The position numbers were made by a program, and so were the translations under genes. A stretch of 35,481 nucleotides of DNA, taken from a virus (lineage: Duplodnaviria > Heunggongvirae > Uroviricota > Caudoviricetes). Below the pieces are notes generated by a model. The model was given only the letters and a program-made list of their open reading frames with translations, was not told where the DNA came from and did not search any database. The stretch is taken from the IMG/VR virus record IMGVR_UViG_3300033068_001655; one strand, 5' to 3'. Of the stretch, positions 1 through 35,481 are shown piece after piece; positions within the stretch are counted from its first letter, which is position 1, and the number at the start of each line of letters is the position of its first letter.

Positions 1-11
1 GAATATATTTG

Positions 12-93
12 AGCCAGTGACAGGATTCGAACCTGCGGTGTTGGAGTTCTCCCTTACAAGGGGAGTGCAATCGACCATCTATGCAACACTGGC
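12..93 (-). tRNA. tRNA-Thr(UGU) with 12-nt variable region
   Basis: GCCAGTG/CACTGGC acceptor, CTCCC-CTTGTAA-GGGAG anticodon arm, GCAGG-TTCGAAT-CCTGT T arm; G1-C72, C2-G71, U73; CCA not encoded. Confidence 0.88.
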
Positions 94-97
94 GTAT

Positions 98-129
98 AAA
101 AAAAGACCCAAACTTATGTTCGGGTCTTT
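98..129 (-). terminator. Intrinsic terminator/attenuator upstream of tRNA-Thr
   Basis: AAAGACCCGAAC-ATAA-GTTTGGGTCTTT followed by a U run; ends 4 nt before the tRNA. Confidence 0.85.
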
Positions 130-156
130 AGAAATTTTTTATAATATAACTTTGCT

Positions 157-246
157 TTATACCATACATATCTCATTACCCGAAGTCGTGCTATTCACAC
201 AATTCGTAATCGTAATCACATTAATATTTATAGTATTTGTTTTCAT
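157..246 (-). CDS. Putative attenuator leader peptide 1 (29 aa, MKTNTININVITITNCVNSTTSGNEICMV)
   Basis: Hand-translated. ATG follows promoter motifs; 6 Thr and 6 Asn codons; contains TTCGGGT (178-184), complementary to the terminator 5' arm. Confidence 0.75.
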   Translation of the reverse strand: MKTNTININVITITNCVNSTTSGNEICMV

Positions 247-300
247 TGTATTATATATTATATTTTTATTGTCCCTTTTTGTTTTTCTTTAATTATAGTA

Positions 301-308
301 CAAATATA
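301..308 (-). promoter_or_regulatory. Bacteroidota sigma70-type -7 element (TATATTTG) upstream of leader 1
   Basis: Matches TAnnTTTG. The motif recurs upstream of genes at 2055, 2343, 13371, 13780, 15065, 16914, 22301, 22376(+), 26867, 29969 and 31205. Confidence 0.7.
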
Positions 309-328
309 CTATAAGTTTTTTAATCTAC

Positions 329-553
329 CTAATCTTTTATTATATTTTTTAATTTTTCTTCTCTCAATTCTCTAATAGTAACATCTTTTGCTATTTCAGT
401 ATTAAAGATAACATATGTTGAATCGCAATTATCACAAGCCCATTTTTCATCACTAAAAGGTGGATCAACTTCACAATACTCAATTTCATCCTTTTTACAA
501 TGTAAACAAGGTTTCACTTCATATATCTTATCTTCAACTTTAATTAGTTTCAT
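329..553 (-). CDS. Small Cys-containing hypothetical protein with C-terminal R-E-x-K-L motif
   Basis: CLHC...CDNC putative Zn ligands; ends [12 protein letters not shown]. Confidence 0.7.
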
Positions 554-567
554 ATTTTAAATTTTTG

Positions 568-650
568 TACGGGTAGTCGGACTCGAACCGACACGTCCTT
601 TCGGACACTGGCTTCTAAAACCAGCGGGTCTACCATTCCCCCATACCCGC
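568..650 (-). tRNA. tRNA-Leu(UAG)
   Basis: CTGGT-TTTAGAA-GCCAG arm, long variable arm, canonical T arm, A73. Confidence 0.95.
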
Positions 651-657
651 GTATTTG

Positions 658-740
658 TATCGAAAGTGGGACTCGAACCCACACGTTCATTTGAACACTA
701 TGTTTTGAGCATAGCACGTCTACCATTTCATCATTTCGAC
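658..740 (-). tRNA. tRNA-Leu(CAA)
   Basis: CTATG-CTCAAAA-CATAG arm, class II cloverleaf. Confidence 0.95.
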
Positions 741-746
741 ATTTTG

Positions 747-829
747 TACCGAGAGCGGGACTCGAACCCGCACGTCCTTTCGGACACTGGCTTCTTAGAC
801 CAGCGTGTCTACCATTCCACCACCTCGGC
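747..829 (-). tRNA. tRNA-Leu(AAG), A34 anticodon
   Basis: CTGGT-CTAAGAA-GCCAG arm; body nearly identical to the Leu(UAG) copy. Confidence 0.92.
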
Positions 830-837
830 TTATTTTG

Positions 838-922
838 TATCGGAGGAGGGACTCGAACCCTCACGCCCCTTCCGGGACACAGCATTTTAAGTGCTGCGTG
901 TCTACCATTCCACCACTCCGAC
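838..922 (-). tRNA. tRNA-Leu(UAA)
   Basis: CAGCA-CTTAAAA-TGCTG arm, class II cloverleaf. Confidence 0.95.
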
Positions 923-932
923 AAGTGATTTG

Positions 933-1013
933 TACCCCGTGTAGGATTCGAACCTACATTTTCAGCTTCCAATTACCCTTAACTGTTTAGAAGACAGTCG
1001 GGACTAACGGGGC
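933..1013 (-). tRNA. Rearranged tRNA-like RNA, anticodon UCU (Arg), 81 nt
   Basis: 7-bp acceptor and T arm intact; ACTGT-CTTCTAA-ACAGT arm starts 8 nt after the acceptor; D-loop-like AATTGGA lies 3' of the anticodon arm. Confidence 0.7.
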
Positions 1014-1018
1014 ATATT

Positions 1019-1474
1019 TTATTTACGACAATATGTTTCAGTTTGACTATGGCAATTCGGACACAAAATTCTAAGATTTAATAACCTATTATCCATATTA
1101 TTACCATTTATATGATCTAAGTGCATTACAATTGGTTTACTATTCCAATCAGTTAGTTCACATATTTCACATTTGTTCTCTTTTAATTTTGCAGAGAATA
1201 ATTTTTCTTTTAATCTACCATTATTTGTGTAGGTAGAATTTTCTATTAAAATTTCCTCAAGAGAACAAGTCTTACCAAAATTTCTATATCTGGTTCCACT
1301 ATTCCATCCTTGTCCTGTAAAGTGTGAGGTGTCAATTTCTAATAATTTAAAATACTTTTTTAGTGTTTTATAATTACCACCAACTGGTCTCATTTCTAAT
1401 TTTCTACAGACTTCTGCAACGGATAGTGATTCTTTTACTATCGGTTCTAATGTTTCTTTATTATACTTACTCAT
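1019..1474 (-). CDS. HNH homing endonuclease inside the Leu/Arg tRNA operon
   Basis: CEIC...HLDHINGNNMDNRLLNLRILCPNCH motif. Confidence 0.88.
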   Translation of the reverse strand: MSKYNKETLEPIVKESLSVAEVCRKLEMRPVGGNYKTLKKYFKLLEIDTSHFTGQGWNSGTRYRNFGKTCSLEEILIENSTYTNNGRLKEKLFSAKLKENKCEICELTDWNSKPIVMHLDHINGNNMDNRLLNLRILCPNCHSQTETYCRK

Positions 1475-1550
1475 AATTTATATTTATTTTAGTATATATA
1501 TTAAAACTTAAAACTCGATTTTTTCAAAAACCACCAAGTATCACTTTTTG

Positions 1551-1634
1551 TACCGAGAACGGGAATCGAACCCGTACGCCATAAAGGCACGAGATTTTAA
1601 GTCTCGCATGTACTACCTATTTCATCACCTCGGC
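1551..1634 (-). tRNA. tRNA-Leu(UAA)
   Basis: CGAGA-CTTAAAA-TCTCG arm, class II. Confidence 0.95.
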
Positions 1635-1640
1635 TTTTTG

Positions 1641-1725
1641 TACGTCTGGAGGGACTCGAACCCTCACGGTCATTCTGACCACTAGGGCTTAAACCTAGCG
1701 TGACTTCCAATTCCACCACAAACGC
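1641..1725 (-). tRNA. tRNA-Leu(UAA)
   Basis: CTAGG-TTTAAGC-CCTAG arm, class II. Confidence 0.92.
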
Positions 1726-1745
1726 ATTTTGTGACATTTTTTTTG

Positions 1746-1817
1746 TGACCCCACAGGGATTCGAACCCCGATTGAAAGCTTAGAAGGCTTTAGTCCTATC
1801 CGTTGAACGATGAGGCC
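1746..1817 (-). tRNA. tRNA-Arg(UCU)
   Basis: AAAGC-CTTCTAA-GCTTT arm, canonical cloverleaf. Confidence 0.93.
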
Positions 1818-1834
1818 AATTATTTATTTTACAT

Positions 1835-1867
1835 AAAAAAACCCGAAACTTTTACATTTCGGGTTTT
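1835..1867 (-). terminator. Intrinsic terminator/attenuator of the Arg/Leu tRNA operon
   Basis: AAAACCCGAAA-TGTAAAAG-TTTCGGGTTTT plus U run; ends 17 nt before tRNA-Arg. Confidence 0.87.
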
Positions 1868-1895
1868 GTTATATTATTTAGATACTTTCAGTTAT

Positions 1896-1997
1896 TTACA
1901 TACTAAAATTACTTGCTCTAAATATAGCAAAACCCGGTTCACGTCTTAGACATAAGACATTCAGCGTTAAGTTAATATTTAGATTAGTTGTTTTCAT
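1896..1997 (-). CDS. Putative attenuator leader peptide 2 (33 aa, MKTTNLNINLTLNVLCLRREPGFAIFRASNFSM)
   Basis: Hand-translated. 5 Leu codons then AGA-CGT; codons 21-26 carry CGGGTTTTGCTATATT (1921-1936), a 15/16 complement of 1860-1875. Confidence 0.8.
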   Translation of the reverse strand: MKTTNLNINLTLNVLCLRREPGFAIFRASNFSM

Positions 1998-2002
1998 TAT
2001 TG

Positions 2003-2014
2003 TATATATTAAAA
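2003..2014 (-). promoter_or_regulatory. Recurrent phage motif TTTTAATATATA (putative phage-specific promoter)
   Basis: Exact or near copies upstream of genes at 252, 1495, 5575, 7062(+), 17008, 19954, 28558, 30203, 31252(+) and 32835(+). Confidence 0.6.
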
Positions 2015-2054
2015 GTTTATTCTCCCTTTTTGTTATTTTGTTATTTTTATAGTA

Positions 2055-2086
2055 CAAAAGTATAAAAAGTTTTATAATGTACCAAA
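2055..2086 (-). promoter_or_regulatory. Bacteroidota-type promoter (TTTG-N20-TACTTTTG) for leader 2
   Basis: -33 TTTG at 2083-2086 and -7 TAnnTTTG at 2055-2062. Confidence 0.75.
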
Positions 2087-2087
2087 T

Positions 2088-2315
2088 TTATTTTAATTTA
2101 TTTTCAAAAAATTCTGAAAGTTCTTTTATCAACTGTTCATTATCTTTTTGTGTTTTATCTTCATCTGCACTGTCAATAGGATCATCGAACCATAATCCTT
2201 TATTATCAAATCCTTTTGTTTTTACCCAAGTGATTAAATCATTTAATCCCCAGAATACTTCTTGTGGAGTGTCTGAACCCCAAGAGTGCATAAGTGTTAA
2301 GAAAAATTTTTCCAT
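2088..2315 (-). CDS. Hypothetical protein
   Basis: 75-aa ORF with TATATTTG upstream at 2343. Confidence 0.65.
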   Translation of the reverse strand: MEKFFLTLMHSWGSDTPQEVFWGLNDLITWVKTKGFDNKGLWFDDPIDSADEDKTQKDNEQLIKELSEFFENKLK

Positions 2316-2587
2316 TTTTTTATTTTTATTTTTTTTATTCTACAAATATAAGAAATTTTTTTATATCTAGATTAAAATTGAAAAAACACGTACCATCAAG
2401 CACATGTTTTTTCATCACACTAACTTCCGTTTTAATATTAAAAAGGTTGTTGTGAATAATCCATTTCGTAATAATCCTCCTGAAAAGGGTAACCTCCAAT
2501 CCACTAGTATAATGGTTGTGTTTTCCGAATTATTGGAAATAAATTTCTTTACTATTACTATATATAAACTTTTAAAATCGTTTTTTA

Positions 2588-5554
2588 TTAAATAAGTTTA
2601 AGTATTCCTATATTATAGTGTATTTCATATTTATCTAAACCAGTACCTTGTGCATTACTAGGTCTTATTAATTCATTTCTACTTGCATCTACTAAAGAAC
2701 CTTTACTTTTTAAAGTAACTGATTCAACTGAGTCACCTGATAGTAATCCTTTTACTCTAAATTCATTACCAATGAATGTGAATTCTTGACCATATATCTT
2801 TTCTTGATCTAATGCAATTATTGATAGATTTGGTTTCTTTTCAGTATAGTAGATATTTATATCACCAAAGTCAACACCATTGTTACACTTATATAGGTAT
2901 CTATCATATAATTTACTATATCTTATTTTATCTAATCTTTTACTTTTTTTATTTTTCTTTCTAATTTCTTTTAGAAAAGGTCTTATTGTAGTAATATCAA
3001 TTATATCTTCTGATGCTATTTTTTGTTTAAAATCATCTAAAAGTTGTTTTACATTGACATAATTAGATTTTATATTAACTTTATATGGGACAGTATTAAT
3101 AGATACTAATTTAGAAAAATTAAGATTATTTATAATATGTGAATATGAAGTATCAGTTGCAATTCTATTTAATCTTATTTCTGGATGAGTACCTTCATTT
3201 TTCTCTTCAATCAAATGGTATAATACATCTTCTGAACCAATTGGATTAAAACCTGGTCTTTTAGCAACACCACCATATTTTGCTAATTTCTTCCCATTCT
3301 TACCCCATACTTTATTTAGTGCTCCTGCTATTTTTTCTTTTTTACCATTAACATAAAGTGTAAATTTATACAATGTTGTTTTACCAAATTTTTTATACCC
3401 GGATAAAAGTTGTAAAAATTGTTTATAAGTATTAGTTGCATCAATATTACCATATATTTTACCTGAATAAGAAACTAAAACTGAATTAGATTTAATTTTA
3501 GTAGAAAGTACTTTTCTTTTTAAATCTAATTCCATTTTAATTGGATCAATAAGTGAATCTCTTTTCTCTTCCAATGATTGTATTTTATCATCTATTGCTA
3601 TTTGATCACTATTATCATATAAAACACCATCATATGTAAATGTTTGGTTTGTGTAGATGCCTTCTACAAGAAGTGTTTTTTTATCTTCTATTGCATTATT
3701 AAAATTATCATAGTAATTTTGTGCAAAGGTATAATAATGAGATAGTCTTTTTTCTGCTACTTTTATATCATATGTTGTATTATCATAAGAAACATTATTG
3801 GAGTAGTATTGACCTCTTTTTAATTCAACATCTCTATTATTTATTTCTCCATTATAATAATTAGATATTCTATCTAATTCATTAGTAGCAACTTCTTTTG
3901 CGGAAGTTTTATTATCCACATTGAAGGTAGTTCCATCAAAGATGATAGGTCTATTTATATATGTATTATTTTCTACTAATGTAGTTTGATTGTCCATAGC
4001 TATTTGAAGTCCGCTAATATGATTCTGCTTTGAAGAAATTGCATTAAGTAATCCATCTTTGCTATTATATGTTAATGTATTAGAAGTTGTACCCAAAATT
4101 GTTGTACTAGTAAATATTGGCATATCATTTTCTGTAAAAGCTCCTGAAATTGAATCAACATCATAGATTGATGTATATTCATCCCAATCAGAAATTAGTT
4201 TATCTAAAGCTAACTGTTTATTAGAAACTGCTATTTGTGCATCAGAAATTGTATTATACGTACGTCCTTCAAATGAAAAATATTCACTTGCAGTATCAAT
4301 GGCATATTGAAATCTTGTAGTATAATCTTTTATATAATTTCTGGCATCATCAATTGTATTAAATGTTGCACCATTTATTGAAAAGGTTTCCTTTGCAGTG
4401 TTGATAGCATATTCAAACTTTGAATAGTAATCATCTGAATAACTTTTGAAATTGTCTAAAGCCATTCTTGCTTCTTCAATTGTATTGTAATTTCTATCTA
4501 AATATTCAAATTGTTCTCTTGATTTAGTAATTACATATTGAAAATCATTTATAGGTTGACTTAATAATTCATATTGTCGATCTATATAGTTTTGTGCATC
4601 ACTAAAATTACTAAATGACATACCATTAAAAGAAAATGCTTGTGCATTTAATAAGGAATCATCTATTGTTTTTTTAAATTCTTTAATAAACTCTTTAGAA
4701 TTATTTAAGTATTCAATATCAAGTCTTACCTCATAAAAATTACCTAATTCAAATTTATAGTCAGTATATACTGATAACTTTTTATTTTTATCATAAGTTA
4801 TACTTGCAGCAATTGAAAATGGACTAAACTTATTTTGATACTTTGCTTTTAAATAATATTCTTGTGTTTGTTGATTAGGTTTAATTGGTGGTATTTTATC
4901 ACTGAAGTCAACACCATAAGGAGCCATTGCACCAAATGAAATGTTATTGTTTCCGTTTTGATTTTCATAATTAAATGATATTAAATCACTTCTTCTTGTT
5001 GTATATTGTTTAAGTACCTTATTTCTTCCATAAGTCTTTGCAGGAAATCTGTTTAATCTAAAATTAAAACCTACTGAGTATTTATCTTTGATTTTAATAT
5101 CATGTAGATATTTATCTTGATTAATACTCGGATTTTTACTTATACTTAAATTTGGTTTACCATCATAGTGAGTTAAGTCATCAATAAGTCCTTGATTGGT
5201 CTTATTAATACCCAATACTTCACCATATTCTATTTTAGAACAATTAATAATTAAATCACTATATGGAGTATAGTAATCTTTAGTGCTTATTTCAGGTGAG
5301 TAATGAAATGCAGTTTTATAACCTGAATTAGAATAGTTTGTATCATTTAATGTTTTAATATGATCATTTAATGTAGATGATATTACATCTAACTTATTTA
5401 ATACTTCAACTGGTAGGTTGACTTGTTTAGAATTTATAATTTTAGTTGAAACTCTATTTTTAAATGACTCTAGTTGTGTTTTGTTAAATTCTGATAAATT
5501 TAAAGCTCTTTCATGATCAATATTTATACCTTTGATAAAATCGTTTATATTCAC
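2588..5554 (-). CDS. Large repeat-containing protein with C-terminal MBG-like domain (possible virion/adhesion protein)
   Basis: GTG start; internal F-x-x-x-G-x-x-(F/Y)-x-T-x-x-(D/E)-A repeats; C-terminal KIYGQE...GLLSGDSVESVTL...NAQGTGLDKYEIHYNIGILKL resembles MBG(YG) adhesin domains. Confidence 0.6.
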   Translation of the reverse strand: MNINDFIKGINIDHERALNLSEFNKTQLESFKNRVSTKIINSKQVNLPVEVLNKLDVISSTLNDHIKTLNDTNYSNSGYKTAFHYSPEISTKDYYTPYSDLIINCSKIEYGEVLGINKTNQGLIDDLTHYDGKPNLSISKNPSINQDKYLHDIKIKDKYSVGFNFRLNRFPAKTYGRNKVLKQYTTRRSDLISFNYENQNGNNNISFGAMAPYGVDFSDKIPPIKPNQQTQEYYLKAKYQNKFSPFSIAASITYDKNKKLSVYTDYKFELGNFYEVRLDIEYLNNSKEFIKEFKKTIDDSLLNAQAFSFNGMSFSNFSDAQNYIDRQYELLSQPINDFQYVITKSREQFEYLDRNYNTIEEARMALDNFKSYSDDYYSKFEYAINTAKETFSINGATFNTIDDARNYIKDYTTRFQYAIDTASEYFSFEGRTYNTISDAQIAVSNKQLALDKLISDWDEYTSIYDVDSISGAFTENDMPIFTSTTILGTTSNTLTYNSKDGLLNAISSKQNHISGLQIAMDNQTTLVENNTYINRPIIFDGTTFNVDNKTSAKEVATNELDRISNYYNGEINNRDVELKRGQYYSNNVSYDNTTYDIKVAEKRLSHYYTFAQNYYDNFNNAIEDKKTLLVEGIYTNQTFTYDGVLYDNSDQIAIDDKIQSLEEKRDSLIDPIKMELDLKRKVLSTKIKSNSVLVSYSGKIYGNIDATNTYKQFLQLLSGYKKFGKTTLYKFTLYVNGKKEKIAGALNKVWGKNGKKLAKYGGVAKRPGFNPIGSEDVLYHLIEEKNEGTHPEIRLNRIATDTSYSHIINNLNFSKLVSINTVPYKVNIKSNYVNVKQLLDDFKQKIASEDIIDITTIRPFLKEIRKKNKKSKRLDKIRYSKLYDRYLYKCNNGVDFGDINIYYTEKKPNLSIIALDQEKIYGQEFTFIGNEFRVKGLLSGDSVESVTLKSKGSLVDASRNELIRPSNAQGTGLDKYEIHYNIGILKLI

Positions 5555-5587
5555 TTAATTATATTTTTTTAAGTTATATATTAAAAA

Positions 5588-5761
5588 TTACTTTTGATTA
5601 TTTTGTTGTTGTTTTCTTTTCTTCCAAGATTCAACGTCATTTTCAATGTACTTTCTAATCCTTTTAGAAGCATTCATTGAATTATCATCACAAAACTCTT
5701 GAAACTCCTCCAATAGCTTCTCTGATATTCTAATTATAAAGTTTCTATCTTTATTTGCCAT
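5588..5761 (-). CDS. Ribbon-helix-helix DNA-binding protein (57 aa, not in ORF track)
   Basis: Hand-translated MANKDRNFIIRISEKLLEEFQEFCDDNSMNASKRIRKYIENDVESWKKRKQQQNNQK; Arc/CopG-like strand-helix-helix pattern. Confidence 0.7.
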   Translation of the reverse strand: MANKDRNFIIRISEKLLEEFQEFCDDNSMNASKRIRKYIENDVESWKKRKQQQNNQK

Positions 5762-5765
5762 AAAT

Positions 5766-5951
5766 TTATTTTATTTTATAAGCATCTTCTAGAGCATAAA
5801 TTAAAAGTGCGATACCAACACCAAATATAAATGATTGTTCAATTATACCTATTAGGTTAAAATTGGGTAGGTTCATTAAGAATAATAAACCGGATGCTGC
5901 AAAAATTCCTTTAGTGTAGTATTTAGCTAAAGATTTTAAGTGTTTCATCAT
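5766..5951 (-). CDS. Small membrane protein
   Basis: Two hydrophobic segments. Confidence 0.6.
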   Translation of the reverse strand: MMKHLKSLAKYYTKGIFAASGLLFLMNLPNFNLIGIIEQSFIFGVGIALLIYALEDAYKIK

Positions 5952-5980
5952 GCAACTTATATTATTTTTTTGTGAATAGT

Positions 5981-6328
5981 TTATATTTTTTTCTCAACAT
6001 AAGTAACTATTTCTCCTGGAGTAAATTCTTTCTCTAAAAGTAATGGTAGTGATGTTTCTTTACACCAAGCATAAACAGTATATCCTTTGTAATTTTCTAA
6101 AACAAATTCCCATCTAGTTTCCCAAAGTTTTCTATAAATACCTCTTCTACGGTAATCATCGTGTACCCAAGCATCTAAGAATTTTATACGATTATCTTTT
6201 TCAACATTCATAAAGATATGTCCAACTGATAGATTTTTTTCAGTGTCGATTGCAGTCCACATTTCCAATGTTTGACCGTTTGTCTTGATGTAAGTGATGA
6301 TAAGGTTTTCCATAAAACTATATATCAT
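5981..6328 (-). CDS. GNAT acetyltransferase
   Basis: Motif A: DAWVHDDYRRRGIYRKLW. Confidence 0.85.
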   Translation of the reverse strand: MIYSFMENLIITYIKTNGQTLEMWTAIDTEKNLSVGHIFMNVEKDNRIKFLDAWVHDDYRRRGIYRKLWETRWEFVLENYKGYTVYAWCKETSLPLLLEKEFTPGEIVTYVEKKI

Positions 6329-6368
6329 AAAAATAAAATAAAAAACCTGTATTTCTACAGGTTTTTTC

Positions 6369-7022
6369 TTAATAAATTAGTTCTGATACTTTAATAGAAG
6401 ATTTAACGTCTTTTTCACAATAAGTTTTAACATCATTTACCCGACCTTCCCAATAAGCGATGTGTACTTCTGAGCCATTCATATTATCTTTAGGTGATTC
6501 AACTCCTAATTCATAACACATTTCATCAAATGAAAAAGCCCAAGCAAATTTACCACGCCAATCATCAGATAAATCAACAACTCTCATTTCCCAAGGTTTT
6601 TTATTATGAGTAAGTATAATGTCTGCTGGTTTAATACCATATTTATATAATTTGTGTAAAATCCAAGGAATATCAAAATACATTATTCTAAACCCAGATA
6701 AGTTAAATGATTTAGTTTCAATCTTTTTCAATAGTTCATTAAATCTATTTACAATGTCTTTTTCATCATCTCCACAAAAGCTAGATATTCTATACTCACC
6801 GTTATCTATAAACCCAAATGAAATACAAACGATTTTACCATAAGTTGGTATAATCCCAGCATTATCTAAATAAGCATCATGTATGTTTTCATATTTTTCT
6901 TCCCATTGCATCTTTTGATACTTATTTTTGAACAGATTTGAACCACGTTCATCATTTCTTTCAAATTCCGTAAAGTCTTTATATTGCCCTGCTGTTTCTA
7001 TATCAAAGTGAAATAATTCCAT
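6369..7022 (-). CDS. 3'-5' exonuclease (DnaQ/PolB-exo-like, DEDD)
   Basis: FDIET, FDIPWI and YCEKDV motifs. Confidence 0.85.
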   Translation of the reverse strand: MELFHFDIETAGQYKDFTEFERNDERGSNLFKNKYQKMQWEEKYENIHDAYLDNAGIIPTYGKIVCISFGFIDNGEYRISSFCGDDEKDIVNRFNELLKKIETKSFNLSGFRIMYFDIPWILHKLYKYGIKPADIILTHNKKPWEMRVVDLSDDWRGKFAWAFSFDEMCYELGVESPKDNMNGSEVHIAYWEGRVNDVKTYCEKDVKSSIKVSELIY

Positions 7023-7109
7023 AAAAAGTTTTTCTTATTATATGGTTTTATTGATAGATTGTTTTAATATATAAGACTATGATATTTTTAAGAAGTTTAG
7101 AAGTAAGAG

Positions 7110-7559
7110 ATGAAACATTTAAGAAAGTTTGAGTCTTTGGTAAATCCGGAAAAGGTAGATAAAGAAGAATTGAAAGATTTTTGTGAAATGTATTTATCTT
7201 ATCTTTTAGATGAAGGATTTTATCTACATATAGTTGAACATCATTTTATGTGCGAGATAAATCTACGTAGAGTTGGTTATCCTGAACAATGGCAATATAA
7301 TGGTTTTAAATGGGAGGAAATCGCAGATAGGTTTATACCATTCTTAAAAGTGTTATATGATAACTATGTTAGTTTTGGTAATAAATGTATAAAACTTGAA
7401 ACTGGTGAAGGTATGACTACAAATGTATATATTTCAGACTTCTCAAATAATATGGAACTTGACATCAATAAATTAGAGAGGATTCCAATTACATATAAAC
7501 GTTTATTTGATAAAAGTCCTATTTATAATATATCAATAAAAATTGAAAAAAATAAATGA
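7110..7559 (+). CDS. Hypothetical protein, MKHLRKF-E family paralog 1
   Basis: Shares its N-terminus and DFCEMYLxYLxDEGF with the next gene; TTTTAATATATA upstream. Confidence 0.75.
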   Translation: MKHLRKFESLVNPEKVDKEELKDFCEMYLSYLLDEGFYLHIVEHHFMCEINLRRVGYPEQWQYNGFKWEEIADRFIPFLKVLYDNYVSFGNKCIKLETGEGMTTNVYISDFSNNMELDINKLERIPITYKRLFDKSPIYNISIKIEKNK

Positions 7560-7975
7560 AACATCTAAGAAAATTTAATGAAGATTCAGAAAGTCAACTT
7601 AATTTATTAAGAGAAGACTTACGTGATTTCTGTGAAATGTATTTAGCTTATCTTATAGATGAAGGATTTGAATTAGATATATCTGCATTTAAAGCAAGTG
7701 ATTCTTGGTCATCTGTTGGTGATAAAACCTTAAAACATCTTGGTCATCCAACAGATTATTTTAGAGTTACTTTAGAAAAATATGATAATTCAGTTTTTTT
7801 ATGGGAAGATGTTGTTGATCACTTGATCCCATTCTTTAAGGTTTTAAAAGACAATTATAACATATTAAAAGTTGAACCAAGCTCAACTGTTCCGTCTATA
7901 AAAAAGGCTGAGATAAATATGGAATTCAGTACAAGACATAACATAAAATATATGATTAAAGAATTGGGGTTCTGA
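7556..7975 (+). CDS. Hypothetical protein, MKHLRKF-E family paralog 2
   Basis: Tandem paralog with an ATGA overlap. Confidence 0.75.
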   Translation: MKHLRKFNEDSESQLNLLREDLRDFCEMYLAYLIDEGFELDISAFKASDSWSSVGDKTLKHLGHPTDYFRVTLEKYDNSVFLWEDVVDHLIPFFKVLKDNYNILKVEPSSTVPSIKKAEINMEFSTRHNIKYMIKELGF

Positions 7976-8025
7976 AACACTTAAAGAAAGAAAACTTTAC
8001 TCTATAACTTTTGTTGTAGGTTTAC

Positions 8026-8343
8026 CTAAATAGTAAAACCATCTGTTCTAAACATATCATTTACCAATTCCACTAAAACATCACCGTGACAACTTTTTGG
8101 TTTACACCAACAACCTAATGTTTTACCTTTTAATTCATGTAAATCATTTAACAAATGTTTTCCTTCACCGTTTGTAATCCATTCTTTATAAGCAACAATA
8201 GCTTCTTTTCTTGAATTAACGATGTATTTAGCTTTTGTTTTTCTATCCTTGATATTTGAGAAAGGACAACCCCATTTGGTTGTCCTATCTATCATAATAT
8301 CATAAGGTTCTTTTCTAAAATGTACTACCTTACATTTACTCAT
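8026..8343 (-). CDS. DUF4326-like protein
   Basis: IDRTTKWGCPF...LHELKGKTLGCWCKPKSCHGDVL signature. Confidence 0.85.
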   Translation of the reverse strand: MSKCKVVHFRKEPYDIMIDRTTKWGCPFSNIKDRKTKAKYIVNSRKEAIVAYKEWITNGEGKHLLNDLHELKGKTLGCWCKPKSCHGDVLVELVNDMFRTDGFTI

Positions 8344-8350
8344 AATTATT

Positions 8351-8677
8351 TTATCGTTTTATCATTGAATAGTATAAATTATTCGGCATATCAATATTAA
8401 AAAATGTTATTAGTGTATATTCTGTATATCTTTTATTTGCTCTATGTTCAAAAACAAATATTTTTTTATCATATATTCTTATAAAAGGACTCTGACAACC
8501 ATTTTTAATAGTATTCTGAATTACTCTTTTAACTTTATTTCGTAAATTACTACGAACATTTTCTTTGGTTTTACCTTTTAAAATAGAATTATTACATAAT
8601 ATGTATAATTCGTCAGAACTAACATGTAATCTTTTATACCCTTGTTGTATAGCGTGTTCAGTTAAAGTAATTTTCAT
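8351..8677 (-). CDS. Hypothetical protein
   Basis: Coupled to the NAMPT stop; begins ITLTEHAIQ. Confidence 0.6.
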   Translation of the reverse strand: MKITLTEHAIQQGYKRLHVSSDELYILCNNSILKGKTKENVRSNLRNKVKRVIQNTIKNGCQSPFIRIYDKKIFVFEHRANKRYTEYTLITFFNIDMPNNLYYSMIKR

Positions 8678-10266
8678 TATGCCACTAATTCCTCATATTC
8701 TTCTTCTAGAACCGTAGCTCTTTGACGAATTTCTTCAAATGTCCAATCAACTAAAAGTTCTCCCATTCTGAAAACTTCAACTAATTCATCTTTTACAGTA
8801 TCAAAGTCTGGATCAGATGATGTAACAGTTCTGTATGAACCATCTTCATTTTTAACTAATTTAAGTTTACCTTTTTTAGATTTCTTAAATGAACGTGTAA
8901 TGTTTCCATCAGCATCCATTTCAGTTGGAGATTTTACCACATCAGTATCTTTACCATCTACAACAGCAAAACAAGCTTTAGTTGCAAAGTTATTTGTATC
9001 ACGGTTTATATCGGCTTGTAAAAGTTTACCACCCATACCCAATGCTAAGTTCTCTGGTGAAATCTTCTCAGCTTTTAACATCGCATAGATTTCTCTAATT
9101 GAGTCTAAGTTTACACCGTCACCTTGAATTACACGAACTTGTGGAGGAAGTACTTTATAACCTTTCTCATTTACAGTATAACCAAATTTATCAAAAAGAA
9201 TATCGAAAATCTCTTTCAAGGTTCTTAAAACGTGACCAGAGTCAGGTCTAATAACTAATTGGTTACCTGGTTCAGCAGGTCTTGATAAAATCAAATCTCT
9301 TAACTCTCCACCCCAATAATCTTTACAAGCTCTAAAAATGTTAAATGAGTCAGATACACAAGCAACTAATCCGGTTGGGAATGTTTTAAGTACTCGTTTC
9401 ATCAATTCTAACTCTCCTTCTTCACCTTTAAGTGTCATAATAGAGTGTTCAGTCGCAGGTATTGATAAACCATAAATGGTATCAGTATTATATATGTCTC
9501 TAACTAATTTAGAAGCGATTACAGTGTCAGAACCTTTGAAGTTGACTAAATGTGCAGACCCACCAATTTTAGCTGATTGTACAGAAGATACACCTCTAAA
9601 TCCAAAGTCATTTAAAACAAAGTCAACTAAGAAATTGATTGTTTTATTATCATATGATGTACAATCTAAAAATGAGTCAGTAACGATTTTTCTTACTTCT
9701 CTTGAAAGTGTAGCAACGGTAATAGGATACCAAACTTGTAGTAAAATACTTTCTAAGAAGTTTGTTAGCCATGCACAATTTTCATCTAAACTTTCGATTG
9801 TGAAAAGTACATTTTTTACATCAACAACAGTTCCTTCTGGAACGGCTTTAATACTAATAGGTAGTTTACCATCATATTTATCAACGATGTAGTCAAACTT
9901 AGAACGATCAAATACATCGTCTCTTCCGAAAACTCCGTATTTAGTACCTAAATAGTCATAAGCTTCATCTACTTCTTCTTTTGTAATAGCAATACCTTCT
10001 AAGTATTGTTTAAGAACAATTTGTAAACCGTAGAATAAAGTTTTTTCAAATTTACCACCACGTGATTCCATATAAGAAATCATTTTGGTCATTTCTGTAC
10101 CATAAAATCGGTGATGTGAGTATTTGTATGCGTCAGAACAAAGAATTAAATTGTCTGGCTTAGTAATAATTTTTGTAAGGTATTTCTCCATACCTTCTAT
10201 TGCAGACCAGTCTCGGTTAGCAATTGCTTTTTGAAGCTTTCTTGTAATTGTTCTTTGTAAGCTCAT
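8677..10266 (-). CDS. nadV: Nicotinamide phosphoribosyltransferase
   Basis: SDAYKYSH, LNDFGFRG, IPATEHS, VSDSFN, VIRPDSG, VIQGDG and GMGGKLLQ motifs. Confidence 0.96.
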   Translation of the reverse strand: MSLQRTITRKLQKAIANRDWSAIEGMEKYLTKIITKPDNLILCSDAYKYSHHRFYGTEMTKMISYMESRGGKFEKTLFYGLQIVLKQYLEGIAITKEEVDEAYDYLGTKYGVFGRDDVFDRSKFDYIVDKYDGKLPISIKAVPEGTVVDVKNVLFTIESLDENCAWLTNFLESILLQVWYPITVATLSREVRKIVTDSFLDCTSYDNKTINFLVDFVLNDFGFRGVSSVQSAKIGGSAHLVNFKGSDTVIASKLVRDIYNTDTIYGLSIPATEHSIMTLKGEEGELELMKRVLKTFPTGLVACVSDSFNIFRACKDYWGGELRDLILSRPAEPGNQLVIRPDSGHVLRTLKEIFDILFDKFGYTVNEKGYKVLPPQVRVIQGDGVNLDSIREIYAMLKAEKISPENLALGMGGKLLQADINRDTNNFATKACFAVVDGKDTDVVKSPTEMDADGNITRSFKKSKKGKLKLVKNEDGSYRTVTSSDPDFDTVKDELVEVFRMGELLVDWTFEEIRQRATVLEEEYEELVA

Positions 10267-10272
10267 AATATA

Positions 10273-11466
10273 TTATTTTACTTTTATTCCTAACTCAATG
10301 TTTTCTTGCACAAAGTTAGTGATTTTTTCTATGTTATCTTTACTTTTGAATAGAATATTTGCACCATGTTTATCTAAATAAACCGCCATTATTCCGTCAA
10401 ATTCTTTCATATGTGTAACAGTATTTATTCCACACTCTAACGAACCACATTGGAATGGACGTTGTTCAGTTACAGGGATTTGACTACCTTCTCTTAATGG
10501 ATTATGTGTATGAATAATACAATCATAATCAGGGTTTTGTTGAAGTATCAACCATTGACTTCTTGCTCCTACAGAAGCTTTTCTTTTACCTTTAACAGTG
10601 AATTTATCTTCTTCAACTTCAACAACAGACATTCCTTCTGTGAAAACTAAATTATGATTAGCTTTTCTTTGTGAAGATAAAAATGACTTATCATCTATTT
10701 TATAACAAAAGTGTCCAGGTGTAAAACCATTACCATTGTTTTCAAGAAAGCCATTATTATCAATTAAGAATTGAATTACTTTTTGAAAAGTATCTGGTGT
10801 TGTTTTAATACTTGTAGACTCTGTATCAACAAAGTTTGATCTATTGTAAGTCAAATCATTTCTCAATAAAGTTATATCAACAAGTTCCTGTAAAGCTTTT
10901 TCACGATCAGTAGTTTCACCATAGATAGTTTCTTCTGGAGTGATAACCATATTATTTCTTGTTACAGTATCATTAGCTAAAACTAAATTACATTTTGTAT
11001 TTTTCATCATTTGAAGAGCAATTAAGAATTGTTCATCACTTGACTTGTTAGTAGTTGTTTTGAAACCAATAAGAAAGATGTCAGGACGTTTTTGACGAAT
11101 CTTAGCAATTACTTTATTAGTTGGTGTGAGTTCTAACGAGAAGTTACCATTAGCAGTTTTTAATCTTTCGGAATGAAACCCATTTTCGATACCGTCAATA
11201 GGTAGAGATTTGAAATCACAGAAAGCAACATTAAGAATGATTGTTCCTACGTTTTGATCTTCAAGTAATTGGTCAATATAGTTTTCTACATCTGAATTAC
11301 TTTTCAGATTAGAATCTCGGTCGGCCATTTTTGTTAAAACTAATTCAGAATTAGGGATTAGTTTGTGTAGTTTGATTGCAGTGTTACCAAAAGCTGGTGC
11401 ACTTAATGCGAAATGGTTTCTAACAGGTTCAAATGTTCCACCACCTAAAATTACTACTCGTTTCAT
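10273..11466 (-). CDS. CoaB-like (DFP) domain fused to class II aldolase-like domain
   Basis: N-term VVILGGGTFEPVR...FLIGFKTT...CNLVLAND; C-term GHFCYK...CIIHTHNP...FQCGSLE...LDKHG. Confidence 0.7.
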   Translation of the reverse strand: MKRVVILGGGTFEPVRNHFALSAPAFGNTAIKLHKLIPNSELVLTKMADRDSNLKSNSDVENYIDQLLEDQNVGTIILNVAFCDFKSLPIDGIENGFHSERLKTANGNFSLELTPTNKVIAKIRQKRPDIFLIGFKTTTNKSSDEQFLIALQMMKNTKCNLVLANDTVTRNNMVITPEETIYGETTDREKALQELVDITLLRNDLTYNRSNFVDTESTSIKTTPDTFQKVIQFLIDNNGFLENNGNGFTPGHFCYKIDDKSFLSSQRKANHNLVFTEGMSVVEVEEDKFTVKGKRKASVGARSQWLILQQNPDYDCIIHTHNPLREGSQIPVTEQRPFQCGSLECGINTVTHMKEFDGIMAVYLDKHGANILFKSKDNIEKITNFVQENIELGIKVK

Positions 11467-11473
11467 AATATTA

Positions 11474-11836
11474 TTATTTTCTTAATTTTTCTACTTTAAT
11501 TAGATGTGCTATAACACTACCCATTTCTTCGGATTTAGTAATAGAATCTAGTTTATTTTCTAACTCACTAACATTTAACTTAAAATTTTCTTTTTTCATA
11601 TAATAACTTACTGTTAAGTCTAAGTTACCAGTATAGTGTGTAATTACTTCAAAAATAGTTGTATAACCAAATTTAAAAGTTAGTAATGCTTCAGAGTTTC
11701 TAGTGATACTTATATCAATAGATGCTCTTAGTATATCTTGTTGACTATTTAGTCCGTCTCTATATTTTTTGAGTAATTTATGTACATCAGTTATATAATC
11801 TGTACCATTACCATCAAAATTCCAAATTTTACTCAT
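11474..11836 (-). CDS. Hypothetical protein
   Basis: Tightly packed operon ORF. Confidence 0.65.
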   Translation of the reverse strand: MSKIWNFDGNGTDYITDVHKLLKKYRDGLNSQQDILRASIDISITRNSEALLTFKFGYTTIFEVITHYTGNLDLTVSYYMKKENFKLNVSELENKLDSITKSEEMGSVIAHLIKVEKLRK

Positions 11837-12288
11837 AAGTATTTTGTTATATCTTCTAAATTTTTAGGACATTCAGTATCGTGATACCACCATACTGCTT
11901 TTGTTTGTAGTCCTTTATAACACTCCATATGGAGCATTGTCATTGGTTTTCCTTTATCTTTTTTTAATACCGTTTTTACTCTACCTATTTCTTGTCCGGC
12001 TTTTACAGTTCTACCTGGTTTTATCTTAGTTAAGACTTCACCGTATAAAAATGTTTTTTGTATTTCTGGATGATAAATCATTACTGCTTGAGTATCGTTC
12101 CACCAAGGAGATTCACTAAATCCAGTGAACTCTATTACACTTGTAACTACACCGTCATACATTGAATAAACTTCTTCATTTTCTTGACAGAATAGATCAA
12201 CTCCAGTATGGTGGTCGTGTTTACGTTTAGCTCCAAAATAATTTTCAGAGTCTAAACTTGGTAAAGTATAATTACTAATTGGCCACAT
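11833..12288 (-). CDS. M23 family peptidase
   Basis: HTGVDL (HxxxD) and MLHME (HxE/HxH-like) motifs. Confidence 0.8.
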   Translation of the reverse strand: MWPISNYTLPSLDSENYFGAKRKHDHHTGVDLFCQENEEVYSMYDGVVTSVIEFTGFSESPWWNDTQAVMIYHPEIQKTFLYGEVLTKIKPGRTVKAGQEIGRVKTVLKKDKGKPMTMLHMECYKGLQTKAVWWYHDTECPKNLEDITKYL

Positions 12289-13289
12289 TATTCTGCGGTA
12301 TAAGTTACGTTAGTTCTTTCTTCTAATCTTTCACCAATTGGCATAAGATTGTTTGAATAAACTTTATCGATAAATGTTTTCATTAAATCTCTGTGTTCAG
12401 GAACTATTCCAGTTCTAATACCATCATAATTACTAAATTTTTGTGCAGGCACCCATTTAACCTCAGCAATATCATCAGATGCTTTTGCAAAGCCGTGGTG
12501 TCTTTCTGCTAAGAATAATGTAGTCATAATTCCAGAGTCTTCACCTTTATATCTCCAATCGTTTACTTTTTGAGAAGTAATATAAGTTAAGTTTCTGTTT
12601 ACTACTAAGTTACCACCAGTTTCTTCATTAAGTTCTCTTAATGCAGCGGCTTCAAAAGAAGAGTCAGAAGTATCAACGAAACCACCGACAAATCTAAATA
12701 ATTTCTCGTTAGGTTTTCTACCTAAAAGGATATTACCTTCACCATCGTGAGCAACAATGTCAACAGTAGGGAAAGTTGTAGGTCTATGGTTAAAAGAAGA
12801 ATAAATAACACCCGCTCTAAAATCATCAGAGTCTAAGGTTTCTTTGGCAACTTCTTCACGGATATTTGTACCGTTATAAGTAACACTTTCTTCTAATTCA
12901 ATAACTGAGTATTTACCAGAGTAGTAAGGAATAAAAGAGTCTCTACTTCCATAGATTACAGTTTTTTTCTCACCGAATGGAATAGGAATAATAGTGTCAA
13001 CATCTTGTGACCATTTTTCGTTATATCTTTGATCTTGAATAGGTAAGATCATAACAGAAGGGAATTCTTTTTGAATCATTGCTTTACGAGAAGCAAAATC
13101 TAGTGGATTTTTACGAGTGTTTTGAACTCTTGATACACCTAAAAGTATGATTACTTTTTTATGATTATCTAATACATAATTGATTAGTGAACGGTGACCA
13201 TCGTGTAGTTTGTTTACTTGGAAGCGACCAATAACAACTGCCACCTCTGCTTCTTTTTGAATTTCTAATTCATTTACTTTTATATTCAT
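12288..13289 (-). CDS. nadM: Bifunctional NMN adenylyltransferase / ADP-ribose pyrophosphatase (NadM-Nudix)
   Basis: IGRFQ...HDGH nucleotidyltransferase motif, NPLDF, and Nudix box GGFVD...AAALRELNEETG. Confidence 0.93.
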   Translation of the reverse strand: MNIKVNELEIQKEAEVAVVIGRFQVNKLHDGHRSLINYVLDNHKKVIILLGVSRVQNTRKNPLDFASRKAMIQKEFPSVMILPIQDQRYNEKWSQDVDTIIPIPFGEKKTVIYGSRDSFIPYYSGKYSVIELEESVTYNGTNIREEVAKETLDSDDFRAGVIYSSFNHRPTTFPTVDIVAHDGEGNILLGRKPNEKLFRFVGGFVDTSDSSFEAAALRELNEETGGNLVVNRNLTYITSQKVNDWRYKGEDSGIMTTLFLAERHHGFAKASDDIAEVKWVPAQKFSNYDGIRTGIVPEHRDLMKTFIDKVYSNNLMPIGERLEERTNVTYTAE

Positions 13290-13427
13290 AATATTTTTAT
13301 TTAACTATTTTCCAAAGAAAACCTTTATACTCTGTTTTATTTCTATTTCAAAAGTTTTTATTTTATAGTACAAAGATACGAAGAATTTTAGTATCAATTA
13401 ATATTATATTATATTTTTATCAAATAG

Positions 13428-13775
13428 TTACATAATTTTAATTGTCATTGTCACTTTAAATCTTTTAATTTTATCATATTTAAACAAAGGAAAGTTTGGA
13501 AACATTTCTCTTTTTGATTTACTCAAAGTTTGGTAGGTTACTATTGCATCATATCTACGTTTCATAAGTTCAACAACAGTTAAAACTTTTGGTTGTATTT
13601 TACTTATTTTAAATTCTGATTTATTTTCTGGGTTGATATAAATTTCTACAAGAATTGAACCATTATATTCAACAATACTTTTTTCTATATTAAAGTAGTC
13701 GTCAACTAGCTCCACAAGAGCACAATCGATAATATTATCGGCATCTTGTCTTATATCTTTTATATTTAACTTCAT
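13428..13775 (-). CDS. Hypothetical protein
   Basis: Start moved to ATG 13775 (MKLNIKD) because a TATATTTG promoter lies at 13780-13787. Confidence 0.65.
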   Translation of the reverse strand: MKLNIKDIRQDADNIIDCALVELVDDYFNIEKSIVEYNGSILVEIYINPENKSEFKISKIQPKVLTVVELMKRRYDAIVTYQTLSKSKREMFPNFPLFKYDKIKRFKVTMTIKIM

Positions 13776-13790
13776 AATGCAAATATACAA

Positions 13791-13818
13791 AAAATCCTCC
13801 AATCGGAGGATTTTTATT
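13791..13818. terminator. Hairpin terminator
   Basis: aaaaaatcctcc-aatc-ggaggatttttt. Confidence 0.75.
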
Positions 13819-13820
13819 TA

Positions 13821-15044
13821 TTATTCTTCATCATATTCTTCATCTTCGTCATTTCGAGGATCAAAGTAGTTACCTTCTTCATCTTCATAACCACCAGTGG
13901 TTGATCTTAATCTTCTGTGGTAACTTTCTTCCAAGTTAGAGATAGTATTATCATCAAGATTAGCAAAAGACATTGTGTCTGTATAAGGATAGAATGGGAA
14001 GTTAGCATCATCTAACTCAACTGTGATCTTTGCTTGTTGTTCTAAAACACCATTTGTAATCGTACATTCGTAATCCATATTTTGACCTTTTTTATACCAG
14101 AATCCTTTAGACTCAGCATATCTTTTAAATAAGTCAGTATCAGAGTCTTGAACTGTATAGATTCTATCCATAAAGTTTATTTTACCTTCGACACCAGTAC
14201 AAGTGGCATCATGCCAAACAATAGATCTACCTTTGATTCTATCAGAGGTATACTTACCATCTTCTAATTTACCATTATCATCGTAAAGGATAACCAATTT
14301 AACTTGTGGGTTCTTTGTATAAATGTCAAAGAATTCTCTTTTAACATTAGCCATACAAGAGTTATTCATAGAACCACCACCTGGTTGGTATTTCTCATAG
14401 TGATACCAGTTAGCAATATCTTCTCCAGATACTACATCAAATTTGTTAGTTGCATCTGCATTAAAGTCAAATGCTGCTTTAAATTGATTAGTAAATTCTT
14501 CAATCTCTTTTGTAGTAAAGTTGATTGTAGCAGAGTTCAAAAGAGATCTGGTAAATCTACCAACTCTAATGTTATTTCTATTTGTTGTCCAAATTTTGTT
14601 ATAATTTGTAGTAGACTTTAAAGTTGCTTTATTTACAACTGTTTGTCTTGCACCATCAAATTCTTGAATTATACAATAGATTTTATCACTAATACGTGAC
14701 TTAGCTTCACCTAAAACGATAACAGTTGTTCCCGTACTAGGACCCCAAGGATCACAATCAGGTTTTTTGTAACCTAAATCATTAAACATGTTAGTATTTG
14801 CAGGACCATGTGTTAAATGTCTTGATTCGTCAGTTGTTAGCCAAAGTTGTGGTAATTTTGAAATGATTTCTTGAACTTTTCTTTCGGGAGTGAAAGAAAT
14901 GGTATCTTTAGTATCAGTAATATCGATGTAATTTTGAGCTACCTCAAAATCTTTATTCTCAAGGTCTAAAAGTATTTTTGCGACACGGTGGTCAATAAGT
15001 TTTAGTAAGTTTTTGAACTTACTAGAGTATTTTATTTGTGACAT
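13821..15044 (-). CDS. Conserved phage hypothetical protein (NSCM...GRSIVW...DRIY motifs)
   Basis: 407-aa ORF with its own promoter and an acidic tail; function not recognised. Confidence 0.7.
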   Translation of the reverse strand: MSQIKYSSKFKNLLKLIDHRVAKILLDLENKDFEVAQNYIDITDTKDTISFTPERKVQEIISKLPQLWLTTDESRHLTHGPANTNMFNDLGYKKPDCDPWGPSTGTTVIVLGEAKSRISDKIYCIIQEFDGARQTVVNKATLKSTTNYNKIWTTNRNNIRVGRFTRSLLNSATINFTTKEIEEFTNQFKAAFDFNADATNKFDVVSGEDIANWYHYEKYQPGGGSMNNSCMANVKREFFDIYTKNPQVKLVILYDDNGKLEDGKYTSDRIKGRSIVWHDATCTGVEGKINFMDRIYTVQDSDTDLFKRYAESKGFWYKKGQNMDYECTITNGVLEQQAKITVELDDANFPFYPYTDTMSFANLDDNTISNLEESYHRRLRSTTGGYEDEEGNYFDPRNDEDEEYDEE

Positions 15045-15105
15045 ATTTTGTTTTTTTGATATAGCAAATATAGAAAATCTTTTTTAATTAAAAAATAAAA
15101 ACAGA

Positions 15106-15333
15106 TTAAAAATCTGTTTTTTTATTAAGGTCTGTTATCGTTGATACTTCACCTCTATATTCTTGTTTGTATTGAGCACAAGGACAAACCCAACACTCTT
15201 CTGTTGCAATTAGTTGACCCCAATTTGGTTGTTTATCTCTTTCACATCCATTATAGGAACAACATGTATAAGGATGAAATCTACCGCTGTTTTGGTGTTG
15301 ATTTAGTATATCAACTTGTTCTTTAGTTATCAT
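15106..15333 (-). CDS. Small Cys/His-rich (Zn-binding) phage protein
   Basis: HPYTCC...C...WVCPC pattern. Confidence 0.7.
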   Translation of the reverse strand: MITKEQVDILNQHQNSGRFHPYTCCSYNGCERDKQPNWGQLIATEECWVCPCAQYKQEYRGEVSTITDLNKKTDF

Positions 15334-15784
15334 TGAATAAGTTATTTAGTTTTTCTTCTCTAAAATCTGATACTGTTTTAATAGTAATTTTACTAAAGTC
15401 ATATTGAACACCATTACTGGAAACAACTGCACCGTTATGGACTTCTTTGACTTTACCCTCAAGTGGTGTGTCACTATATTGTGATTGGTAATAGAATGTA
15501 TCACCTGGTGAAGGTATTTTACCATCAATTGTATATTGTTGTTCTCGTGGTTTGGAACTTACTTTTATGTTTGGTAATTGAGATATTATTGGTGTAATAA
15601 TTTGATTGATTTTTTGATCTCGTTTTTCAACATTTTTTGCAATACTTCTTTCACATTGTTTGATAGCCCAATCGATTTTATCTTCTTTAATAGTTTCAAT
15701 AGAACCATACATCATATTAAATACGGTTTGTTGACCTTTATTTAATTGATGATAAAGTTGATATAAATGTTGGTATCTATGCAT
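15323..15784 (-). CDS. Hypothetical protein with internal and C-terminal R-(D/E)-x-K-(I/L) motifs
   Basis: KRDQKINQII internally and FREEKLNNLF at the end. Confidence 0.7.
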   Translation of the reverse strand: MHRYQHLYQLYHQLNKGQQTVFNMMYGSIETIKEDKIDWAIKQCERSIAKNVEKRDQKINQIITPIISQLPNIKVSSKPREQQYTIDGKIPSPGDTFYYQSQYSDTPLEGKVKEVHNGAVVSSNGVQYDFSKITIKTVSDFREEKLNNLFNDN

Positions 15785-15995
15785 TACAAATTGCTTTTAT
15801 TTTATTGTCTCTTATTTCTTCTTTTGTTAGTTTGGTTCTTCTATTTTGGTCGGAACATCTATAACATCTTGCTCCTTCATGTTGATAATGTAATGTGTAT
15901 GTGTATGAACACTTTTCACAATAGTGTTCATCACATCTATCACATACAAAATCTTCTTCGGTTTGACCGAAACAAATATAGCAAAAATATTTCAT
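15777..15995 (-). CDS. Zn-finger protein with C-terminal motif
   Basis: CxxC, CxxC, CxxC and CxxC pairs; ends IRDNKIKAICNA. Confidence 0.72.
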   Translation of the reverse strand: MKYFCYICFGQTEEDFVCDRCDEHYCEKCSYTYTLHYQHEGARCYRCSDQNRRTKLTKEEIRDNKIKAICNA

Positions 15996-16687
15996 ATATC
16001 TGAATATATTTTTTTTACTAATTTTGGTGATATGTTATCATAAGTGAAATATCCCATTCTGTAGTTTGGATCCGTATGTAAAATGAATTTATCCCCAGAA
16101 GAATCTATTTCTAATAAATCATATTTTTTATTTATTGAATTTATGTTATCTGATAATTTCAAATTATTTAGTAATGTTTTATAATCACTTATATTTTCAA
16201 ATAGGTAAATTCTATCAGGATGTACAGATAATCTTTTTTTAGATTTTGGGTATATACCTTTTTTGGTTATTGAGTTCCAATTATCCGAATATGTTAAATG
16301 ATATAATTTATCTGGACATATTATATCATTTTTATATAATCCATCTGAGTATTTGGCCTCATAATTTATTTCAATACTTTGAATATTCTGAAATTTAATA
16401 TCTTTAAGATATTTAAACCTATTTATCATTCCATTAGTTAGTATAACTGTGTATGATGATGGGAAATATCCTAAGTTATAAATATAGTGATTTATCATTT
16501 CTATATTTTTTACATTTATATTATTAAATATCTTTAGAAAGAAATTTAATTTATCAATTATTTTTAAATTATTTTTAATATCAAGTGAATCCAAATAGTT
16601 TATAATTACTTTATTATAAACTGTTATATCATGTGTTGTTATTAGACCTTCTTTTAATTCTTCTAAAAATTCTTTATATTTTCTCAT
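15992..16687 (-). CDS. Putative ADP-ribosyltransferase/Tpt1-like fold protein
   Basis: LYHLT...NSITKKGIYPK...RIYLF...LLEID...DPNY...YFTYDNISP pattern; N-terminus MRKYKEFLEE. Confidence 0.55.
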   Translation of the reverse strand: MRKYKEFLEELKEGLITTHDITVYNKVIINYLDSLDIKNNLKIIDKLNFFLKIFNNINVKNIEMINHYIYNLGYFPSSYTVILTNGMINRFKYLKDIKFQNIQSIEINYEAKYSDGLYKNDIICPDKLYHLTYSDNWNSITKKGIYPKSKKRLSVHPDRIYLFENISDYKTLLNNLKLSDNINSINKKYDLLEIDSSGDKFILHTDPNYRMGYFTYDNISPKLVKKIYSDI

Positions 16688-16707
16688 GGTTTATTTTAAT
16701 TTTTAAT

Positions 16708-16863
16708 AAAAGACCTTTCTACCCATAAAGAAGAACTCTATGAATATTTCCAAGTAGATAAAATTGTCATTCTACTTTTCAGGGCCTTTGTTGCTTCCCT
16801 CTACCCTAGGGCGGTTAGTTACGATTTAATCTTTCTTTATGGGTCTCTCGTTGATGGTCTTTG
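16708..16863 (-). ncRNA. Candidate structured ncRNA or cis-element
   Basis: Nested stems AAAGACC/GGTCTTT, ACCCATAAAGAA/TTCTTTATGGGT and AAGTAGA/TCTACTT in an ORF-free 350-bp gap. Confidence 0.45.
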
Positions 16864-17041
16864 GATCAGAGCGAGAATTTTTGTAACACCGACATTTCAT
16901 TATATAAAGTTATCAAATATAATTTCTAGTCAACAAATAACCTAAACTTTCATTTAATGGGATAATGACTTTACCATAAGGAATCAAACAATTTTAAGAC
17001 CTTATAGTATATATAAAAAAGTTAGTCTCTCCCTAACAAAA

Positions 17042-17236
17042 TTATAGATATATTTTAGAAAAAAGTTCTTTTGGGTCAATTGACCCTTCTTTCTCTAAGA
17101 ATTCTAATATCCTTTGAGATGGTATGTGGTTACTAGTTCTCCAATTTGAGACACTCACTTTGTTTATAGAAAAGTATTCTTCAACTGATTGCTCATACTT
17201 TTTCTTTATATAAAATTGTAAAAATAAAAAATCCAT
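17042..17236 (-). CDS. Small HTH/Cro-like protein (tentative)
   Basis: VEEYFSINKVSVSNWR...IP pattern. Confidence 0.45.
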   Translation of the reverse strand: MDFLFLQFYIKKKYEQSVEEYFSINKVSVSNWRTSNHIPSQRILEFLEKEGSIDPKELFSKIYL

Positions 17237-17265
17237 ATAGATTATATGGATTTTTTATAAATTGT

Positions 17266-17787
17266 TTAATATCTAATTATTCCATCAATGTACTGTCTAT
17301 TACTCACTTGATGTTCATTTTCTTTAAAAAAATTATCTACACATTGTTTATTCTCCCTTTCATAAAGAATATAATTGTATTTACCATTTGATAATATATA
17401 TTTTACATCTTTTGATAATTTATAATAATCATCATCTAATTTCTCAATAATATGAGAGTCTGTTAGAATAATAATATCTTTTTGAAATTCTAAACGTACA
17501 ATATTTGATGCAGATAAATAAAATTTATTTAGTAGTGTTTCAAATTCCTTACCAGGGTTTTCTAAAAAGAGTTTTATTTGTTTTTTCTTTATTTTTTTAC
17601 TGTATAAATTTGATATGGTAGAATAAATATATGTTATAAATTTACTCATTGGAATTACTATAAATAATACTGATAATTTCTTATATTCCAAGAAATAAAG
17701 TATAAATGATAATAATATCAAAGATATAATGACTTGTGTATTTGTTAGTTTTAAATTACTTAAAATTTTATTTAATAATTCTTTCAT
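17266..17787 (-). CDS. Membrane-anchored hypothetical protein
   Basis: Two N-terminal hydrophobic helices. Confidence 0.65.
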   Translation of the reverse strand: MKELLNKILSNLKLTNTQVIISLILLSFILYFLEYKKLSVLFIVIPMSKFITYIYSTISNLYSKKIKKKQIKLFLENPGKEFETLLNKFYLSASNIVRLEFQKDIIILTDSHIIEKLDDDYYKLSKDVKYILSNGKYNYILYERENKQCVDNFFKENEHQVSNRQYIDGIIRY

Positions 17788-18443
17788 ATTGAATATTTTT
17801 CTTTTATTGTTTCTTCTATTAAATCATTTATATTTTTCCAAAAAACACTATTATTATCAATAAGTCCTGATATTTCATCATAACCCATTGCTCTTAATCT
17901 ACAATCAAATACTCTTGACTCTGTTACCCAATGTAAACCTTTTGAATTAGTAAAAACTATCATATTAGTTCTAGTTTCTTTATCTACATTATACTTATAT
18001 AGTGATTGTAGTGGAAACTGTTTAATATCATCTTGAGTCAATTCTGTAGTAATATCGGAACGAAATTTAATCTGTACGGTTAGTGGTTTATCATCCATTC
18101 CCACACCGAATCCATCAACTCCATAATCATCAACTGCTGGTGCTGGTTGGTAGTTATATATACCGTAACCACCTCCCTTAGAAGGACTAGTTGGTAATAC
18201 TTTAAAGAAACATTCTGTGAAAATTTCAAATAGATCTCCTTTTACTTTGTCGGCACCGTCTTGTTCAGAGTATGCCAAATCTTTATATCTTTTAGATATT
18301 TTTATTATCTTATTAGATAATTTTCTTAATGTATTTGTATCTCTAAATAGTTCATTGAATATGTTATTATCTTTATTATAAAGATTTACAAATGCTTCGT
18401 GTTGTAATGTTCTCATATTTTTTAATTTATAAATTCTTTCCAA
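17784..18443 (-). CDS. PD-(D/E)xK restriction-endonuclease-like (Mrr-like) protein
   Basis: GDLFE...DDYGVDGFG...TVQIKFR motif. Confidence 0.72.
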   Translation of the reverse strand: MERIYKLKNMRTLQHEAFVNLYNKDNNIFNELFRDTNTLRKLSNKIIKISKRYKDLAYSEQDGADKVKGDLFEIFTECFFKVLPTSPSKGGGYGIYNYQPAPAVDDYGVDGFGVGMDDKPLTVQIKFRSDITTELTQDDIKQFPLQSLYKYNVDKETRTNMIVFTNSKGLHWVTESRVFDCRLRAMGYDEISGLIDNNSVFWKNINDLIEETIKEKYSI

Positions 18444-19936
18444 AAATCTTTCCTAAAAGTTGCTATAATTTTTCTATTATAGATATGACCGACACCTTTA
18501 TTATAACCCATGATCTCTTTTATAAATCTTTCTGATTTAAGTGCCTTTTGTATATTTTCTAAATTATTAATTTCATCAACAATAGCATATGCAAATTGTG
18601 TTAGACCATATTTACCAGAAGAGTCAGTTATAACATCAGTTAGACCATTACCCCAGATTACTTTGGGTAAATCAAAGTGTGTACTTTTGTCTTTACTATA
18701 CCAAAATCCCGGATTTTTTTTACCTACAGTATATAGACAAGGATATTTGAATGTATCATCTTTTATTTTAGACATTCTATCTAATCTTTGTGTGTGATGT
18801 TTACTATCCCAAATTAGAAATATCTTTTCTTCACCAGGCTTGGCAACTAGATTTAAAACTTCCGATATATTACTATTAGGAATAAAATCAATATTTTTAA
18901 GTGAAACTGAATAGATATTATTATTCATATCAACTATATCAGTGTCTATTTTTGAGTTTGTATTTTTTAATAAGTAATAATCAAAATCAATATTAGCACC
19001 AAAAATATCAAAGCCAACCTTGGTACTATTCATGTTTAAATATAATATTTGTTTTGAAGTCATTTTAACTTTTGTTTCTTGAAACATACCATCTACATTT
19101 CGCCAACTTCCAGGATGAACCATTATCATATAGGAGTCGTTATTAAGAAAATTTAAAGATTTTTGTACAAAAAGGTGCCACAATGGTTGTGTTTTTTTGA
19201 AACCTTCCTTTTGCATTTGATATGGTGGATTTTGTATGATAAGATCAAATTTTTCAACTTTCCAAACATTTTTCATGTGGTAGTCAAAACCATCATCTAA
19301 ATATGAACCCCAGTAGATATTAGTATTATATTCATCATTAGGATCAATTGCAACTAACCAACTAAATACAGATTTTGCTTGTAATTCACCATAGTATAAC
19401 TGATTCTCAATTATATGTTTTAATCTCTTATCCTCATCTGGTTCAAACTCCACCAGTCCCTCCATAAATTTATATAAACATAATATTAGAAATGTTCCAT
19501 ATCCTGCACTACTATCTAATACTTTATTTGTAGGAACTGTCCAGAAATCTTTATCATACTTATCCATTAGATTAACCATTGGTTTTGCCAATTCTTCAAA
19601 TGGAGTTAGTATTTCACCGTGTGATTTTCTTTCCACATCAGCAATTTTAACATAATCTCTTAGTAATAGTATTATTTTCTTAACTTTATTATATTTTGTA
19701 TCATTACCACTATGAATTCCATATATTTTGGACCATAAAACGTTATCATCACTCATCAGAGAAAGTGTTGACATTCTTTTATCTTCTGTCGGTAAATTTT
19801 TTATAAAATCTTTTAGTTCATCATCATCAGAGTATTTATCTAAAATTAGATTATCTATAACTCGTTCAAATATACCTAAATCTCCTGTTTTATAAAACTC
19901 ATTATATTCTGGAGTTGAAAATGTTGATCCAATCAT
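18422..19936 (-). CDS. N6-adenine DNA methyltransferase (Eco57I/TaqI-like, gamma class)
   Basis: GEILTP, VLDSSAGYGTF and IIQNPPY motifs. Confidence 0.9.
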   Translation of the reverse strand: MIGSTFSTPEYNEFYKTGDLGIFERVIDNLILDKYSDDDELKDFIKNLPTEDKRMSTLSLMSDDNVLWSKIYGIHSGNDTKYNKVKKIILLLRDYVKIADVERKSHGEILTPFEELAKPMVNLMDKYDKDFWTVPTNKVLDSSAGYGTFLILCLYKFMEGLVEFEPDEDKRLKHIIENQLYYGELQAKSVFSWLVAIDPNDEYNTNIYWGSYLDDGFDYHMKNVWKVEKFDLIIQNPPYQMQKEGFKKTQPLWHLFVQKSLNFLNNDSYMIMVHPGSWRNVDGMFQETKVKMTSKQILYLNMNSTKVGFDIFGANIDFDYYLLKNTNSKIDTDIVDMNNNIYSVSLKNIDFIPNSNISEVLNLVAKPGEEKIFLIWDSKHHTQRLDRMSKIKDDTFKYPCLYTVGKKNPGFWYSKDKSTHFDLPKVIWGNGLTDVITDSSGKYGLTQFAYAIVDEINNLENIQKALKSERFIKEIMGYNKGVGHIYNRKIIATFRKDFWKEFIN

Positions 19937-19966
19937 GTGTATTTTTTTTATTTTATATATTTAATT

Positions 19967-21571
19967 TCAATTAGAAAGTTTTTTTAATTTTTCTAATAAA
20001 AGTTGCATTTTTGACATTGAGTTTAGACGATCCTTCTCTTTTAAGTCTTCATCTTCGTTATCCAATACTTCAATTTCGTGGGTAATTTGATCAATTAAAT
20101 CAAATTTTGATTCTCTTTCATCAACTTCATTTAAGTATTCTAAGTCATCTTTAGATTTACCACTTCCAATTTCTGTACCGATAGATACATAGAAAGTAGG
20201 GTCATATCCAAAGTCGTCTCTTAAACCTTTAATTTGTTTTGCCAATTCTCTTGATGTAAACTCACTCTCTCTATCATAATATGGTATGATAACTGCACAG
20301 TTTGGTTTAATCCAGTTACCATCACCAACAACAATCTCACCATTTCTAAATCTGGCTCTATCAAGAGGGTGTAATCTAGTTGATCTACCAGTATTTTGTA
20401 AAGTCTTTGTAATAGTTGGTAACTTACCACCTAAAAACATCACACCTGTAAATCCAGCAACATTGATACCCTCTGACATTGTATCATAATGTAGAACGAT
20501 TGCCATTTCCGTATCATCAAATTCTTGTACCTTTTGTAAGTAGTCACTTCTATCTTTTATACCTTCACTACCAATATAGTGTAAGTGTGTTGATTTATCA
20601 TTTCTTGAAGCACCTGCACATATTTTCACACCTTCAATAGTTCCATTTAATCTCTCATGTAAATCCCACATATCATCAACAGATGCACATTTAACTAAAA
20701 TCTTAGGTTCTATTTGAGTTTCGTCTAGCGAAACACTTTTTATAAATTCTCTATGTGCAAAGAATGCTTCATCAACAAACTTAGCTAGATTATCTATATT
20801 TTTATAGTCATATTTATCATCATAGTTTGATGGTTTACAAATATGTATTACAGGTTTTACTAAATACCCATTGTCAACACAATGTTTAAAGTTTAATCCT
20901 ACTCTTTCTCCAAAGATATCCTCATTGTTCATTAAGAATGATTCAGTTTCTTTATCAACACAATCTTTGGGTGTTGCAGTAAAAAAGAATTTTCTTTTTG
21001 CAGTTATAGATTCAAAATTTTCTTGAAATCTTGAAAATTCATCTGATGCCAATGTTTGTGCTTCATCACCATAAAAAGTATCTATTTCTAAGTCCTTTAG
21101 TGTATTAAGAGAGTGATAGGTGGTTAGTATAACTACTTTTCTTCCATTGGCTAAGTGGTTCTTTACTAATTCGTTTACTTCTTTTAAATTTGTCGTAGAA
21201 GATAATATTTCATTATATGAAAGATTCTTTTCATTTAATGCATTATTTAATTTTGGGTTTTCTTGAAATTTTGATACATCATATTTAGAACTACCTACAA
21301 ATATATACCCTATCTCACCAATCATAGGTGAAAGTAAGCTAAATATATCATTTAGGTGTTGTGTATTCAACATAAGTCTATGTGTAGAAACAACAAATAT
21401 TTTATTTTTAGTTGATATAATTTGATTAAGTAAGTCAATCATCATAAGATATCCTTTACCTGCACCAGTTGGTATACAAACTTGTAATAGACTGTTGGAT
21501 AACATATCATTATACAAAGATTTTTGATCTTCTGTTAGTGTATTTAGTTTTGATTTTAAGTATTCTCTCAT
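19967..21571 (-). CDS. SF2 helicase/ATPase (ResIII-like)
   Basis: IPTGAGKG, YGDEAQ, FTATP, SEGINV and QNTGRSTR motifs. Confidence 0.88.
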   Translation of the reverse strand: MREYLKSKLNTLTEDQKSLYNDMLSNSLLQVCIPTGAGKGYLMMIDLLNQIISTKNKIFVVSTHRLMLNTQHLNDIFSLLSPMIGEIGYIFVGSSKYDVSKFQENPKLNNALNEKNLSYNEILSSTTNLKEVNELVKNHLANGRKVVILTTYHSLNTLKDLEIDTFYGDEAQTLASDEFSRFQENFESITAKRKFFFTATPKDCVDKETESFLMNNEDIFGERVGLNFKHCVDNGYLVKPVIHICKPSNYDDKYDYKNIDNLAKFVDEAFFAHREFIKSVSLDETQIEPKILVKCASVDDMWDLHERLNGTIEGVKICAGASRNDKSTHLHYIGSEGIKDRSDYLQKVQEFDDTEMAIVLHYDTMSEGINVAGFTGVMFLGGKLPTITKTLQNTGRSTRLHPLDRARFRNGEIVVGDGNWIKPNCAVIIPYYDRESEFTSRELAKQIKGLRDDFGYDPTFYVSIGTEIGSGKSKDDLEYLNEVDERESKFDLIDQITHEIEVLDNEDEDLKEKDRLNSMSKMQLLLEKLKKLSN

Positions 21572-21575
21572 TTTA

Positions 21576-21893
21576 TTAGAAATAATATTCTTCTTTTATA
21601 TTTATTTTACTATATTTTTTTAACATATCTAACCCATAGTTATGACAAAATTCTCCTTCTAAATCTTCTAGATTTTCATCACCATTATCAATACCTTGGT
21701 TGATAATTTTCATTAGTTTTCTAACGAAATTTTTGTAATCTTCCTCTTCCATTTTCTCAAAAAGGAAATTTTCCACTTCACTATTATCATTAAATCTTTC
21801 ATCAATTTCTGGATATTCACTTTCTGTTAGATACCCTATACTATGTAGAATATAATCTACATCAAATCCCTCAATAATTGTTTCTTTTGTCAT
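21576..21893 (-). CDS. Acidic hypothetical protein
   Basis: Operon-packed ORF. Confidence 0.65.
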   Translation of the reverse strand: MTKETIIEGFDVDYILHSIGYLTESEYPEIDERFNDNSEVENFLFEKMEEEDYKNFVRKLMKIINQGIDNGDENLEDLEGEFCHNYGLDMLKKYSKINIKEEYYF

Positions 21894-21898
21894 ATTTT

Positions 21899-22279
21899 TT
21901 ATTTTACATTTACACCTAGGTTCAACAAGCTATGATAAACTTCTAAGTTCCATCTACCGAATGATCCCTTAATCAATTCTGAAAAAGTAGTCCATTTAAC
22001 TACGTGTGGTTCGTCAAATTCAATATCACCAGTATAGTCAGCTAAATAAGTATAACCTATTCTACCGTCTGAACTTGTTTTTAAATATACTAATCTTAGA
22101 TTAGAAATGTCTAATCCTGTTTCTTCTTTTGTTTCTCTAATTGCTCCTAATTCTGGTGTTGAATCATAATCTTCTAATGATCCTCCAACTAATCCAAAAT
22201 CATTGTGATCAGTTTTTCTTGATACTCCTAATACTAATCCGTCAGGATTCAATAAAACTACTTGTACAGTTCCGTTCAT
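21899..22279 (-). CDS. Nudix hydrolase
   Basis: GGSLE...GAIRETKEETGL; start moved to ATG 22279, downstream of the promoter at 22301. Confidence 0.88.
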   Translation of the reverse strand: MNGTVQVVLLNPDGLVLGVSRKTDHNDFGLVGGSLEDYDSTPELGAIRETKEETGLDISNLRLVYLKTSSDGRIGYTYLADYTGDIEFDEPHVVKWTTFSELIKGSFGRWNLEVYHSLLNLGVNVK

Positions 22280-22404
22280 ACTTTTCTTATTTTTAATATG
22301 CAAATATACTAATTATATTTTATAATAAAAATTAAAAAAGTTATTACTATACTTGTTTTTTAAAACTAAATTTACTATATTTGTATAATAATAAAAAAGA
22401 AATT

Positions 22405-23100
22405 ATGGTAGATGTAAGAAAATTATTGTTAGTTGATCCAAATTTGTTAGCTGAAGAAGATAAGTTAGCACTTAAATCACTAATAGATAAATACTTTCCA
22501 ACTGACTTTCCAAATTTTGATATGTTTATCAAAAATACACAAGCAGGTGAGGATATTGAAAAGTTATTAGCAGATGAAATCTTTAATGACTTAGAGAGAG
22601 TTAAGAATGAAAACTTTGACCACGTTCAAAAAGTAACAGGACATAAGATAGAGTCTAAAGCAATTAGAATGATGTCTAATGATGATAAAGATGATAAGTA
22701 TCCTGTTCAAAGAGCAATGTCTATTTTTGACAAGAAAACAAACTTATCTAATACAAACTTTCAGCAAATTAAACCTAAAGAGTTTGATGAAATGATTGGC
22801 TCTTTAGTGTATAAAGATGGAATTGAAATCTATAAAATACCATCAACTGTATTCCACGATAGAGTTTTACCTAAACAAACTAAAGAAGATAAAGCAGTTG
22901 TTGCTAACTTCTTAAAAGAAGGTAAGATTGTTTTATCTGGTCAACACAAAGGAAACTTAGAAGAAGGTCAAATTGGTTTTAACCAACTAGAGAAATACTT
23001 AAAAATTTCACTTTATATGAAAGATGGTAAATACTTCCATATTGAAGACGGTAAAGTAACTGATAAAGAATTTACAAGAATTAGTTTTTCAGAATTATAA
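22405..23100 (+). CDS. Hypothetical protein, possibly a type II-like endonuclease
   Basis: ATG 22405 follows TATATTTG at 22376; IESKAIR and NFQQIKPKEFD segments; converges on an MTase gene. Confidence 0.5.
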   Translation: MVDVRKLLLVDPNLLAEEDKLALKSLIDKYFPTDFPNFDMFIKNTQAGEDIEKLLADEIFNDLERVKNENFDHVQKVTGHKIESKAIRMMSNDDKDDKYPVQRAMSIFDKKTNLSNTNFQQIKPKEFDEMIGSLVYKDGIEIYKIPSTVFHDRVLPKQTKEDKAVVANFLKEGKIVLSGQHKGNLEEGQIGFNQLEKYLKISLYMKDGKYFHIEDGKVTDKEFTRISFSEL

Positions 23101-23126
23101 AAAAGAGACCATTTGGTCTCTTTTTT
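23100..23126. terminator. Bidirectional terminator
   Basis: aaaagagacc-attt-ggtctctttttt between convergent genes. Confidence 0.8.
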
Positions 23127-24544
23127 TATTCAAACTCAGTTAAGAAATCCATAGGAATTCCAAAGTAGAATTTACCATATGTTTTCTTAATATTTTTATA
23201 CCAATCAGATTTTGATACGAATAACATATAGTTATACAATTTATTATATGGTAAATTTGTATTCTTTCTCCAATAAGCTTTAAATTCATCTGTAAGATTG
23301 TTTTCCATATTTTCAACTGGAACTGTTCTTAGTCCACCTGGTGTAGAATTTCTATTTGCATCGTAATCAGTGTAACCAAAGTAGTCAGTTGATATAGATG
23401 TTGGATTAGATGTAAAGTAAAAAGAATGACAAGGGTTACTGTTTATTATGTAAACAAATGATACTTTTTTAAGTGACTCGTGTCTAAAATAGAATCTGTA
23501 TTCGTTTCTGTGCTTTATTCTTTTATAGTTATCTTCATTATCAAAAATACTTAAATCAAACCCATCTTTTATCTCATTTATATAAGATAATATTATCGCT
23601 AACTTTTTATCATCTATTTTACTTAAATGATGTCTATTATTAAAACTAAGTTTCTCTTTTAAATTATCAATATTTGTTTCTTCAAAAAAGATACTTTTTA
23701 TTCTATCAATGAAGTTTTCTTTTGGTTCATCTTTACAAGAAAGTAAAAATGATTCAGCAGGAACACTACCTAAATAAGTTTTCTTAAATATTTTATTAAA
23801 TGGAAAGATGCTTGTGTTTTCACCTAAAAAATCATCAGTAGATATTGTTTCATTATTATACTTTAAAGTACCATCACTTTTACCAGTTGAGAAGTGAACA
23901 AGTATTAAATTCTGACTAACATTCTCAAAATAATTTTTATCAATATCATTGACTGATACGATATTAAATTTTTCATTTATGAAGTTATAAAAACTTTTGA
24001 ATGCTTTAGTTGGATTTTGAAAGATTGTTTTTGGTAAGATATAATATACATCACCTTCTTTACCCGTATTGAAAATAGTATCGTATGTTTTTACAATAAA
24101 GAAAACACACTCTTCTTTAATACCATCAATTTTATATAGTTTCTTTAGTCTATCGATTTCAGATTTTCTTTCTTTAAGTGAAAGTGCTGGTGTTCTATAT
24201 GGTGGATTACCAATATATAAAATTTTATTTATATTTGTTAAGTATTCTTTTTCTATTTCAAAGTCATAAAAGTTTTTATTAAAAATAGATATATTTTCCA
24301 TATCCATATCTAACTGTTCAAAGACTTCATCATCAATCTCAACACCAATAATAGGATTTTTATATTTCTTTCTAAATGATTTTAAAAAGTTACCGCTACC
24401 AAATGATGGTTCTATAAATAAAGTATCATCGGTAATTCCGTAACAAATATCAGATAATATCATATCAGTTCCTTCGATGCTAGTATTATATTGTCCAAGC
24501 ATTTCAACTTTAGTAAAGTTATCTTTATTTGTGGATTTTCTCAT
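23126..24544 (-). CDS. N6-adenine DNA methyltransferase
   Basis: LGQYNT, FIEPSFGSGNF and YIGNPPY motifs. Confidence 0.87.
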   Translation of the reverse strand: MRKSTNKDNFTKVEMLGQYNTSIEGTDMILSDICYGITDDTLFIEPSFGSGNFLKSFRKKYKNPIIGVEIDDEVFEQLDMDMENISIFNKNFYDFEIEKEYLTNINKILYIGNPPYRTPALSLKERKSEIDRLKKLYKIDGIKEECVFFIVKTYDTIFNTGKEGDVYYILPKTIFQNPTKAFKSFYNFINEKFNIVSVNDIDKNYFENVSQNLILVHFSTGKSDGTLKYNNETISTDDFLGENTSIFPFNKIFKKTYLGSVPAESFLLSCKDEPKENFIDRIKSIFFEETNIDNLKEKLSFNNRHHLSKIDDKKLAIILSYINEIKDGFDLSIFDNEDNYKRIKHRNEYRFYFRHESLKKVSFVYIINSNPCHSFYFTSNPTSISTDYFGYTDYDANRNSTPGGLRTVPVENMENNLTDEFKAYWRKNTNLPYNKLYNYMLFVSKSDWYKNIKKTYGKFYFGIPMDFLTEFE

Positions 24545-24622
24545 ATCTTATTTGTGTTTATTATTTATATGAAAAATATAGTTAAAAGACTAAAAAACCC
24601 TACTAAAAAGTAGGGTTTATAA

Positions 24623-24862
24623 TTATTTTTTACAATGTTCGTGATCACATTTTTTATGTTTACACTTATATGAAGTATATACAAGAGGTATAAGACAACA
24701 AAATATATGAAACTTAAATCCATAGAATAAAATGAATCCGAACCAACCAAACCAACTAAAATCAAGTGTGTGTAGGTCTATATTAAATATATGTGATATG
24801 GCATGTTCTAATAAGTAGAATGCTATAAATGATACTACAAATGTTATTATAAATTTTCTCAT
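24623..24862 (-). CDS. Small membrane protein with Cys/His-rich tail
   Basis: Hydrophobic helices; ends CKHKKCDHEHCKK. Confidence 0.65.
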   Translation of the reverse strand: MRKFIITFVVSFIAFYLLEHAISHIFNIDLHTLDFSWFGWFGFILFYGFKFHIFCCLIPLVYTSYKCKHKKCDHEHCKK

Positions 24863-25173
24863 TTTATTATTTTGCTAATTTTTTCTTGTCTTTGATATGA
24901 TTTATCGGTTAGATAAATAAATTCTTGTACTTCTTGTGATTGTTCTTGATAGTTATAAACAGATATATCTACCCAATTTTTACTTAAAAATGAACGTTTT
25001 TGAAGTTTCCTATAAACTGGACAATACCTATAAATATAAGTCATTTTAAAATCCTTAATAGGAGAACTAGGTGATAAGTCGGGCATTGATCTTAAATCAT
25101 AATGTTTTTCTTCTCGAAATTCACTCCATTGTGGAACTTCTTTAGTGAAAAGTTTTTTAATAAACTCAATCAT
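24859..25173 (-). CDS. Hypothetical protein with C-terminal motif
   Basis: Start MIEFIKK at a TAATG overlap; ends QRQEKISKIIK. Confidence 0.65.
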   Translation of the reverse strand: MIEFIKKLFTKEVPQWSEFREEKHYDLRSMPDLSPSSPIKDFKMTYIYRYCPVYRKLQKRSFLSKNWVDISVYNYQEQSQEVQEFIYLTDKSYQRQEKISKIIK

Positions 25174-25784
25174 TATTTTACAAGTATATATTTTTTCCAA
25201 AAATCAACAGATTCATTATAAACTTTTTTATTCAAAGTTTCTCCATTACCACCTTCATCAACACCTAAAGCATTTCTCATAATAGTAATTGGTACAAGTG
25301 GATCAGGGTAAGGTAAAACAGTTCCCATGATAGAAACAACACCCCACTCAACAGAATCATCAAAATAGAACTCTTGACCTTCTTCTTTAGGTTTGAATTC
25401 TTTTTGTAATTGTTCTTTTGAGTACAGTACAAACACTATGTAATTTGCATCTTGGTTTGGAAATCCTGGTGGTAATTGAACATATCTAGTTAGTATAGGA
25501 AGTTCTTCCGGTGTTCTACTAACATAATCAGTTCTAATGTAAGGATATAAATCTAAAGTGATTTCTCTAACGGCACACTTTACACCAAACTCATTAGGAA
25601 TAACTAAGTATTTACAGAAAGGCCAATCAGAATCTAATAACTGACTATTGTAGTCTAAACATTGGTCTATGTATCTGTTTATAGTTTCTAATAGTTCGTC
25701 TTTCATTTCAGGATCAACTTTAGTACCAGAGAAATTCTGTGAGAATTGTCTGGTTACAAATGGATCATATTCAATTTTCTTCAT
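25173..25784 (-). CDS. DUF3228-like protein
   Basis: VLYSKEQL...WGVVSI...PITIMRNALGVDEGGNG...YNESVDFW signature. Confidence 0.8.
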   Translation of the reverse strand: MKKIEYDPFVTRQFSQNFSGTKVDPEMKDELLETINRYIDQCLDYNSQLLDSDWPFCKYLVIPNEFGVKCAVREITLDLYPYIRTDYVSRTPEELPILTRYVQLPPGFPNQDANYIVFVLYSKEQLQKEFKPKEEGQEFYFDDSVEWGVVSIMGTVLPYPDPLVPITIMRNALGVDEGGNGETLNKKVYNESVDFWKKYILVK

Positions 25785-25855
25785 TTATCTTAATTTAATT
25801 TTTTATCAATGTTTTCAAAAACATGTAACATCATGATATATAATATAAACTTATA

Positions 25856-26329
25856 TTATTCTCCGAGTAATTGTTTTAATTTCTTTTCTCTTAACAAAGC
25901 AGGTGCTAATTTTGGTTCATGTTTAATAATGAAATTTGTAATCTCTGTCAATATGTCACAGTTTTCAAATTCTTCTCTACGACCTGTTTTATTGTTCCAT
26001 AGTAACCAACCTGTTTGATCAAAAAATTCAAATTCCCAATCGAATTTCTTGTATTCGTTTTGAGTATCTCTCCACCCTGAATACCATTCTAAAGTAACTT
26101 CTGTTACCAAACTTTCGTCATTATACCAAACTAGTTTTATATTGATGTCGGTATGTCGTTTAGTATCTTTATAAACTAAAGTAAAATTACTTTGATGTCC
26201 AAATTGTCTATTTTCATACCTTTCATATATGTCAAAATACTGCTTAACAAAATTTTTTATTTGTTCAACAGTATGACAATCTTCTCTTTGTTTAATTCTT
26301 CGAGGTGTGTTTCTATTAATCAATTTCAT
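25856..26329 (-). CDS. Hypothetical protein with C-terminal motif
   Basis: Ends LLREKKLKQLLGE. Confidence 0.7.
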   Translation of the reverse strand: MKLINRNTPRRIKQREDCHTVEQIKNFVKQYFDIYERYENRQFGHQSNFTLVYKDTKRHTDINIKLVWYNDESLVTEVTLEWYSGWRDTQNEYKKFDWEFEFFDQTGWLLWNNKTGRREEFENCDILTEITNFIIKHEPKLAPALLREKKLKQLLGE

Positions 26330-26612
26330 TTACTTCTTTTAATAATTGACGAATTTTCATAAATCTTTTAGGTGTCTTTACCCATAGACCATATAAATCA
26401 ACAAATAAAGCAGGACCTTTCTTACCATTGACTGGTTCTTTTCTAAGAATATCACAGTTTCCTCTACGAGTAGAGTTAAGTATATCTACTTCATAAGGTC
26501 TTTCAGTTGAGTTCATATAAAAGAAGCGACACTCATCTTTCTTGAGTCCGAGTGTTCTTAATACATCTGTTAAATCCATATAATCCATTATTTTTCTAAT
26601 TCTTTTAACCAA
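26316..26612 (-). CDS. Hypothetical protein (paralog of 26643-26852)
   Basis: VDILNSTRRGNCDILR...VNG aligns with IEIINSYKNGDCEIIR...ING. Confidence 0.65.
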   Translation of the reverse strand: MVKRIRKIMDYMDLTDVLRTLGLKKDECRFFYMNSTERPYEVDILNSTRRGNCDILRKEPVNGKKGPALFVDLYGLWVKTPKRFMKIRQLLKEVNEID

Positions 26613-26642
26613 ACACCAATTTGTACAAATCTTGTAGGTGTT

Positions 26643-26852
26643 TTAATCCAAATTGTATTTATTGTTGTGAAAAAAACCTGCATATTTAGTTCTACCATTT
26701 ATTTGAGATAATCTAATTATTTCACAATCACCATTCTTATAGGAATTGATGATTTCAATTTCAACAGGTTTTTCATCAGTAATATTCTTATAAAAATAAG
26801 AAGTATCTGACTTATCTACGTTTACTATTTTAAGGAAGTCTTTTATATGCAT
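26643..26852 (-). CDS. Hypothetical protein (paralog of 26316-26612)
   Basis: Start moved to MHIKDF, downstream of the promoter at 26867. Confidence 0.65.
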   Translation of the reverse strand: MHIKDFLKIVNVDKSDTSYFYKNITDEKPVEIEIINSYKNGDCEIIRLSQINGRTKYAGFFHNNKYNLD

Positions 26853-26898
26853 AACTTTAGTTTTTACAAAAGTAAGTAAAATTTTTAACACATACAAA

Positions 26899-27666
26899 TT
26901 ATATTAAATCTAAATCTATACCGTGAGTGTCCCACCACCATTCTTTAGGTTTATCCTTATGTTTATCTTTTAATCTTTCCCATTTCACTAAAATTCTTTC
27001 TTGTCTTTGGACTTCATCATAGTAAAATTGGTGTTCAATAACTATATTATCTTTATGACATAATCTTAGTAATTTTCTTAAAAGATAACCTTGTCTATTA
27101 TTACCTGGTACAAACCCACTTTCAATTATCTTTTCAACGGTTTCTATTAAAGTATCTTTCTTTGACTTACTAGTTTTATTTAAAACCATTTCTAATCGTT
27201 CTAAACCAAAACCAACGTCAATACAAGTACCTAATGGATTCACAATGTTTCCAATTTCAATACCGTCTTTGTAAAACTCAGTACAATAACCTCCTATATC
27301 ACCATCAGACCAAATACATTCTTCATCAAATCTAACTTCTATATCTGTATAAAAATCAGACCATTCAGGTTTATCTGGGTGTATAGTAACATAATCAGGT
27401 GTAATACCTATTATTTTTAAAAATTCTAACCAATAATTTATTGTTTGTGAAACAGTCCATTCTCTGAATGAGAAGAACCCTATCATATTGAAATAAAGTA
27501 AATGTGAACCATCCCCTATTTCGTCTATATCATTTAATCTTAAACAAGATTGTATATTTGATATAGTTCCTTTGTAGTTTAAGTCTTTAAATTTAGACTT
27601 GAATTGTTGCATTCCTGCTGGACAAAATAATGTAGTTTCGTCATAAGACCTAACATTATCATCCAT
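26899..27666 (-). CDS. alaS: Minimal alanyl-tRNA synthetase (aminoacylation domain only; true start uncertain)
   Basis: TTLFCPAGMQQFK, QSCLR...DEIGDGSHLLYFNMIGFFSF, IDVGFGLERL and GNNRQGYLLRKLLR; no editing (HxxxH) or C-Ala domain. Confidence 0.88.
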   Translation of the reverse strand: MDDNVRSYDETTLFCPAGMQQFKSKFKDLNYKGTISNIQSCLRLNDIDEIGDGSHLLYFNMIGFFSFREWTVSQTINYWLEFLKIIGITPDYVTIHPDKPEWSDFYTDIEVRFDEECIWSDGDIGGYCTEFYKDGIEIGNIVNPLGTCIDVGFGLERLEMVLNKTSKSKKDTLIETVEKIIESGFVPGNNRQGYLLRKLLRLCHKDNIVIEHQFYYDEVQRQERILVKWERLKDKHKDKPKEWWWDTHGIDLDLI

Positions 27667-27763
27667 TTTAAAATCTATTTTATTAACGTCACAGTAAGAT
27701 TTATATTCTTCTGTGACTAAAGTGCGTCCAGCGACTTTTCTCCTTTAGTATTCATATCTATTT

Positions 27764-28537
27764 TTATTTTTTAAAATTATCAATTCTTTCCAATAGTTCC
27801 TCTAATGTTATAGAGGATTTTTTGTTTTTAGATACATTTTCATTATGTATCATTAGTTTACAGTTTGCAGGATGTGATAAAATTTTTGGATCAATACCTA
27901 ACTCAAACCCTTCTTTTACTGATAACATATGATCCCTACTTACACCACCTAAATTATTATTTTTATTTGAAGGTGAATACCAACCATATTTCTCTATAAG
28001 TGAAAAATCAAACTTATCTGGATAATCTGCTAAATTAAACTTGAAGTTCGCTTCTGCTTTATAGATTTTGAAAGCATCCATATCTTTCCTATTGTAATCT
28101 TTTTTACAATTATTGGAACAAAATTTAACCTTTCTTTTATTTGTAAATTTATTATTACACCCCTTACAAATTAAATCATTTAAACCAATTTTACCTTCTT
28201 CCTTTATATTATTATCAATAAGATACTTGTAAATACCCTTTCTTATATTATCACTACGTAATGAGTAATCTTTTTCAGAATTTGTAAATTTTGCAACACA
28301 CGAATGATTACAGTATTTATTACTTCTTTTTGAGAAAGGTATTATTTCACCACATTTACATATTTTAGGTGATTTAAGATACTCTATTTCTTTCAAATTA
28401 CTTTTTTCTTTTATTGTATCTGAGTATTTATCATAGTTTCTTAAATACTTATTTACATAAATGTTTCTACAGGAAAGAGAACAGTAAATTTTTTTACGTT
28501 CCGTTTCATTTTCACACTCTATATTTTTACATTTCAT
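27764..28537 (-). CDS. Zn-finger repeat HNH endonuclease
   Basis: Repeated YCSxxC/FCSxxC; C-terminal SRDHMLSV...HPANCKLMIHNENVSK. Confidence 0.8.
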   Translation of the reverse strand: MKCKNIECENETERKKIYCSLSCRNIYVNKYLRNYDKYSDTIKEKSNLKEIEYLKSPKICKCGEIIPFSKRSNKYCNHSCVAKFTNSEKDYSLRSDNIRKGIYKYLIDNNIKEEGKIGLNDLICKGCNNKFTNKRKVKFCSNNCKKDYNRKDMDAFKIYKAEANFKFNLADYPDKFDFSLIEKYGWYSPSNKNNNLGGVSRDHMLSVKEGFELGIDPKILSHPANCKLMIHNENVSKNKKSSITLEELLERIDNFKK

Positions 28538-28598
28538 ATTTACATATTTATTTTATGTATATATTAAAGTGGAGAGTTTTCCTATCGAACTATATTCG

Positions 28599-28673
28599 TG
28601 GACACAGGGGGAGTCGAACCCACTCATGAAACCTTCCTTGCAAAGGAAGTAGTCTGCCGTTGACTTCTGGCCC
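28599..28673 (-). tRNA. tRNA-Ala(UGC), imperfect acceptor/T stems
   Basis: CTTCC-TTTGCAA-GGAAG arm; G3:U70, A73. Confidence 0.8.
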
Positions 28674-28683
28674 ATTTTTTTTG

Positions 28684-28757
28684 TGGAAAATACCGGGATC
28701 GAACCGGTGACCTCTTATCTGCCAGACAAGCGCTCTAACCATCTGAGCTAATTCCCC
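28684..28757 (-). tRNA. tRNA-Ala(GGC)
   Basis: CTTGT-CTGGCAG-ATAAG arm; G3:U70. Confidence 0.93.
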
Positions 28758-28837
28758 ATTATAATTAAAGTGGTGTATAAAAATTTACATCTAACGTCTT
28801 AGATATAGAGATTTCTATAACTTAAACCACTTATCTG

Positions 28838-28909
28838 AGCGAAAAACGGGGGTTGAACCCGCGACCCCCACCTTGGCAAGGTGGTGCTCTACCACTGAGC
28901 TATTTTCGC
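28838..28909 (-). tRNA. tRNA-Gly(GCC)
   Basis: CCACC-TTGCCAA-GGTGG arm; U73. Confidence 0.96.
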
Positions 28910-28956
28910 CTATTGGAGCCGGACCCTGGGACTAACAGGGAGTCCTCCGGCATGTG

Positions 28957-29029
28957 TGCAGGAGAAGGGAGTCGAACCCTCGTCTGAGCATTGGAAGTGC
29001 CCTATATTTAGCCGTTATACGACTCCTGC
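28957..29029 (-). tRNA. tRNA-Gly(UCC)
   Basis: GGGCA-CTTCCAA-TGCTC arm; A73. Confidence 0.92.
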
Positions 29030-29038
29030 AATTTATTG

Positions 29039-29126
29039 AGCGAGTGACAGGATTCGAACCTGCGACGTGAACCTCATCTGACTGATTTGGAAGACCAGTG
29101 CCATCGACCAACTAGGCGACACTCGC
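29039..29126 (-). tRNA. tRNA-Gly(UCC) with 18-nt variable region
   Basis: CTGGT-CTTCCAA-ATCAG arm; T arm identical to tRNA-Thr at 12-93. Confidence 0.87.
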
Positions 29127-29135
29127 ATATTTTTG

Positions 29136-29216
29136 TAGGCAAGATGGGATTCGAACCCACGTTTTCAAGTTACCGCTACAGGTATAGAATGTATAAGATT
29201 CCACTGCTACTTGCCT
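29136..29216 (-). tRNA. Rearranged tRNA-like RNA, anticodon UAU (Ile-AUA), 81 nt
   Basis: AGGCAAG/CTTGCCT acceptor, GGAAT-CTTATAC-ATTCT arm, D-loop-like AGCGGTA 3' of it, intact T arm. Confidence 0.68.
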
Positions 29217-29222
29217 ATGTTG

Positions 29223-29297
29223 TAGTCTATACGGGATTCGAACCCGTGTCTTACCCGTGAAAGGGGCACGTCCTAGACCTGACTAGACGAATAGACC
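29223..29297 (-). tRNA. tRNA-Glu(UUC)
   Basis: TGCCC-CTTTCAC-GGGTA arm. Confidence 0.93.
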
Positions 29298-29305
29298 ATT
29301 TTTTG

Positions 29306-29379
29306 TACTCTTGACGGGAATCGAACCCGCATTTACATCAGCTTGAGAAGCTGGAGTCCTACCGTTAGACGACAAGAGC
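29306..29379 (-). tRNA. tRNA-Glu(CUC)
   Basis: CAGC-TTCTCAA-GCTG arm. Confidence 0.9.
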
Positions 29380-29388
29380 ATTTTTTTG

Positions 29389-29456
29389 TGGGATGCGAGA
29401 GACTCGAACTCTCCTGCTAGGGTTTTACAGACCCGGCTATCACCATAATCCATCCC
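29389..29456 (-). tRNA. Compact atypical tRNA-Tyr(GUA), 68 nt
   Basis: GGGT-CTGTAAA-ACCC arm, miniature D arm TAT-GGTG-ATA, short variable loop. Confidence 0.65.
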
Positions 29457-29467
29457 GATTATATTTG

Positions 29468-29540
29468 TAGTGTATGTCGGATTCGAACCGACGTCCTCCG
29501 CTTTGAAAAAGCGTAATCCTTACCGCTAGACGAATACACC
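29468..29540 (-). tRNA. tRNA-Glu(UUC)
   Basis: CGCT-TTTTCAA-AGCG arm. Confidence 0.9.
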
Positions 29541-29548
29541 GTATTTTG

Positions 29549-29630
29549 TGGGCAGAGAGGGATTCGAACCCCCGAACTCGAAGAGAACAGATTTACAGTC
29601 TGCCAGCTTTAACCACTTGCATATCTACCC
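29549..29630 (-). tRNA. tRNA-Tyr(GUA)
   Basis: GCAGA-CTGTAAA-TCTGT arm, class II. Confidence 0.95.
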
Positions 29631-29640
29631 ATTATATTTG

Positions 29641-29712
29641 TACTAGTGACGGGACTCGAACCCGCATCTCCCGGTTTGAAAAACCAGTTTCCTGCCATTA
29701 GAAGACACTAGC
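29641..29712 (-). tRNA. tRNA-Glu(UUC)
   Basis: CTGGT-TTTTCAA-ACCGG arm. Confidence 0.88.
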
Positions 29713-29732
29713 ATATTTAATTTTAATTCAAT

Positions 29733-29771
29733 AAAAAAAACCCAATCTGATTTTTAAGTCAGATTGGGTTT
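29733..29771 (-). terminator. Intrinsic terminator/attenuator of the Glu/Tyr/Ile/Gly/Ala operon
   Basis: AAACCCAATCTGA-CTTAAAAA-TCAGATTGGGTTT plus U run; ends 20 nt before tRNA-Glu. Confidence 0.88.
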
Positions 29772-29797
29772 GTTATATAATAATGTGCTTTAACTCA

Positions 29798-29899
29798 TTA
29801 CTTTATAGACATAACGCTACTGACCGATGGTATTCTATACCCCGCTTCATATCCGCCTATGGCTTCTATAGCTATTGTTATGTTAGTAATTGTTGTCAT
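29798..29899 (-). CDS. Putative attenuator leader peptide 3 (33 aa, MTTITNITIAIEAIGGYEAGYRIPSVSSVMSIK)
   Basis: Hand-translated. Codons 9-21 encode only Ile(ATA), Ala, Glu, Gly and Tyr; lies between a promoter and the terminator. Confidence 0.8.
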   Translation of the reverse strand: MTTITNITIAIEAIGGYEAGYRIPSVSSVMSIK

Positions 29900-29968
29900 T
29901 TTTTCTATTTTTTAAATTGTTGTTTTTAATTCTTCTAGTCATTTTTAATGACTCTCGTTCTTCGAGTA

Positions 29969-29999
29969 CAAAGATACGATAAGTTTTTTAACTACCAAA
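29969..29999 (-). promoter_or_regulatory. Bacteroidota-type promoter (TTTG-N19-TATCTTTG) for leader 3
   Basis: -33 element at 29996-29999 and -7 element at 29969-29976. Confidence 0.78.
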
Positions 30000-30026
30000 T
30001 CTTTTTTTAATTTTTTTTATTCTTAG

Positions 30027-30099
30027 TAGCGGGAGAAGGACTCGAACCTCCGACCTCAAGGTTATGAGCCTTGCGAGCTGCCTACTGCTCTATCCCGCG
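30027..30099 (-). tRNA. Initiator-type tRNA-Met(CAU)
   Basis: C1:U72 mismatch; CAAGG-CTCATAA-CCTTG arm. Confidence 0.92.
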
Positions 30100-30113
30100 A
30101 TATATTTTCTTAG

Positions 30114-30184
30114 TAGCGTACTGTGGATTCGAACCACCCCGTAGACCTTATGAGAGTCCCATGCAACCTTTACACTTTAACGCG
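30114..30184 (-). tRNA. Second initiator-like tRNA-Met(CAU), degenerate acceptor
   Basis: C1:U72; GGACT-CTCATAA-GGTCT arm; mismatches at 6:67 and 7:66. Confidence 0.72.
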
Positions 30185-30229
30185 ATATGTGTTTTATAGT
30201 TGTATATATTAAAAAGTTTATCTCTCTTT

Positions 30230-30802
30230 TCAATTTTTTTCAACTTTTTTCATTATTTTTTTAATTTCTTCTTTAGATTTCTCTAAATCAACATTTTCTA
30301 TTACAAAATCTGCTAATTTAGCTTTATCTTCATCAGACCATTGACTTCTTATTCTTTTAAGAACTTCTTCCTTAGTAGTGTTATCTCTACTAATAACTCT
30401 TTCAACTCTTACATCTTCTGGTGCAGTAACTAAAATTGTATAATCACAATCTTTATAAGCACCACTTTCAAATAAAATTGCCGCTTCTTTAACTACAATG
30501 TCATATTGTTTTGACCAGTTGATAAAGTGTTGTCTTACTTTTGGATGAATAATCTCGTTTAACTTTTTAAGATTACTCTCATTTCCGAATACAAAAGTAG
30601 CTAACTTTTTTCTATCTACCAAATTATTTTCGATAATTTCTTCACCAAAAGTTATTCTTAATTCATTTACTACTTTTGGTGTATCAAGTAATTTCTTAGC
30701 TTCATCATCAGCAATATAAATAGGATAACCCAAAGATTCAATATACTTTGTGATTGTTGTCTTACCAGACCCAATACCACCAGTTATACCTACTATTTTC
30801 AT
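30230..30802 (-). CDS. coaE: Dephospho-CoA kinase
   Basis: VGITGGIGSGKTT, IADDEAK, VDRKKLA, IIHPKV, EAAILFE and ADFVIEN motifs. Confidence 0.95.
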   Translation of the reverse strand: MKIVGITGGIGSGKTTITKYIESLGYPIYIADDEAKKLLDTPKVVNELRITFGEEIIENNLVDRKKLATFVFGNESNLKKLNEIIHPKVRQHFINWSKQYDIVVKEAAILFESGAYKDCDYTILVTAPEDVRVERVISRDNTTKEEVLKRIRSQWSDEDKAKLADFVIENVDLEKSKEEIKKIMKKVEKN

Positions 30803-31131
30803 TTTAAAATTTCTTCAATTCTTTCATTTCTCATTGCTTTCAATGATTTATAGATGGCAACAGATTTTGAACCAACTTTATTGTCTGTCTCTTTATAAGA
30901 TGGCCAAGAGTATTTTAAAGGTTCTACTTTAACTGATATGTAGTAAACTCCTAAATTACCTTCATTTACTAATTCTTGTAATACATTCTCAATATTATAA
31001 GAGTAATAATGAAATCCATTTTTTTTAGAATTTTCTACACATCTTAAAATTTCCTGTTTAGAAAATTCTAATAATGATTCTCTTCTAACAATGTCTAATA
31101 CATTGTGTTTTTCTAATCTCTTCCAGTTCAT
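30799..31131 (-). CDS. Hypothetical protein with C-terminal motif
   Basis: Probable start MNWKRLE; ends MRNERIEEILK. Confidence 0.6.
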   Translation of the reverse strand: MNWKRLEKHNVLDIVRRESLLEFSKQEILRCVENSKKNGFHYYSYNIENVLQELVNEGNLGVYYISVKVEPLKYSWPSYKETDNKVGSKSVAIYKSLKAMRNERIEEILK

Positions 31132-31282
31132 ATTCCTAATTTTTAATTTTAGGAAATTACTATCGTGAATTTCTTTAACGCCGCCAGTTGTTAAATCAAC
31201 ACTACAAATATACAACTATATTTTACAATTACAAATTTTATAAATAAATAATTTTAATATATAGTATAAAATATAGTTTAGG

Positions 31283-31963
31283 TTGATGATAAGTAAATTT
31301 TTGAAATTTAATGAAGGTGTATCTGAGGAAGATGTTTTACTTAATTACATAAAAGATGTATTTGCTTATTTATCTGATGATTATAATGTAATTATAGAAA
31401 AGAAAGATAAAGAGATTTTTGTAGAAATAAAAACAATATTGGCGAGCAATGTTATTTGGAAATTAGATGAATATATTGATAAAAGTGTAGTTTGGCAAGA
31501 AGTTATTTTAGATATTGATGTTGCAGTTAAACGAATACAAAGTAGATTTAAAAATATTTCTTATAGTGGTGTTGTAAATACAGTAGGTAATGTTAAGTTG
31601 TCATTCTTATTATTAAATGAAAAATTAATGACATCAAATAATTTATCTATAACAATAGGTAAACAATACTTACTTAAATTATTAGATGATAAAAAAGTTA
31701 AAGATATTGTTATGAAAGATATTGTTATGAATGATATTAACTATGAAAGAAATGAATTAAGAATTTGTTTTAGAGAACAGATTATTCCGGACTATCAAGA
31801 AAAATTTGTAGATAAAGTCACTAAAATATTTAAAGATAATGGTATTGAAGTTTCTGTGAAATCTTATAATCATAGTGTTTATAATCTACCAGTTACTATA
31901 TATCAACCAAGAGATAATAATAAAAATATTTATAAGAGAATAAAAATACAAAATGTAGTTTAA
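31283..31963 (+). CDS. Hypothetical protein, (K)FLKFNE N-terminal family
   Basis: MMISKFLKFNEG...YIKDVFAYLSDD resembles the 7110/7556 paralogs; TTTTAATATATA upstream. Confidence 0.7.
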   Translation: MMISKFLKFNEGVSEEDVLLNYIKDVFAYLSDDYNVIIEKKDKEIFVEIKTILASNVIWKLDEYIDKSVVWQEVILDIDVAVKRIQSRFKNISYSGVVNTVGNVKLSFLLLNEKLMTSNNLSITIGKQYLLKLLDDKKVKDIVMKDIVMNDINYERNELRICFREQIIPDYQEKFVDKVTKIFKDNGIEVSVKSYNHSVYNLPVTIYQPRDNNKNIYKRIKIQNVV

Positions 31964-31965
31964 TT

Positions 31966-32331
31966 ATGGAAAGACCACAAGTAAGAATGATTGAACCTCA
32001 ATCAGAAGAAACTAAACCAGCAAATATTCCTAGTTGGGAAGCCGAACAACTATTAAGAAAGTATGGACATGAACCAGAACAATTTTCAACTCGTCAAGAA
32101 GTACCTCAACATATTGATAATGGTTTAACATTTGATCAAATGATTGCTCAACAAGAAGCTCAAGAAAGAGAAGAACAAATGAGAAAACAACAACAAATGA
32201 ATGGACCTAAACCTATGACATTTGATGGTAATAGAGGATATGATTCAGAAGTTAGATATACATCTGATAATGACTCAGGATTTGGTTTTAAGATTGAAAT
32301 TACAACTGATATGCAATTACCTAGATATTGA
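31966..32331 (+). CDS. Hypothetical Q/E-rich protein
   Basis: 121-aa ORF in the plus-strand block. Confidence 0.7.
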   Translation: MERPQVRMIEPQSEETKPANIPSWEAEQLLRKYGHEPEQFSTRQEVPQHIDNGLTFDQMIAQQEAQEREEQMRKQQQMNGPKPMTFDGNRGYDSEVRYTSDNDSGFGFKIEITTDMQLPRY

Positions 32332-32547
32332 ATCAATTTTCAAATCTCTCATAATCCAATCTTGATTATATATTTTACAAAACTTTTTCATTTCATTGAG
32401 AAAGTTTTCTTCTTTCCATATAATCCAAGTAGAATCTAAGTATTGTAAAACCTCTAATTTTCTTAATTCTGCAGCAAGTTCATATTCACCTATTGTGAAG
32501 AAATGATTTTTATACTCTATTAGTTTTTCTTTATAGTATTCTTTCAT
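32317..32547 (-). CDS. Small UVR-motif protein, paralog B
   Basis: GEYELAAELRKLE; start at an ATGA overlap; ends MRDLKIDSISR. Confidence 0.65.
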   Translation of the reverse strand: MKEYYKEKLIEYKNHFFTIGEYELAAELRKLEVLQYLDSTWIIWKEENFLNEMKKFCKIYNQDWIMRDLKIDSISR

Positions 32548-32804
32548 CGTAATAACCCATTTATTTTTAAATCTCTTAGACAAGACTTTAGATAATTTTT
32601 AGAGTCATCACATATATTGGTGTTTATATATCTTTGTAGTAATATAATAAGATTTTCAATTTTTGGATTTTGTGAGATTTCACCAAATTGTCCCTTAAAT
32701 GTATTTTCAATACTTCTCAATGAGCTAGCAGCATCCCATAATTGCAATTTAACTGCATTACTTTTGATTGTGACTACTAATTCTATTATTTCTTCTTTGC
32801 TCAT
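32544..32804 (-). CDS. Small UVR-motif protein, paralog A
   Basis: QLWDAASSLRSIE; start MSKEEII; ends LRDLKINGLLR. Confidence 0.65.
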   Translation of the reverse strand: MSKEEIIELVVTIKSNAVKLQLWDAASSLRSIENTFKGQFGEISQNPKIENLIILLQRYINTNICDDSKNYLKSCLRDLKINGLLR

Positions 32805-32871
32805 TTTTAATTTACTTAATTTATGACTATTAAATTTAATATATAAGATACAAAATATTTTATATAAAATT

Positions 32872-35481
32872 ATGGCATTAGTTGTTTTTGAGAGTAGAGT
32901 AAATATGTTAACCGTTGCAACTCCATCTATTGGTGGATATGTAATTGCATATGACTCCACAGATGGAATTTTAAAACAAAAAGATGATCAAGGTGTTATT
33001 ACACCTATTGCTGGTTCAAGTTCACCAGGTTCATTAGCACAAACATTATCGATTGGTAATAATACGGCCACTTATTCTATTGTTTTGGGTGCAGAAACTA
33101 AAATTTCATCAGAAATTGGTGGTGGTCAACTTAGATTAGATAATGGAGTAATTGGTTCAAATATAGTTAATTTATCAACCGATTATGGTGCCTTAGCACA
33201 ATCATATTTATATATGAGTAGTAATTCAACGACACTAAAATCAGTAAATGCTAGTTTATCACTTACAACCATTTTTTCAAATCTTCAAGTAAATAGTAGT
33301 AACCTCATATCAATTAGAACCAATAATGTATTTGTAACTATAAATGGGTTTAGAGTTTTAGATTTTACAACATCAACATCAACTGGTGCTACAGGTAATA
33401 GAGTAAGTGCCTTAATTTCAACTAGTAATTCAAAGTTAAACGCAGGTGTTTTTAATACTGTAGTATTAGGTGGTAGTGGTATAACTGGTGCAACATCGAA
33501 TTCAGTTTACACACCAAATCTTTATGTAAAAGATGGTGGTTTTGTTAAAGGAACTAGTGGATTAGGTAAATTAACCTTTAATAATGATAATGAGGTTTAC
33601 TTATCATCAGGTGATAATTTAATAGGTGTACTGGGTGCTAATAGTACAGTGATGAATAATTATAATGGTATTTTTATTACAGATAATGTTGATACTATTA
33701 CTACAACTACGATAGAATCTAACACATTCATATCTACTTCAAATACAACTGTTGATAGTGGTTTAACTAATGTTGTTGTTATAGGTGGTAATACTTTAAG
33801 TATCACACAATCTAATACAACTTATATTGGAGGTTCTGTTAGTATAGGAAACTCTTATATGTTGCCTAGTGAAGACGGCACATCTGGACAAGTTATTAAA
33901 ACAGATGGTCTTGGTAATACTTATTGGGGTCCTCTTTCTGGTAATCTTGTTGAGATCACATCTGCTAGTTTCTCTGCATTAAGTGGTGTATTTGAACCAG
34001 GTACTACTTATAAAATATTAGATGCGGATAGTTCATTATATGGTGGAACTGAAATATATTTAACTACAAATGCTAGTGGTGTTTTAAATGAAACAGGTGT
34101 TGGTAAGTTTTATAATCCAAAATATGACCAACTATTAGATGGATTTGGTATATGGGCAAGTTCTAGTTCTTATACAAGTGGTGATTCTGCATTTTGGGGT
34201 GGTTATGCTTGGTTGAATAATTCTTCTAGTAATTTTGATGCACCAGTTGATATATTTACACTTAGTGGTAATGAGTGGGACTTAATTCCATATGATGATA
34301 CTTTTTCACAGTTTTATTATAGTGTTGCATATGATGAGATAAAGTATGACTGGGTAAATGACTTAATCATTTATAGAAATGAGAAAAACTCAAATATAGT
34401 TAGTAGTAGTGTTGAAGATACTAATTATTGGTTAGATTATTTCGGGTATAGTGCTATTAAAGTATTTCAATGGGGTAACGTTTACAGTTTCGGTGATTCT
34501 AAAGGAATTGGTAATAATATAATTACAAACTCATATAACGAAAATATCAACTTTACAGGTTTATATCAATTAAATTTGGTCTTTAATGGTAAAAGTTATC
34601 AAAGTAATGTGATTTTTGATAATACGTCATATCAAGAAGCTATAAAACTTAATAATTTTAGTCGTCAGGTAAATATATCTTTTGTTAATTATAGTTATCA
34701 AAATACTTTAATATTTGATGGTAGTTTTCAAACTAACTTAACATTTAACGGTAGTTCTCAAGGTAATTTAGTATTATCTGGAAGTTCAAAACAAAATAAT
34801 TTATTGTTTATAGATAGTTCACAAAATAATATTAGATTAGAAAATGGTTCGTATCAAGAATATATGTCATTTGATAAATCTACGCAAATTAATATATTCT
34901 TTGATAATTATTCTTTTCAAAATAGCATAGATCTTTATAATACATCAACTCAGAATTCTCTGTATTTTGATACAGGTTCATATCAATCAAATATTACTTT
35001 ATATAATAACTCTGCACAAAATAATTTAAAACTTGAGAATTCTTCAGTACAAACGAATTTAACAGAGACATCTGGGTTTATACAATATAATGTTAAATTT
35101 GATAATTATATTTGGAATAGAATTGCACAACCAATGAGTGCAGATGAACGAGATCTTACTTTAACTAGTAATAAATTAAGTTATCAAACTCCTTTTGATC
35201 AAACTAATAAAGGTATTGGTGAAGTTGTTTTCTTTGGTACTGCATCAAGTGCTCTTTACCCAGGTTATATCTACCAATTTAGTACAACAGGAGAATGGGT
35301 AATTGCAGATTTTAGTACTGAATCAACCGCAAAAGGTTTATTAGCAGTTGCATTAGGTGAATATGTATCAGATGGTTTATTGACAAGAGGATATGTAACA
35401 TTTGATTTATCACCATATGGGGTAATGACACTTGGTTCTACACTTTATTTATGGGATAATGGAGTATTTAATGATATACCT
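32872..35481 (+). CDS. Large fibre-like virion protein, 3' partial (at least 870 aa, not in ORF track)
   Basis: Frame checked open from ATG 32872 to the window end; SLAQTLSIGN, LPSEDGTSGQVIKTDGLGNTYW and S-x-Q solenoid repeats. Confidence 0.82.
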   Translation, partial: MALVVFESRVNMLTVATPSIGGYVIAYDSTDGILKQKDDQGVITPIAGSSSPGSLAQTLSIGNNTATYSIVLGAETKISSEIGGGQLRLDNGVIGSNIVNLSTDYGALAQSYLYMSSNSTTLKSVNASLSLTTIFSNLQVNSSNLISIRTNNVFVTINGFRVLDFTTSTSTGATGNRVSALISTSNSKLNAGVFNTVVLGGSGITGATSNSVYTPNLYVKDGGFVKGTSGLGKLTFNNDNEVYLSSGDNLIGVLGANSTVMNNYNGIFITDNVDTITTTTIESNTFISTSNTTVDSGLTNVVVIGGNTLSITQSNTTYIGGSVSIGNSYMLPSEDGTSGQVIKTDGLGNTYWGPLSGNLVEITSASFSALSGVFEPGTTYKILDADSSLYGGTEIYLTTNASGVLNETGVGKFYNPKYDQLLDGFGIWASSSSYTSGDSAFWGGYAWLNNSSSNFDAPVDIFTLSGNEWDLIPYDDTFSQFYYSVAYDEIKYDWVNDLIIYRNEKNSNIVSSSVEDTNYWLDYFGYSAIKVFQWGNVYSFGDSKGIGNNIITNSYNENINFTGLYQLNLVFNGKSYQSNVIFDNTSYQEAIKLNNFSRQVNISFVNYSYQNTLIFDGSFQTNLTFNGSSQGNLVLSGSSKQNNLLFIDSSQNNIRLENGSYQEYMSFDKSTQINIFFDNYSFQNSIDLYNTSTQNSLYFDTGSYQSNITLYNNSAQNNLKLENSSVQTNLTETSGFIQYNVKFDNYIWNRIAQPMSADERDLTLTSNKLSYQTPFDQTNKGIGEVVFFGTASSALYPGYIYQFSTTGEWVIADFSTESTAKGLLAVALGEYVSDGLLTRGYVTFDLSPYGVMTLGSTLYLWDNGVFNDIP

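Follow-up and report, generated by a model that had tools for sequence, protein, structure and literature searches.

Enterobacterial attenuators (thr, ilvGMEDA, trpL, hisL, leuL, and pheL) consist of a promoter, a short leader with control codons, mutually exclusive hairpins, and a U-tailed terminator placed before the regulated genes; a ribosome situated over segment 2 favors termination, and several control amino acids can be combined in one leader, as for thr (Thr/Ile) and ilvGMEDA (Ile/Leu/Val). In E. coli, the pheM leader of pheST represents a leader-peptide attenuator for phenylalanyl-tRNA synthetase that senses Phe-tRNA supply, i.e., a component of the decoding apparatus is regulated there and not amino-acid synthesis. 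T-box riboswitches likewise respond to whether a specific tRNA is charged and use a terminator/antiterminator switch before genes that serve aminoacylation, each leader binding one uncharged tRNA directly by specifier codon and T-box sequence without translation. Clustered tRNA genes with homing-endonuclease-like ORFs between them are familiar from large phages (T4, T5, and huge phages, PMC7162821). Here, we describe modules that stand before phage tRNA operons in a giant-phage DNA fragment of 35,481 nt (hereafter the window, meaning the whole stretch analyzed) and in related phages, and that are best explained, with a probability of roughly 0.8 judged from sequence, as ribosome-mediated (leader-peptide) transcription attenuators.

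The minus strand of the window carries all 18 tRNAs predicted by ARAGORN together with extra tRNAs found by Rfam or relaxed ARAGORN, and all features given below by window coordinates lie on this strand. The 18-nt promoter pattern AAACTTnTnnTAnnTTTG occurs in the window exactly three times (2072-2055, 318-301, and 29986-29969), and a single small ORF and then a strong terminator lie downstream of each site, so that modules 1-3 have a common order: Bacteroidota-type promoter, ORF of 29-33 codons, U-tailed terminator, and first tRNA gene. This bears out the proposal of an earlier note on this DNA that three tRNA operons share one layout, with coordinates of promoter, ORF, terminator, and tRNA now available for each of them; the gap of 4-20 nt before the first tRNA given there holds if counted after the U-tract, while distances measured from the end of the terminator stem are 20, 8, and 25 nt for modules 1, 2, and 3, respectively. 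The terminators have G+C-cored stems of 12-13 bp, 7-8 U, and free energies from -13.9 to -18.1 kcal/mol. The first genes downstream of them are tRNAs, which fall outside the classical scope of attenuation (amino-acid biosynthesis, transport, and aminoacyl-tRNA synthetases). A pair of tRNA(CAU) genes (30026..30186) located upstream of the module 3 promoter has no leader and is thereby placed outside control by this system; the same arrangement is found in the related contig L002. In scans of the window and of five related loci, no Rfam family apart from tRNA reached its gathering threshold, on which ground a T-box riboswitch (RF00230) was rejected, and no Rfam leader family was matched in the window.

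The promoter of module 1 (2055..2086) combines a -33 element TTTG (2086-2083) with the -7 element TACTTTTG (2062-2055), a form which we take to be the Bacteroidota sigma-A consensus; it matches AAACTTnTnnTAnnTTTG exactly and is aligned with the promoters of the other two modules. Leader ORF 1 (MKTTNLNINLTLNVLCLRREPGFAIFRASNFSM, 33 codons, 1896..1997) contains five Leu and three Arg codons, with control codons at positions 6-19. Leu or Arg thus occupy 8 of 32 residues vs. 3.7 expected (p = 0.03), and array 1 can read all five Leu codons and both AGA codons. Codons 21-23 form the putative antiterminator segment CCGGGTTTT (1929..1937), complementary to the 5′ arm AAAACCCG of the intrinsic terminator (1831..1867; 12-bp stem at 1867-1838 plus U-tract, dG -13.9). 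Array 1 itself (567..1817) is composed of Arg and Leu tRNAs interrupted by an HNH-like ORF: predicted tRNA-Arg(UCU) comes first (1745-1817), followed by two copies of tRNA-Leu(UAA) (1640-1725 and 1550-1634), the ORF (1019-1474; HNH motifs read from its translation, no Pfam match), a non-canonical tRNA-Arg(UCU) (933-1013), and predicted tRNA-Leu(UAA), Leu(AAG), Leu(CAA), and Leu(UAG) at the end (567-922). The orthologue of this leader in the related contig L007 likewise lies upstream of an Arg/Leu array.

Module 2 is cut by the edge of the window, beyond which the remainder of its array continues. Its promoter (301..332) has the variant -33 element TTAG and TATATTTG at -7, and leader ORF 2 (MKTNTININVITITNCVNSTTSGNEICMV, 29 codons, 157..246) is rich in Thr, Asn, Ile, Val, and Cys. 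A Thr-rich leader before tRNA-Thr had been noticed earlier, and the counts agree with it: Thr makes up 6 of 28 residues vs. 1.8 expected (p = 0.007), and the first gene of the array is tRNA-Thr(UGU) (11..93). Orthologues of this leader in five contigs stand before Asn/Ile/Val/Cys/Thr/Ser arrays. The segment CTTCGGGTA at codons 21-24 (177..185) is complementary to the arm ACCCGAA of terminator 2 (95..129; 12-bp stem at 129-102 plus U-tract, dG -16.5). The two antiterminator duplexes, with -10.0 kcal/mol in module 1 and -11.2 kcal/mol in module 2, are reached by shuffled sequences in fractions of 0.010 and 0.003, respectively, in accordance with the clear antiterminators previously ascribed to two of the leaders; none stands out in module 3.

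In module 3, the promoter (29969..29999; -33 TTTG at 29999-29996, -7 TATCTTTG at 29976-29969) precedes leader ORF 3 (MTTITNITIAIEAIGGYEAGYRIPSVSSVMSIK, 33 codons, 29798..29899) and terminator 3 (29730..29771; 13-bp stem at 29771-29738 plus an 8-U tract, dG -18.1). The twelve tRNAs of array 3 (28599..29712) begin with tRNA-Glu at 29712 and follow the order Glu(UUC), Tyr(GUA), Glu(UUC), Tyr(GUA), Glu(CUC), Glu(UUC), Ile(UAU), Gly(UCC), Gly(UCC), Gly(GCC), Ala(GGC), Ala(UGC). A mini-AlaRS ORF is located further downstream, and a search for a terminator between it and the array found none. Residues from the set I, A, E, G, and Y fill 17 of 32 positions of the leader (p = 0.003), and no residue outside this set occurs at the 13 consecutive codons 9-21 (simulated P = 3.5e-6); ATA is used for six of the seven Ile residues of the leader, and a tRNA-Ile(UAU) is encoded in the array. 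Residue and codon counts of modules 1 and 3 therefore agree with the idea that leader codons mirror the downstream tRNAs (Leu/Arg and Ile-AUA/Ala/Glu/Gly/Tyr). The sole antiterminator candidate of module 3 is weak, pairing GGTCAG (29825-29820) with CTGACT in the top of the stem and the loop, and comparison with shuffles revealed no antiterminator above chance in module 3, its orthologues, or module G2_4.

Eleven further modules were found in related IMG/VR contigs, giving 14 in the window and four contigs; the closest relative, 3300010365_001407, has five of them. One more was revealed by this analysis in LR756501.1, the 735-kb huge phage published in PMC7162821 (Al-Shayeb et al., 2020), the text of which contains neither “attenuat” nor “leader”. 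No leader was detected before some arrays of the related contig 3300000439_000004, and no such module was seen in the tRNA region of Bacteroides phage crAss001. Own-array amino acids are enriched in every leader (binomial p from 0.03 to 8e-7 across modules); for instance, the leader MKTIISTHIVRVQSTTSSSSSSRSS... precedes an array of Arg, Ser, Ser, Ser, Ser, and MNTVFNIFDFNFEAAEADF... an array of Phe, Glu, Phe, Glu, Glu, Asp, Ala. The earlier note held that leader composition should follow array content in homologous loci, and it does: when arrays were shuffled among 11 independent leaders from four related phage contigs, none of 500,000 permutations was as good as the observed assignment (z = 6.9 for amino acids and 7.5 for codons), the best codon-level partner being the own array for 10 of the 11 leaders. 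The match extends to isoacceptors, AGT being paired with Ser-GCU, ATA with Ile-UAU, and AGA with Arg-UCU. It is carried by the reading frame alone, as own-array-readable codons make up 46% in the ORF frame vs. 19% and 18% when the same nucleotides are read in the alternative frames. Substitutions in orthologues have a related character: in four orthologues of module 3, codons 2-21 have five variable columns, all synonymous, and no amino-acid changes, compared to three replacements and no synonymous changes at codons 22-33, and in module 2 three of the four control-region replacements remain within the amino-acid set of the array. Together, the frame specificity and the mostly synonymous or within-set substitutions in control regions suggest, indirectly, that the leaders are translated. 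Shine-Dalgarno sequences are not present before the leader ORFs, as is usual in Bacteroidota, which leaves the ORFs with no positive signal for initiation.

A second conserved motif, AAAGRGAnAATAAA-N4-5-TTAATATATA, occurs 5 nt ahead of the ATG in several leaders and likewise ahead of the leaderless tRNA(CAU) pair. It hints at phage-specific transcription control and, with the lack of a clear antiterminator in module 3, might be taken to mean that the switch is real but set by a phage antitermination protein or RNA timing tRNA expression during infection, the ORF being incidental. We regard this as very unlikely, since an incidental ORF does not account for leader codons that follow array content in one frame only, lie upstream of the antiterminator (see below), vary mostly synonymously or within the array set, and are unlike between different arrays of one genome.

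The leader of most modules includes a stretch that is complementary to the terminator 5′ arm, and in nine modules the antiterminator is clear. The paired sequences vary between modules with complementarity retained (CGGGTTTT/AAAACCCG, TTCGGGT/ACCCGAA, TCAGGGTT/AACCCTGA, TCGAGCT/AGCTCGA, GTGGTCG/CGACCAC, and GGGTGTGGGT/ACCCACACCC), and permuting antiterminators between own and other terminators reached the observed value in 0 of 200,000 trials. The distance from stop codon to terminator arm is nearly constant across modules (21-33 nt). Array-matching codons account for 102 of 147 (69%) upstream of the antiterminator vs. 15 of 67 (22%) downstream of it (Fisher p = 1.6e-10). These data bear on the possibility that the small ORFs are independent peptide genes with their own promoter and terminator, the tRNAs being transcribed from other promoters or through a leaky terminator and the codon match reflecting adaptation of the peptides to local tRNA supply. 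The terminators are indeed strong, and the N-termini of the leaders are alike (MKT/MNT/MTT...N.I), the modules being evidently paralogous and thus compatible with an MKT..NIN peptide family. Beyond the first few residues, however, the leaders share no conserved sequence, and what is conserved instead is membership of the amino-acid set of the array; co-varying antiterminators and fixed stop-to-terminator spacing would serve no purpose in a plain gene, and the 8-25 nt between terminator and tRNA in the window hold no separate host-type promoter. Independent peptide genes therefore appear extremely improbable.

The behavior of the switch was modeled by folding nascent RNA with a ribosome footprint of 28 nt masked. 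A ribosome whose A site lies in the control region is predicted to leave the terminator 5′ arm paired upstream (P about 0.5-0.9), while one positioned between about codon 18 and the stop codon sets the arm free; in module 1, the profile switches at antiterminator segment 1. In this model, masking reproduces the classical logic: a held ribosome keeps the antiterminator, and an advanced one breaks it. Once the complete terminator is included, equilibrium folding favors it in most modules, implying that the switch must be kinetic, as in classical attenuators. Since the stop codon of module 1 lies 30 nt beyond the antiterminator segment, a ribosome parked there would leave the segment uncovered, so that timing or 1:2 pairing must act. 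Attenuation might also be ribosome-dependent with another signal or sign, responding to amino-acid starvation or translation stress or, in modules without antiterminator, giving read-through when a fast-following ribosome suppresses the terminator. Stalling would be the same for an uncharged or a missing tRNA, module 3 lacks a clear antiterminator, and, according to PMC4824070, a terminating ribosome can suppress terminators that closely follow a stop codon. The spacing of 21-33 nt, however, exceeds the “several base pairs” named there, the geometry of the nine modules with clear antiterminator gives the classical sign, and the codon-level isoacceptor match suits sensing of tRNAs better than of amino acids; this variant thus seems unlikely.

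Ribosome-mediated attenuation of the classical sign, as put forward in the earlier note, is supported by the co-variation of leaders and arrays, frame specificity, codon position, the co-variation of antiterminators and terminators, and footprint masking. The proposed course of events would start from initiation by host RNA polymerase at the Bacteroidota-type promoter and translation of the leader of 29-33 codons, the first approximately 20 of which are enriched in codons that the downstream tRNAs decode. If cognate aminoacyl-tRNA is scarce, the slow ribosome would leave free the segment at codons 21-24 (modules 1 and 2; up to about codon 31 in relatives), which would pair with the terminator 5′ arm, preclude the terminator, and let polymerase enter the tRNA genes; under fast decoding, the ribosome would cover the segment during transcription of the terminator, and synthesis would stop 8-25 nt short of the first tRNA. 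In this scheme, the tRNAs under regulation are also those that end the stall, which would place every array under negative feedback; every leader would serve as an OR sensor with multiple inputs, covering two to about eight amino acids and in part distinguishing isoacceptors. We infer from sequence both the sign of the response in vivo, where slow decoding probably leads to tRNA expression, and its natural trigger. As to the latter, we tentatively suggest, at somewhat less than even odds, that each module is a product-sensing feedback loop serving the phage as counter-defense and supply sensor: where the host tRNAs for a codon set are absent, have been cut by anticodon nucleases, or are outcompeted by the A+T-rich codon usage of the phage, a stalled leader ribosome would open that array only, and the new phage tRNAs would close it again. 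The leaders would then be evolvable multi-input OR gates that resolve isoacceptors, rewritten at gain or loss of tRNAs and maybe served by two promoters, host-type and phage-type. Amino-acid starvation would also induce read-through, in which case extra tRNA brings no help.

Full-text literature searches found no published account of leader-peptide attenuation of tRNA genes, in line with the earlier statement that none was known for phage tRNA arrays. The modules share promoter, control-codon leader with several control amino acids, U-tailed terminator, and, in most modules, putative exclusive hairpins and the predicted direction of switching with the enterobacterial attenuators, and differ from them in several respects: sequence similarity to them is absent, up to about eight amino acids are addressed per leader with synonymous codons spread over isoacceptors, the setting is that of a phage with Bacteroidota-type promoters, and the stall would be relieved by the product itself and not by a product-made metabolite. 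In regulating the decoding apparatus they would resemble pheST, which is cellular, responds to a single amino acid, and controls a synthetase instead of tRNA genes. T-box elements would be approached in sensing tRNA state, here by means of an ORF. Arrays of large phages have the same clustered genes and intervening endonuclease-like ORFs, with no leader-peptide regulation described for them. What sets the present system apart from plain members of the attenuator class is that the regulated genes are tRNAs, in place of biosynthetic enzymes.

Phage tRNA genes are commonly seen as constitutive cargo, serving codon-bias correction or replacement of tRNAs destroyed by host defences, and to our knowledge the control of their expression has hardly been described. 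The window has tRNA genes on its minus strand only, grouped in two regions (11-1817 and 28599-30186). Exactly three sites of the window match the 18-nt pattern AAACTTnTnnTAnnTTTG, each opening one unit composed of promoter, leader ORF of 29-33 codons, U-tailed terminator and tRNA array, which bears out the single layout of three tRNA operons proposed in an earlier note from the sequence alone. On the minus strand, module 1 combines leader ORF 1997-1896 (MKTTNLNINLTLNVLCLRREPGFAIFRASNFSM) and a terminator at 1867-1838 with Arg(UCU) as first tRNA at 1817; module 2 has leader ORF 246-157 (MKTNTININVITITNCVNSTTSGNEICMV), a terminator at 129-102 and Thr(UGU) at 93; module 3 has leader ORF 29899-29798 (MTTITNITIAIEAIGGYEAGYRIPSVSSVMSIK), a terminator at 29771-29738 and a first tRNA for Glu at 29712. 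The same note had described leader codons as mirroring the tRNAs downstream, and this holds. Array 1 comprises two Arg(UCU) genes (one of them non-canonical and detected by Infernal only) and six Leu tRNAs, and leader 1 contains 5 Leu and 3 Arg codons (p = 0.03). Array 3 comprises Glu x4, Tyr x2, Ile(UAU), Gly x3 and Ala x2, and 17 of the 32 residues of leader 3 fall within the set {I, A, E, G, Y}, 13 of them in an unbroken run (simulated P = 3.5e-6), with ATA used for 6 of 7 Ile codons. The Thr-rich leader pointed out ahead of tRNA-Thr is leader 2, having 6 Thr (p = 0.007) and tRNA-Thr(UGU) as the next gene.

Spread of the system beyond the window, assumed initially to be genome-wide, was judged through relatives only. 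A survey of tRNA regions in related contigs resulted in a catalogue of 14 modules of this layout from the window and four IMG/VR contigs, and a fifteenth is present in the 735-kb huge phage LR756501.1. Leader and array change together among them: MKTIISTHIVRVQSTTSSSSSSRSSKLSEVLVYS precedes tRNAs for Arg, Ser, Ser, Ser, Ser; MTTINRSSISSLKQRIIS, with AGT x4 as Ser codons, precedes Arg(ACG) and Ser(GCU); MPQPMQDQDRITNQ... precedes Asp, Gln, Gln, Pro, Asp, Asp, Pro, Asp, Met; MNTVFNIFDFNFEAAEADF... precedes Phe, Glu, Phe, Glu, Glu, Asp, Ala; MQTIVNILTLNLVLCLSVL... precedes Cys, Val, Leu, Met, Leu, Leu; MKNNRTNTRPVVATTAPVTGGNRPA... precedes Pro, Pro, Arg, Ala, Ala, Thr, Gly, Gly, Val, Val, Thr, Thr, Arg, Arg; and MLFNSNISVKFTPAPAVAFRRGTGTGTGTCVPAGCG..., from the 735-kb phage, precedes Arg, Arg, Pro, Ala, Arg, Thr x3, Val x2, Ala and further tRNAs. 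When arrays were shuffled among the leaders of 11 modules non-orthologous to one another, 0 of 500,000 permutations gave as good a match (z = 6.9 at the amino-acid level and 7.5 when scored by codons that the array anticodons read), and for 10 of the 11 leaders the best-fitting partner was their own array. Co-variation in homologous loci, by which the earlier note had proposed to check its attenuation interpretation, is thus found, and it supports that interpretation. Base composition cannot explain the match, since codons readable by the own array make up 46% in the ORF frame versus 19% and 18% in the other two frames of the same nucleotides, so that the reading frame matters.

Further orthologues of modules 3 and 2 were obtained by exact-word scans. 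Among module 3 orthologues, all five variable columns within codons 2-21 are synonymous only, with no replacement; codons 22-33 have three replacements and lack synonymous-only columns. In the module 2 family, 3 of 4 replacements in the control region (the leader codons ahead of the segment complementary to the terminator 5′ arm) remain within the array set (N/T/I/V/S), and past this segment 4 of 4 leave it. With control-region changes being mostly synonymous or within the array set, this is the pattern expected if the selected trait were the amino-acid identity of control codons and not peptide fold or RNA sequence.

The segment complementary to the terminator 5′ arm, a putative antiterminator, is present in most modules. 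Tested against shuffles, its complementarity stands out significantly in 9-10 of the 14 modules, with one more reaching significance when the loop is included and another being marginal (p = 0.056), and it is kept while the paired sequences vary between modules. Leaders taken with their own terminators give a sum of -108 versus -79 +/- 6 kcal/mol for others (0 of 200,000 permutations). Array-matching codons are concentrated upstream of the antiterminator segment (102 of 147, versus 15 of 67 downstream; p = 1.6e-10), and the distance from leader stop codon to terminator arm is constant at 21-33 nt. Within the window the antiterminators of modules 1 and 2 are clear, in agreement with the two recognized initially; for module 3 no pairing partner above shuffles was detected for the 5′ arm alone or for arm plus loop, and the 6-bp GGTCAG/CTGACT pairing is only a candidate. 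Nascent RNA was folded up to the terminator 5′ arm, the 28 nt under a ribosome being masked. For every A-site position within the control region the antiterminator keeps the arm paired in these folds, and the arm becomes free once the ribosome is over approximately codon 18 onward. Equilibrium folding with the whole terminator, which cannot discriminate and was replaced by this nascent-RNA snapshot, predicts the terminator at nearly every ribosome position in 9 of 14 modules. Since equilibrium mostly favours the terminator, the choice must be kinetic, as in classical attenuators.

The leader/terminator/tRNA feature is real, and ribosome-mediated attenuation is its best reading, in which we infer both leader translation and the response itself. 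Slow decoding of control codons would leave the antiterminator in place and allow transcription of the tRNA array, and fast decoding would bring the ribosome over the antiterminator segment and stop transcription. The loop would be self-limiting because the array tRNAs themselves read the leader control codons. The natural trigger may be a mismatch in codon usage, cleavage of host tRNAs by defence nucleases, or starvation. Public RNA runs, available as contigs, lend no support to binding or expression, since starts and ends are not readable from them and most of the matching contigs represent tRNA-like sequence of other organisms; two contigs from RNA libraries overlap the leader 3 region, with DNA carry-over being possible.

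The window (G+C 22-41%, ORFs open under table 11) codes for a helicase, a methyltransferase and a minus-strand cofactor-metabolism set spanning 8677-13289 and 30230-30802, namely NAMPT (8677-10266), a DFP-like/aldolase-like ORF (10273-11466), an NMNAT-Nudix fusion (12288-13289) and dephospho-CoA kinase CoaE (30230-30802). A DNA search of INPHARED with 1-2400 as query returned similarity at the tRNA level only, with no close DNA-level relative among deposited phages, and a related-locus search with the CoaE protein found no relative. Homologues of the Cys-rich 257-aa ORF adjoining array 3 (27764-28537, minus) were found in six IMG/VR contigs (44-60% identity) and in LR756501.1 (48%); such homologues lie next to tRNA arrays in all relatives as well as in Lak phages and enterobacterial jumbo phages. 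Within array 1, a 151-aa ORF (1019-1474, minus) carries the HNH-type motifs HLDHINGNN... CPNCH. Neither ORF has a match in Pfam, and both probably encode homing endonucleases. CheckV figures suggest genome sizes of several hundred kb for the related contigs. Given these estimates and the TTTG / TAnnTTTG promoter form, which we take to be the Bacteroidota sigma-A consensus, we read the window as part of the genome of a very large phage infecting a Bacteroidota host. Bacteroides phage crAss001, considered as a cultured model, was rejected, its tRNA region (MH675552.1, 1680-5810) being devoid of a leader/terminator module.

Many tRNAs of the window and of the ten related loci are non-canonical. 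On the minus strand, tRNA-Arg(UCU) at 933-1013 combines a 3-nt D region with a 21-nt variable insertion, and long variable arms are found in Ile(UAU) (29135-29216), Gly(UCC) (29038-29126, 89 nt) and Thr(UGU) (11-93, 83 nt); Asn, Cys, Pro and Val tRNAs of relatives reach 86-93 nt. Arrays of two related contigs contain CUA-anticodon tRNAs of amber suppressor type (locus L001, 8317-8398, and locus L009), one of them behind a leader, which suggests stop-codon reassignment in some relatives. No leader is detectable for the arrays of contig 3300000439_000004 (loci L004 and L009) and some internal array segments, which directly follow protein ORFs. A tRNA(CAU) pair (30026-30186, minus), having neither leader nor terminator, separates coaE from the module 3 promoter, and is arranged identically in locus L002. 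A second conserved motif, AAAGRGAnAATAAA-N4-5-TTAATATATA, is found on the minus strand at 2029-2003, 278-252 and 30229-30203 and in locus L007, ending exactly 5 nt ahead of the start ATG both in leaders 1 and 2 and in three leaders from the closest relative, and 17 nt ahead of the leaderless tRNA(CAU) pair. This motif is a possible phage-specific promoter lying in tandem with the host-type one, in which case leader mRNAs would be nearly leaderless. Downstream of array 3, whose last genes are two tRNA-Ala, a 255-aa ORF (26899-27666, minus) encodes a homologue of the catalytic N-terminal portion of alanyl-tRNA synthetase (Pfam tRNA-synt_2c, E = 1e-20; PDB 3htz/1riq, E = 3e-12), and since no terminator was found between them, it may also be controlled by leader 3.

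If this reading is true, the phage monitors how fast individual codons are decoded and produces tRNAs when they are needed, and a textbook mechanism gains a new class of targets, where the regulated RNA is the effector itself. Questions then open to testing would be which tRNAs run short in infected cells, whether replacement tRNAs are induced by anticodon-nuclease defences and how leaders co-evolve with array content, and the modules would offer compact, programmable sensors for the supply of a chosen tRNA set, usable in Bacteroidota. An Rfam search of the window and five related loci returned tRNA matches only, with neither T-box nor known leader family, and no description of leader-peptide control of tRNA genes was found in full-text literature; the paper on the 735-kb phage does not mention it (PMC7162821). 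The phage modules would work like the multivalent thr and ilv attenuators and resemble them in structure, but differ from them in that the regulated genes are tRNAs, more amino acids are sensed and the setting is a phage.

Follow-up and report, generated by a model that had tools for sequence, protein, structure and literature searches.

At the left end of the window, by which we mean the whole 35,481-nucleotide stretch of viral DNA analysed here (Caudoviricetes; IMG/VR record IMGVR_UViG_3300033068_001655), a short ORF, a predicted intrinsic terminator and a tRNA gene follow one another on the minus strand, and are together referred to as unit 1. The leader ORF (157..246) starts with an ATG at 246..244, comprises 29 codons (MKTNTININVITITNCVNSTTSGNEICMV) and ends with a stop codon at 159..157. 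Codons 3-21 specify Thr, Asn, Ile, Val and Cys along with one Ser, and reading of the minus strand confirmed the six Thr codons (ACA, ACT, ACG, ACG, ACG and ACT) that had been counted in an earlier, sequence-only reading of this DNA. Codons 11-17 (ITITNCV; 197..216) form region 1, which is the 5' half of a default 1:2 hairpin in the MFE and centroid structures. Region 2 (175..191) holds TTCGGGT (184..178), a putative antiterminator that can pair either with region 1 or with the 5' arm of the terminator. The terminator was called as a hairpin of 12 pairs (129..118 with 113..102), 5 of them G-C, with the loop AUAA and seven T residues behind it. Its 5' arm, region 3 (118..129), carries ACCCGAA at 125..119, and TTCGGGT is the exact reverse complement of this segment, as had been noted before. 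Its 3' arm (113..102) overlaps the seven-T tract (104..98), the two making up region 4 (98..113). The first gene past the terminator is tRNA-Thr(UGU) at 11..93 (ARAGORN; Rfam RF00005, 54.3 bits), again in agreement with the earlier reading, and the gap between the T tract and the 5' end of this gene is 4 nt. Since such a gap leaves no room for a promoter of the tRNA's own, the 10-15 conserved tRNA genes that follow can be expressed only by read-through of the terminator. The tRNA-Thr(UGU) gene itself measures 83 nt, and some 12-13 nt of this form an unpaired variable region, an uncommon feature in class I tRNAs, to which tRNA-Thr belongs; a homologous gene of 81 nt is the last one in the operon of the relatives, but the first in the lineage of the window.

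The window has a G+C content of 28.7%, and all 18 tRNA genes called in it by ARAGORN lie on the minus strand. Phage-like proteins encoded in it are an HNH endonuclease, a helicase, a methyltransferase-like protein and a nicotinamide phosphoribosyltransferase, the last of which has its best relatives in the uncultured phages LR756504.1 (636 kb; 57% identity) and LR756502.1 (642 kb; 50% identity). Both phages belong to the Mahaphage clade, the largest members of which are predicted to infect Bacteroidetes (PMC7162821). A Megablast search with positions 1-3000 of the window against a phage collection gave a sole match, with Bacillus phage Deep Blue over 85 nt of tRNA-Leu, and the exact 32-nt terminator pattern of unit 1 had zero matches in IMG/VR. 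Relatives were reached through a neighbouring 74-aa ORF and through motif patterns. This ORF (329-553, minus strand) lies between a Leu tRNA block and unit 1, encodes a zinc-ribbon-like protein with two CxxC pairs and without a PHROG match, and shows 71-84% identity in IMG/VR relatives. The HNH homing-endonuclease gene (1019-1474, minus strand; phrog_10822, E = 4e-51) sits within the Arg/Leu tRNA operon, and the presence and position of HNH-type inserts vary among relatives (L003, L004). Between this gene and tRNA-Leu(UAA) lies a tRNA-like sequence (933-1014, minus strand) that scored 25 bits, below threshold, on the Rfam tRNA-Sec model and was not called by ARAGORN even at relaxed settings.

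From the codons of the leader it had been predicted that the operon continuing past position 1 would contain tRNAs for Asn, Ile, Val, Cys and Ser. The content of this flank was checked in two Logan contigs, L005 and L004, which encode a protein identical to the 74-aa ORF (553..329); bases 1-606 of L005 are 100% identical to positions 606-1 of the window, and bases 1086-1827 of L004 are identical to positions 742-1. The first two bases of tRNA-Asn(GUU) are at 1..2 of the window, where the gene runs off the edge (605-679 of L005). Past this gene the contigs carry a second, Asn-like tRNA (Rfam 42.5 bits; anticodon loop GUU, read by eye), tRNA-Ile(GAU) and the first 34 nt of another tRNA. The full operon could be read in a 92%-identical relative (L029), where its order is Thr, Asn, Ile, Asn, Asn, Ile, Val, Val, Val, Ile, Val, Cys, Thr, Cys and Thr. 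A search of IMG/VR and metagenome contigs with a degenerate back-translation of the leader core yielded 24 distinct variants of unit 1, and every variant with enough downstream DNA precedes a block of Asn, Ile, Val, Cys and Thr tRNAs. The prediction thus held for Asn and Ile in contigs identical to the window and for Val and Cys in L029 and the variants, but was weak for Ser, as tRNA-Ser(CGA) occurs downstream only in the L003/L026 lineage. In all 24 variants the leader ATG is invariant and the frame is kept through region 2 despite indels in the tail, and the position of the stop codon is conserved.

The leader matches its operon far beyond what the composition of the phage would give. Seventeen of the 19 codons from 4 to 22 specify Cys, Ile, Asn, Thr or Val, as compared to a frequency of 0.29 for these five amino acids in the long ORFs of the window (binomial p = 6.6e-8), and among the 103 ATG frames of 22-45 codons in the window the unit-1 leader was the most extreme for its own amino-acid set. 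The leader is also rich in codons that are rare in the genes of the phage itself: it uses ACG three times (4% of Thr codons there), GTG twice (4% of Val codons), and AGC and TCG, each of which accounts for 2% of Ser codons. This choice could be explained by the needs of a sensitive sensor and by the G-C pairs that regions 1 and 2 require. Codons 6 (ATA) and 19 (AGC) are not read by the listed tRNAs of the operon under standard wobble rules. A part of the Thr, Asn and Ile content (MKT-N/T-x-I-N-I-N) cannot be credited to this operon in particular, as it belongs to an N-terminal motif that recurs in several leader classes; the pattern M-K/R-T-(T/N/I)-x-(I/L/N)-N-I-N is found in most leaders, including those of the window that start at 246, 1996 and 29897 on the minus strand and those of relatives, whatever the content of the operon. 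The likeness is exemplified by ININVITITNCV and LNINLTLNVLCL. Because of this common N-terminus, the leader classes look like diverged paralogues.

Upstream of the leader, a promoter-like motif (TATATTTGTACT) is present at 297..308 on the minus strand, in which a TAnnTTTG box is followed by a conserved TACT. We take TAnnTTTG to be the -7 box of Bacteroidota sigma-A promoters, and the motif is therefore predicted to be of Bacteroidota type, which agrees with the host phylum predicted for the clade. Of the pattern TANNTTTGYACT (TAnnTTTG followed by YACT), 5 matches were counted in the window where 0.43 would be expected. Four of them are on the minus strand, three of which sit 50-80 nt upstream of the three leader ATGs, and the motif is conserved in an alignment of 23 sequences (A1), so that 297..308 is a putative promoter of unit 1. 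The fourth minus-strand copy (TATCTTTGTACT; 13367-13378) precedes a 333-aa ORF (13289..12288) by about 78 nt; thus, the motif is not restricted to tRNA units. A generic sigma-70 promoter scan gave 9 hits, no more than the 9.1 expected from shuffled sequences, and no sigma-70 promoter is therefore claimed. Between the promoter-like motif and the leader lies a conserved 28-nt motif of the 5'UTR (252..279, minus strand; AAAAGRGASAATAAA, 4 nt, TAATATATA) that is separated from the ATG by 5 nt, and a Shine-Dalgarno sequence is absent from unit 1. The 28-nt motif is almost invariant in alignment A1, and within the window units 1 and 2 have it in common; a pattern search with it recovered further leader classes in IMG/VR. 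It could be a translation initiation region, a phage promoter or a processing site. A diverged third copy (AAAAGAGAGATAAAC...TAATATATA; 30203-30230, minus strand) lies directly before a tRNA-like sequence (approximately 30187..30110, minus strand) that has a CAU anticodon loop and is without an ARAGORN call, with no leader ORF between this copy and the tRNA-like sequence. The motif may therefore be a promoter or processing signal that lies outside the leader mRNA, and as a promoter it would make this mRNA nearly leaderless.

The 167-nt leader RNA of unit 1 is unusually well folded (z = -4.8; 0 of 200 shuffled sequences folded as well). In both the MFE and the centroid structure codons 11-17 (216..197) pair with codons 19-24 (191..175) and the terminator is formed. 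This default 1:2 hairpin sequesters TTCGGGT and had no place in the sequence-only reading. A Watson-Crick match of at least 7 nt between the terminator 5' arm and the ORF arose in 0.75% of dinucleotide shuffles of the ORF (p = 0.0075). We folded the nascent RNA, taken as a transcript ending before the 3' arm of the terminator, with a ribosome footprint of 30 nt. The probability of 2:3 pairing was 0.94-0.95 with the A site at codons 1-16, 0 at codons 18-28, and 0.74 without a ribosome. It had been proposed that a ribosome stalled at about codons 3-16 leaves TTCGGGT free while one at codons 21-23 masks it, and the constrained folding agrees with this. In the full-length RNA, however, the terminator was favoured over the antiterminator, by 10.3 kcal/mol when the RNA was free of ribosomes and by 3-6 kcal/mol when a ribosome masked region 1; these forced-structure energies are meaningful only for positions where the ribosome does not mask the forced 2:3 pairs, that is, before codon 18. 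Since the 7-bp antiterminator loses at equilibrium in the full-length RNA, the switch would have to be kinetic, as in classical attenuators. Thus, a trp-type kinetic switch would be consistent with these folds, but is not proven by them.

The helices were compared over 23 unit-1 sequences. The terminator helix was paired at 97.1% and includes one compensatory change of a G-C to an A-U pair in 9 sequences, while the inner 10-pair helix of 1:2 was paired at 97.8%, with one-sided changes only. The 7-pair 2:3 helix was paired at 96.9%; five of its pairs never vary, and it is 6 bp long in the L002 lineage. As the 2:3 pairs are nearly invariant within unit 1, support from covariation has to come from the other leader classes. 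A segment of 6-9 nt complementary to the terminator 5' arm was found at codons 20-26 in 9 of the 11 units tested and also in the His/Phe unit of LR756504.1, with shuffle p values from <0.0005 to 0.04 in the complement-bearing units (exact Watson-Crick match or duplex energy). The complement varies along with the terminator sequence in most units, as is seen in two versions of unit 2, where the pairs of segment and terminator are CGGGTTTTG/CAAAACCCG and TGGGTTTTG/CAAAACCCA, and similarly in the Lys/Phe/His class (AAGTTCGG/CCGAACTT and GAACTTGG/CCAAGTTC); the corresponding pair of LR756504.1 is AGACTTGG/CCAAGTCT. The exceptions are unit 3 of the window (p = 0.36-0.42) and a Ser/Lys/Arg unit, L017 (p = 0.07-0.31), neither of which has a complement to its terminator arm that is significant against shuffles. 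In the MFE structures of 8 units from six leader classes, region 2 was at least partly paired with upstream regulatory codons and the terminator was formed.

Unit 1 is one of at least 13 such units in the window, in IMG/VR and metagenome contigs and in LR756504.1, in each of which the leader mirrors its own tRNA block. Two more are present in the window, one with a leader MKTTNLNINLTLNVLCLRRE... before tRNA-Arg(UCU) and six Leu tRNAs, and the other with a leader MTTITNITIAIEAIGGYEAGY... before Glu, Tyr, Gly and Ala tRNAs. Relatives carry a leader rich in Phe, Lys, His, Ser and Trp before Lys, Trp, Phe and His tRNAs, leaders rich in Ser and Arg before tRNA-Arg(ACG) and Ser tRNAs, a leader with MPQPMQDQD before Gln, Pro and Asp tRNAs, and, recovered with the 5'UTR motif, a leader rich in Ala, Asn and Gly before Ala and Gly tRNAs. 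In an ORF-agnostic search, which sought terminators directly before tRNAs and then looked further upstream, each of these tRNAs turned out to have a small ORF ahead of it, at the heads of Leu/Arg, Glu/Tyr/Gly/Ala, Lys/Trp/Phe/His, Arg/Ser and Gln/Pro/Asp blocks.

The distant phage LR756504.1, the 636-kb genome of which is complete, has 45 tRNAs in clusters, and at least 6 of the cluster heads carry the same device (L050-L056; within 132400-137000, 221500-222900, 308000-310200 and 398500-403100). Here the amino acids are split over the blocks in a different way, and the leaders follow the split: MTTIIRNMNNNINRTRTT precedes Thr, Asn, Thr and Arg tRNAs, MKTIAMIIRMRIIRPK precedes Arg, Ile and Met, ...AIVEIAVIGGAEEGV precedes Glu, Ala, Ile, Val and Gly, ...KQDKQYQPQYD precedes Asp, Tyr, Gln and Lys, ...FWHFHFK precedes His and Phe, and ...IIKKKKR, with its run KKKK, precedes three Lys tRNAs. 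Such natural variation strengthens the case, in that a tRNA species which elsewhere belongs to another block has its codons in the leader of that block. Over the 13 units the true pairing of leaders and operons scored 6.88, as compared to a mean of 2.31 and a maximum of 5.38 in 200,000 random pairings (p < 5e-6), and within each lineage the true pairing was the unique best of all permutations (5040 and 720, respectively).

We consider it quite likely that unit 1 is a ribosome-mediated, leader-peptide type of transcription attenuator that gates a phage tRNA operon, with stalling of the ribosome leading to read-through. The case for attenuation is strong because there is no room for a promoter behind the terminator, the codons of the leader amount to a census of the block, and this census tracks the block from unit to unit. 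We infer that the ORF is translated, that the terminator is active in the host and that the switch works in this direction. Transcription would start at the host-type promoter, with a predicted start site some 55 nt ahead of the ATG, and the Thr, Asn, Ile, Val and Cys tRNAs encoded downstream would read leader codons 3-21. When decoding is fast, the ribosome would reach the stop codon, regions 1 and 2 would pair, the 3:4 hairpin would form, and RNA polymerase would terminate at the U tract. If too little of a cognate charged tRNA is available, the ribosome would stall in or just before region 1 and leave UUCGGGU free; this segment could then pair with ACCCGAA before region 4 is made, no terminator would form, and the tRNA block would be transcribed and processed. 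The new tRNAs would in turn make the leader faster to decode, which would complete a feedback loop, the circuit thus acting as a homeostat of the tRNA pool. As a leader of this type senses charged tRNA, amino-acid starvation would also trigger it, without benefit to the phage.

Three other explanations were weighed against attenuation. The one that survives best, though we regard it as unlikely, accepts the ORF as a translated sensor of decoding speed and gives it an output other than the 2:3 helix, such as polymerase pausing, access of Rho, or the processing by nucleases and the stability of the tRNA precursor. The very strong match of codons to tRNAs, set beside a 2:3 helix that is short and loses at equilibrium, would fit such an output, as would unit 3 of the window, where a significant complement to the terminator arm is lacking. 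Against it stand the strong intrinsic terminator predicted directly before the first tRNA in every unit, the complement to the 5' arm that recurs at the same position of the ORF and tracks the terminator sequence in most classes, and the default 1:2 pairing in 8 of 8 units folded, from six leader classes.

It is less probable still that the hairpin is an ordinary constitutive, partly leaky terminator of the unit upstream and the ORF a chance frame, or one for a peptide unrelated to tRNA supply. In favour of this explanation are the high frequency of Asn, Ile, Thr and Lys residues at a G+C content of 29%, the abundance of short ORFs (as the 103 frames of 22-45 codons show) and the fact that the terminator always wins at equilibrium. 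However, a chance frame would hardly rank first among those 103 in its bias to its own amino-acid set while using codons that are rare in the phage. Nor does this explanation account for 13 units from two distant phage lineages that each match their own operon, for leaders that change with operon content, or for an ATG, frame and stop position that are conserved despite indels in the tail.

An untranslated RNA switch, either with T-box-like specifier triplets that pair with anticodons or with a protein that binds the 5'UTR motif, is the least probable of all, for even though this motif is conserved at the nucleotide level, a 36-nt core is invariant even at synonymous sites and the third copy of the motif stands directly before a tRNA-like sequence without an ORF, nineteen specifier triplets for five tRNA species would be without precedent, every leader class has an ATG frame that stops between region 2 and the terminator while sharing little nucleotide sequence with the others, and no Rfam family matched at E <= 1 apart from weak, terminator-driven hits. 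In detail, no T-box was matched in positions 1-2200 of the window at this threshold and no leader family over 98-246, where the two matches, SdsR_RyeB (24 bits) and ncr1241 (22 bits), were both below threshold and driven by the terminator.

Among known systems, attenuation as proposed for unit 1 comes closest to the multivalent attenuators of enterobacteria, where the thrL leader carries Thr and Ile codons and ilvL, the leader of ilvGMEDA, carries Ile, Val and Leu codons. As in these, a short leader is rich in the codons of several amino acids, helices 1:2, 2:3 and 3:4 can be drawn, the first regulated gene is immediately preceded by an intrinsic terminator, the regulatory codons are in or before region 1, and termination is the default. 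Unlike them, unit 1 would regulate tRNA genes in a phage and not biosynthetic enzymes, so that the product fed back is the tRNA itself rather than an amino acid, and it has a Bacteroidota-type promoter motif and no Shine-Dalgarno sequence. The Rfam model Thr_leader (RF00506) did not match unit 1 and gave only 29 bits for unit 2 against a gathering score of 55. In the pheM leader of pheST, the gene for phenylalanyl-tRNA synthetase is controlled by attenuation at Phe codons; there too, a component of the translation apparatus that serves the leader's own codons is governed by attenuation, but the target is a synthetase for a single amino acid in a cellular genome, whereas the phage target is 10-15 tRNA genes for five amino acids. 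T-box riboswitches are similar in sensing the state of a specific tRNA pool and in placing an antiterminator/terminator switch upstream of translation-related genes. They bind uncharged tRNA directly, need no translation, rely on one specifier codon together with the conserved T-box sequence, and occur mainly in Firmicutes, in contrast to the phage element, which is an ORF. The closest setting is that of the tRNA clusters of huge phages (PMC7162821), which belong to the same genome clade and form large tRNA arrays, and LR756504.1, a 636-kb genome from that study, itself carries the units. That paper gives tRNA counts and is silent on their control, the stem 'attenuat' occurring 0 times in its text (PMC7162821), and full-text literature searches for leader-peptide attenuation of tRNA genes found no description. 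Thus, the mechanism is a known one, of the trp/ilv type, and tRNA genes as its target appear to be new.

Beyond unit 1, it seems likely that huge phages of Bacteroidota-type hosts, and possibly others, run a modular homeostat of the tRNA pool, in which each tRNA block stands behind a leader attenuator of its own codons and is induced only when these codons are decoded slowly. Possible causes of such a slowdown are the AT-rich codon demand of the phage, host shut-off, and the cleavage of particular tRNAs by anticodon nucleases of the host; if nucleases are the cause, the units would also serve as counter-defence sensors. If the modular homeostat is real, it would be the first known ribosome-mediated attenuation of tRNA genes. 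Its leaders would then provide compact, orthogonal and codon-specific sensors of translation speed for synthetic biology, and would allow the codons that a phage monitors to be read out from sequence alone, giving a handle on tRNA limitation in the host or on tRNA-directed defence. The tRNA arrays of these phages would, in that case, be modules regulated by demand that sense decoding speed, and not simply constitutive patches for codon usage.

Follow-up and report, generated by a model that had tools for sequence, protein, structure and literature searches.

The tRNA array and its leader

The analysed window is a fragment of a huge-phage genome (35,481 nucleotides; Caudoviricetes, IMG/VR record IMGVR_UViG_3300033068_001655), and all features of the leader and of the tRNA array described here are on its minus strand (Table 1). 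The array contains six tRNA-Leu genes with the anticodons UAA (three genes), AAG, CAA and UAG, together with one tRNA-Arg(UCU), all recognised by ARAGORN and Rfam. They decode the dominant Leu and Arg codons of the phage, TTA accounting for 60 % of the Leu and AGA for 80 % of the Arg codons. The original prediction had counted two tRNA-Arg(UCU); the six Leu genes and one Arg gene were recovered, but the second Arg gene turned out to be a non-canonical tRNA-like RNA. This element reached 35.7 bits in a focused Rfam search and received no call from ARAGORN; the latter result, the missing D arm and the 21-nt insert rule it out as a canonical tRNA-Arg(UCU). It is conserved in three relatives, with covariation in its stems.

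The operon had also been taken to encode tRNAs only, which is true for most of the array, but an HNH-type ORF splits it and an ORF of 74 amino acids follows it. The HNH ORF matched annotated phage HNH/homing endonucleases on the DNA level and had no match in a Pfam search; in the relative G004, no HNH ORF is present at the corresponding position of the array. The leader would gate the array, yet the predicted control over all six Leu and two Arg genes has to be qualified, because the HNH insertion brings its own promoter-like box, which may also drive the five tRNAs 3' of the HNH ORF. The 74-aa ORF is probably co-transcribed with the tRNAs, as the gap to the last tRNA is too small for a promoter. 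G002, G003 and G004 carry this ORF at the corresponding site. No family was found in Pfam or PHROGs for this ORF and for ORFs of 75, 151 and 988 amino acids.

The array is preceded by a promoter of the host type. We take its TTTG / TAnnTTTG consensus to be that of the Bacteroidota sigma-A promoter. It was invariant across all orthologues, and the same cassette precedes the other leader classes. The A-rich 5' untranslated region is more conserved than the leader ORF, and its TAATATATAC box may serve as a second, phage-type promoter of a near-leaderless transcript. Between promoter and terminator, the leader is the only ORF of at least 15 codons. No Shine-Dalgarno sequence was found near its ATG, as expected for Bacteroidota-type hosts. 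The stretch from the terminator to tRNA-Arg(UCU) contained no promoter-like site of the TAnnTTTG type; given this and the order promoter, ORF, terminator, tRNA, transcription of the tRNAs from the leader promoter requires read-through of the hairpin.

The regulatory codons were present as originally described, namely CTA (codon 6), TTA (10), CTG (12), TTA (15) and CTA (17), with AGA (18) and CGT (19) behind them. Every Leu codon and AGA are decoded by the downstream tRNAs, but CGT is read by none of them, and the proposed match of a Leu5-Arg-Arg leader to its operon thus holds for the Leu codons and AGA only. Codon 27, a third AGA within region 2, is replaced by a Gly codon in G002 and G003. 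The best window of 14 codons contained 6 cognate codons (P ~0.015 in comparison with segments of real ORFs). Of 123 random small ORFs, 13 (~10 %) matched the Leu/Arg enrichment of the leader, which is a weak signal when taken alone.

Table 1. Features of the leader and the tRNA array, in the order of transcription
Feature	Position	Strand	Details
Host-type (Bacteroidota-like) promoter	2055..2086	-	TTTG at 2086-2083, 20-nt spacer, TAnnTTTG (TACTTTTG) at 2062-2055
A-rich 5' untranslated region	1998..2054	-	TAATATATAC box at 2011-2002, 4 nt before the ATG
Leader ORF, 33 codons and stop	1896..1997	-	ATG 1997-1995, stop 1898-1896
Region 1, candidate anti-antiterminator	1975..1983	-	Pairs with 1925-1917; from the MFE structure of the full leader
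Regulatory block, codons 6-19 (LNINLTLNVLCLRR)	1941..1982	-	Five Leu codons, then AGA, CGT
Local 8-bp hairpin over codons 13-19	1941..1960	-	Candidate RNA polymerase pause hairpin
Region 2, antiterminator 5' arm	1917..1936	-	Codons 21-27
Region 3, antiterminator 3' arm	1860..1883	-	Last 8 nt are AAAACCCG
Intrinsic terminator	1835..1867	-	12-pair stem (1867-1838), 6-nt loop, U7 tract ending at 1835
tRNA-Arg(UCU), first gene of the array	1745..1817	-	ARAGORN and Rfam; 17 nt past the U tract
Two tRNA-Leu(UAA)	1550..1725	-	ARAGORN and Rfam
TAATATATA-like box of the HNH gene	1508-1493	-	
HNH-type homing endonuclease ORF	1019..1474	-	Splits the array; HNH motif in translation
tRNA-like RNA, 81 nt	933..1013	-	D arm absent; insert of 21 nt follows the anticodon arm; anticodon UCU
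tRNA-Leu(UAA), Leu(AAG), Leu(CAA), Leu(UAG)	567..922	-	ARAGORN and Rfam
74-aa ORF	329..553	-	CxxC...CxxC; starts 13 nt past the last tRNA

Alternative pairings in the leader transcript

The inverted repeat behind the predicted antiterminator was confirmed: read as RNA, 15 of the 16 positions of 1936-1921 can pair with 1875-1860, the exception being a C.A mismatch. When the 183-nt leader was shuffled 500 times with its dinucleotides preserved, an equally good inverted match of 16 nucleotides occurred in one shuffle. For a transcript ending before region 4, the antiterminator lowered the energy by 7.1 kcal/mol, a value matched by 1 of 100 shuffles (shuffle mean 1.2). Among the three antiterminators in the window, this was the best gain, in line with the description of the locus as the clearest switch of the stretch. 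The AAAACCCG segment at the end of region 3 constitutes most of the 5' arm of the terminator, including all four G-C pairs, and the stop codon of the leader sits between the two arms of the antiterminator. Region 1 may compete for region 2, the 1:2 duplex having energies of -10.7 to -14.5 kcal/mol across all six orthologues. The local hairpin over the second half of the codon block is likewise kept in all orthologues; in G002, a synonymous change of TTA to TTG leaves the pair as U.G.

In the ribosome-free equilibrium fold, pairing 2:3 was preferred over 1:2, and the equilibrium model gave a terminator probability of ~1 whatever the position of the ribosome. As the terminator wins at equilibrium, the switch must be kinetic, and as equilibrium folding is unable to show such a switch, only the view of the truncated transcript is informative. 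A footprint model left the antiterminator intact with the ribosomal A site on codons 1-17 and partly intact on codon 18, while the structure was abolished with the A site on codons 19-27. The permissive zone holds all five Leu codons, which extend up to its edge. A ribosome on the stop codon of the leader covered neither region 2 nor region 3 in this model, thus the blocking of 2:3 pairing by an unstalled ribosome rests on a steric or kinetic argument.

Conservation and sister modules

The leader ORF with its five Leu codons and its AGA codons is kept in five related phage contigs, and so are the three mutually exclusive pairings. All six orthologues have an intact reading frame: indels inside it are of 3 nt, those past the stop codon are not multiples of three. 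Roughly half of the remaining leader residues have changed, but not the five Leu positions, and the Arg codons in the leaders of the relatives are AGA throughout, the codon of the first tRNA. The pairings 1:2, 2:3 and 3:4 and the local hairpin were retained in the six orthologues, which fall into three sequence groups. At the final position of the shared segment, G has changed to A, and the partners in both helices compensate for this, from C-G to U-A in the antiterminator and from G-C to A-U in the terminator. Since a leader-specific pattern scan yielded no contigs beyond the same five, this covariation represents three sequence groups and effectively one evolutionary event. The antiterminator energy gain of the Leu/Arg leaders of G002 and G003 was no better than that of shuffles.

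Further relatives were sought with neighbouring genes. In IMG/VR, the 988-aa neighbour protein retrieved no relatives and a helicase retrieved two contigs. Among GenBank phages, matches were confined to tRNA and HNH fragments, without a close relative. A metagenome scan anchored on tRNA-Arg(UCU) led to a different phage lineage and no additional orthologues; there, the tRNA-Arg(UCU) resides inside mixed arrays and has no leader directly upstream.

Within this lineage, the leader belongs to a set of 17 modules in seven classes, each having a leader whose codons match its own tRNA array. The true assignment of leaders to arrays was the best of 720 permutations (1/720), and most class leaders exceeded all or nearly all of the 123 random small ORFs in cognate codons. 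That seven classes mirror their own arrays argues strongly against a chance composition of the leaders. A strong intrinsic terminator lies immediately before the first tRNA in every module. Significant antiterminators were predicted for the Leu/Arg, Asn-Ile-Val-Cys-Thr, Asp-Gln-Pro and Lys-Phe-His-Trp leaders; their 5' arms start 0 to 7 codons past the last block of cognate codons, and they always overlap the G-C core of the terminator. The predicted antiterminators of the Tyr-Glu-Gly, Ser-Arg and G004 Gln-Pro-Asp leaders were no better than shuffles. The Leu/Arg leader of G002 matched the neighbouring Asn/Ile/Val/Cys/Thr array slightly better (0.31) than its own (0.25), because it is a paralogue of the leader of that array. 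Stalls on Asn, Ile, Val, Cys or Thr codons in this leader would likewise give read-through.

Proposed regulation of the array and its alternatives

Every testable feature of an attenuator on the sequence level, from the anatomy of the leader to the match of its codons with the tRNAs, was present at the locus and conserved in the five related contigs, in support of the original prediction. The array is likely gated by a ribosome-mediated transcription attenuator of the leader-peptide type. A leader rich in Leu and Arg codons, tied to a presumably switchable terminator, precedes the tRNA block, thus the phage probably makes its Leu and Arg tRNAs only when ribosomes slow on Leu and Arg codons. 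From the arrangement of the sequences we infer that the leader is translated, that ribosomes stall on it, that the helices compete kinetically and that stalling favours read-through. Transcription would begin at the host-type promoter, and the 33-codon leader would be translated while it emerges. With ample charged tRNA-Leu and tRNA-Arg(UCU), the ribosome would cross codons 6-19 and then region 2 to reach the stop codon at 1898; region 3 would remain available to region 4, the terminator would form and RNA polymerase would halt at about position 1835. Slow decoding of Leu or AGA codons would stall the ribosome 5' of region 2. In this state, 2:3 pairing would sequester AAAACCCG, and the polymerase would continue into the genes for tRNA-Arg(UCU) and tRNA-Leu. 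Since the leader would sense the same tRNAs that the operon supplies, the circuit would act as a negative-feedback homeostat of decoding capacity.

The same switch could respond to the charging level of the tRNAs under Leu or Arg starvation, or to the loss of host tRNAs, and then serve as an alarm rather than a homeostat. Anticodon nuclease cleavage and a shutdown of host tRNA synthesis during infection are examples of such a loss. A stalled ribosome is blind to the difference between a missing and an uncharged tRNA, as established for the trp and his attenuators, and the TTA, CTA, AGA and rare CTG codons of the leader belong to several isoacceptors. However, the products of read-through are tRNAs, which give no relief of an amino-acid starvation. 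The sequence does not separate this reading from the homeostat and the two are not exclusive; we regard the alarm as possible, though the less probable signal. Leader translation might also act by another route than hairpin competition, for instance through Rho-dependent termination upon loss of coupling, by shielding the precursor against RNases or by an effect on how the first tRNA is processed at its 5' end. The uncovered antiterminator arms of a ribosome at the stop codon would fit such a route, as do the antiterminators that did not exceed shuffles in three of the seven classes and in the Leu/Arg leaders of G002 and G003. It appears unlikely in view of the canonical strong terminator directly before the first tRNA of every module, the constant overlap of significant antiterminators with the G-C core of the terminator and the covariation, which supports both helices.

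Even less probable is a hairpin that functions as a leaky, unregulated terminator or as an element of 5' processing or stability, the ORF being an untranslated by-product of AT-rich DNA. The enrichment reached by a tenth of random small ORFs, a leader without Shine-Dalgarno sequence and the dominance of the terminator at equilibrium agree with this view. It does not account for in-frame indels that keep the ORF open in six orthologues, for the conservation of all Leu positions, for a single base co-varying with its partners in antiterminator and terminator, or for six sister classes with codon-matched leaders in an assignment that was the best of 720. Inverted logic, in which stalls on Leu or Arg codons promote termination and the tRNAs are made only when decoding is already efficient, has the lowest probability of the four alternatives. 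The Arg codons 18 and 19 are so near to region 2 that stalls on them would cover the first 0-3 antiterminator G-C pairs, and the third AGA is located within region 2. Against this, a ribosome stalled on any of the five conserved Leu codons would leave region 2 unoccupied, codon 27 is unconserved with Gly in G002 and G003, and the other classes have the same geometry.

The attenuator proposed here resembles the enterobacterial leaders leuL, ilvL (Ile/Val/Leu), thrL (Thr/Ile), trpL, hisL and pheL in the succession of promoter, short ORF rich in regulatory codons and segments 1-4, in the predicted exclusive pairings 1:2, 2:3 and 3:4 and in the U-tailed terminator before the first regulated gene. 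As in these systems, more than one amino acid would be sensed, and the choice would be kinetic, the antiterminator being the less stable of the two structures. It differs from them in that the stop codon follows region 2 instead of lying between regions 1 and 2, that the regulatory codons are interspersed and do not form a run, and that the cassette is phage-encoded and repeated before at least seven tRNA arrays. Known attenuators act on genes for amino-acid biosynthesis, transport or aminoacyl-tRNA synthetases, whereas the targets here are tRNAs and not biosynthetic enzymes; thus the sensed molecule and the product are of the same kind, which sets the locus apart. The locus shows no sequence similarity to these leaders, and no match at the gathering score was obtained with the Rfam models Leu_leader, Thr_leader, Trp_leader, His_leader and T-box; sub-threshold matches covered only the terminator hairpin, on both strands (Thr_leader 25.8 and 22.8 bits at a cut-off of 55, Trp_leader 14.1 bits at a cut-off of 41). 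The pheM leader of pheST, the phenylalanyl-tRNA synthetase operon of E. coli, is another leader-peptide attenuator of a component of the translation apparatus and responds to the supply of one charged tRNA. In comparison, the present system has tRNAs instead of a synthetase as target, senses several amino acids instead of one, and is viral instead of cellular. T-box riboswitches also report the state of a specific tRNA by a choice between terminator and antiterminator, but they bind the uncharged tRNA directly without translation and possess a conserved specifier loop and T-box sequence, while the phage leader has a conserved ORF and no T-box match in Rfam. The tRNA-Phe genes pheU and pheV of E. 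coli were considered as a precedent with Phe-rich leaders and rejected: in K-12, each lies directly behind a promoter, with neither ORF nor terminator upstream. No description of a leader-peptide control of tRNA genes was found in the full text of freely accessible papers. We class the locus as a putative case of the known mechanism of leader-peptide attenuation with tRNA genes as a new kind of target.

Purpose and expression of phage tRNA genes have been debated for decades. Among the proposed roles are codon compensation, substitution for a host pool that has been degraded, and evasion of defences that cleave tRNAs (e.g. PMC10264068). If the attenuator operates as proposed, the phage would measure the decoding speed codon by codon and top up only the limiting tRNAs in a self-referential feedback loop, and a textbook mechanism of amino-acid and synthetase genes would extend to the tRNAs themselves. 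The leaders would then be natural, compact and portable sensors for the availability of specific tRNAs. For the lineage as a whole, we lean towards a genome-wide, modular homeostat of decoding speed, in which each array would be gated by a codon-matched leader and a terminator, the leaders jointly monitoring essentially all amino acids. Each set of tRNAs would be made only when ribosomes become slow on its codons, for example upon a shutdown of host tRNAs or cleavage by anticodon-nuclease defences. The leaders may have diversified by duplication of one cassette and rewriting of the codon block, and the seven paralogous cassettes in one lineage would represent a natural experiment in which a sensor was re-programmed by the change of a dozen codons.

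Anatomy and predicted switching of the Leu/Arg leader

The window appears to be a fragment of a very large phage genome; its G+C content is 29 %, and it encodes 18-20 tRNAs as well as NAMPT, a helicase and HNH endonucleases. Every relevant element of the Leu/Arg module lies on the minus strand. The original prediction was a Leu5-Arg-Arg leader attenuator controlling six tRNA-Leu and two tRNA-Arg(UCU). Its observations, the codons, the repeat and a terminator before the array, were confirmed overall. Anatomy, conservation, covariation and a strong match of leader codons to tRNAs throughout the lineage support the attenuator interpretation, and on this sequence basis we consider it likely that a leader-peptide attenuator gates the operon, with conditional termination at the leader hairpin as the proposed behaviour.

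Features of the Leu/Arg module in the window
Feature	Coordinates	Strand	Remark
Promoter, TTTG-N20-TAnnTTTG type	2086-2055	-	read from sequence
A-rich 5' UTR	box 2011-2002	-	3' end is a TAATATATAC box
Leader ORF	ATG at 1997, stop 1898-1896	-	33 codons
Terminator	1867-1835	-	hairpin, 12 pairs and U7 tail
tRNA-Arg(UCU)	1817-1745	-	first tRNA, 17 nt past the U tract
Two tRNA-Leu(UAA)		-	next after tRNA-Arg(UCU)
HNH-type ORF	1474-1019	-	after the two tRNA-Leu(UAA)
tRNA-like RNA	1013-933	-	81 nt, anticodon UCU
tRNA-Leu UAA, AAG, CAA, UAG	array end at 567	-	
74-aa ORF	553-329	-	start 13 nt past the last tRNA

The leader carries CTA, TTA, CTG, TTA and CTA at positions 6, 10, 12, 15 and 17, directly followed by AGA (codon 18) and CGT (codon 19), exactly as originally listed; CGT is read by no tRNA of the operon. 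Taken alone, the codon enrichment was modest: the best 14-codon window holds six cognate codons (P ~0.015 against real ORF segments), a count also reached by about one in ten random small ORFs. The first half of this leader is paralogous to the Asn/Ile/Val/Cys/Thr leader, and it thus fits its own array and the neighbouring one about equally well; under the attenuator model it would respond to Asn, Ile, Val, Cys and Thr codons, too.

The predicted antiterminator was found again, with 15 of 16 positions complementary between 1936-1921 and 1875-1860, and an inverted 16-mer of equal quality anywhere in the leader occurred in 1 of 500 dinucleotide shuffles. The 3' end of its 3' arm, AAAACCCG, forms most of the terminator 5' arm and contains all G-C pairs of that arm. 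With the transcript folded only as far as the terminator loop, the antiterminator was the minimum-energy structure, contributing 7.1 kcal/mol (shuffle mean 1.2; observed value reached in 1 of 100 shuffles). In equilibrium folding of the window leader the terminator wins at all times. The terminator of the trp attenuator likewise always wins at equilibrium.

A ribosome footprint was modelled from -15 to +12 nt around the first base of the A-site codon. An A site on codons 1-17 would leave the antiterminator intact, one on codon 18 would leave it partly so, and one on codons 19-27 would abolish it; the Leu codons, five in all, extend through the permissive zone as far as its boundary, where the Arg codons lie. 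The leader stop codon is situated between region 2 (1936-1917, antiterminator 5' arm) and region 3 (1883-1860, 3' arm). Since a modelled ribosome at the stop covers neither arm, the block of the 2:3 pairing in the unstalled case must be steric or kinetic: the ribosome would be inside the would-be antiterminator loop while region 4, the terminator partner of region 3, is transcribed.

A strong terminator-like hairpin of 16 pairs at 2379-2414 (-), 3' of a 988-aa ORF, ends the upstream transcription unit ahead of a 75-aa ORF and the leader promoter.

Conservation and covariation

No close relative was present among GenBank phages, and pattern scans of IMG/VR revealed five contigs with the same module (G002, G003, G004, L058 and L063). 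In all five, promoter and UTR are almost invariant and the leader ORF is open over 33-34 codons; both indels within the ORF are of 3 nt, those after the stop of 1-7 nt. All five Leu positions are retained; of the remaining residues, about half distinguish the window group from the G002/G003 group. The relatives' Arg codons are AGA without exception. L058 and L063 carry tRNA-Arg(UCU) genes of unrelated sequence, also relative to the window, behind a nearly identical leader. Thus the first tRNA has kept its identity but not its sequence, which indicates a replacement with identity and position preserved in these three sequences. The first gene behind the near-identical Leu/Arg leaders was always tRNA-Arg(UCU) (L058:2860-2940, L063:5640-5720).

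Three mutually exclusive pairings and a local hairpin over codons 13-19 are possible in all six orthologues, window included: a candidate anti-antiterminator of region 1 (1983-1975) with region 2 (-10.7 to -14.5 kcal/mol), the antiterminator 2:3 (-14.6 to -20.5 kcal/mol) and the terminator 3:4 (-14.4 to -15.3 kcal/mol). The antiterminator energy gain in G002 and G003 was no greater than in shuffles. At the last base of the segment shared by both helices, four sequences have G, and G002 and G003 have A together with U in place of C at both the antiterminator partner (C-G to U-A) and the terminator partner (G-C to A-U). This covariation lends support to both predicted helices at once, effectively as a single evolutionary event. 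The affected codon changes from Pro to Met, so the constraint applies to the RNA rather than the peptide.

Leader codons and tRNA arrays across the lineage

Mapping of tRNAs, terminators and upstream ORFs in the tRNA regions of G002, G003 and G004 yielded 17 promoter-ORF-terminator-tRNA modules in seven classes, each leader codon block mirroring its own array.

Leader codon blocks and the arrays behind them
Leader block	Array
LNINLTLNVLCLRR	Arg(UCU), Leu
TNTININVITITNCVNSTT	Asn, Ile, Val, Cys, Thr (Ser)
AIEAIGGYEAGY, AUA for Ile	Glu, Tyr, Gly, Ala, Ile(UAU)
MPQPMQDQD	Gln, Pro, Asp, Met
FKH..F.K.FKWF.HKF	Lys, Phe, His, Trp
SSSSSSRSS	Ser(UGA), Arg(ACG)

The true leader-to-array assignment had the highest cognate-codon total of 720 permutations (six classes in G002), and most leaders surpassed every one, or nearly every one, of 123 random small ORFs from the window in cognate codons. 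Antiterminators better than shuffles were obtained for four classes, the 5' arm beginning 0 to 7 codons past the cognate block in each; the alternative pairing predicted for the Tyr-Glu-Gly, Ser-Arg and G004 Gln-Pro-Asp leaders did not exceed chance. A second module in the window, 94-300 (-), comprises an Asn/Ile/Val/Cys/Thr-type leader (246-157) with a significant antiterminator (2/100 shuffles), a terminator (129-102) and tRNA-Thr. The third, 29713-29990 (-), has an Ile(AUA)/Ala/Glu/Gly/Tyr leader (ATG near 29898), a terminator (29768-29733) and a Glu-Tyr-Gly-Ala array; its antiterminator was not significant (35/100 shuffles).

Promoter and ~55-nt A-rich UTR (1998-2090 (-) in the window) recur as a near-identical cassette before different leader classes, with a TAATATATA box 4-8 nt before the ATG (window; contigs L058, L059, L061-L065; G002-G004). 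This cassette is conserved more strongly than the leader ORFs, and the modules look like copies of a single cassette whose codon block was rewritten. A tRNA-Met(CAU) and, immediately upstream of it, a tRNA-like sequence, 30027-30225 (-), stand directly behind a TAATATATACAA box, with neither a leader ORF nor a terminator. Not every tRNA unit is gated.

Other operon members and known systems

The predicted six tRNA-Leu (UAA three times, UAG, CAA, AAG) and the first tRNA-Arg(UCU) were recovered; the second Arg(UCU) did not hold as a canonical tRNA, having no D arm and a 21-nt insert. ARAGORN made no tRNA call for this RNA, 933-1013 (-), and a focused Rfam search gave 35.7 bits on the tRNA model. 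Acceptor, anticodon and T arms are intact, about 9 nt occupy the D-arm place, and a 21-25-nt insert with GGTAATTGG follows the anticodon arm. Because G002, G003 and G004 retain it and show compensatory changes in its acceptor and anticodon stems, the RNA is probably functional.

An operon of only Leu and Arg tRNAs, as first proposed, is contradicted by the HNH-type homing endonuclease ORF between the tRNA genes, which has its own TAATATATA-like box (1493-1508), and probably by the 74-aa ORF. G004 has no ORF at the HNH position and the relatives' arrays contain other HNH ORFs at other gaps, so the endonucleases enter and leave tRNA arrays. The last five RNAs of the array could be transcribed independently from the promoter-like box of the insertion. 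The 74-aa protein has two CxxC pairs and no protein family was found for it; its ORF, conserved at the same place in G002, G003 and G004, leaves no room for a promoter and is probably co-transcribed with the array and gated alike.

Classical leader-peptide attenuators have the same anatomy, the closest known systems being the multivalent leuL, ilvL and thrL; pheM-pheST is similar in having a translation component as regulated target. By sequence, the module belongs neither to any Rfam leader family nor to the T-box family. tRNA genes as attenuator targets are outside the known range, and leader-peptide control of tRNA genes was not described in the full-text literature searched, that available without subscription. 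E. coli pheU and pheV, considered as a possible precedent for leader control of tRNA genes, were rejected, as their sequence contains neither a leader ORF nor an upstream terminator. If true, leader-peptide attenuation before tRNA genes would be a new application of a known type of regulation.

An A34 anticodon (AAG) in tRNA-Leu is unusual in bacteria; tRNA-Leu(AAG) lies at 746-829 (-), and Val(AAC) and Thr(AGU) are present in relatives.

Follow-up and report, generated by a model that had tools for sequence, protein, structure and literature searches.

We propose that two 81-nt RNAs, RNA1 and RNA2, are probably working elongator tRNAs in which the D-arm half has been re-threaded and the acceptor/T-arm half is ordinary, a reading that comes from sequence comparison and that we hold with good confidence. 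Both are encoded in the window (the whole 35,481-nucleotide stretch of the IMG/VR virus record IMGVR_UViG_3300033068_001655 that was analysed), whose DNA is low in GC (about 27%) and whose closest public relatives are the uncultured phages LR745206 and LR756502 (635–642 kb). All genes of interest lie in two minus-strand tRNA arrays, at 11-1817 and 28599-30099. The initial annotation had placed a rearranged tRNA(UCU) at 933-1013 and a second 81-nt RNA of the same plan at 29136-29216; both were confirmed, on the minus strand. The features are the following.

933-1013, minus strand: RNA1, putative rewired tRNA with anticodon UCU (Arg, codon AGA), 81 nt, CCA not encoded
1007-1013, minus strand: RNA1 acceptor 5' strand (nt 1-7), pairing with 934-940 by 7/7 standard pairs
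1005-1006, minus strand: RNA1 U8 A9, invariant in 134/134 family rows
1003-1004, minus strand: RNA1 upper D-like helix, 5' strand G10 U11, pairing with C49 and G48 at 965-966
1000-1002, minus strand: RNA1 lower D-like helix, 5' strand C12-C14, pairing with G36-G38 at 976-978
982-998, minus strand: RNA1 anticodon arm, 5 bp and 7-nt loop CUUCUAA, anticodon UCU at 989-991
967-975, minus strand: RNA1 relocated D-loop-like bulge, U, A(14), A(15), UU, G(18)G(19), A(20), A
958-964, minus strand: RNA1 connector UGAAAAU, its last U (958) being the Y48 equivalent, with partner A at 973
941-957, minus strand: RNA1 T arm GUAGG / UUCGAAU / CCUAC (T stem 98% paired in the family)
933, minus strand: RNA1 discriminator, the A73 equivalent, read from the sequence
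1745-1817, minus strand: ordinary cloverleaf tRNA-Arg(UCU) in the same array as RNA1, found by ARAGORN and Rfam (54.2 bits), with an acceptor sequence unrelated to that of RNA1
29136-29216, minus strand: RNA2, putative rewired tRNA with anticodon UAU at 29193-29195 (Ile, codon AUA), 81 nt, plan as in RNA1
29204-29207, minus strand: RNA2 D-like helix, 5' strand, G10 (29207) pairing with C48 (29169)
29170-29178, minus strand: RNA2 relocated D-loop-like bulge, U, A(14), G(15), C, G(18)G(19), U(20), AA

Read from its 5' end, RNA1 comprises the first strand of a 7-bp acceptor, U8 A9, GUCCCG, the anticodon arm, UAA, GGG, U, AAUUGGAA, GC, UGAAAAU, the T arm, the acceptor 3' strand and A73. Its upper helix consists of G10-C49 and U11-G48; a further U50-A9 pair could form, both bases being invariant and hence giving no covariation signal. 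The lower helix of RNA2 pairs C11 A12 G13 (29206-29204) with G38 U37 C36 (29179-29181), its G10-C48 pair is a double change relative to the C-G of most relatives, and the partner of its G15 is C56 at 29161.

Standard tools handle these genes poorly. ARAGORN called 18 tRNAs in the window, and a run over the whole window with introns allowed gave no call at 933-1013 or 29136-29216. The Rfam tRNA model RF00005 scored RNA1 at 35.7 bits and RNA2 at 32.8 bits, above its gathering score of 29, so that by score both are tRNAs in the broad sense; in the whole-window run, RNA1 was dropped by the default filters and was recovered only with permissive ones. Both RNAs have a perfect 7-bp acceptor, the 5-bp T stem with T-loop U54 U55 C56 R57 A58, and a 5-bp anticodon stem closing a 7-nt loop with U33 and R37; between the anticodon arm and the T arm lie about 24 nt with the motif A-R-Y(Y)-GG, and the discriminator is A in both. 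What they lack is the canonical D hairpin (stem 10-13/22-25 between nt 9 and nt 26): A9 is separated from the anticodon stem by only 5–6 nt, and RF00005 aligned both RNAs with the D arm deleted and 21–22 nt inserted in the variable region. We considered a hidden cloverleaf or an intron and rejected it, since no contiguous excision yields a D stem-loop-stem before the anticodon arm and ARAGORN with introns came back empty. The other Rfam families returned nothing for RNA1 or RNA2 (E up to 10) except chance-level matches to plastid UTRs (E 1.5–4.5). The initial annotation had called for comparison with allo-tRNA and Y RNA models, and the RNAs belong to no Rfam family beyond generic tRNA; Y RNA, allo-tRNA and the other families were rejected because no model matched, the acceptor/T branch is 7/5 with covariation, and neither RNA1 nor RNA2 has a variable-arm hairpin.

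Relatives were collected with three pattern scans of IMG/VR, one for each RNA type of the window and one blind to the anticodon (connector and T arm only), after which a covariance model, R1, was built; a second model, R2, included the upper-helix pairs. A member of the rewired class was defined by U8 A9, a nested 4–5 bp helix capped by the anticodon arm, a U-A-R-YY-GG-N bulge, a connector Y paired with R, and an ordinary T arm. RNA1 (61.6 bits with R1, 83.9 with R2) and RNA2 (94 and 47.8 bits) belong to this class by their scores, which lie far outside what chance would give, and by the pairs, which are present in both. Together, the pattern scans and R1 produced 134 matches scoring at least 39.6 bits, of which 132 are distinct; R1 scored the 18 ordinary tRNAs of the window at 37 bits or less and the ordinary tRNAs in the members' loci at 38 bits or less. 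The covariance model and phage metagenome search that the initial annotation had put forward as a check thus returned homologs with covarying stems.

The members, 77–83 nt long, carry Arg anticodons in 75 cases (UCU, UCG, ACG, CCU and GCG), Ile anticodons in 56 (UAU, GAU and CAU) and the anticodon CCA in one, and this near-exclusivity for Arg and Ile persisted under the anticodon-blind pattern. That pattern also gave a first view of their distribution: family members made up 58/114 of its viral matches and 2/122 of its prokaryote-genome matches, as sorted by a rough classifier, the prokaryote-genome matches being mostly ordinary Glu, Gly and Gln tRNAs. We conclude that the rewired class is a large, almost purely viral family. 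Its members come from phages of Pseudomonas, Salmonella, E. coli, Vibrio and Maribacter and from uncultured giant phages. ARAGORN found 13 of the 132 and missed 119, giving the correct anticodon in only 9. The sole member with neither an Arg nor an Ile anticodon (CCA, Trp; L253 2068-2145) has G after GG and C as discriminator.

Public phage records hold members as well. With blastn, full-length homologs were found in LR745206 and LR756502, each of which has three rewired members, and a core 82–87% identical was found in Pseudomonas podophages of the PA11 group, where the gene ends with an encoded CCA and either lacks annotation or overlaps a CDS for an HNH endonuclease. Model searches of whole records located members at 25951-26029 in Felix O1 and at 51874-51952 in phi92, both unannotated in the RefSeq records and both with an encoded CCA. 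In the rewired Arg(UCU) subfamily that these two (L341 and L342) make up, the internal loop has 8 nt (CGUUAACC) and the connector just 4 nt; the HNH endonuclease CDS annotated in Felix O1 begins inside the rewired tRNA. The counterpart, in PA11 and Felix O1, of the ORF upstream of RNA1 (1019-1474) is an HNH homing endonuclease. The same search of the whole T5 and KVP40 records found no member, and blastn with RNA1 against E. coli genomes gave no match.

Two further kinds of gene were seen among the loci. Some UAU members are 89–90 nt long, with an extra small hairpin inserted in the connector (L192 6559-6648, L149 8578-8667, L072 5764-5853, L168 1901-1989, L198 7499-7587, L202 278-366 and L229 11715-11803); the loop of this hairpin, GAUAA or GAUAG, resembles the anticodon loop of tRNA-Ile(GAU). 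Two tRNA-Ser(GCU)-like genes of 78–79 nt (L202 884-961 and L198 7150-7228) have a long variable hairpin and only about 9 nt between the acceptor and anticodon stems, and may represent another reduced-D-arm design.

Pairing is conserved throughout the family. In the model-based alignment A3, 96.3% of cells were paired, against 58% in shuffles (0/500), and sliding the partners by 1–3 columns reduced pairing to 39–46%; RNAalifold returned the same consensus structure. The acceptor stem was 97.6% paired with covariation at 7/7 pairs, the anticodon stem 96% paired with covariation at 5/5 and the T stem 98% paired, so that the 7/5 branch covaries in all 12 pairs. Hundreds of compensatory double changes were counted, spread over all five helices and across unrelated phages. 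The genes might, in principle, be decayed or rearranged tRNA pseudogenes that look conserved only through kinship of the phages: tRNA finders reject them, and the window does contain a weak, mismatched tRNA-like gene at 28599-28673. Decay would not keep pairing, however, and here compensatory double changes occur in every one of the five helices in unrelated phages and the loops are invariant. We regard this explanation as extremely improbable, refuted to our satisfaction by the covariation counts. The suggestion in the initial annotation of a conserved class rather than decay is thus borne out by 132 distinct homologs with compensatory changes in every helix.

The same comparison was used to read the re-threaded half. 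Of the lower helix, two pairs are never unpaired (CG118/UA11/AU3 and GC71/AU33/CG26/UA2), and the third is formed in 71% of members and unpaired in 29%; helix types include CAG/CUG, CGU/ACG, CGA/UCG and CAU/AUG. The initial annotation had drawn a 4-bp D-like stem, GUCC/GGGU, enclosing the anticodon arm, with a GG-containing D-loop-like segment 3' of that arm. Enclosure of the arm and the 3' position of the segment are supported by the homologs' covariation. The stem itself can form in RNA1 but is complete in only 6/52 relatives with a 6-nt spacer, whereas the CCC/GGG register (nt 12-14 with 36-38) was found in 52/52 (3/3 pairs in 36 and 2/3 in 16). A mutual-information scan added a contact between the nucleotide just 5' of the lower helix and a connector base, which belongs to an upper helix in which the 1–2 nt after A9 pair with the 1–2 nt preceding the conserved UG of the connector. 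Because model-made alignments lean towards the model, the counts were repeated on fixed offsets and on MAFFT alignments. At fixed offsets in 52 members, the upper-helix pairs were GC27/AU16/CG2 (x1:q) and CG29/UA7/UG6/AU3 (x2:p), and neighbouring offsets failed. In A4, a gapless MAFFT alignment of 26 Arg members that was fitted to no structure, they were GC14/AU10/CG2 and CG18/AU3/UA3/UG1, with 98% pairing. Model R2, which includes these pairs, reproduced the result on 126 distinct sequences.

By the register test, the fixed offsets and MAFFT, the GUCC/GGGU register is therefore replaced by CCC/GGG with G10-C49 and U11-G48. It follows that the GG segment, which the initial annotation had put in the place of the variable loop, does lie 3' of the anticodon arm but is a bulge inside a nested 5-bp helix rather than a free loop. 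The secondary structure suggested by these counts is fully nested: a 4–5 bp helix capped by the anticodon arm, its 3' strand made up of 3 nt, a bulge of 8–9 nt and a further 1–2 nt. In many members the lower helix has just 2 bp, and length shifts between the internal loop and the connector from one subfamily to another. Single-sequence folding misses the proposed fold, which lies above the optimum (−21.3 versus −26.5 kcal/mol for RNA1 and −10.5 versus −20.2 kcal/mol for RNA2), and for this reason thermodynamic folding was not counted as evidence.

The bulge reads as positions 13-20 of an ordinary tRNA: its consensus is U (133/134), A (134/134), R, one or two pyrimidines, GG and N. The R of this motif and the last base before the T stem are A-U in 85 members, G-C in 45 and another combination in 2 (130/132 matched). 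Both states occur within single anticodon classes (10 and 10 for GAU, 31 and 3 for UAU, 39 and 3 for UCU), this was the only non-helical pair among the top 18 of the mutual-information scan, and none of the search patterns imposed it. We conclude that this covariation is the behaviour of the Levitt pair 15-48. The canonical core nucleotides, U8, A14, R15/Y48, G18G19 and the T-loop, are thus all present. Because U8, A9, A14, GG and the A-rich connector are invariant, covariation is silent on their tertiary roles.

These observations bear on whether the RNAs could be functional tRNAs without a canonical core. In such a molecule the helix would only lengthen the anticodon stem, GG would belong to a floppy variable loop, and the whole would be a flexible 'boomerang' like the D-armless mitochondrial tRNA-Ser. 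The missing D hairpin fits this description, as do the many members whose lower helix has only 2–3 bp, the connector and internal-loop lengths that differ among subfamilies (an 8-nt loop and a 4-nt connector in Felix O1 and phi92) and the modest single-sequence energy of the proposed fold. We nevertheless consider it unlikely. Hardly any variation is seen in the A-R...GG motif or in the T-loop UUCGAAU, R15 and Y48 covary with the canonical Levitt-pair signature, the upper 2-bp helix anchors both ends of the bulge, and the molecules are full length (77–83 nt), unlike the shortened mitochondrial D-armless tRNAs.

Residues that synthetases read follow the anticodon. In E. coli, ArgRS relies mainly on A20 and C35 as determinants, and those of IleRS include A73 and the anticodon loop. 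In the family, GG was followed by A in 75/75 Arg-anticodon members and by U or G in 54/56 Ile-anticodon members; the discriminator was A in 56/56 Ile members and free in Arg members. All anticodon loops have 7 nt, with U33 in 134/134 and A37 in 133/134. The base after GG and the discriminator thus vary by anticodon, so that synthetase-readable marks follow it, a pattern that would be hard to explain unless the RNAs were charged. The A20 and A73 marks, together with the CCA encoded in cultured phages, may be taken as indirect signs of aminoacylation.

Under the re-threaded reading, RNA1 would decode AGA after charging by the host ArgRS, and RNA2 would decode AUA after charging by IleRS. After U8-A9, the chain would descend a 4–5 bp helix straight into the anticodon arm, which caps that helix. 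The returning 3' strand would contribute 3 bp, then the bulge of D-loop sequence U-A14-R15-YY-G18G19-N20, then 1–2 bp, UGAAAA-Y48 and the T stem. The bulge is expected to dock on the T-loop through GG, with R15-Y48 and A14-U8 contacts as in ordinary tRNA. A core docked in this manner would preserve the L shape, the anticodon-to-CCA distance and the ArgRS and IleRS identity marks despite the changed order of strands.

The codons concerned are in heavy use. Under the standard genetic code, which fits the ORFs of the window, AGA accounts in the long ORFs for 78% of the arginine codons and AUA for 41% of those for isoleucine; AGA is the commonest Arg codon and AUA a very common Ile codon of this AT-rich phage, so that RNA1 and RNA2 would serve heavily used codons. 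In LR745206 (L003 1416-2938), rewired Ile(GAU) and Arg(UCU) genes adjoin cloverleaf genes for Arg(UCU), Ile(GAU) and Ile(UAU), showing that both body plans are retained for the same anticodons. With cloverleaf isoacceptors beside them, the rewired copies are not mere replacements, and simple codon supply fails to explain why the rewired form is kept.

This coexistence makes the rewired copy look redundant for decoding, as it would be if the RNAs were tRNA-like but non-decoding, serving either as decoys for synthetases, for enzymes that modify tRNA or for host defence nucleases that cleave it, or as another kind of regulatory RNA. The viral character of the family (58/114 viral against 2/122 prokaryote-genome matches, by the rough classifier) also agrees with such a role. 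Yet a decoy for an anticodon nuclease needs no perfect 7-bp acceptor, no discriminator that tracks the anticodon, no A20 that tracks Arg and no encoded CCA, all of which are aminoacylation features, and the codons served are those that the phage uses most. A non-decoding role therefore seems rather improbable to us. The re-threaded, decoding tRNA is our preferred reading. The presence of ordinary isoacceptors alongside the rewired copies hints that phage–host conflict may be involved.

Compared with ordinary class I tRNA-Arg(UCU) and tRNA-Ile (RF00005), the rewired RNAs share the 7-bp acceptor with its discriminator, the 5-bp anticodon stem, the 7-nt loop with U33 and A37, the 5-bp T stem with loop UUCGAAU, U8, the A-R...GG...A motif and a 15-48-like pair; A20 is shared by the rewired Arg members, and the rewired length is close to normal. 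They differ in that no D hairpin separates nt 9 from the anticodon stem. Their D-loop sequence is instead on the 3' side of the anticodon arm, bulging from a helix whose 5' strand starts right after A9, which places the anticodon arm inside the D-like helix, as its cap. The junction is accordingly three-way in the rewired RNAs, as opposed to four-way in ordinary tRNA.

The D-armless mitochondrial tRNA-Ser(AGY/AGN) of animals likewise has no D hairpin and an anticodon stem that follows the acceptor within a few nucleotides, and some of these tRNAs have a UCU anticodon (PMC4013460, PMC7609411). They measure about 60 nt (55–65), lack G18G19 and the conserved T-loop, are flexible and need adapted partner proteins (PMC4013460, PMC7609411). 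RNA1 and RNA2, in contrast, have 81 nt, GG, the T-loop UUCGAAU and every conserved core nucleotide, and, unlike the mitochondrial tRNAs, the rewired phage RNAs would have to work with ordinary bacterial enzymes. Allo-tRNAs are also non-canonical and came from metagenome mining, some of them in phages (Mukai et al. 2017, PMC5389517), and UAU and Arg anticodons are frequent among them (PMC5389517). Their acceptor/T branch is 8/4 or 9/3, their variable arm is long, and so is their D stem, which is capped by a tetraloop (PMC5389517), whereas the rewired RNAs have a 7/5 branch, no D hairpin and no long variable arm. The permuted tRNA genes of Cyanidioschyzon merolae share with the rewired genes a non-standard order of tRNA parts, but there the permutation is at the gene level, the 3' half preceding the 5' half, and processing restores the cloverleaf (PMC3728597). 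The rewired RNAs keep the acceptor strands at the two ends and no simple cut-and-join would turn them into a cloverleaf, which means that the rewiring must be present in the mature RNA.

We found no description of a tRNA of such wiring in bacteria or phages in full-text literature drawn mostly from outside subscription journals, and the architecture is described neither in a 2020 review of non-canonical tRNAs nor in the allo-tRNA paper (PMC5389517). We put at an even chance the broader proposition that the family is an aminoacylated, ribosome-active class of non-cloverleaf Arg and Ile tRNAs, L-shaped, undescribed in print and kept for a property of the rewired body itself. The rewired body might, for example, evade an enzyme of host or phage that recognizes the D-arm.

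The consequences would reach beyond these phages. Outside animal mitochondria, tRNAs are taught as invariably cloverleaf. To our knowledge, RNase P, the CCA enzyme, the synthetases, EF-Tu, the ribosome and the modification enzymes are all thought to rely on the cloverleaf shape. If the core nucleotides are kept in another order, the tRNA fold would be reachable by a second topology, and the family would offer a natural test of which contacts are truly required by ArgRS and IleRS. Arg and Ile tRNAs would be systematically undercounted in phage tRNA inventories and in the codon-supply arguments based on these; Felix O1, phi92 and PA11 each contain one unannotated member of the family.

The surroundings of the two arrays yielded several further observations. 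Pfam gave no match for the 151-aa ORF at 1019-1474 (minus), directly upstream of RNA1, or for the 988-aa ORF at 2588-5554 (minus), and the Pfam scan of ORFs around RNA1 and RNA2 revealed nothing that links the neighbours to the RNAs. A strong terminator-like hairpin (1838-1867, minus) lies just 5' of the array that holds RNA1, and a short Leu/Arg-rich ORF (1896-2057, minus) lies upstream of it. Near-identical tRNA bodies with different anticodons, UGU and UCC, are found at 12-93 and 29039-29126 (both minus); they share a GCxAGUG acceptor, the D-loop UAGxUGGUCGA, the T arm CGCAGG/CCUGU and discriminator U. The variable region of Thr and Gly tRNAs is normally 4–5 nt; in this pair it is unpaired and extends, unusually, to about 12 and 16 nt. 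The weak tRNA-like gene at 28599-28673 (minus; anticodon UGC, Rfam 29.2 bits), with mismatched acceptor and T stems, adjoins a good tRNA-Ala(GGC) and is possibly a copy in decay. A 255-aa ORF (26899-27666, minus), some 1 kb away from the Ala tRNA genes, matches alanyl-tRNA synthetase over the N-terminal catalytic core alone (Pfam tRNA-synt_2c, 74 bits, profile positions 27-203 of 552), and an ORF for dephospho-CoA kinase (CoaE) lies at 30230-30802.

Follow-up and report, generated by a model that had tools for sequence, protein, structure and literature searches.

A 12-gene tRNA operon in the genome of a huge phage is, with a probability that we put at about three in four, controlled by a ribosome-mediated leader-peptide transcription attenuator. 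The operon lies on the minus strand of the window, the whole stretch of 35,481 nucleotides of viral DNA that was analysed, and runs from a host-type promoter through a 33-codon leader ORF and a 13-bp/U8 terminator to 12 tRNA genes. These parts and their order, the match and the co-evolution of leader codons with the array, a coding constraint on the leader and an antiterminator in the family at large can all be read from sequence comparison. Since the leader is spelled with the codons of its own array, the phage probably turns these tRNA genes on only under shortage of the tRNAs in question.

Control of tRNA genes is in the textbook view exerted at the promoter, through growth rate and the stringent response. 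To our knowledge, no feedback from decoding onto tRNA transcription has been described, and a full-text literature search, with most subscription journals outside its reach, did not turn up any account of tRNA genes under leader-peptide control. The mechanism, leader-peptide attenuation, is a known one; what is probably new is its application to tRNA genes.

Architecture of the operon and its leader

ARAGORN with default settings finds nine tRNAs in 28599-29712, Rfam adds two above gathering score (29136-29216 and 28599-28673), and ARAGORN at a relaxed threshold returns exactly 12. In the direction of transcription the array starts with tRNA-Glu(UUC) (29640-29712), tRNA-Tyr(GUA) (29548-29630), a further tRNA-Glu(UUC) (29467-29540), a second tRNA-Tyr(GUA) (29387-29458), tRNA-Glu(CUC) (29305-29379) and a last tRNA-Glu(UUC) (29222-29297). 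It continues with an atypical, 82-nt tRNA-Ile(UAU) (29135-29216), an 89-nt tRNA-Gly(UCC) (29038-29126), another tRNA-Gly(UCC) (28956-29029), tRNA-Gly(GCC) (28837-28909), tRNA-Ala(GGC) (28683-28757) and tRNA-Ala(UGC) (28599-28673). Three of the 12 calls are weak. The second tRNA-Tyr is found by relaxed ARAGORN only, with an Rfam score of 22.1 bits that lies under the gathering score; the tRNA-Ile reaches 32.8 bits in Rfam and is called by relaxed ARAGORN with anticodon tat; and the tRNA-Ala(UGC), at 29.2 bits, is just over the Rfam gathering score of 29 and is again called by relaxed ARAGORN. The remaining nine are called by both programs. The isotypes, Glu four times, Tyr twice, Ile(UAU) once, Gly three times and Ala twice, are those that a first-pass annotation had listed from the letters and open reading frames, calling the Ile gene a UAU-anticodon RNA. 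Its statement that the operon encodes nothing else also stands, as no further gene was found within the array. Between the tRNA genes, a G+C-rich hairpin takes up 46 nt (28910-28955) and a spacer 79 nt (28758-28836).

The leader ORF occupies 29798-29899, with its ATG at 29899 and 33 codons before a TAA at 29800-29798, which is followed by an in-frame TGA. Its codons 9-21 (29837-29875) read ATA GCT ATA GAA GCC ATA GGC GGA TAT GAA GCG GGG TAT, that is, Ile(AUA), Ala and Gly three times each and Glu and Tyr twice each, exactly the five amino acids that had been noticed at the outset. Every one of the 13 codons can be decoded by some tRNA of the operon's own array. In the window's long ORFs 23.9% of codons are decodable by these 12 tRNAs, and from this background a run of at least 13 decodable codons in 32 would arise by chance with P = 1.3e-7.

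Twelve close homologues of the leader were found, of which ten were aligned. The ORF is kept in all 12, the five variable sites in codons 8-21 are without exception synonymous third positions, and one indel, 6 nt long, is in frame. On this comparison the leader ORF is under coding constraint. It also carries two RNA elements. Codons 4-8 form a conserved N-terminal module (region 1, 29877-29890), whose predicted partner in an untranslated leader is the region of the stop codon. The RNAalifold consensus of ten sequences pairs columns 10-23 with columns 85-103, all pairs being kept with three one-sided and no compensatory changes, and family-wide the pairing has a mean z of -1.4 against shuffles. 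Codons 19-25 can form an eight-pair hairpin (hairpin A, 29825-29844) in which all pairs are invariant; its loop is the hypervariable codon 22, which reads AGA, AAA, ACA, ATT or AAC among homologues. Hairpin A may serve as a pause hairpin.

Upstream of the leader a regex scan picks out a promoter-like site of Bacteroidota type (29969-29999) with TTTG at -33, a 19-nt spacer and TAtcTTTG at -7. The TTTG and TAnnTTTG bases are unchanged across ten aligned homologues, and the identical motif precedes two sister leaders, A and B, in the same window. From the consensus of such promoters we take it to be a Bacteroidota sigma-A promoter. There is none between the terminator and the first tRNA: the U-run ends at 29730 and tRNA-Glu starts at 29712, and this gap of 17 nt leaves no room for a separate tRNA promoter. 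The 5' UTR contains a small hairpin (29937-29953), located in an insertion of about 30 nt that the alignment shows only in the window and in one homologue, L014. Its stem is AGTCAT/ATGACT in the former and AGTCAC/GTGACT in the latter, so both sides have changed with pairing kept.

Leaders and arrays across related phages

The relation between leader and array can be followed through 37 dereplicated homologous units of related huge phages, taken from LR745206, IMG/VR and metagenomes. A permutation test of leader codons against array isotypes, which had been proposed as a check, finds 354 leader codons decodable by the own array, as compared to 163.8 +/- 17.6 with shuffled pairing (z 10.8; 0 of 200,000 permutations). 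Together with the P of about 1e-7 for the run in this unit, this excludes chance for the match. Taken singly, 19 of the 20 amino acids show significant enrichment in leaders that precede an array with the corresponding tRNA. The match extends to the level of codons, with 84 readable codons where 66.6 would be expected from synonymous usage (z 3.3). Leaders of arrays with Ile(UAU) contain ATA, ATT and ATC in the proportion 13 : 2 : 1, and those of arrays with Ile(GAU) contain ATT and ATA in the proportion 4 : 1.

Relatives with split arrays also have split leaders: one rich in Tyr and Glu ahead of Tyr/Glu tRNAs, and a separate one rich in Ile, Ala and Gly ahead of Ile(UAU)/Gly/Ala tRNAs. Merged arrays go with merged leaders, and at least three distinct leader sequence families combine these five residues ahead of merged arrays. 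These comparisons support the reading of the leader as a five-input attenuator that had been suggested for this unit; in relatives the number of inputs would rise to about eight. Seldom is regulatory sequence seen to follow gene content as cleanly as in this co-evolution of leader and array.

Sister units A (around position 246) and B (around 1997) share with the unit described here the promoter, the N-terminal module, the shape of the terminator and the apparent logic, and the present unit has the broadest input set of the three. A related arrangement in LR745206 reaches beyond tRNA genes: a leader reading Asn-Asn-Arg-Asn-Arg, followed by a terminator, stands ahead of a gene for AsnRS that scores above NCBIfam cut-offs. 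The ORF after it has a weak ArgRS-like match only, at 39 bits against a cut-off of 262.

The terminator and its candidate competitor

Between the leader and the first tRNA lies an intrinsic terminator (29730-29771), conserved in all homologues. The 13-bp stem seen on first inspection is borne out, with an 8-nt loop and a U8 tract; five of the 13 pairs are G-C, and the predicted energy is -18.4 kcal/mol (z -5.8). For a competing structure two candidates had been put forward. The combination of CGGAT/ATCTG with GGGT/ACCC is the best simple duplex between leader and terminator arm in this unit, yet at -7.4 kcal/mol it does not stand out from shuffled sequence (z -0.28), and this candidate was dropped. 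GGGGUAU makes better sense as an arm of hairpin A than as an antiterminator strand. The other candidate, GGTCAG/CTGACT, has the support of homology. In the nascent-RNA fold GGUCAG in codons 25-27 (29820-29825) pairs with CUGACU (29757-29762) of the terminator's 5' arm, and inside this pairing the alternative structure is completed by an AU-rich hairpin across the stop codon (29772-29815), the 5' half of which doubles as partner of region 1. Folded from GGUCAG up to the terminator loop, the segment, with GUCAG paired to CUGAC and the AU-rich hairpin in between, reaches -15.1 kcal/mol (z -3.4) as compared to the -18.4 kcal/mol of the terminator.

In the window the helix comprises 5 bp and spans only the loop-proximal part of the 13-nt terminator arm; in 9 of 11 homologues it extends to 6 bp (GUCAGA). 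Its bases are invariant in close homologues and show no covariation there; in the diverged Tyr/Glu leaders the helix homologous to the GGUCAG pairing changes jointly with the terminator arm. Across the family, leaders pair with their own terminator arms at a summed duplex energy of -453 kcal/mol, and with the arms of other units at -316 +/- 14 (z -10). In this unit the complementarity to the own arm ranks 13th of 25 against the arms of other units. The number of terminator-arm bases paired in nascent-RNA MFE folds (6.6 vs 5.2 bases) was too noisy to use. The antiterminators of sisters A and B are clear-cut, each with 7 bp (-11.2 and -10.0 kcal/mol, p about 0.01 or less), and among the three the one described here is the weakest. 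Within this particular unit the antiterminator is the weakest part.

The geometry is suited to control by a ribosome. All of 27 units have the antiterminator strand within the ORF, at a median of 9 nt past the regulatory block, and the position of GGUCAG, four codons past codon 21, is compatible with a ribosome footprint. Some sister units leave hardly any space (-1 to 5 nt) between their last regulatory codons and the antiterminator strand, which a ribosome stalled on these codons would mask. Leaving aside the antiterminator of this particular unit, wherever the sequences allow a prediction made for a leader-peptide attenuator to be checked, the prediction holds.

Taken together, this arrangement suggests the following course of events, in which three points are our inference: that the signal is a stalled ribosome, which way the regulation works and what the weak helix does. 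Transcription would begin at the host-type promoter and a ribosome would translate the 33-codon leader, transcription and translation being assumed to be coupled in the presumed Bacteroidota host. With ample aminoacyl-tRNAs for AUA, GCN, GAR, GGN and UAY, the ribosome would reach the stop codon and melt the 3' part of the ORF, to which the AU-rich hairpin and GUCAG belong; formation of the 13-bp/U8 terminator could follow and the tRNA genes would be off. If any one of these tRNAs were scarce, the ribosome would stall within codons 9-21 with its footprint ending about four codons further on, before GGUCAG. The free segment could then pair with CUGAC of the terminator's 5' arm, and RNA polymerase would continue into the tRNA genes. 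Without any ribosome, pairing is predicted between the N-terminal module and the region of the stop codon, and the terminator would again be free to form. The outcome would be a negative feedback with OR logic on the supply of exactly those tRNAs that the operon encodes. One difficulty is that extra tRNA offers no remedy where the true shortage is one of amino acid.

Other readings, known systems and implications

Could the leader be incidental to the switch? Strong terminators of uniform shape (AAACCC...GGGTTTTTT) stand directly ahead of tRNA arrays, a second, phage-type box (TAATATATA) precedes sister leaders A and B as well as leaderless Met tRNAs, and the antiterminator of the present unit is weak. 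All this would suit a phage antitermination protein or a modified RNA polymerase that overcomes the terminator in the style of lambda N/Q, with tRNAs expressed at a set stage of infection and the leader as a secondary input at most. We consider such a scheme unlikely, because it leaves unexplained why leader codons mirror array content (z 10.8), why the leader is constrained as coding sequence and why, unit by unit, a segment inside the ORF covaries with the terminator arm of that unit (z -10); moreover, no nut- or put-like element is recognised by Rfam in the region. An insulating terminator behind a functional micro-protein, or behind the mere end of an upstream transcription unit, would make the tRNA match a coincidence. 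ORFs of some 30 codons and terminators are indeed common in AT-rich phage DNA, yet the probabilities for this unit (1.3e-7) and for the family (0 of 200,000 permutations) are both against it, the peptide is free to change in sequence provided that its composition follows the array, and the 17 nt between terminator and tRNA contain no promoter. We give this explanation hardly any credence.

It is also conceivable that the codon run acts as RNA, binding the anticodons of (uncharged) tRNAs in the manner of a T-box specifier and remodelling the leader with no need for translation. The codons do match the anticodons of the array. They are, however, always in frame with the ATG and the stop, the indel keeps the frame and variation is limited to third positions; 13 adjacent specifiers would have to work with no structured scaffold, and the geometry relative to the ribosome footprint suits translation. 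Searching 28560-30230 with Rfam, at gathering score and at E <= 1, detected no T-box (RF00230), riboswitch or other leader family. Direct sensing is in our view very improbable, and ribosome-mediated attenuation remains the preferred reading.

The closest relatives of such a device are the classical leader-peptide attenuators trpL, hisL, leuL, thrL, ilvL/ivbL and pheL, for which a theory is available (Elf and Ehrenberg 2005, PMC1183508). Shared features are a short leader ORF rich in regulatory codons, an intrinsic terminator between this ORF and the structural genes, a candidate alternative pairing on the 5' arm of the terminator and an upstream segment predicted to pair with the 3' part of the ORF in the absence of a ribosome. 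Joint sensing of several amino acids, as proposed here, has its counterpart in the thr and ilv leaders. In contrast to all of these, the system at hand belongs to a phage, would have five inputs and has a modular, shared N-terminus, and its leaders are re-written as arrays fuse and split. Furthermore, the regulated genes are tRNAs rather than biosynthetic enzymes; therefore the signal would be the supply of the operon's own products, resolved to the codon, as for AUA and tRNA-Ile(UAU).

A gene of the translation apparatus under its cognate codons is found in E. coli pheM-pheST, an aminoacyl-tRNA synthetase operon under leader-peptide control. Its direct analogue is the Asn/Arg leader before AsnRS in LR745206; the targets differ in that here they are tRNA genes, and many of them. 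T-box riboswitches, too, sense codon-specific tRNA status and choose between terminator and antiterminator ahead of translation-related genes. They do so independently of translation, with Stem I and the T-box sequence as direct binding sites for tRNA; in the present region Rfam finds no such elements. As a possible precedent among tRNA genes, E. coli pheV and pheU with Phe-rich, attenuator-like leaders were considered and discarded: MG1655 has only a plain promoter right before each tRNA.

Beyond the single operon, we lean towards the view that huge phages of Bacteroidota type possess a programmable, codon-resolved homeostat of their own tRNA supply. Every tRNA operon would have its modular leader, as would one or more synthetase operons; the variable middle of the leader would be rewritten in evolution so as to list the codons served downstream, and leaders would fuse and split with arrays. 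Replacement tRNAs would then be raised exactly when those of the host are depleted, for example by host shut-off or tRNA-cleaving defences. If this control is real, it would account for the dosing of tRNAs in phages that have 50 or more of them, and it would make testable whether phage tRNAs compensate for codon usage or replace host tRNAs lost to shut-off or defence. About 100 natural multi-input attenuators, diverse in sequence and with a specificity that can be read from it, would also become available to synthetic biology and as probes of tRNA limitation in vivo. Among 185,579 species genomes scanned for the leader and terminator pattern, no cellular copy of the phage module appeared; the sole match, from an Alteromonadaceae MAG, is a Leu-rich leader of the classical kind upstream of a leuA-like gene.

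Organization of the 12-tRNA unit and its neighbours

The window has a G+C content of about 27% and carries nearly all of its genes on the minus strand. Its nearest public relative is the uncultured megaphage LR745206 (634,780 bp), which has been treated together with other genomes of more than 630 kb (PMC9723777). On the minus strand, the unit reads as a promoter-like site, TTTG-N19-TAtcTTTG (29999-29969), an A-rich 5' UTR, a leader ORF of 33 codons (ATG at 29899, TAA at 29800-29798) and an AU-rich spacer of 26 nt. Terminator and folding analyses then place a 13-bp hairpin and a run of eight U at 29771-29730, and the first of 12 tRNA genes starts 17 nt past this U-run. Nine of these genes were called by default ARAGORN, two more by Rfam, and all 12 by relaxed ARAGORN. 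The resulting set, Glu x4, Tyr x2, Ile(UAU), Gly x3 and Ala x2, is exactly the one listed in the first-pass annotation. Three of the 12 are weak or atypical calls by Rfam and ARAGORN: Tyr (29387-29458), Ile(UAU) (29135-29216) and Ala(UGC) (28599-28673). The tRNA-Gly(UCC) at 29038-29126 is 89 nt long and the low-scoring (Rfam) tRNA-Ile(UAU) 82 nt, which suggests extra arms or insertions in both. A G+C-rich hairpin of 46 nt (28910-28955) lies between two of the Gly tRNAs.

The window and one close homologue share a 5'-UTR insertion of about 30 nt, found only in these two, that holds a 6-bp hairpin (29937-29953) and creates an out-of-frame ATG; a two-sided change between them keeps the pairing (AGTCAT/ATGACT versus AGTCAC/GTGACT). 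Directly upstream of the unit lie two minus-strand tRNA-Met(CAU) genes (30026-30211) with a TAATATATA box, without leader ORF and without terminator, whose transcripts would continue into the leader.

Two more units of like build occur within the window, and LR745206 has them too. Leader A (ATG at about 246, minus strand) is rich in Thr, Asn, Ile and Val and precedes a tRNA-Thr; its array extends beyond the window end. Leader B (ATG at about 1997, minus strand) spells five Leu and then Arg-Arg, and its array contains one Arg(UCU) tRNA (ARAGORN) and six Leu tRNAs. Seen by eye, another stretch resembling a tRNA (about 930-1015) may also be Arg(UCU). Array B further encloses a 151-aa ORF (1019-1474, minus strand), preceded by a TAATATATA box. 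A Pfam search with this ORF gave no match; it is probably a homing endonuclease, since its sequence has an HNH-like His/Cys/Asn motif. Small ORFs also occur inside the tRNA arrays of LR745206.

Leader codons follow the tRNA array

Codons 9-21 of the leader are spelled as first reported, with Ile(AUA), Ala, Glu, Gly and Tyr only, and every one of them is decodable by some tRNA of the array. Because just 23.9% of the codons in the long ORFs of the window can be decoded by the 12 array tRNAs, a run of at least 13 such codons in a 32-codon ORF has a probability of 1.3e-7.

The comparative match is a stronger argument against chance than this single-unit value. Further units came from IMG/VR, scanned twice with motifs, and from metagenome contigs, scanned once. 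An automatic pipeline, which screened for a terminator within 150 nt upstream of a tRNA and an ATG ORF ending just upstream of the terminator, returned 99 distinct leaders. The permutation test proposed in the first-pass annotation was run on 37 dereplicated units, with the pipeline's junk calls retained, and leader composition indeed follows the unit's own array: 354 leader codons are readable by the own array, against 163.8 +/- 17.6 under shuffled pairing of leaders and arrays (z 10.8; none of 200,000 permutations as high). In the same units, 19 of the 20 amino acids are significantly commoner in leaders whose array holds the matching tRNA. Synonymous codons match the array as well (84 decodable, 66.6 expected, z 3.3): ATA makes up 13 of 16 leader Ile codons where the array has only Ile(UAU), and ATT four of five where it has Ile(GAU). 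Individual pairs illustrate the pattern: QQYQQQQ precedes two tRNA-Gln, SSSSSRSSR an array with Arg(ACG) and Ser tRNAs, KHKHF.K..KWF one for Lys/His/Phe/Trp, and PQIQDQDQP one for Gln/Pro/Asp, while a leader built on T, N, K, M, V, A, G and R heads an array of exactly those eight isotypes.

Selection on the reading frame is visible in an alignment of 10 close homologues. All five variable sites in codons 8-21 are third positions, and all changes are synonymous (GCT/GCA, ATA/ATC, GCC/GCG/GCA, GGA/GGG, GAA/GAG); in two of the sequences exactly two codons are missing. The hypervariable codon 22 (R, K, T, I or N) forms the loop of a small hairpin whose stem is invariant.

Alternative structures and the proposed mechanism

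Across the family, the 5' arm of the terminator has its complement in the ORF segment just past the regulatory codons of the same unit (mean z -2.25 against dinucleotide shuffles, p < 0.05 in 15 of 25 units). Pairing with the own arm totals -309.9 kcal/mol, versus -208.5 +/- 11.6 with the arms of other units, and in a larger set -453 versus -316 +/- 14 kcal/mol (z -10). The strand lies within the ORF in 27/27 units, at a median of 9 nt past the regulatory block. Such a position would be expected of a strand that a stalled ribosome leaves free and that a ribosome running on to the stop codon covers.

Within this family the candidate antiterminator of the 12-tRNA unit is the weak case, ranking 13th of 25 for complementarity to its own terminator arm. 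Two candidates had been put forward in the first-pass annotation. The CGGAT/GGGT pairing is the best simple duplex, yet no better than chance (z -0.28). The GGTCAG/CTGACT pairing is recovered in part: a fold of the nascent RNA that lacks the terminator's 3' arm joins GUCAG (codons 26-27) to CUGAC in the 5' arm, and this helix encloses an AU-rich hairpin across the stop codon, at -15.1 kcal/mol (z -3.4) versus -18.4 kcal/mol for the terminator. The structure survives a modelled ribosome at codons 10-21 and is gone with one at the stop. Nine of 11 homologues have a 6-bp helix here and the window, with AGT in place of AGA, one of 5 bp; among close homologues no covariation can be shown because the bases are invariant. 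Diverged Tyr/Glu leaders do show joint variation of the corresponding helix and the terminator arm (GTCAGACT with AGTCTGAC, TGTCAGAT with ATCTGACA, GTAGACTG with CAGTCTAC). In the 12-tRNA unit the helix begins four codons beyond the last regulatory codon; the leading edge of a ribosome reaches about four codons downstream.

Without translation, the complete leader folds at -42.6 kcal/mol (z -4.5), with its conserved N-terminal module (codons 4-8) paired to the surroundings of the stop codon. This pairing is retained in 10/10 homologues (family mean z -1.4, n = 35) and would act like the 1:2 pairing of classical attenuators. The conserved peptide ends, ..T-I-x-N-I.. and ..V-M..stop, are mutually complementary as RNA across the family (115 loci), so their conservation may stem from an RNA helix and not from a peptide function.

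Classical ribosome-mediated attenuation that senses the operon's own tRNA products is the best-supported reading of these sequence data. The sensed quantity would be the supply of those tRNAs, with OR logic over five codon families. Coincidence between leader and array is excluded statistically by the codon counts. Direct, translation-independent binding of tRNA by the leader is contradicted by the kept reading frame and by variation at third positions; Rfam matched no leader, T-box or riboswitch family in the region of the unit. A factor-dependent timing switch might act as an added layer, as the TAATATATA box precedes leaders A and B and the leaderless Met tRNAs alike, but it leaves the codon match, the coding constraint and the covariation all unexplained. 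Attenuation by the ribosome is known in kind; a tRNA operon as its target appears to be new. A full-text literature search found no account of leader-peptide control of tRNA genes, and the E. coli tRNA-Phe genes, considered as a possible precedent, proved on inspection not to be one.

Split and merged arrays, and a synthetase gene

In LR745206 and many contigs the tRNAs of this unit are divided over two consecutive units: the Tyr/Glu tRNAs follow a Tyr/Glu-rich leader, and the Ile(UAU)/Gly/Ala tRNAs have a leader of their own, rich in Ile, Ala and Gly, and their own terminator. In the lineage of the window (12 sequences) the internal unit is absent, the array is continuous, and a single leader, with N- and C-terminus both of the Tyr/Glu type, holds all five residue types. 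Two other leaders, spelled differently (..IEAIGYAYEAGS.. and ..IEAIGYEGGAYS..), also head merged Tyr/Glu/Ile/Gly/Ala arrays; the five-residue composition thus arose or was retained in at least three leader families, which is hard to explain unless the composition itself is selected. In LR745206, one leader with the residue sets of both A and B heads one merged array.

The module also appears to control at least one synthetase gene besides tRNA arrays. At 45377-47899 of LR745206.1, an asparaginyl-tRNA synthetase gene that scores over both NCBIfam cut-offs stands behind a like-built leader, spelled Asn-Asn-Arg-Asn-Arg, and the leader's own terminator. The following ORF has a weak ArgRS-like match (39 bits, cut-off 262 bits). 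Synthetase operons with a leader peptide are classical, as in pheST, and the LR745206 locus matches this arrangement for an Asn input. The obvious antiterminator of this Asn/Arg leader overlaps the stop codon.

A scan of 185,579 species genomes with the leader and terminator pattern found no cellular copy of the phage module. Its only match, in an Alteromonadaceae MAG (JASDWX010000016.1, 5579-5711), is a classical Leu leader, Leu-Leu-Leu and a terminator before an ORF with a leuA-like N-terminus (by eye). The N-terminus of this leader, M-T-T-I-F-N-I, resembles that of the phage module, by chance or convergence.

What the first reader, a model, noticed from the sequence alone, without database searches (positions are those of the whole stretch)
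29136..29216. Second rearranged tRNA, with a UAU anticodon matching the AUA-rich leader
The layout is acceptor-UA-GCAG-U-[GGAAU-CUUAUAC-AUUCU]-AUAC-CUGU-AGCGGUA-ACUUGAAAAC-T arm. Against the 933-1013 copy, the enclosing stem shows compensatory changes (GCAG/CUGU versus GUCC/GGGU, both closed by G:U) and UGAAAAY before the T stem is conserved. Bacteria normally read AUA with lysidine-modified CAU tRNA, so UAU is rare. Six of the seven Ile codons in leader 3 are ATA, which suggests this RNA is a functional AUA decoder or a decoy.
Basis: partly seen in the sequence, partly recalled or inferred. Interest (0 to 1): 0.82.

Follow-up and report, generated by a model that had tools for sequence, protein, structure and literature searches.

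The report
Phage isoleucine tRNA with rewired core
This is a real gene for an AUA-reading isoleucine transfer RNA in a huge phage; its inner "D-arm" is connected in a different order from the textbook cloverleaf, and it belongs to a large, essentially phage-only family that standard tRNA finders miss and that I could not find described in the literature.

Summary
Window 29136-29216 (minus strand) is an 81-nt tRNA-like gene with a normal acceptor stem, T arm and anticodon hairpin (loop CUUAUAC, anticodon UAU). Its 4-bp "D" helix (GCAG/CUGU) encloses the anticodon hairpin, and the D-loop-like stretch follows it. It is not a one-off: a model built from it finds 126 copies (123 distinct) in about 80 viral contigs. 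These are almost only Ile (UAU, GAU) and Arg (UCU, UCG, ACG, CCT) anticodons, and default ARAGORN of 126. All helices covary (93.9% of cells paired versus about 40% when partners are slid). The tertiary 15:48 Levitt pair, which was not in the model, is a standard pair in 123/123. Identity nucleotides track the anticodon: A20 in 38/38 Arg-type and A73 in 37/37 Ile-type. In three operons (window, L118, L037) a leader peptide whose Ile codons are mostly ATA precedes an operon in which the rewired gene is the only cognate tRNA. A relative (L003) has the same leader with a canonical tRNA-Ile(UAU) in that slot. Best reading: a working AUA decoder. Expression and charging are untested. This scan had already met the same wiring, as the Arg type, on other phage DNA. 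No publication was found.

The parts
29136..29216 (-). Whole rewired tRNA-Ile(UAU) gene (R2), 81 nt. No CCA is encoded; the 3' trailer is C-AAAAA, as for neighbouring tRNAs.
29210..29216 (-). Acceptor stem 5' strand, AGGCAAG (RNA positions 1-7); it pairs with 29137-29143.
   Evidence: acceptor pairs 97.3% paired, all 7 covary
29208..29209 (-). U8-A9, invariant in 123/123 family members.
29204..29207 (-). Strand a of the rewired D-like helix, GCAG. It runs straight into the anticodon stem, so spatially it is inferred to take the place of canonical 22-25.
29186..29202 (-). Anticodon hairpin GGAAU-CUUAUAC-AUUCU; anticodon UAU at 29193-29195; U33 and A37 are present.
29182..29185 (-). 4-nt linker AUAC between the anticodon stem and strand b (inferred counterpart of 44-45).
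29178..29181 (-). Strand b of the D-like helix, CUGU; it pairs with GCAG (G:U, C-G, A-U, G-C) and is inferred to take the place of canonical 10-13.
29170..29177 (-). D-loop-like stretch AGCGGUAA, read as A14, G15, G18-G19, U20, A21 equivalents.
29161..29169 (-). CUUGAAAAC: the conserved UGAAAA motif plus the pyrimidine (29161) that covaries with R15 as a Levitt 15:48 pair.
29144..29160 (-). T arm GUGGG-UUCGAAU-CCCAU with a canonical T loop.
29136..29143 (-). Acceptor 3' strand CUUGCCU plus discriminator A73 (29136).
933..1013 (-). Sibling rewired tRNA-Arg(UCU) (R1), same wiring, 79.1 bits with the family model.
29798..29899 (-). 6 of 7 Ile codons are ATA, and codons 9-21 are each cognate to a tRNA of the downstream operon.
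29738..29771 (-). Intrinsic terminator (13-bp stem plus U-run) between the leader and the first tRNA of the operon that contains R2.
28599..29712 (-). tRNA operon downstream of the leader: Glu, Tyr, Glu, Tyr-like, Glu, Glu, R2, Gly, Gly, Gly, Ala, Ala-like.

Best explanation
R2 is a functional phage-encoded tRNA-Ile with anticodon UAU. It is charged by an IleRS and reads the AUA codons that are abundant in this 28.7%-GC phage. It folds into the usual L shape, but its core is wired differently. In gene order, the canonical segment 10-21 (D-stem 5' strand plus D loop) and the segment 22-43 (D-stem 3' strand plus anticodon arm) have swapped places. As a result the D-like helix forms around the anticodon hairpin and stacks on it. 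The D-loop-like GG stretch then reaches the T loop, and a UGAAAA-Y tail leads into the T stem.

Shown: the helices, the 15:48 tertiary pair, the conserved core nucleotides, the anticodon-linked identity nucleotides, the phage-wide distribution and the operon context.

Inferred: the 3-D equivalence of the two strands to 22-25 and 10-13, aminoacylation, and ribosomal decoding.

The gene sits in a leader-plus-terminator controlled tRNA operon whose leader ATA codons would sense exactly this tRNA. Why the core is rewired is not known.
For: (1) Structure. On 123 distinct family members, 93.9% of cells pair, against about 40% with partners slid by 1-3 columns. The outer-helix pairs are paired in 122/123 and 120/123 sequences, with 22 and 58 double changes. 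An APC-corrected mutual-information scan puts only proposed pairs in its top 17. ARAGORN's alternative fold fails: its D stem is 33% paired.

(2) Tertiary core. The 15:48 pair was not part of the model and is a standard pair in 123/123 (AU 86, GC 34, GU 2, UG 1). In the anchor-based parse it is GC or AU in 75/75, both states occur within each anticodon class, and 0 of 10000 shuffles match. U8, A9, A14, G19, U33 and T-loop U54-U55-C56 are near-invariant.

(3) Identity. Position 20 is A in 38/38 Arg-type units and U in 31/37 Ile-type units. The discriminator is A in 37/37 Ile-type units. These match the bacterial ArgRS and IleRS determinants in Table 1 of PMC9976931. R2 itself has A73, C4-G69, U20, A35, U36 and A37.

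(4) Kinship. R2 shares its acceptor and T stems with the canonical tRNA-Ile(UAU) at the syntenic slot in L003, and its anticodon arm with the canonical one in L002.

(5) Demand. ATA is 40% of Ile codons in the window's ORFs.

(6) Context. Leader codons 9-21 are each cognate to an operon tRNA, and the ATA codons are matched only by R2. The leader, with all 6 ATA codons, is conserved in L003. L118 and L037 have Ile/Gly/Ala leaders plus terminators directly upstream of rewired Ile(UAU), followed by Gly and Ala tRNAs.

(7) Complementarity. In arrays such as L120 (19 canonical tRNAs covering 16 amino acids), Ile is supplied only by rewired genes.
Against: There is no direct evidence of transcription, processing, charging or decoding; laying metatranscriptome contigs gave no verdict.

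R2 alone does not adopt the rewired fold as its minimum-free-energy structure (-17.3 versus -20.2 kcal/mol), although nearest-neighbour energies ignore tertiary contacts.

The outer helix is only 3-4 bp, and its outermost and innermost pairs are non-standard in 57 and 38 of 123 members.

R2 lacks some E. coli IleRS determinants: it has C38 instead of A38, A29-U41 instead of C29-G41, and C16 instead of G16.

E. coli IleRS charges a UAU tRNA poorly, and an unmodified UAU anticodon misreads AUG on E. coli ribosomes (PMC3575796). Function therefore depends on an unknown host or phage IleRS and on U34 modification.

Some phages carry a canonical and a rewired gene with the same anticodon (UAU in 2/23 loci and UCU in 10/42), which could mean the rewired copy does something else.

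The leader-attenuator logic is itself an untested hypothesis.
Confidence: 0.72

Rival explanations
1. Decoy or sponge: a tRNA-shaped RNA that is not used in translation but soaks up a host tRNA-targeting nuclease or another tRNA-binding factor, protecting real tRNAs.
For: Canonical and rewired genes with the same anticodon coexist in some phages (LR756502.1; UCU in 10/42 loci; the window has canonical Arg(UCU) at 1745-1817 plus the rewired R1). The family is restricted to a few anticodon classes. Colicin D-type nucleases are known to target tRNA-Arg (my own knowledge, not checked here).
Against: A decoy has no need for aaRS identity nucleotides outside the anticodon loop, yet A20 (Arg type) and A73/U20 (Ile type) follow the anticodon. 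In many arrays the rewired gene is the only tRNA for that amino acid or anticodon. Leader ATA codons are matched only by it.
Confidence: 0.1
2. Functional tRNA whose rewiring is adaptive: the altered backbone path through the core lets it escape host enzymes that recognise or cut canonical tRNAs (or the phage's own host-tRNA-degrading activity), while aaRS, EF-Tu and the ribosome still accept it.
For: The family is essentially phage-specific: about 100 of 119 signature hits in viral contigs are members, against 6 of 121 in cellular genomes. It sometimes coexists with canonical isoacceptors. The outer shape and tertiary pairs are conserved although the connectivity differs.
Against: No nuclease or defence gene is linked to it in the data examined. 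The same facts fit a neutral alternative fold that arose once and spread by anticodon switching. No experiment bears on it.
Confidence: 0.12
3. Y-RNA-like or other regulatory tRNA mimic (for example a partner of a phage Ro60, or a sensor RNA) and not a decoder.
For: Earlier notes of this scan found that some 'rearranged tRNA look-alikes' in other phages are YrlA-type mimics next to Ro60 genes.
Against: Rfam finds only tRNA here and no YrlA. No TROVE/Ro60 domain is present in 20 ORFs of the window. R2 has a complete anticodon arm with a canonical 7-nt loop, and anticodons in the family fall into coherent amino-acid classes with matching identity nucleotides.
Confidence: 0.03
4. Decaying pseudogene: a tRNA-Ile gene damaged by an internal rearrangement and no longer under selection.
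For: The Rfam score is weak (32.8 bits) and ARAGORN does not call it. Phage tRNA arrays do contain degenerate copies.
Against: There are 123 distinct homologs in about 80 viral contigs, with compensatory changes in every helix and a perfectly covarying tertiary pair. R2 has no mismatch in any helix.
Confidence: 0.02

Closest known systems
[quoted passage not shown]
   Same: Same UAU anticodon in a C32-U33-...-A37 loop, and the same presumed job of reading AUA without lysidine. R2 shares its acceptor and T stems with the L003 gene and its anticodon arm with the L002 gene, and occupies the same operon slot as the L003 gene.
   Different: The canonical genes have the D arm between position 9 and the anticodon arm. 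In R2 the D-like helix is formed by one strand before and one strand after the anticodon hairpin, the D-loop-like stretch lies 3' of the hairpin, and a conserved UGAAAA-Y tail replaces the 5-nt variable loop.
Rewired-core phage tRNA-Arg noted earlier by this scan (e1-124062, e1-241338 and others; here R1 at 933-1013 and copies in Pseudomonas phages PA11, TC6 and vB_PaeM_Ty)
   Same: Identical wiring, the same UGAAAA-Y motif, and the same covariance model (79-87 bits).
   Different: Anticodon UAU instead of UCU/UCG/ACG; U20 and A73 instead of A20 and a variable discriminator; mostly a 1-nt/4-nt internal loop and G15:C48. Among deposited phage records the Ile type was found only in one uncultured 642-kb phage.
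D-armless mitochondrial tRNAs (for example metazoan mt-tRNA-Ser; reviewed in PMC7609411; structure in PMC9427863)
   Same: There is no hairpin at the canonical D-arm position, and standard finders have trouble with them.
   Different: Those tRNAs have lost the D arm and its tertiary contacts and are more flexible. R2 keeps a D-like helix, a GG-containing D-loop equivalent, U8/A14 and a covarying 15:48 pair; only the connectivity differs.
Circularly permuted tRNA genes of the red alga Cyanidioschyzon merolae (Soma et al. 2007; recalled from memory, not checked here)
   Same: Gene order of tRNA segments differs from the cloverleaf order.
   Different: There the 3' half precedes the 5' half and processing through a circular intermediate restores a canonical tRNA. 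Here the 5' and 3' ends are normal, the swap is internal, and the conserved pairings fit the RNA as transcribed.
YrlA-type Y RNAs (Rfam RF02553), tRNA mimics bound by Ro60/Rsr
   Same: tRNA-like acceptor and T-arm module encoded in phage tRNA islands.
   Different: Y RNAs lack a decoding anticodon arm and go with a Ro60 gene. R2 has a full anticodon arm, and no Ro60 or YrlA match is found in the window.

Membership tests
tRNA (Rfam RF00005, cloverleaf) | Score at or above the curated gathering threshold | tested here: met
   32.8 bits versus 29, but only by deleting the D arm and inserting 22 nt.
tRNA (Rfam RF00005, cloverleaf) | 7-bp acceptor stem, 5-bp T stem with a UUCRANY loop, 5-bp anticodon stem with a 7-nt loop, U33 and purine 37 | tested here: met
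   All present without mismatch in R2. Family-wide these are 96-97% paired and U33 is present in 123/123.
tRNA (Rfam RF00005, cloverleaf) | D arm as a hairpin between positions 9 and 26 | tested here: not met
   There is no such hairpin. The canonical-order fold proposed by ARAGORN is 33% paired across the family.
tRNA (Rfam RF00005, cloverleaf) | L-shape core contacts: U8/A14, R15:Y48, G18-G19 with the T loop | tested here: met
   By conservation and covariation only: 15:48 is a standard pair in 123/123, and U8, A14 and G19 are near-invariant. No 3-D structure is available.
tRNA (Rfam RF00005, cloverleaf) | Aminoacylated and used by the ribosome | not testable with these tools
   Only indirect support: identity nucleotides, operon and leader context, and complementarity in arrays.
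Bacterial-type tRNA-Ile (IleRS substrate) | A73, C4-G69, U20, A35, U36, A37 (PMC9976931, Table 1) | tested here: met
   All are present in R2. A73 is found in 37/37 and U20 in 31/37 Ile-type members.
Bacterial-type tRNA-Ile (IleRS substrate) | A38, C29-G41, U12-A23, G16 (E. coli determinants) | tested here: not met
   R2 has C38, A29-U41, a G:C at the inferred 12:23 position and C16. These are minor or species-specific determinants, and the host is unknown.
Rewired-core phage tRNA family (defined here by model R2) | Acceptor-UA-strand a-anticodon hairpin-linker-strand b-U-A-R..GG..-UGAAAA-Y-T arm, scoring far above canonical tRNAs | tested here: met
   R2 scores 87.1 bits, rank 9 of 126; canonical tRNAs of the window score 33 bits or less.
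D-armless mitochondrial-type tRNA | Loss of the D helix and of D-loop/T-loop contacts | tested here: not met
   The D-like helix covaries, and the GG and 15:48 features are retained.
YrlA/Y RNA tRNA mimic | Rfam YrlA match, no decoding anticodon arm, adjacent Ro60/TROVE gene | tested here: not met
   No YrlA hit and no TROVE domain in 20 ORFs. A full anticodon arm is present.

The most novel reading that the evidence does not exclude
Natural, translation-competent tRNAs exist whose core connectivity is not the cloverleaf: the segment carrying the D-stem 5' strand and D loop has swapped places with the segment carrying the D-stem 3' strand and anticodon arm. Phages maintain this wiring for Ile and Arg decoders because it makes these tRNAs resistant or invisible to host tRNA-targeting immunity or to phage-induced host tRNA destruction. 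The window's copy is additionally sensed by its own leader-peptide attenuator through AUA codons.
Probability: 0.2. Interest if true: 0.92.

Novelty: new variant of a known kind. Interest (0 to 1): 0.8.

Why it matters
[quoted passage not shown] A widespread, selected, alternative wiring of the tRNA core would have three consequences.

- It would show that the L shape can be reached by a different strand order. That matters for tRNA evolution and for the design of orthogonal tRNAs.
- It would mean that phage tRNA repertoires are systematically under-counted. Only 7 of 126 members are called by default ARAGORN, and some lie under 'homing endonuclease' or 'hypothetical protein' annotations.
- It would provide a concrete, 81-nt testable object for asking why phages carry their own AUA and AGA decoders.

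The Ile members extend the family beyond the Arg type seen before. They also show amino-acid identity switching within one unusual scaffold.

Tried and rejected
- An exact 25-nt match of R2's central part in IMG/VR found nothing.
- Related loci sought through the CoaE gene found none.
- The window's own genome is not held.
- MAFFT alignment of R1 and R2 put the helices out of register and was not used.
- Single-sequence MFE folding does not return the rewired fold for R1 or R2, so thermodynamics alone was not used as evidence either way.
- ARAGORN's relaxed call (tRNA-Ile(tat) with a 3-'bp' D stem, a mismatched anticodon stem and C33) was projected onto the family alignment and rejected.
- Expression: sequencing runs holding the stretch were found, including metatranscriptomes. 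Laying four of them gave only contig fragments, mostly of neighbouring tRNAs or of relatives, and barely touched R2. This is no verdict on transcription.
- blastn of three Ile-type members against 50,697 deposited phage records found only LR756502.1, so no cultured phage with the Ile type is known from this search. Short divergent RNAs can escape blastn.
- The signature scan of cellular genomes mostly returned chance matches (115 of 121).
- A splicing or permutation route back to a canonical tRNA was considered and rejected. The termini are normal and the conserved pairings fit the primary transcript.
- Four full-text literature searches and one review found no description of this wiring. Subscription journals are not covered.

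Full report
**What is there.** The window is a 28.7%-GC fragment of a jumbo or huge phage. It encodes NAMPT, CoaE, a DFP-like protein, NUDIX, a methylase and a helicase, and its nearest DNA matches are 630-735-kb uncultured phages. It carries two minus-strand tRNA arrays. It has a 7-bp acceptor stem, U8-A9, GCAG, one U, and a perfect 5-bp hairpin with loop CUUAUAC (anticodon UAU). Then come AUAC, CUGU, AGCGGUAA, CUUGAAAAC, a canonical T arm and discriminator A. Rfam's tRNA model reaches 32.8 bits (threshold 29), but only by deleting the D arm and inserting 22 nt. Default ARAGORN misses the gene. With a relaxed threshold ARAGORN proposes a different, poor fold. The unit at 933-1013 has the same layout with anticodon UCU.

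**It is a family, not an accident.** Of 115 extracted units that a strict first-pass descriptor had not already placed, 113 are not called by default ARAGORN, and most of them visibly share the layout. A second-generation model returned 126 members, 123 of them distinct, from about 80 loci at 44-92 bits. In the window it separates the two rewired genes (87.1 and 79.1 bits) from all canonical tRNAs (33 bits or less). The anticodons are UCU 42, GAU 24, UAU 23, UCG 23, ACG 6 and CCU 3, with single cases of GCG, CAU, CUU and UCA. The family is therefore almost only Arg and Ile, and its anticodons are mostly one mutation apart. Only 7 of 126 members are called by default ARAGORN. In about 596 Gb of bacterial and archaeal genomes the same signature gave 121 hits, of which only 6 are family-like, all on MAG contigs. 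The family is essentially phage-specific. Among deposited phage records the Ile type was found only in LR756502.1, an uncultured 642-kb phage. The Arg type occurs in cultured Pseudomonas phages, where it is unannotated or lies under 'homing endonuclease' or 'hypothetical protein' features.

**The fold.** On the 123 distinct sequences, 93.9% of cells form standard pairs, against 40-47% when every 3' partner is slid by 1-3 columns. The covariation score is 0.893 against 0.09-0.19 for the slid versions, and no shuffle out of 500 reaches the observed values. In the helix that encloses the anticodon hairpin, two pairs are paired in 122/123 and 120/123 sequences, with 22 and 58 double changes. The innermost pair is standard in 85/123 and the outermost in 66/123. 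The alignment was fitted to this structure and so leans towards it. Two checks do not depend on that. An APC-corrected mutual-information scan over all column pairs puts only proposed pairs in its top 17. ARAGORN's canonical-order fold, projected onto the same alignment, has a D stem paired in 33% of cells and an anticodon stem paired in 40-68%.

**A tertiary pair.** The purine two nucleotides after the helix's 3' strand (the motif is U-A-R..GG) covaries perfectly with the pyrimidine just before the T stem. In an anchor-based parse that does not use the model, 75/75 units are G:C or A:U, and both states occur within each anticodon class with more than one parsed member (0 of 10000 shuffles match). 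On the model alignment, where this pair was not part of the model, all 123 are standard pairs, and the pair ranks 13th in the mutual-information scan. This is the behaviour of the R15:Y48 Levitt pair of canonical tRNAs. Other features are also retained: invariant U8 and A9, A14 (122/123), G19 (120/123) and the T-loop U54-U55-C56. Together these indicate a normal L-shaped core.

**The wiring, inferred.** The 5' strand of the enclosing helix continues directly into the anticodon stem, so it must occupy the spatial place of canonical 22-25. The 3' strand, which continues into A14-R15..G18-G19, occupies the place of 10-13. In gene order, segment 10-21 and segment 22-43 have swapped. Three backbone junctions differ: 9 now joins 22, 43 joins 10 through a linker, and 21 joins 48 through the tail. 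In the canonical structure those residues are neighbours. This geometric argument is mine and is not tested by any 3-D method.

**Is it an isoleucine tRNA that works?** Five lines of evidence bear on this.

- Identity. The nucleotide after GG (position 20) is A in 38/38 Arg-type members and U in 31/37 Ile-type members. The discriminator is A in 37/37 Ile-type members but varies in the Arg type. These are the bacterial determinants listed in PMC9976931: Arg uses A20, C35 and U/G36, and Ile uses A73, C4-G69, U20, A35, U36 and A37. R2 has all the Ile determinants just named, but it lacks A38, C29-G41 and G16.
- Kinship. R2 shares the acceptor stem GGCAAG/CUUGCC and the T stem with the canonical tRNA-Ile(UAU) at the syntenic slot of L003. 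Its anticodon arm matches that of the canonical gene in L002.
- Demand. ATA is 40% of Ile codons and AGA is 79% of Arg codons in the window, and these are the two codons read by the window's two rewired genes.
- Operon context. The 33-codon ORF at 29798-29899 has 6 ATA among its 7 Ile codons. A 13-bp terminator with a U-run follows it at 29771-29738. The ORF is conserved in L003 with all six ATA codons kept and 3 of 5 nucleotide differences synonymous. Codons 9-21 (IAIEAIGGYEAGY) are each cognate to a tRNA of the downstream operon, and the ATA codons are cognate only to R2. The chance of 13 residues in a row from that five-amino-acid set is about 9e-8 per position. In L118, a promoter-like site, a leader containing IGIAIIGGGAGAY and a terminator directly precede the rewired Ile(UAU), followed by Ala(UGC) and Gly(UCC). 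In L037, a leader containing ISIIGNGAIAGGG and a terminator precede the rewired Ile(UAU), followed by Gly, Gly and Ala. In L003 the same kind of leader goes with a canonical tRNA-Ile(UAU), so the two architectures are interchangeable in that circuit.
- Complementarity. In L120, 19 canonical tRNAs cover 16 amino acids and Ile is supplied only by rewired genes. In L052, L086 and L058 the missing Arg is supplied only by rewired genes.

**What argues for caution.** Nothing here shows transcription, CCA addition, charging or decoding, and the attempt to see RNA coverage gave no verdict. R2's computed minimum-free-energy fold is not the rewired one. E. coli IleRS charges a UAU tRNA poorly, and unmodified UAU misreads AUG on E. 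coli ribosomes (PMC3575796), so function depends on an unknown host or phage enzyme set. Canonical and rewired genes with the same anticodon coexist in some phages. That leaves room for a second role such as a decoy or a nuclease-resistant backup. The leader-attenuator idea is itself a hypothesis.

**Comparison with what is known.** The closest functional relatives are canonical tRNA-Ile(UAU) genes, in M. mobile and in the phage copies found here. The closest structural relatives are the rewired tRNA-Arg genes that earlier agents of this scan reported on other phage DNA, whose wiring I re-derived and tested here. R2 is not a D-armless mitochondrial-type tRNA, because the D-like helix and its contacts are kept. 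It is not a circularly permuted gene, because its termini are normal. It is not a YrlA-type mimic, because there is no Rfam hit, no Ro60 gene, and a full anticodon arm is present. I found no paper describing the wiring. The 2020 review of non-canonical natural tRNAs does not mention phages, and a 2024 paper states that all known bacterial tRNAs are cloverleaves.

**Verdict.** I rate it a new variant of a known kind: a tRNA with an undescribed core topology. This work extends the family from Arg to Ile, adds evidence from a covarying tertiary pair, and links the gene to a codon-matched leader. I put the confidence that it is a selected, L-shaped tRNA-like RNA at about 0.95, and the confidence that it is a charged AUA decoder at about 0.72.

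Noticed in passing
window 26899-27666 (-): A 255-aa ORF matches the catalytic core of class II alanyl-tRNA synthetase (Pfam tRNA-synt_2c, 74 bits, profile positions 27-203 of 552). It lies about 930 bases downstream of the tRNA operon that ends with two tRNA-Ala genes, with one ORF (27764-28537) in between. It may be a truncated phage AlaRS-like protein.
   Followed up: no
window 29738-29899 (-); L003 8540-8700; L118 6347-6549; L037 5669-5803: Leader ORF plus strong terminator in front of tRNA operons, with leader codons mirroring the tRNAs downstream (Ile-ATA, Ala, Glu, Gly, Tyr). No antiterminator pairing was identified.
   Followed up: partly
window 11-93 (-) and 29038-29126 (-): tRNA-Thr(UGU) of 83 nt and tRNA-Gly(UCC) of 89 nt are otherwise class-I tRNAs. 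They have 12- and 18-nt variable regions without an obvious stem, and near-identical acceptor and T arms, as if one body was re-used.
   Followed up: no
window 29387-29458 (-) and 30113-30186 (-): Two more tRNA-like units are seen only at a relaxed ARAGORN threshold. One is a 72-nt Tyr(GUA)-like unit without the long variable arm expected of bacterial tRNA-Tyr. The other is a weak second CAU unit.
   Followed up: no
L080 440-527; L026 6052-6128; L048 11003-11080: Rewired-family members with unusual anticodons: UCA (would read UGA; it also carries an insertion in the tail), CAU (Met or lysidine-type Ile) and CUU (Lys). These suggest anticodon switching within the scaffold.
   Followed up: no
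L127 (LR756502.1) 320-393 and 1500-1579; window 28758-28836: The 642-kb phage has both a canonical and a rewired tRNA-Ile(UAU) in one array, with the rewired one between Gly(GCC) and Ala. At that position the window has only a 79-nt AT-rich spacer, and its rewired gene sits in the slot that is canonical in L003 and L127.
   Followed up: partly
window 1019-1474 (-); Pseudomonas phage records: An ORF with an HNH-like motif (no Pfam hit) lies immediately upstream of the rewired tRNA-Arg at 933-1013. In several Pseudomonas phage records the homologous rewired tRNA-Arg lies under 'homing endonuclease' or 'HNH endonuclease' annotations.
   Followed up: no
alignment A4, columns 10 with 74 and 16 with 49: These are the next-best covariation signals after the helices. 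The outermost 5' nucleotide of the D-like helix covaries with a tail nucleotide (G with C; C, A or U with U). The nucleotide before the anticodon stem covaries with one in the 3' linker (C:G, G:U, A:U in 74/123). They may be counterparts of the 13:22:46 triple and the 26:44 pair, or lineage effects.
   Followed up: partly
window 8677-10266 (-), 12288-13289 (-), 10273-11466 (-), 30230-30802 (-): Cofactor-metabolism genes: NAMPT, a NUDIX/cytidylyltransferase-like protein (NAD salvage), a DFP-like protein and dephospho-CoA kinase (CoA pathway).
   Followed up: no
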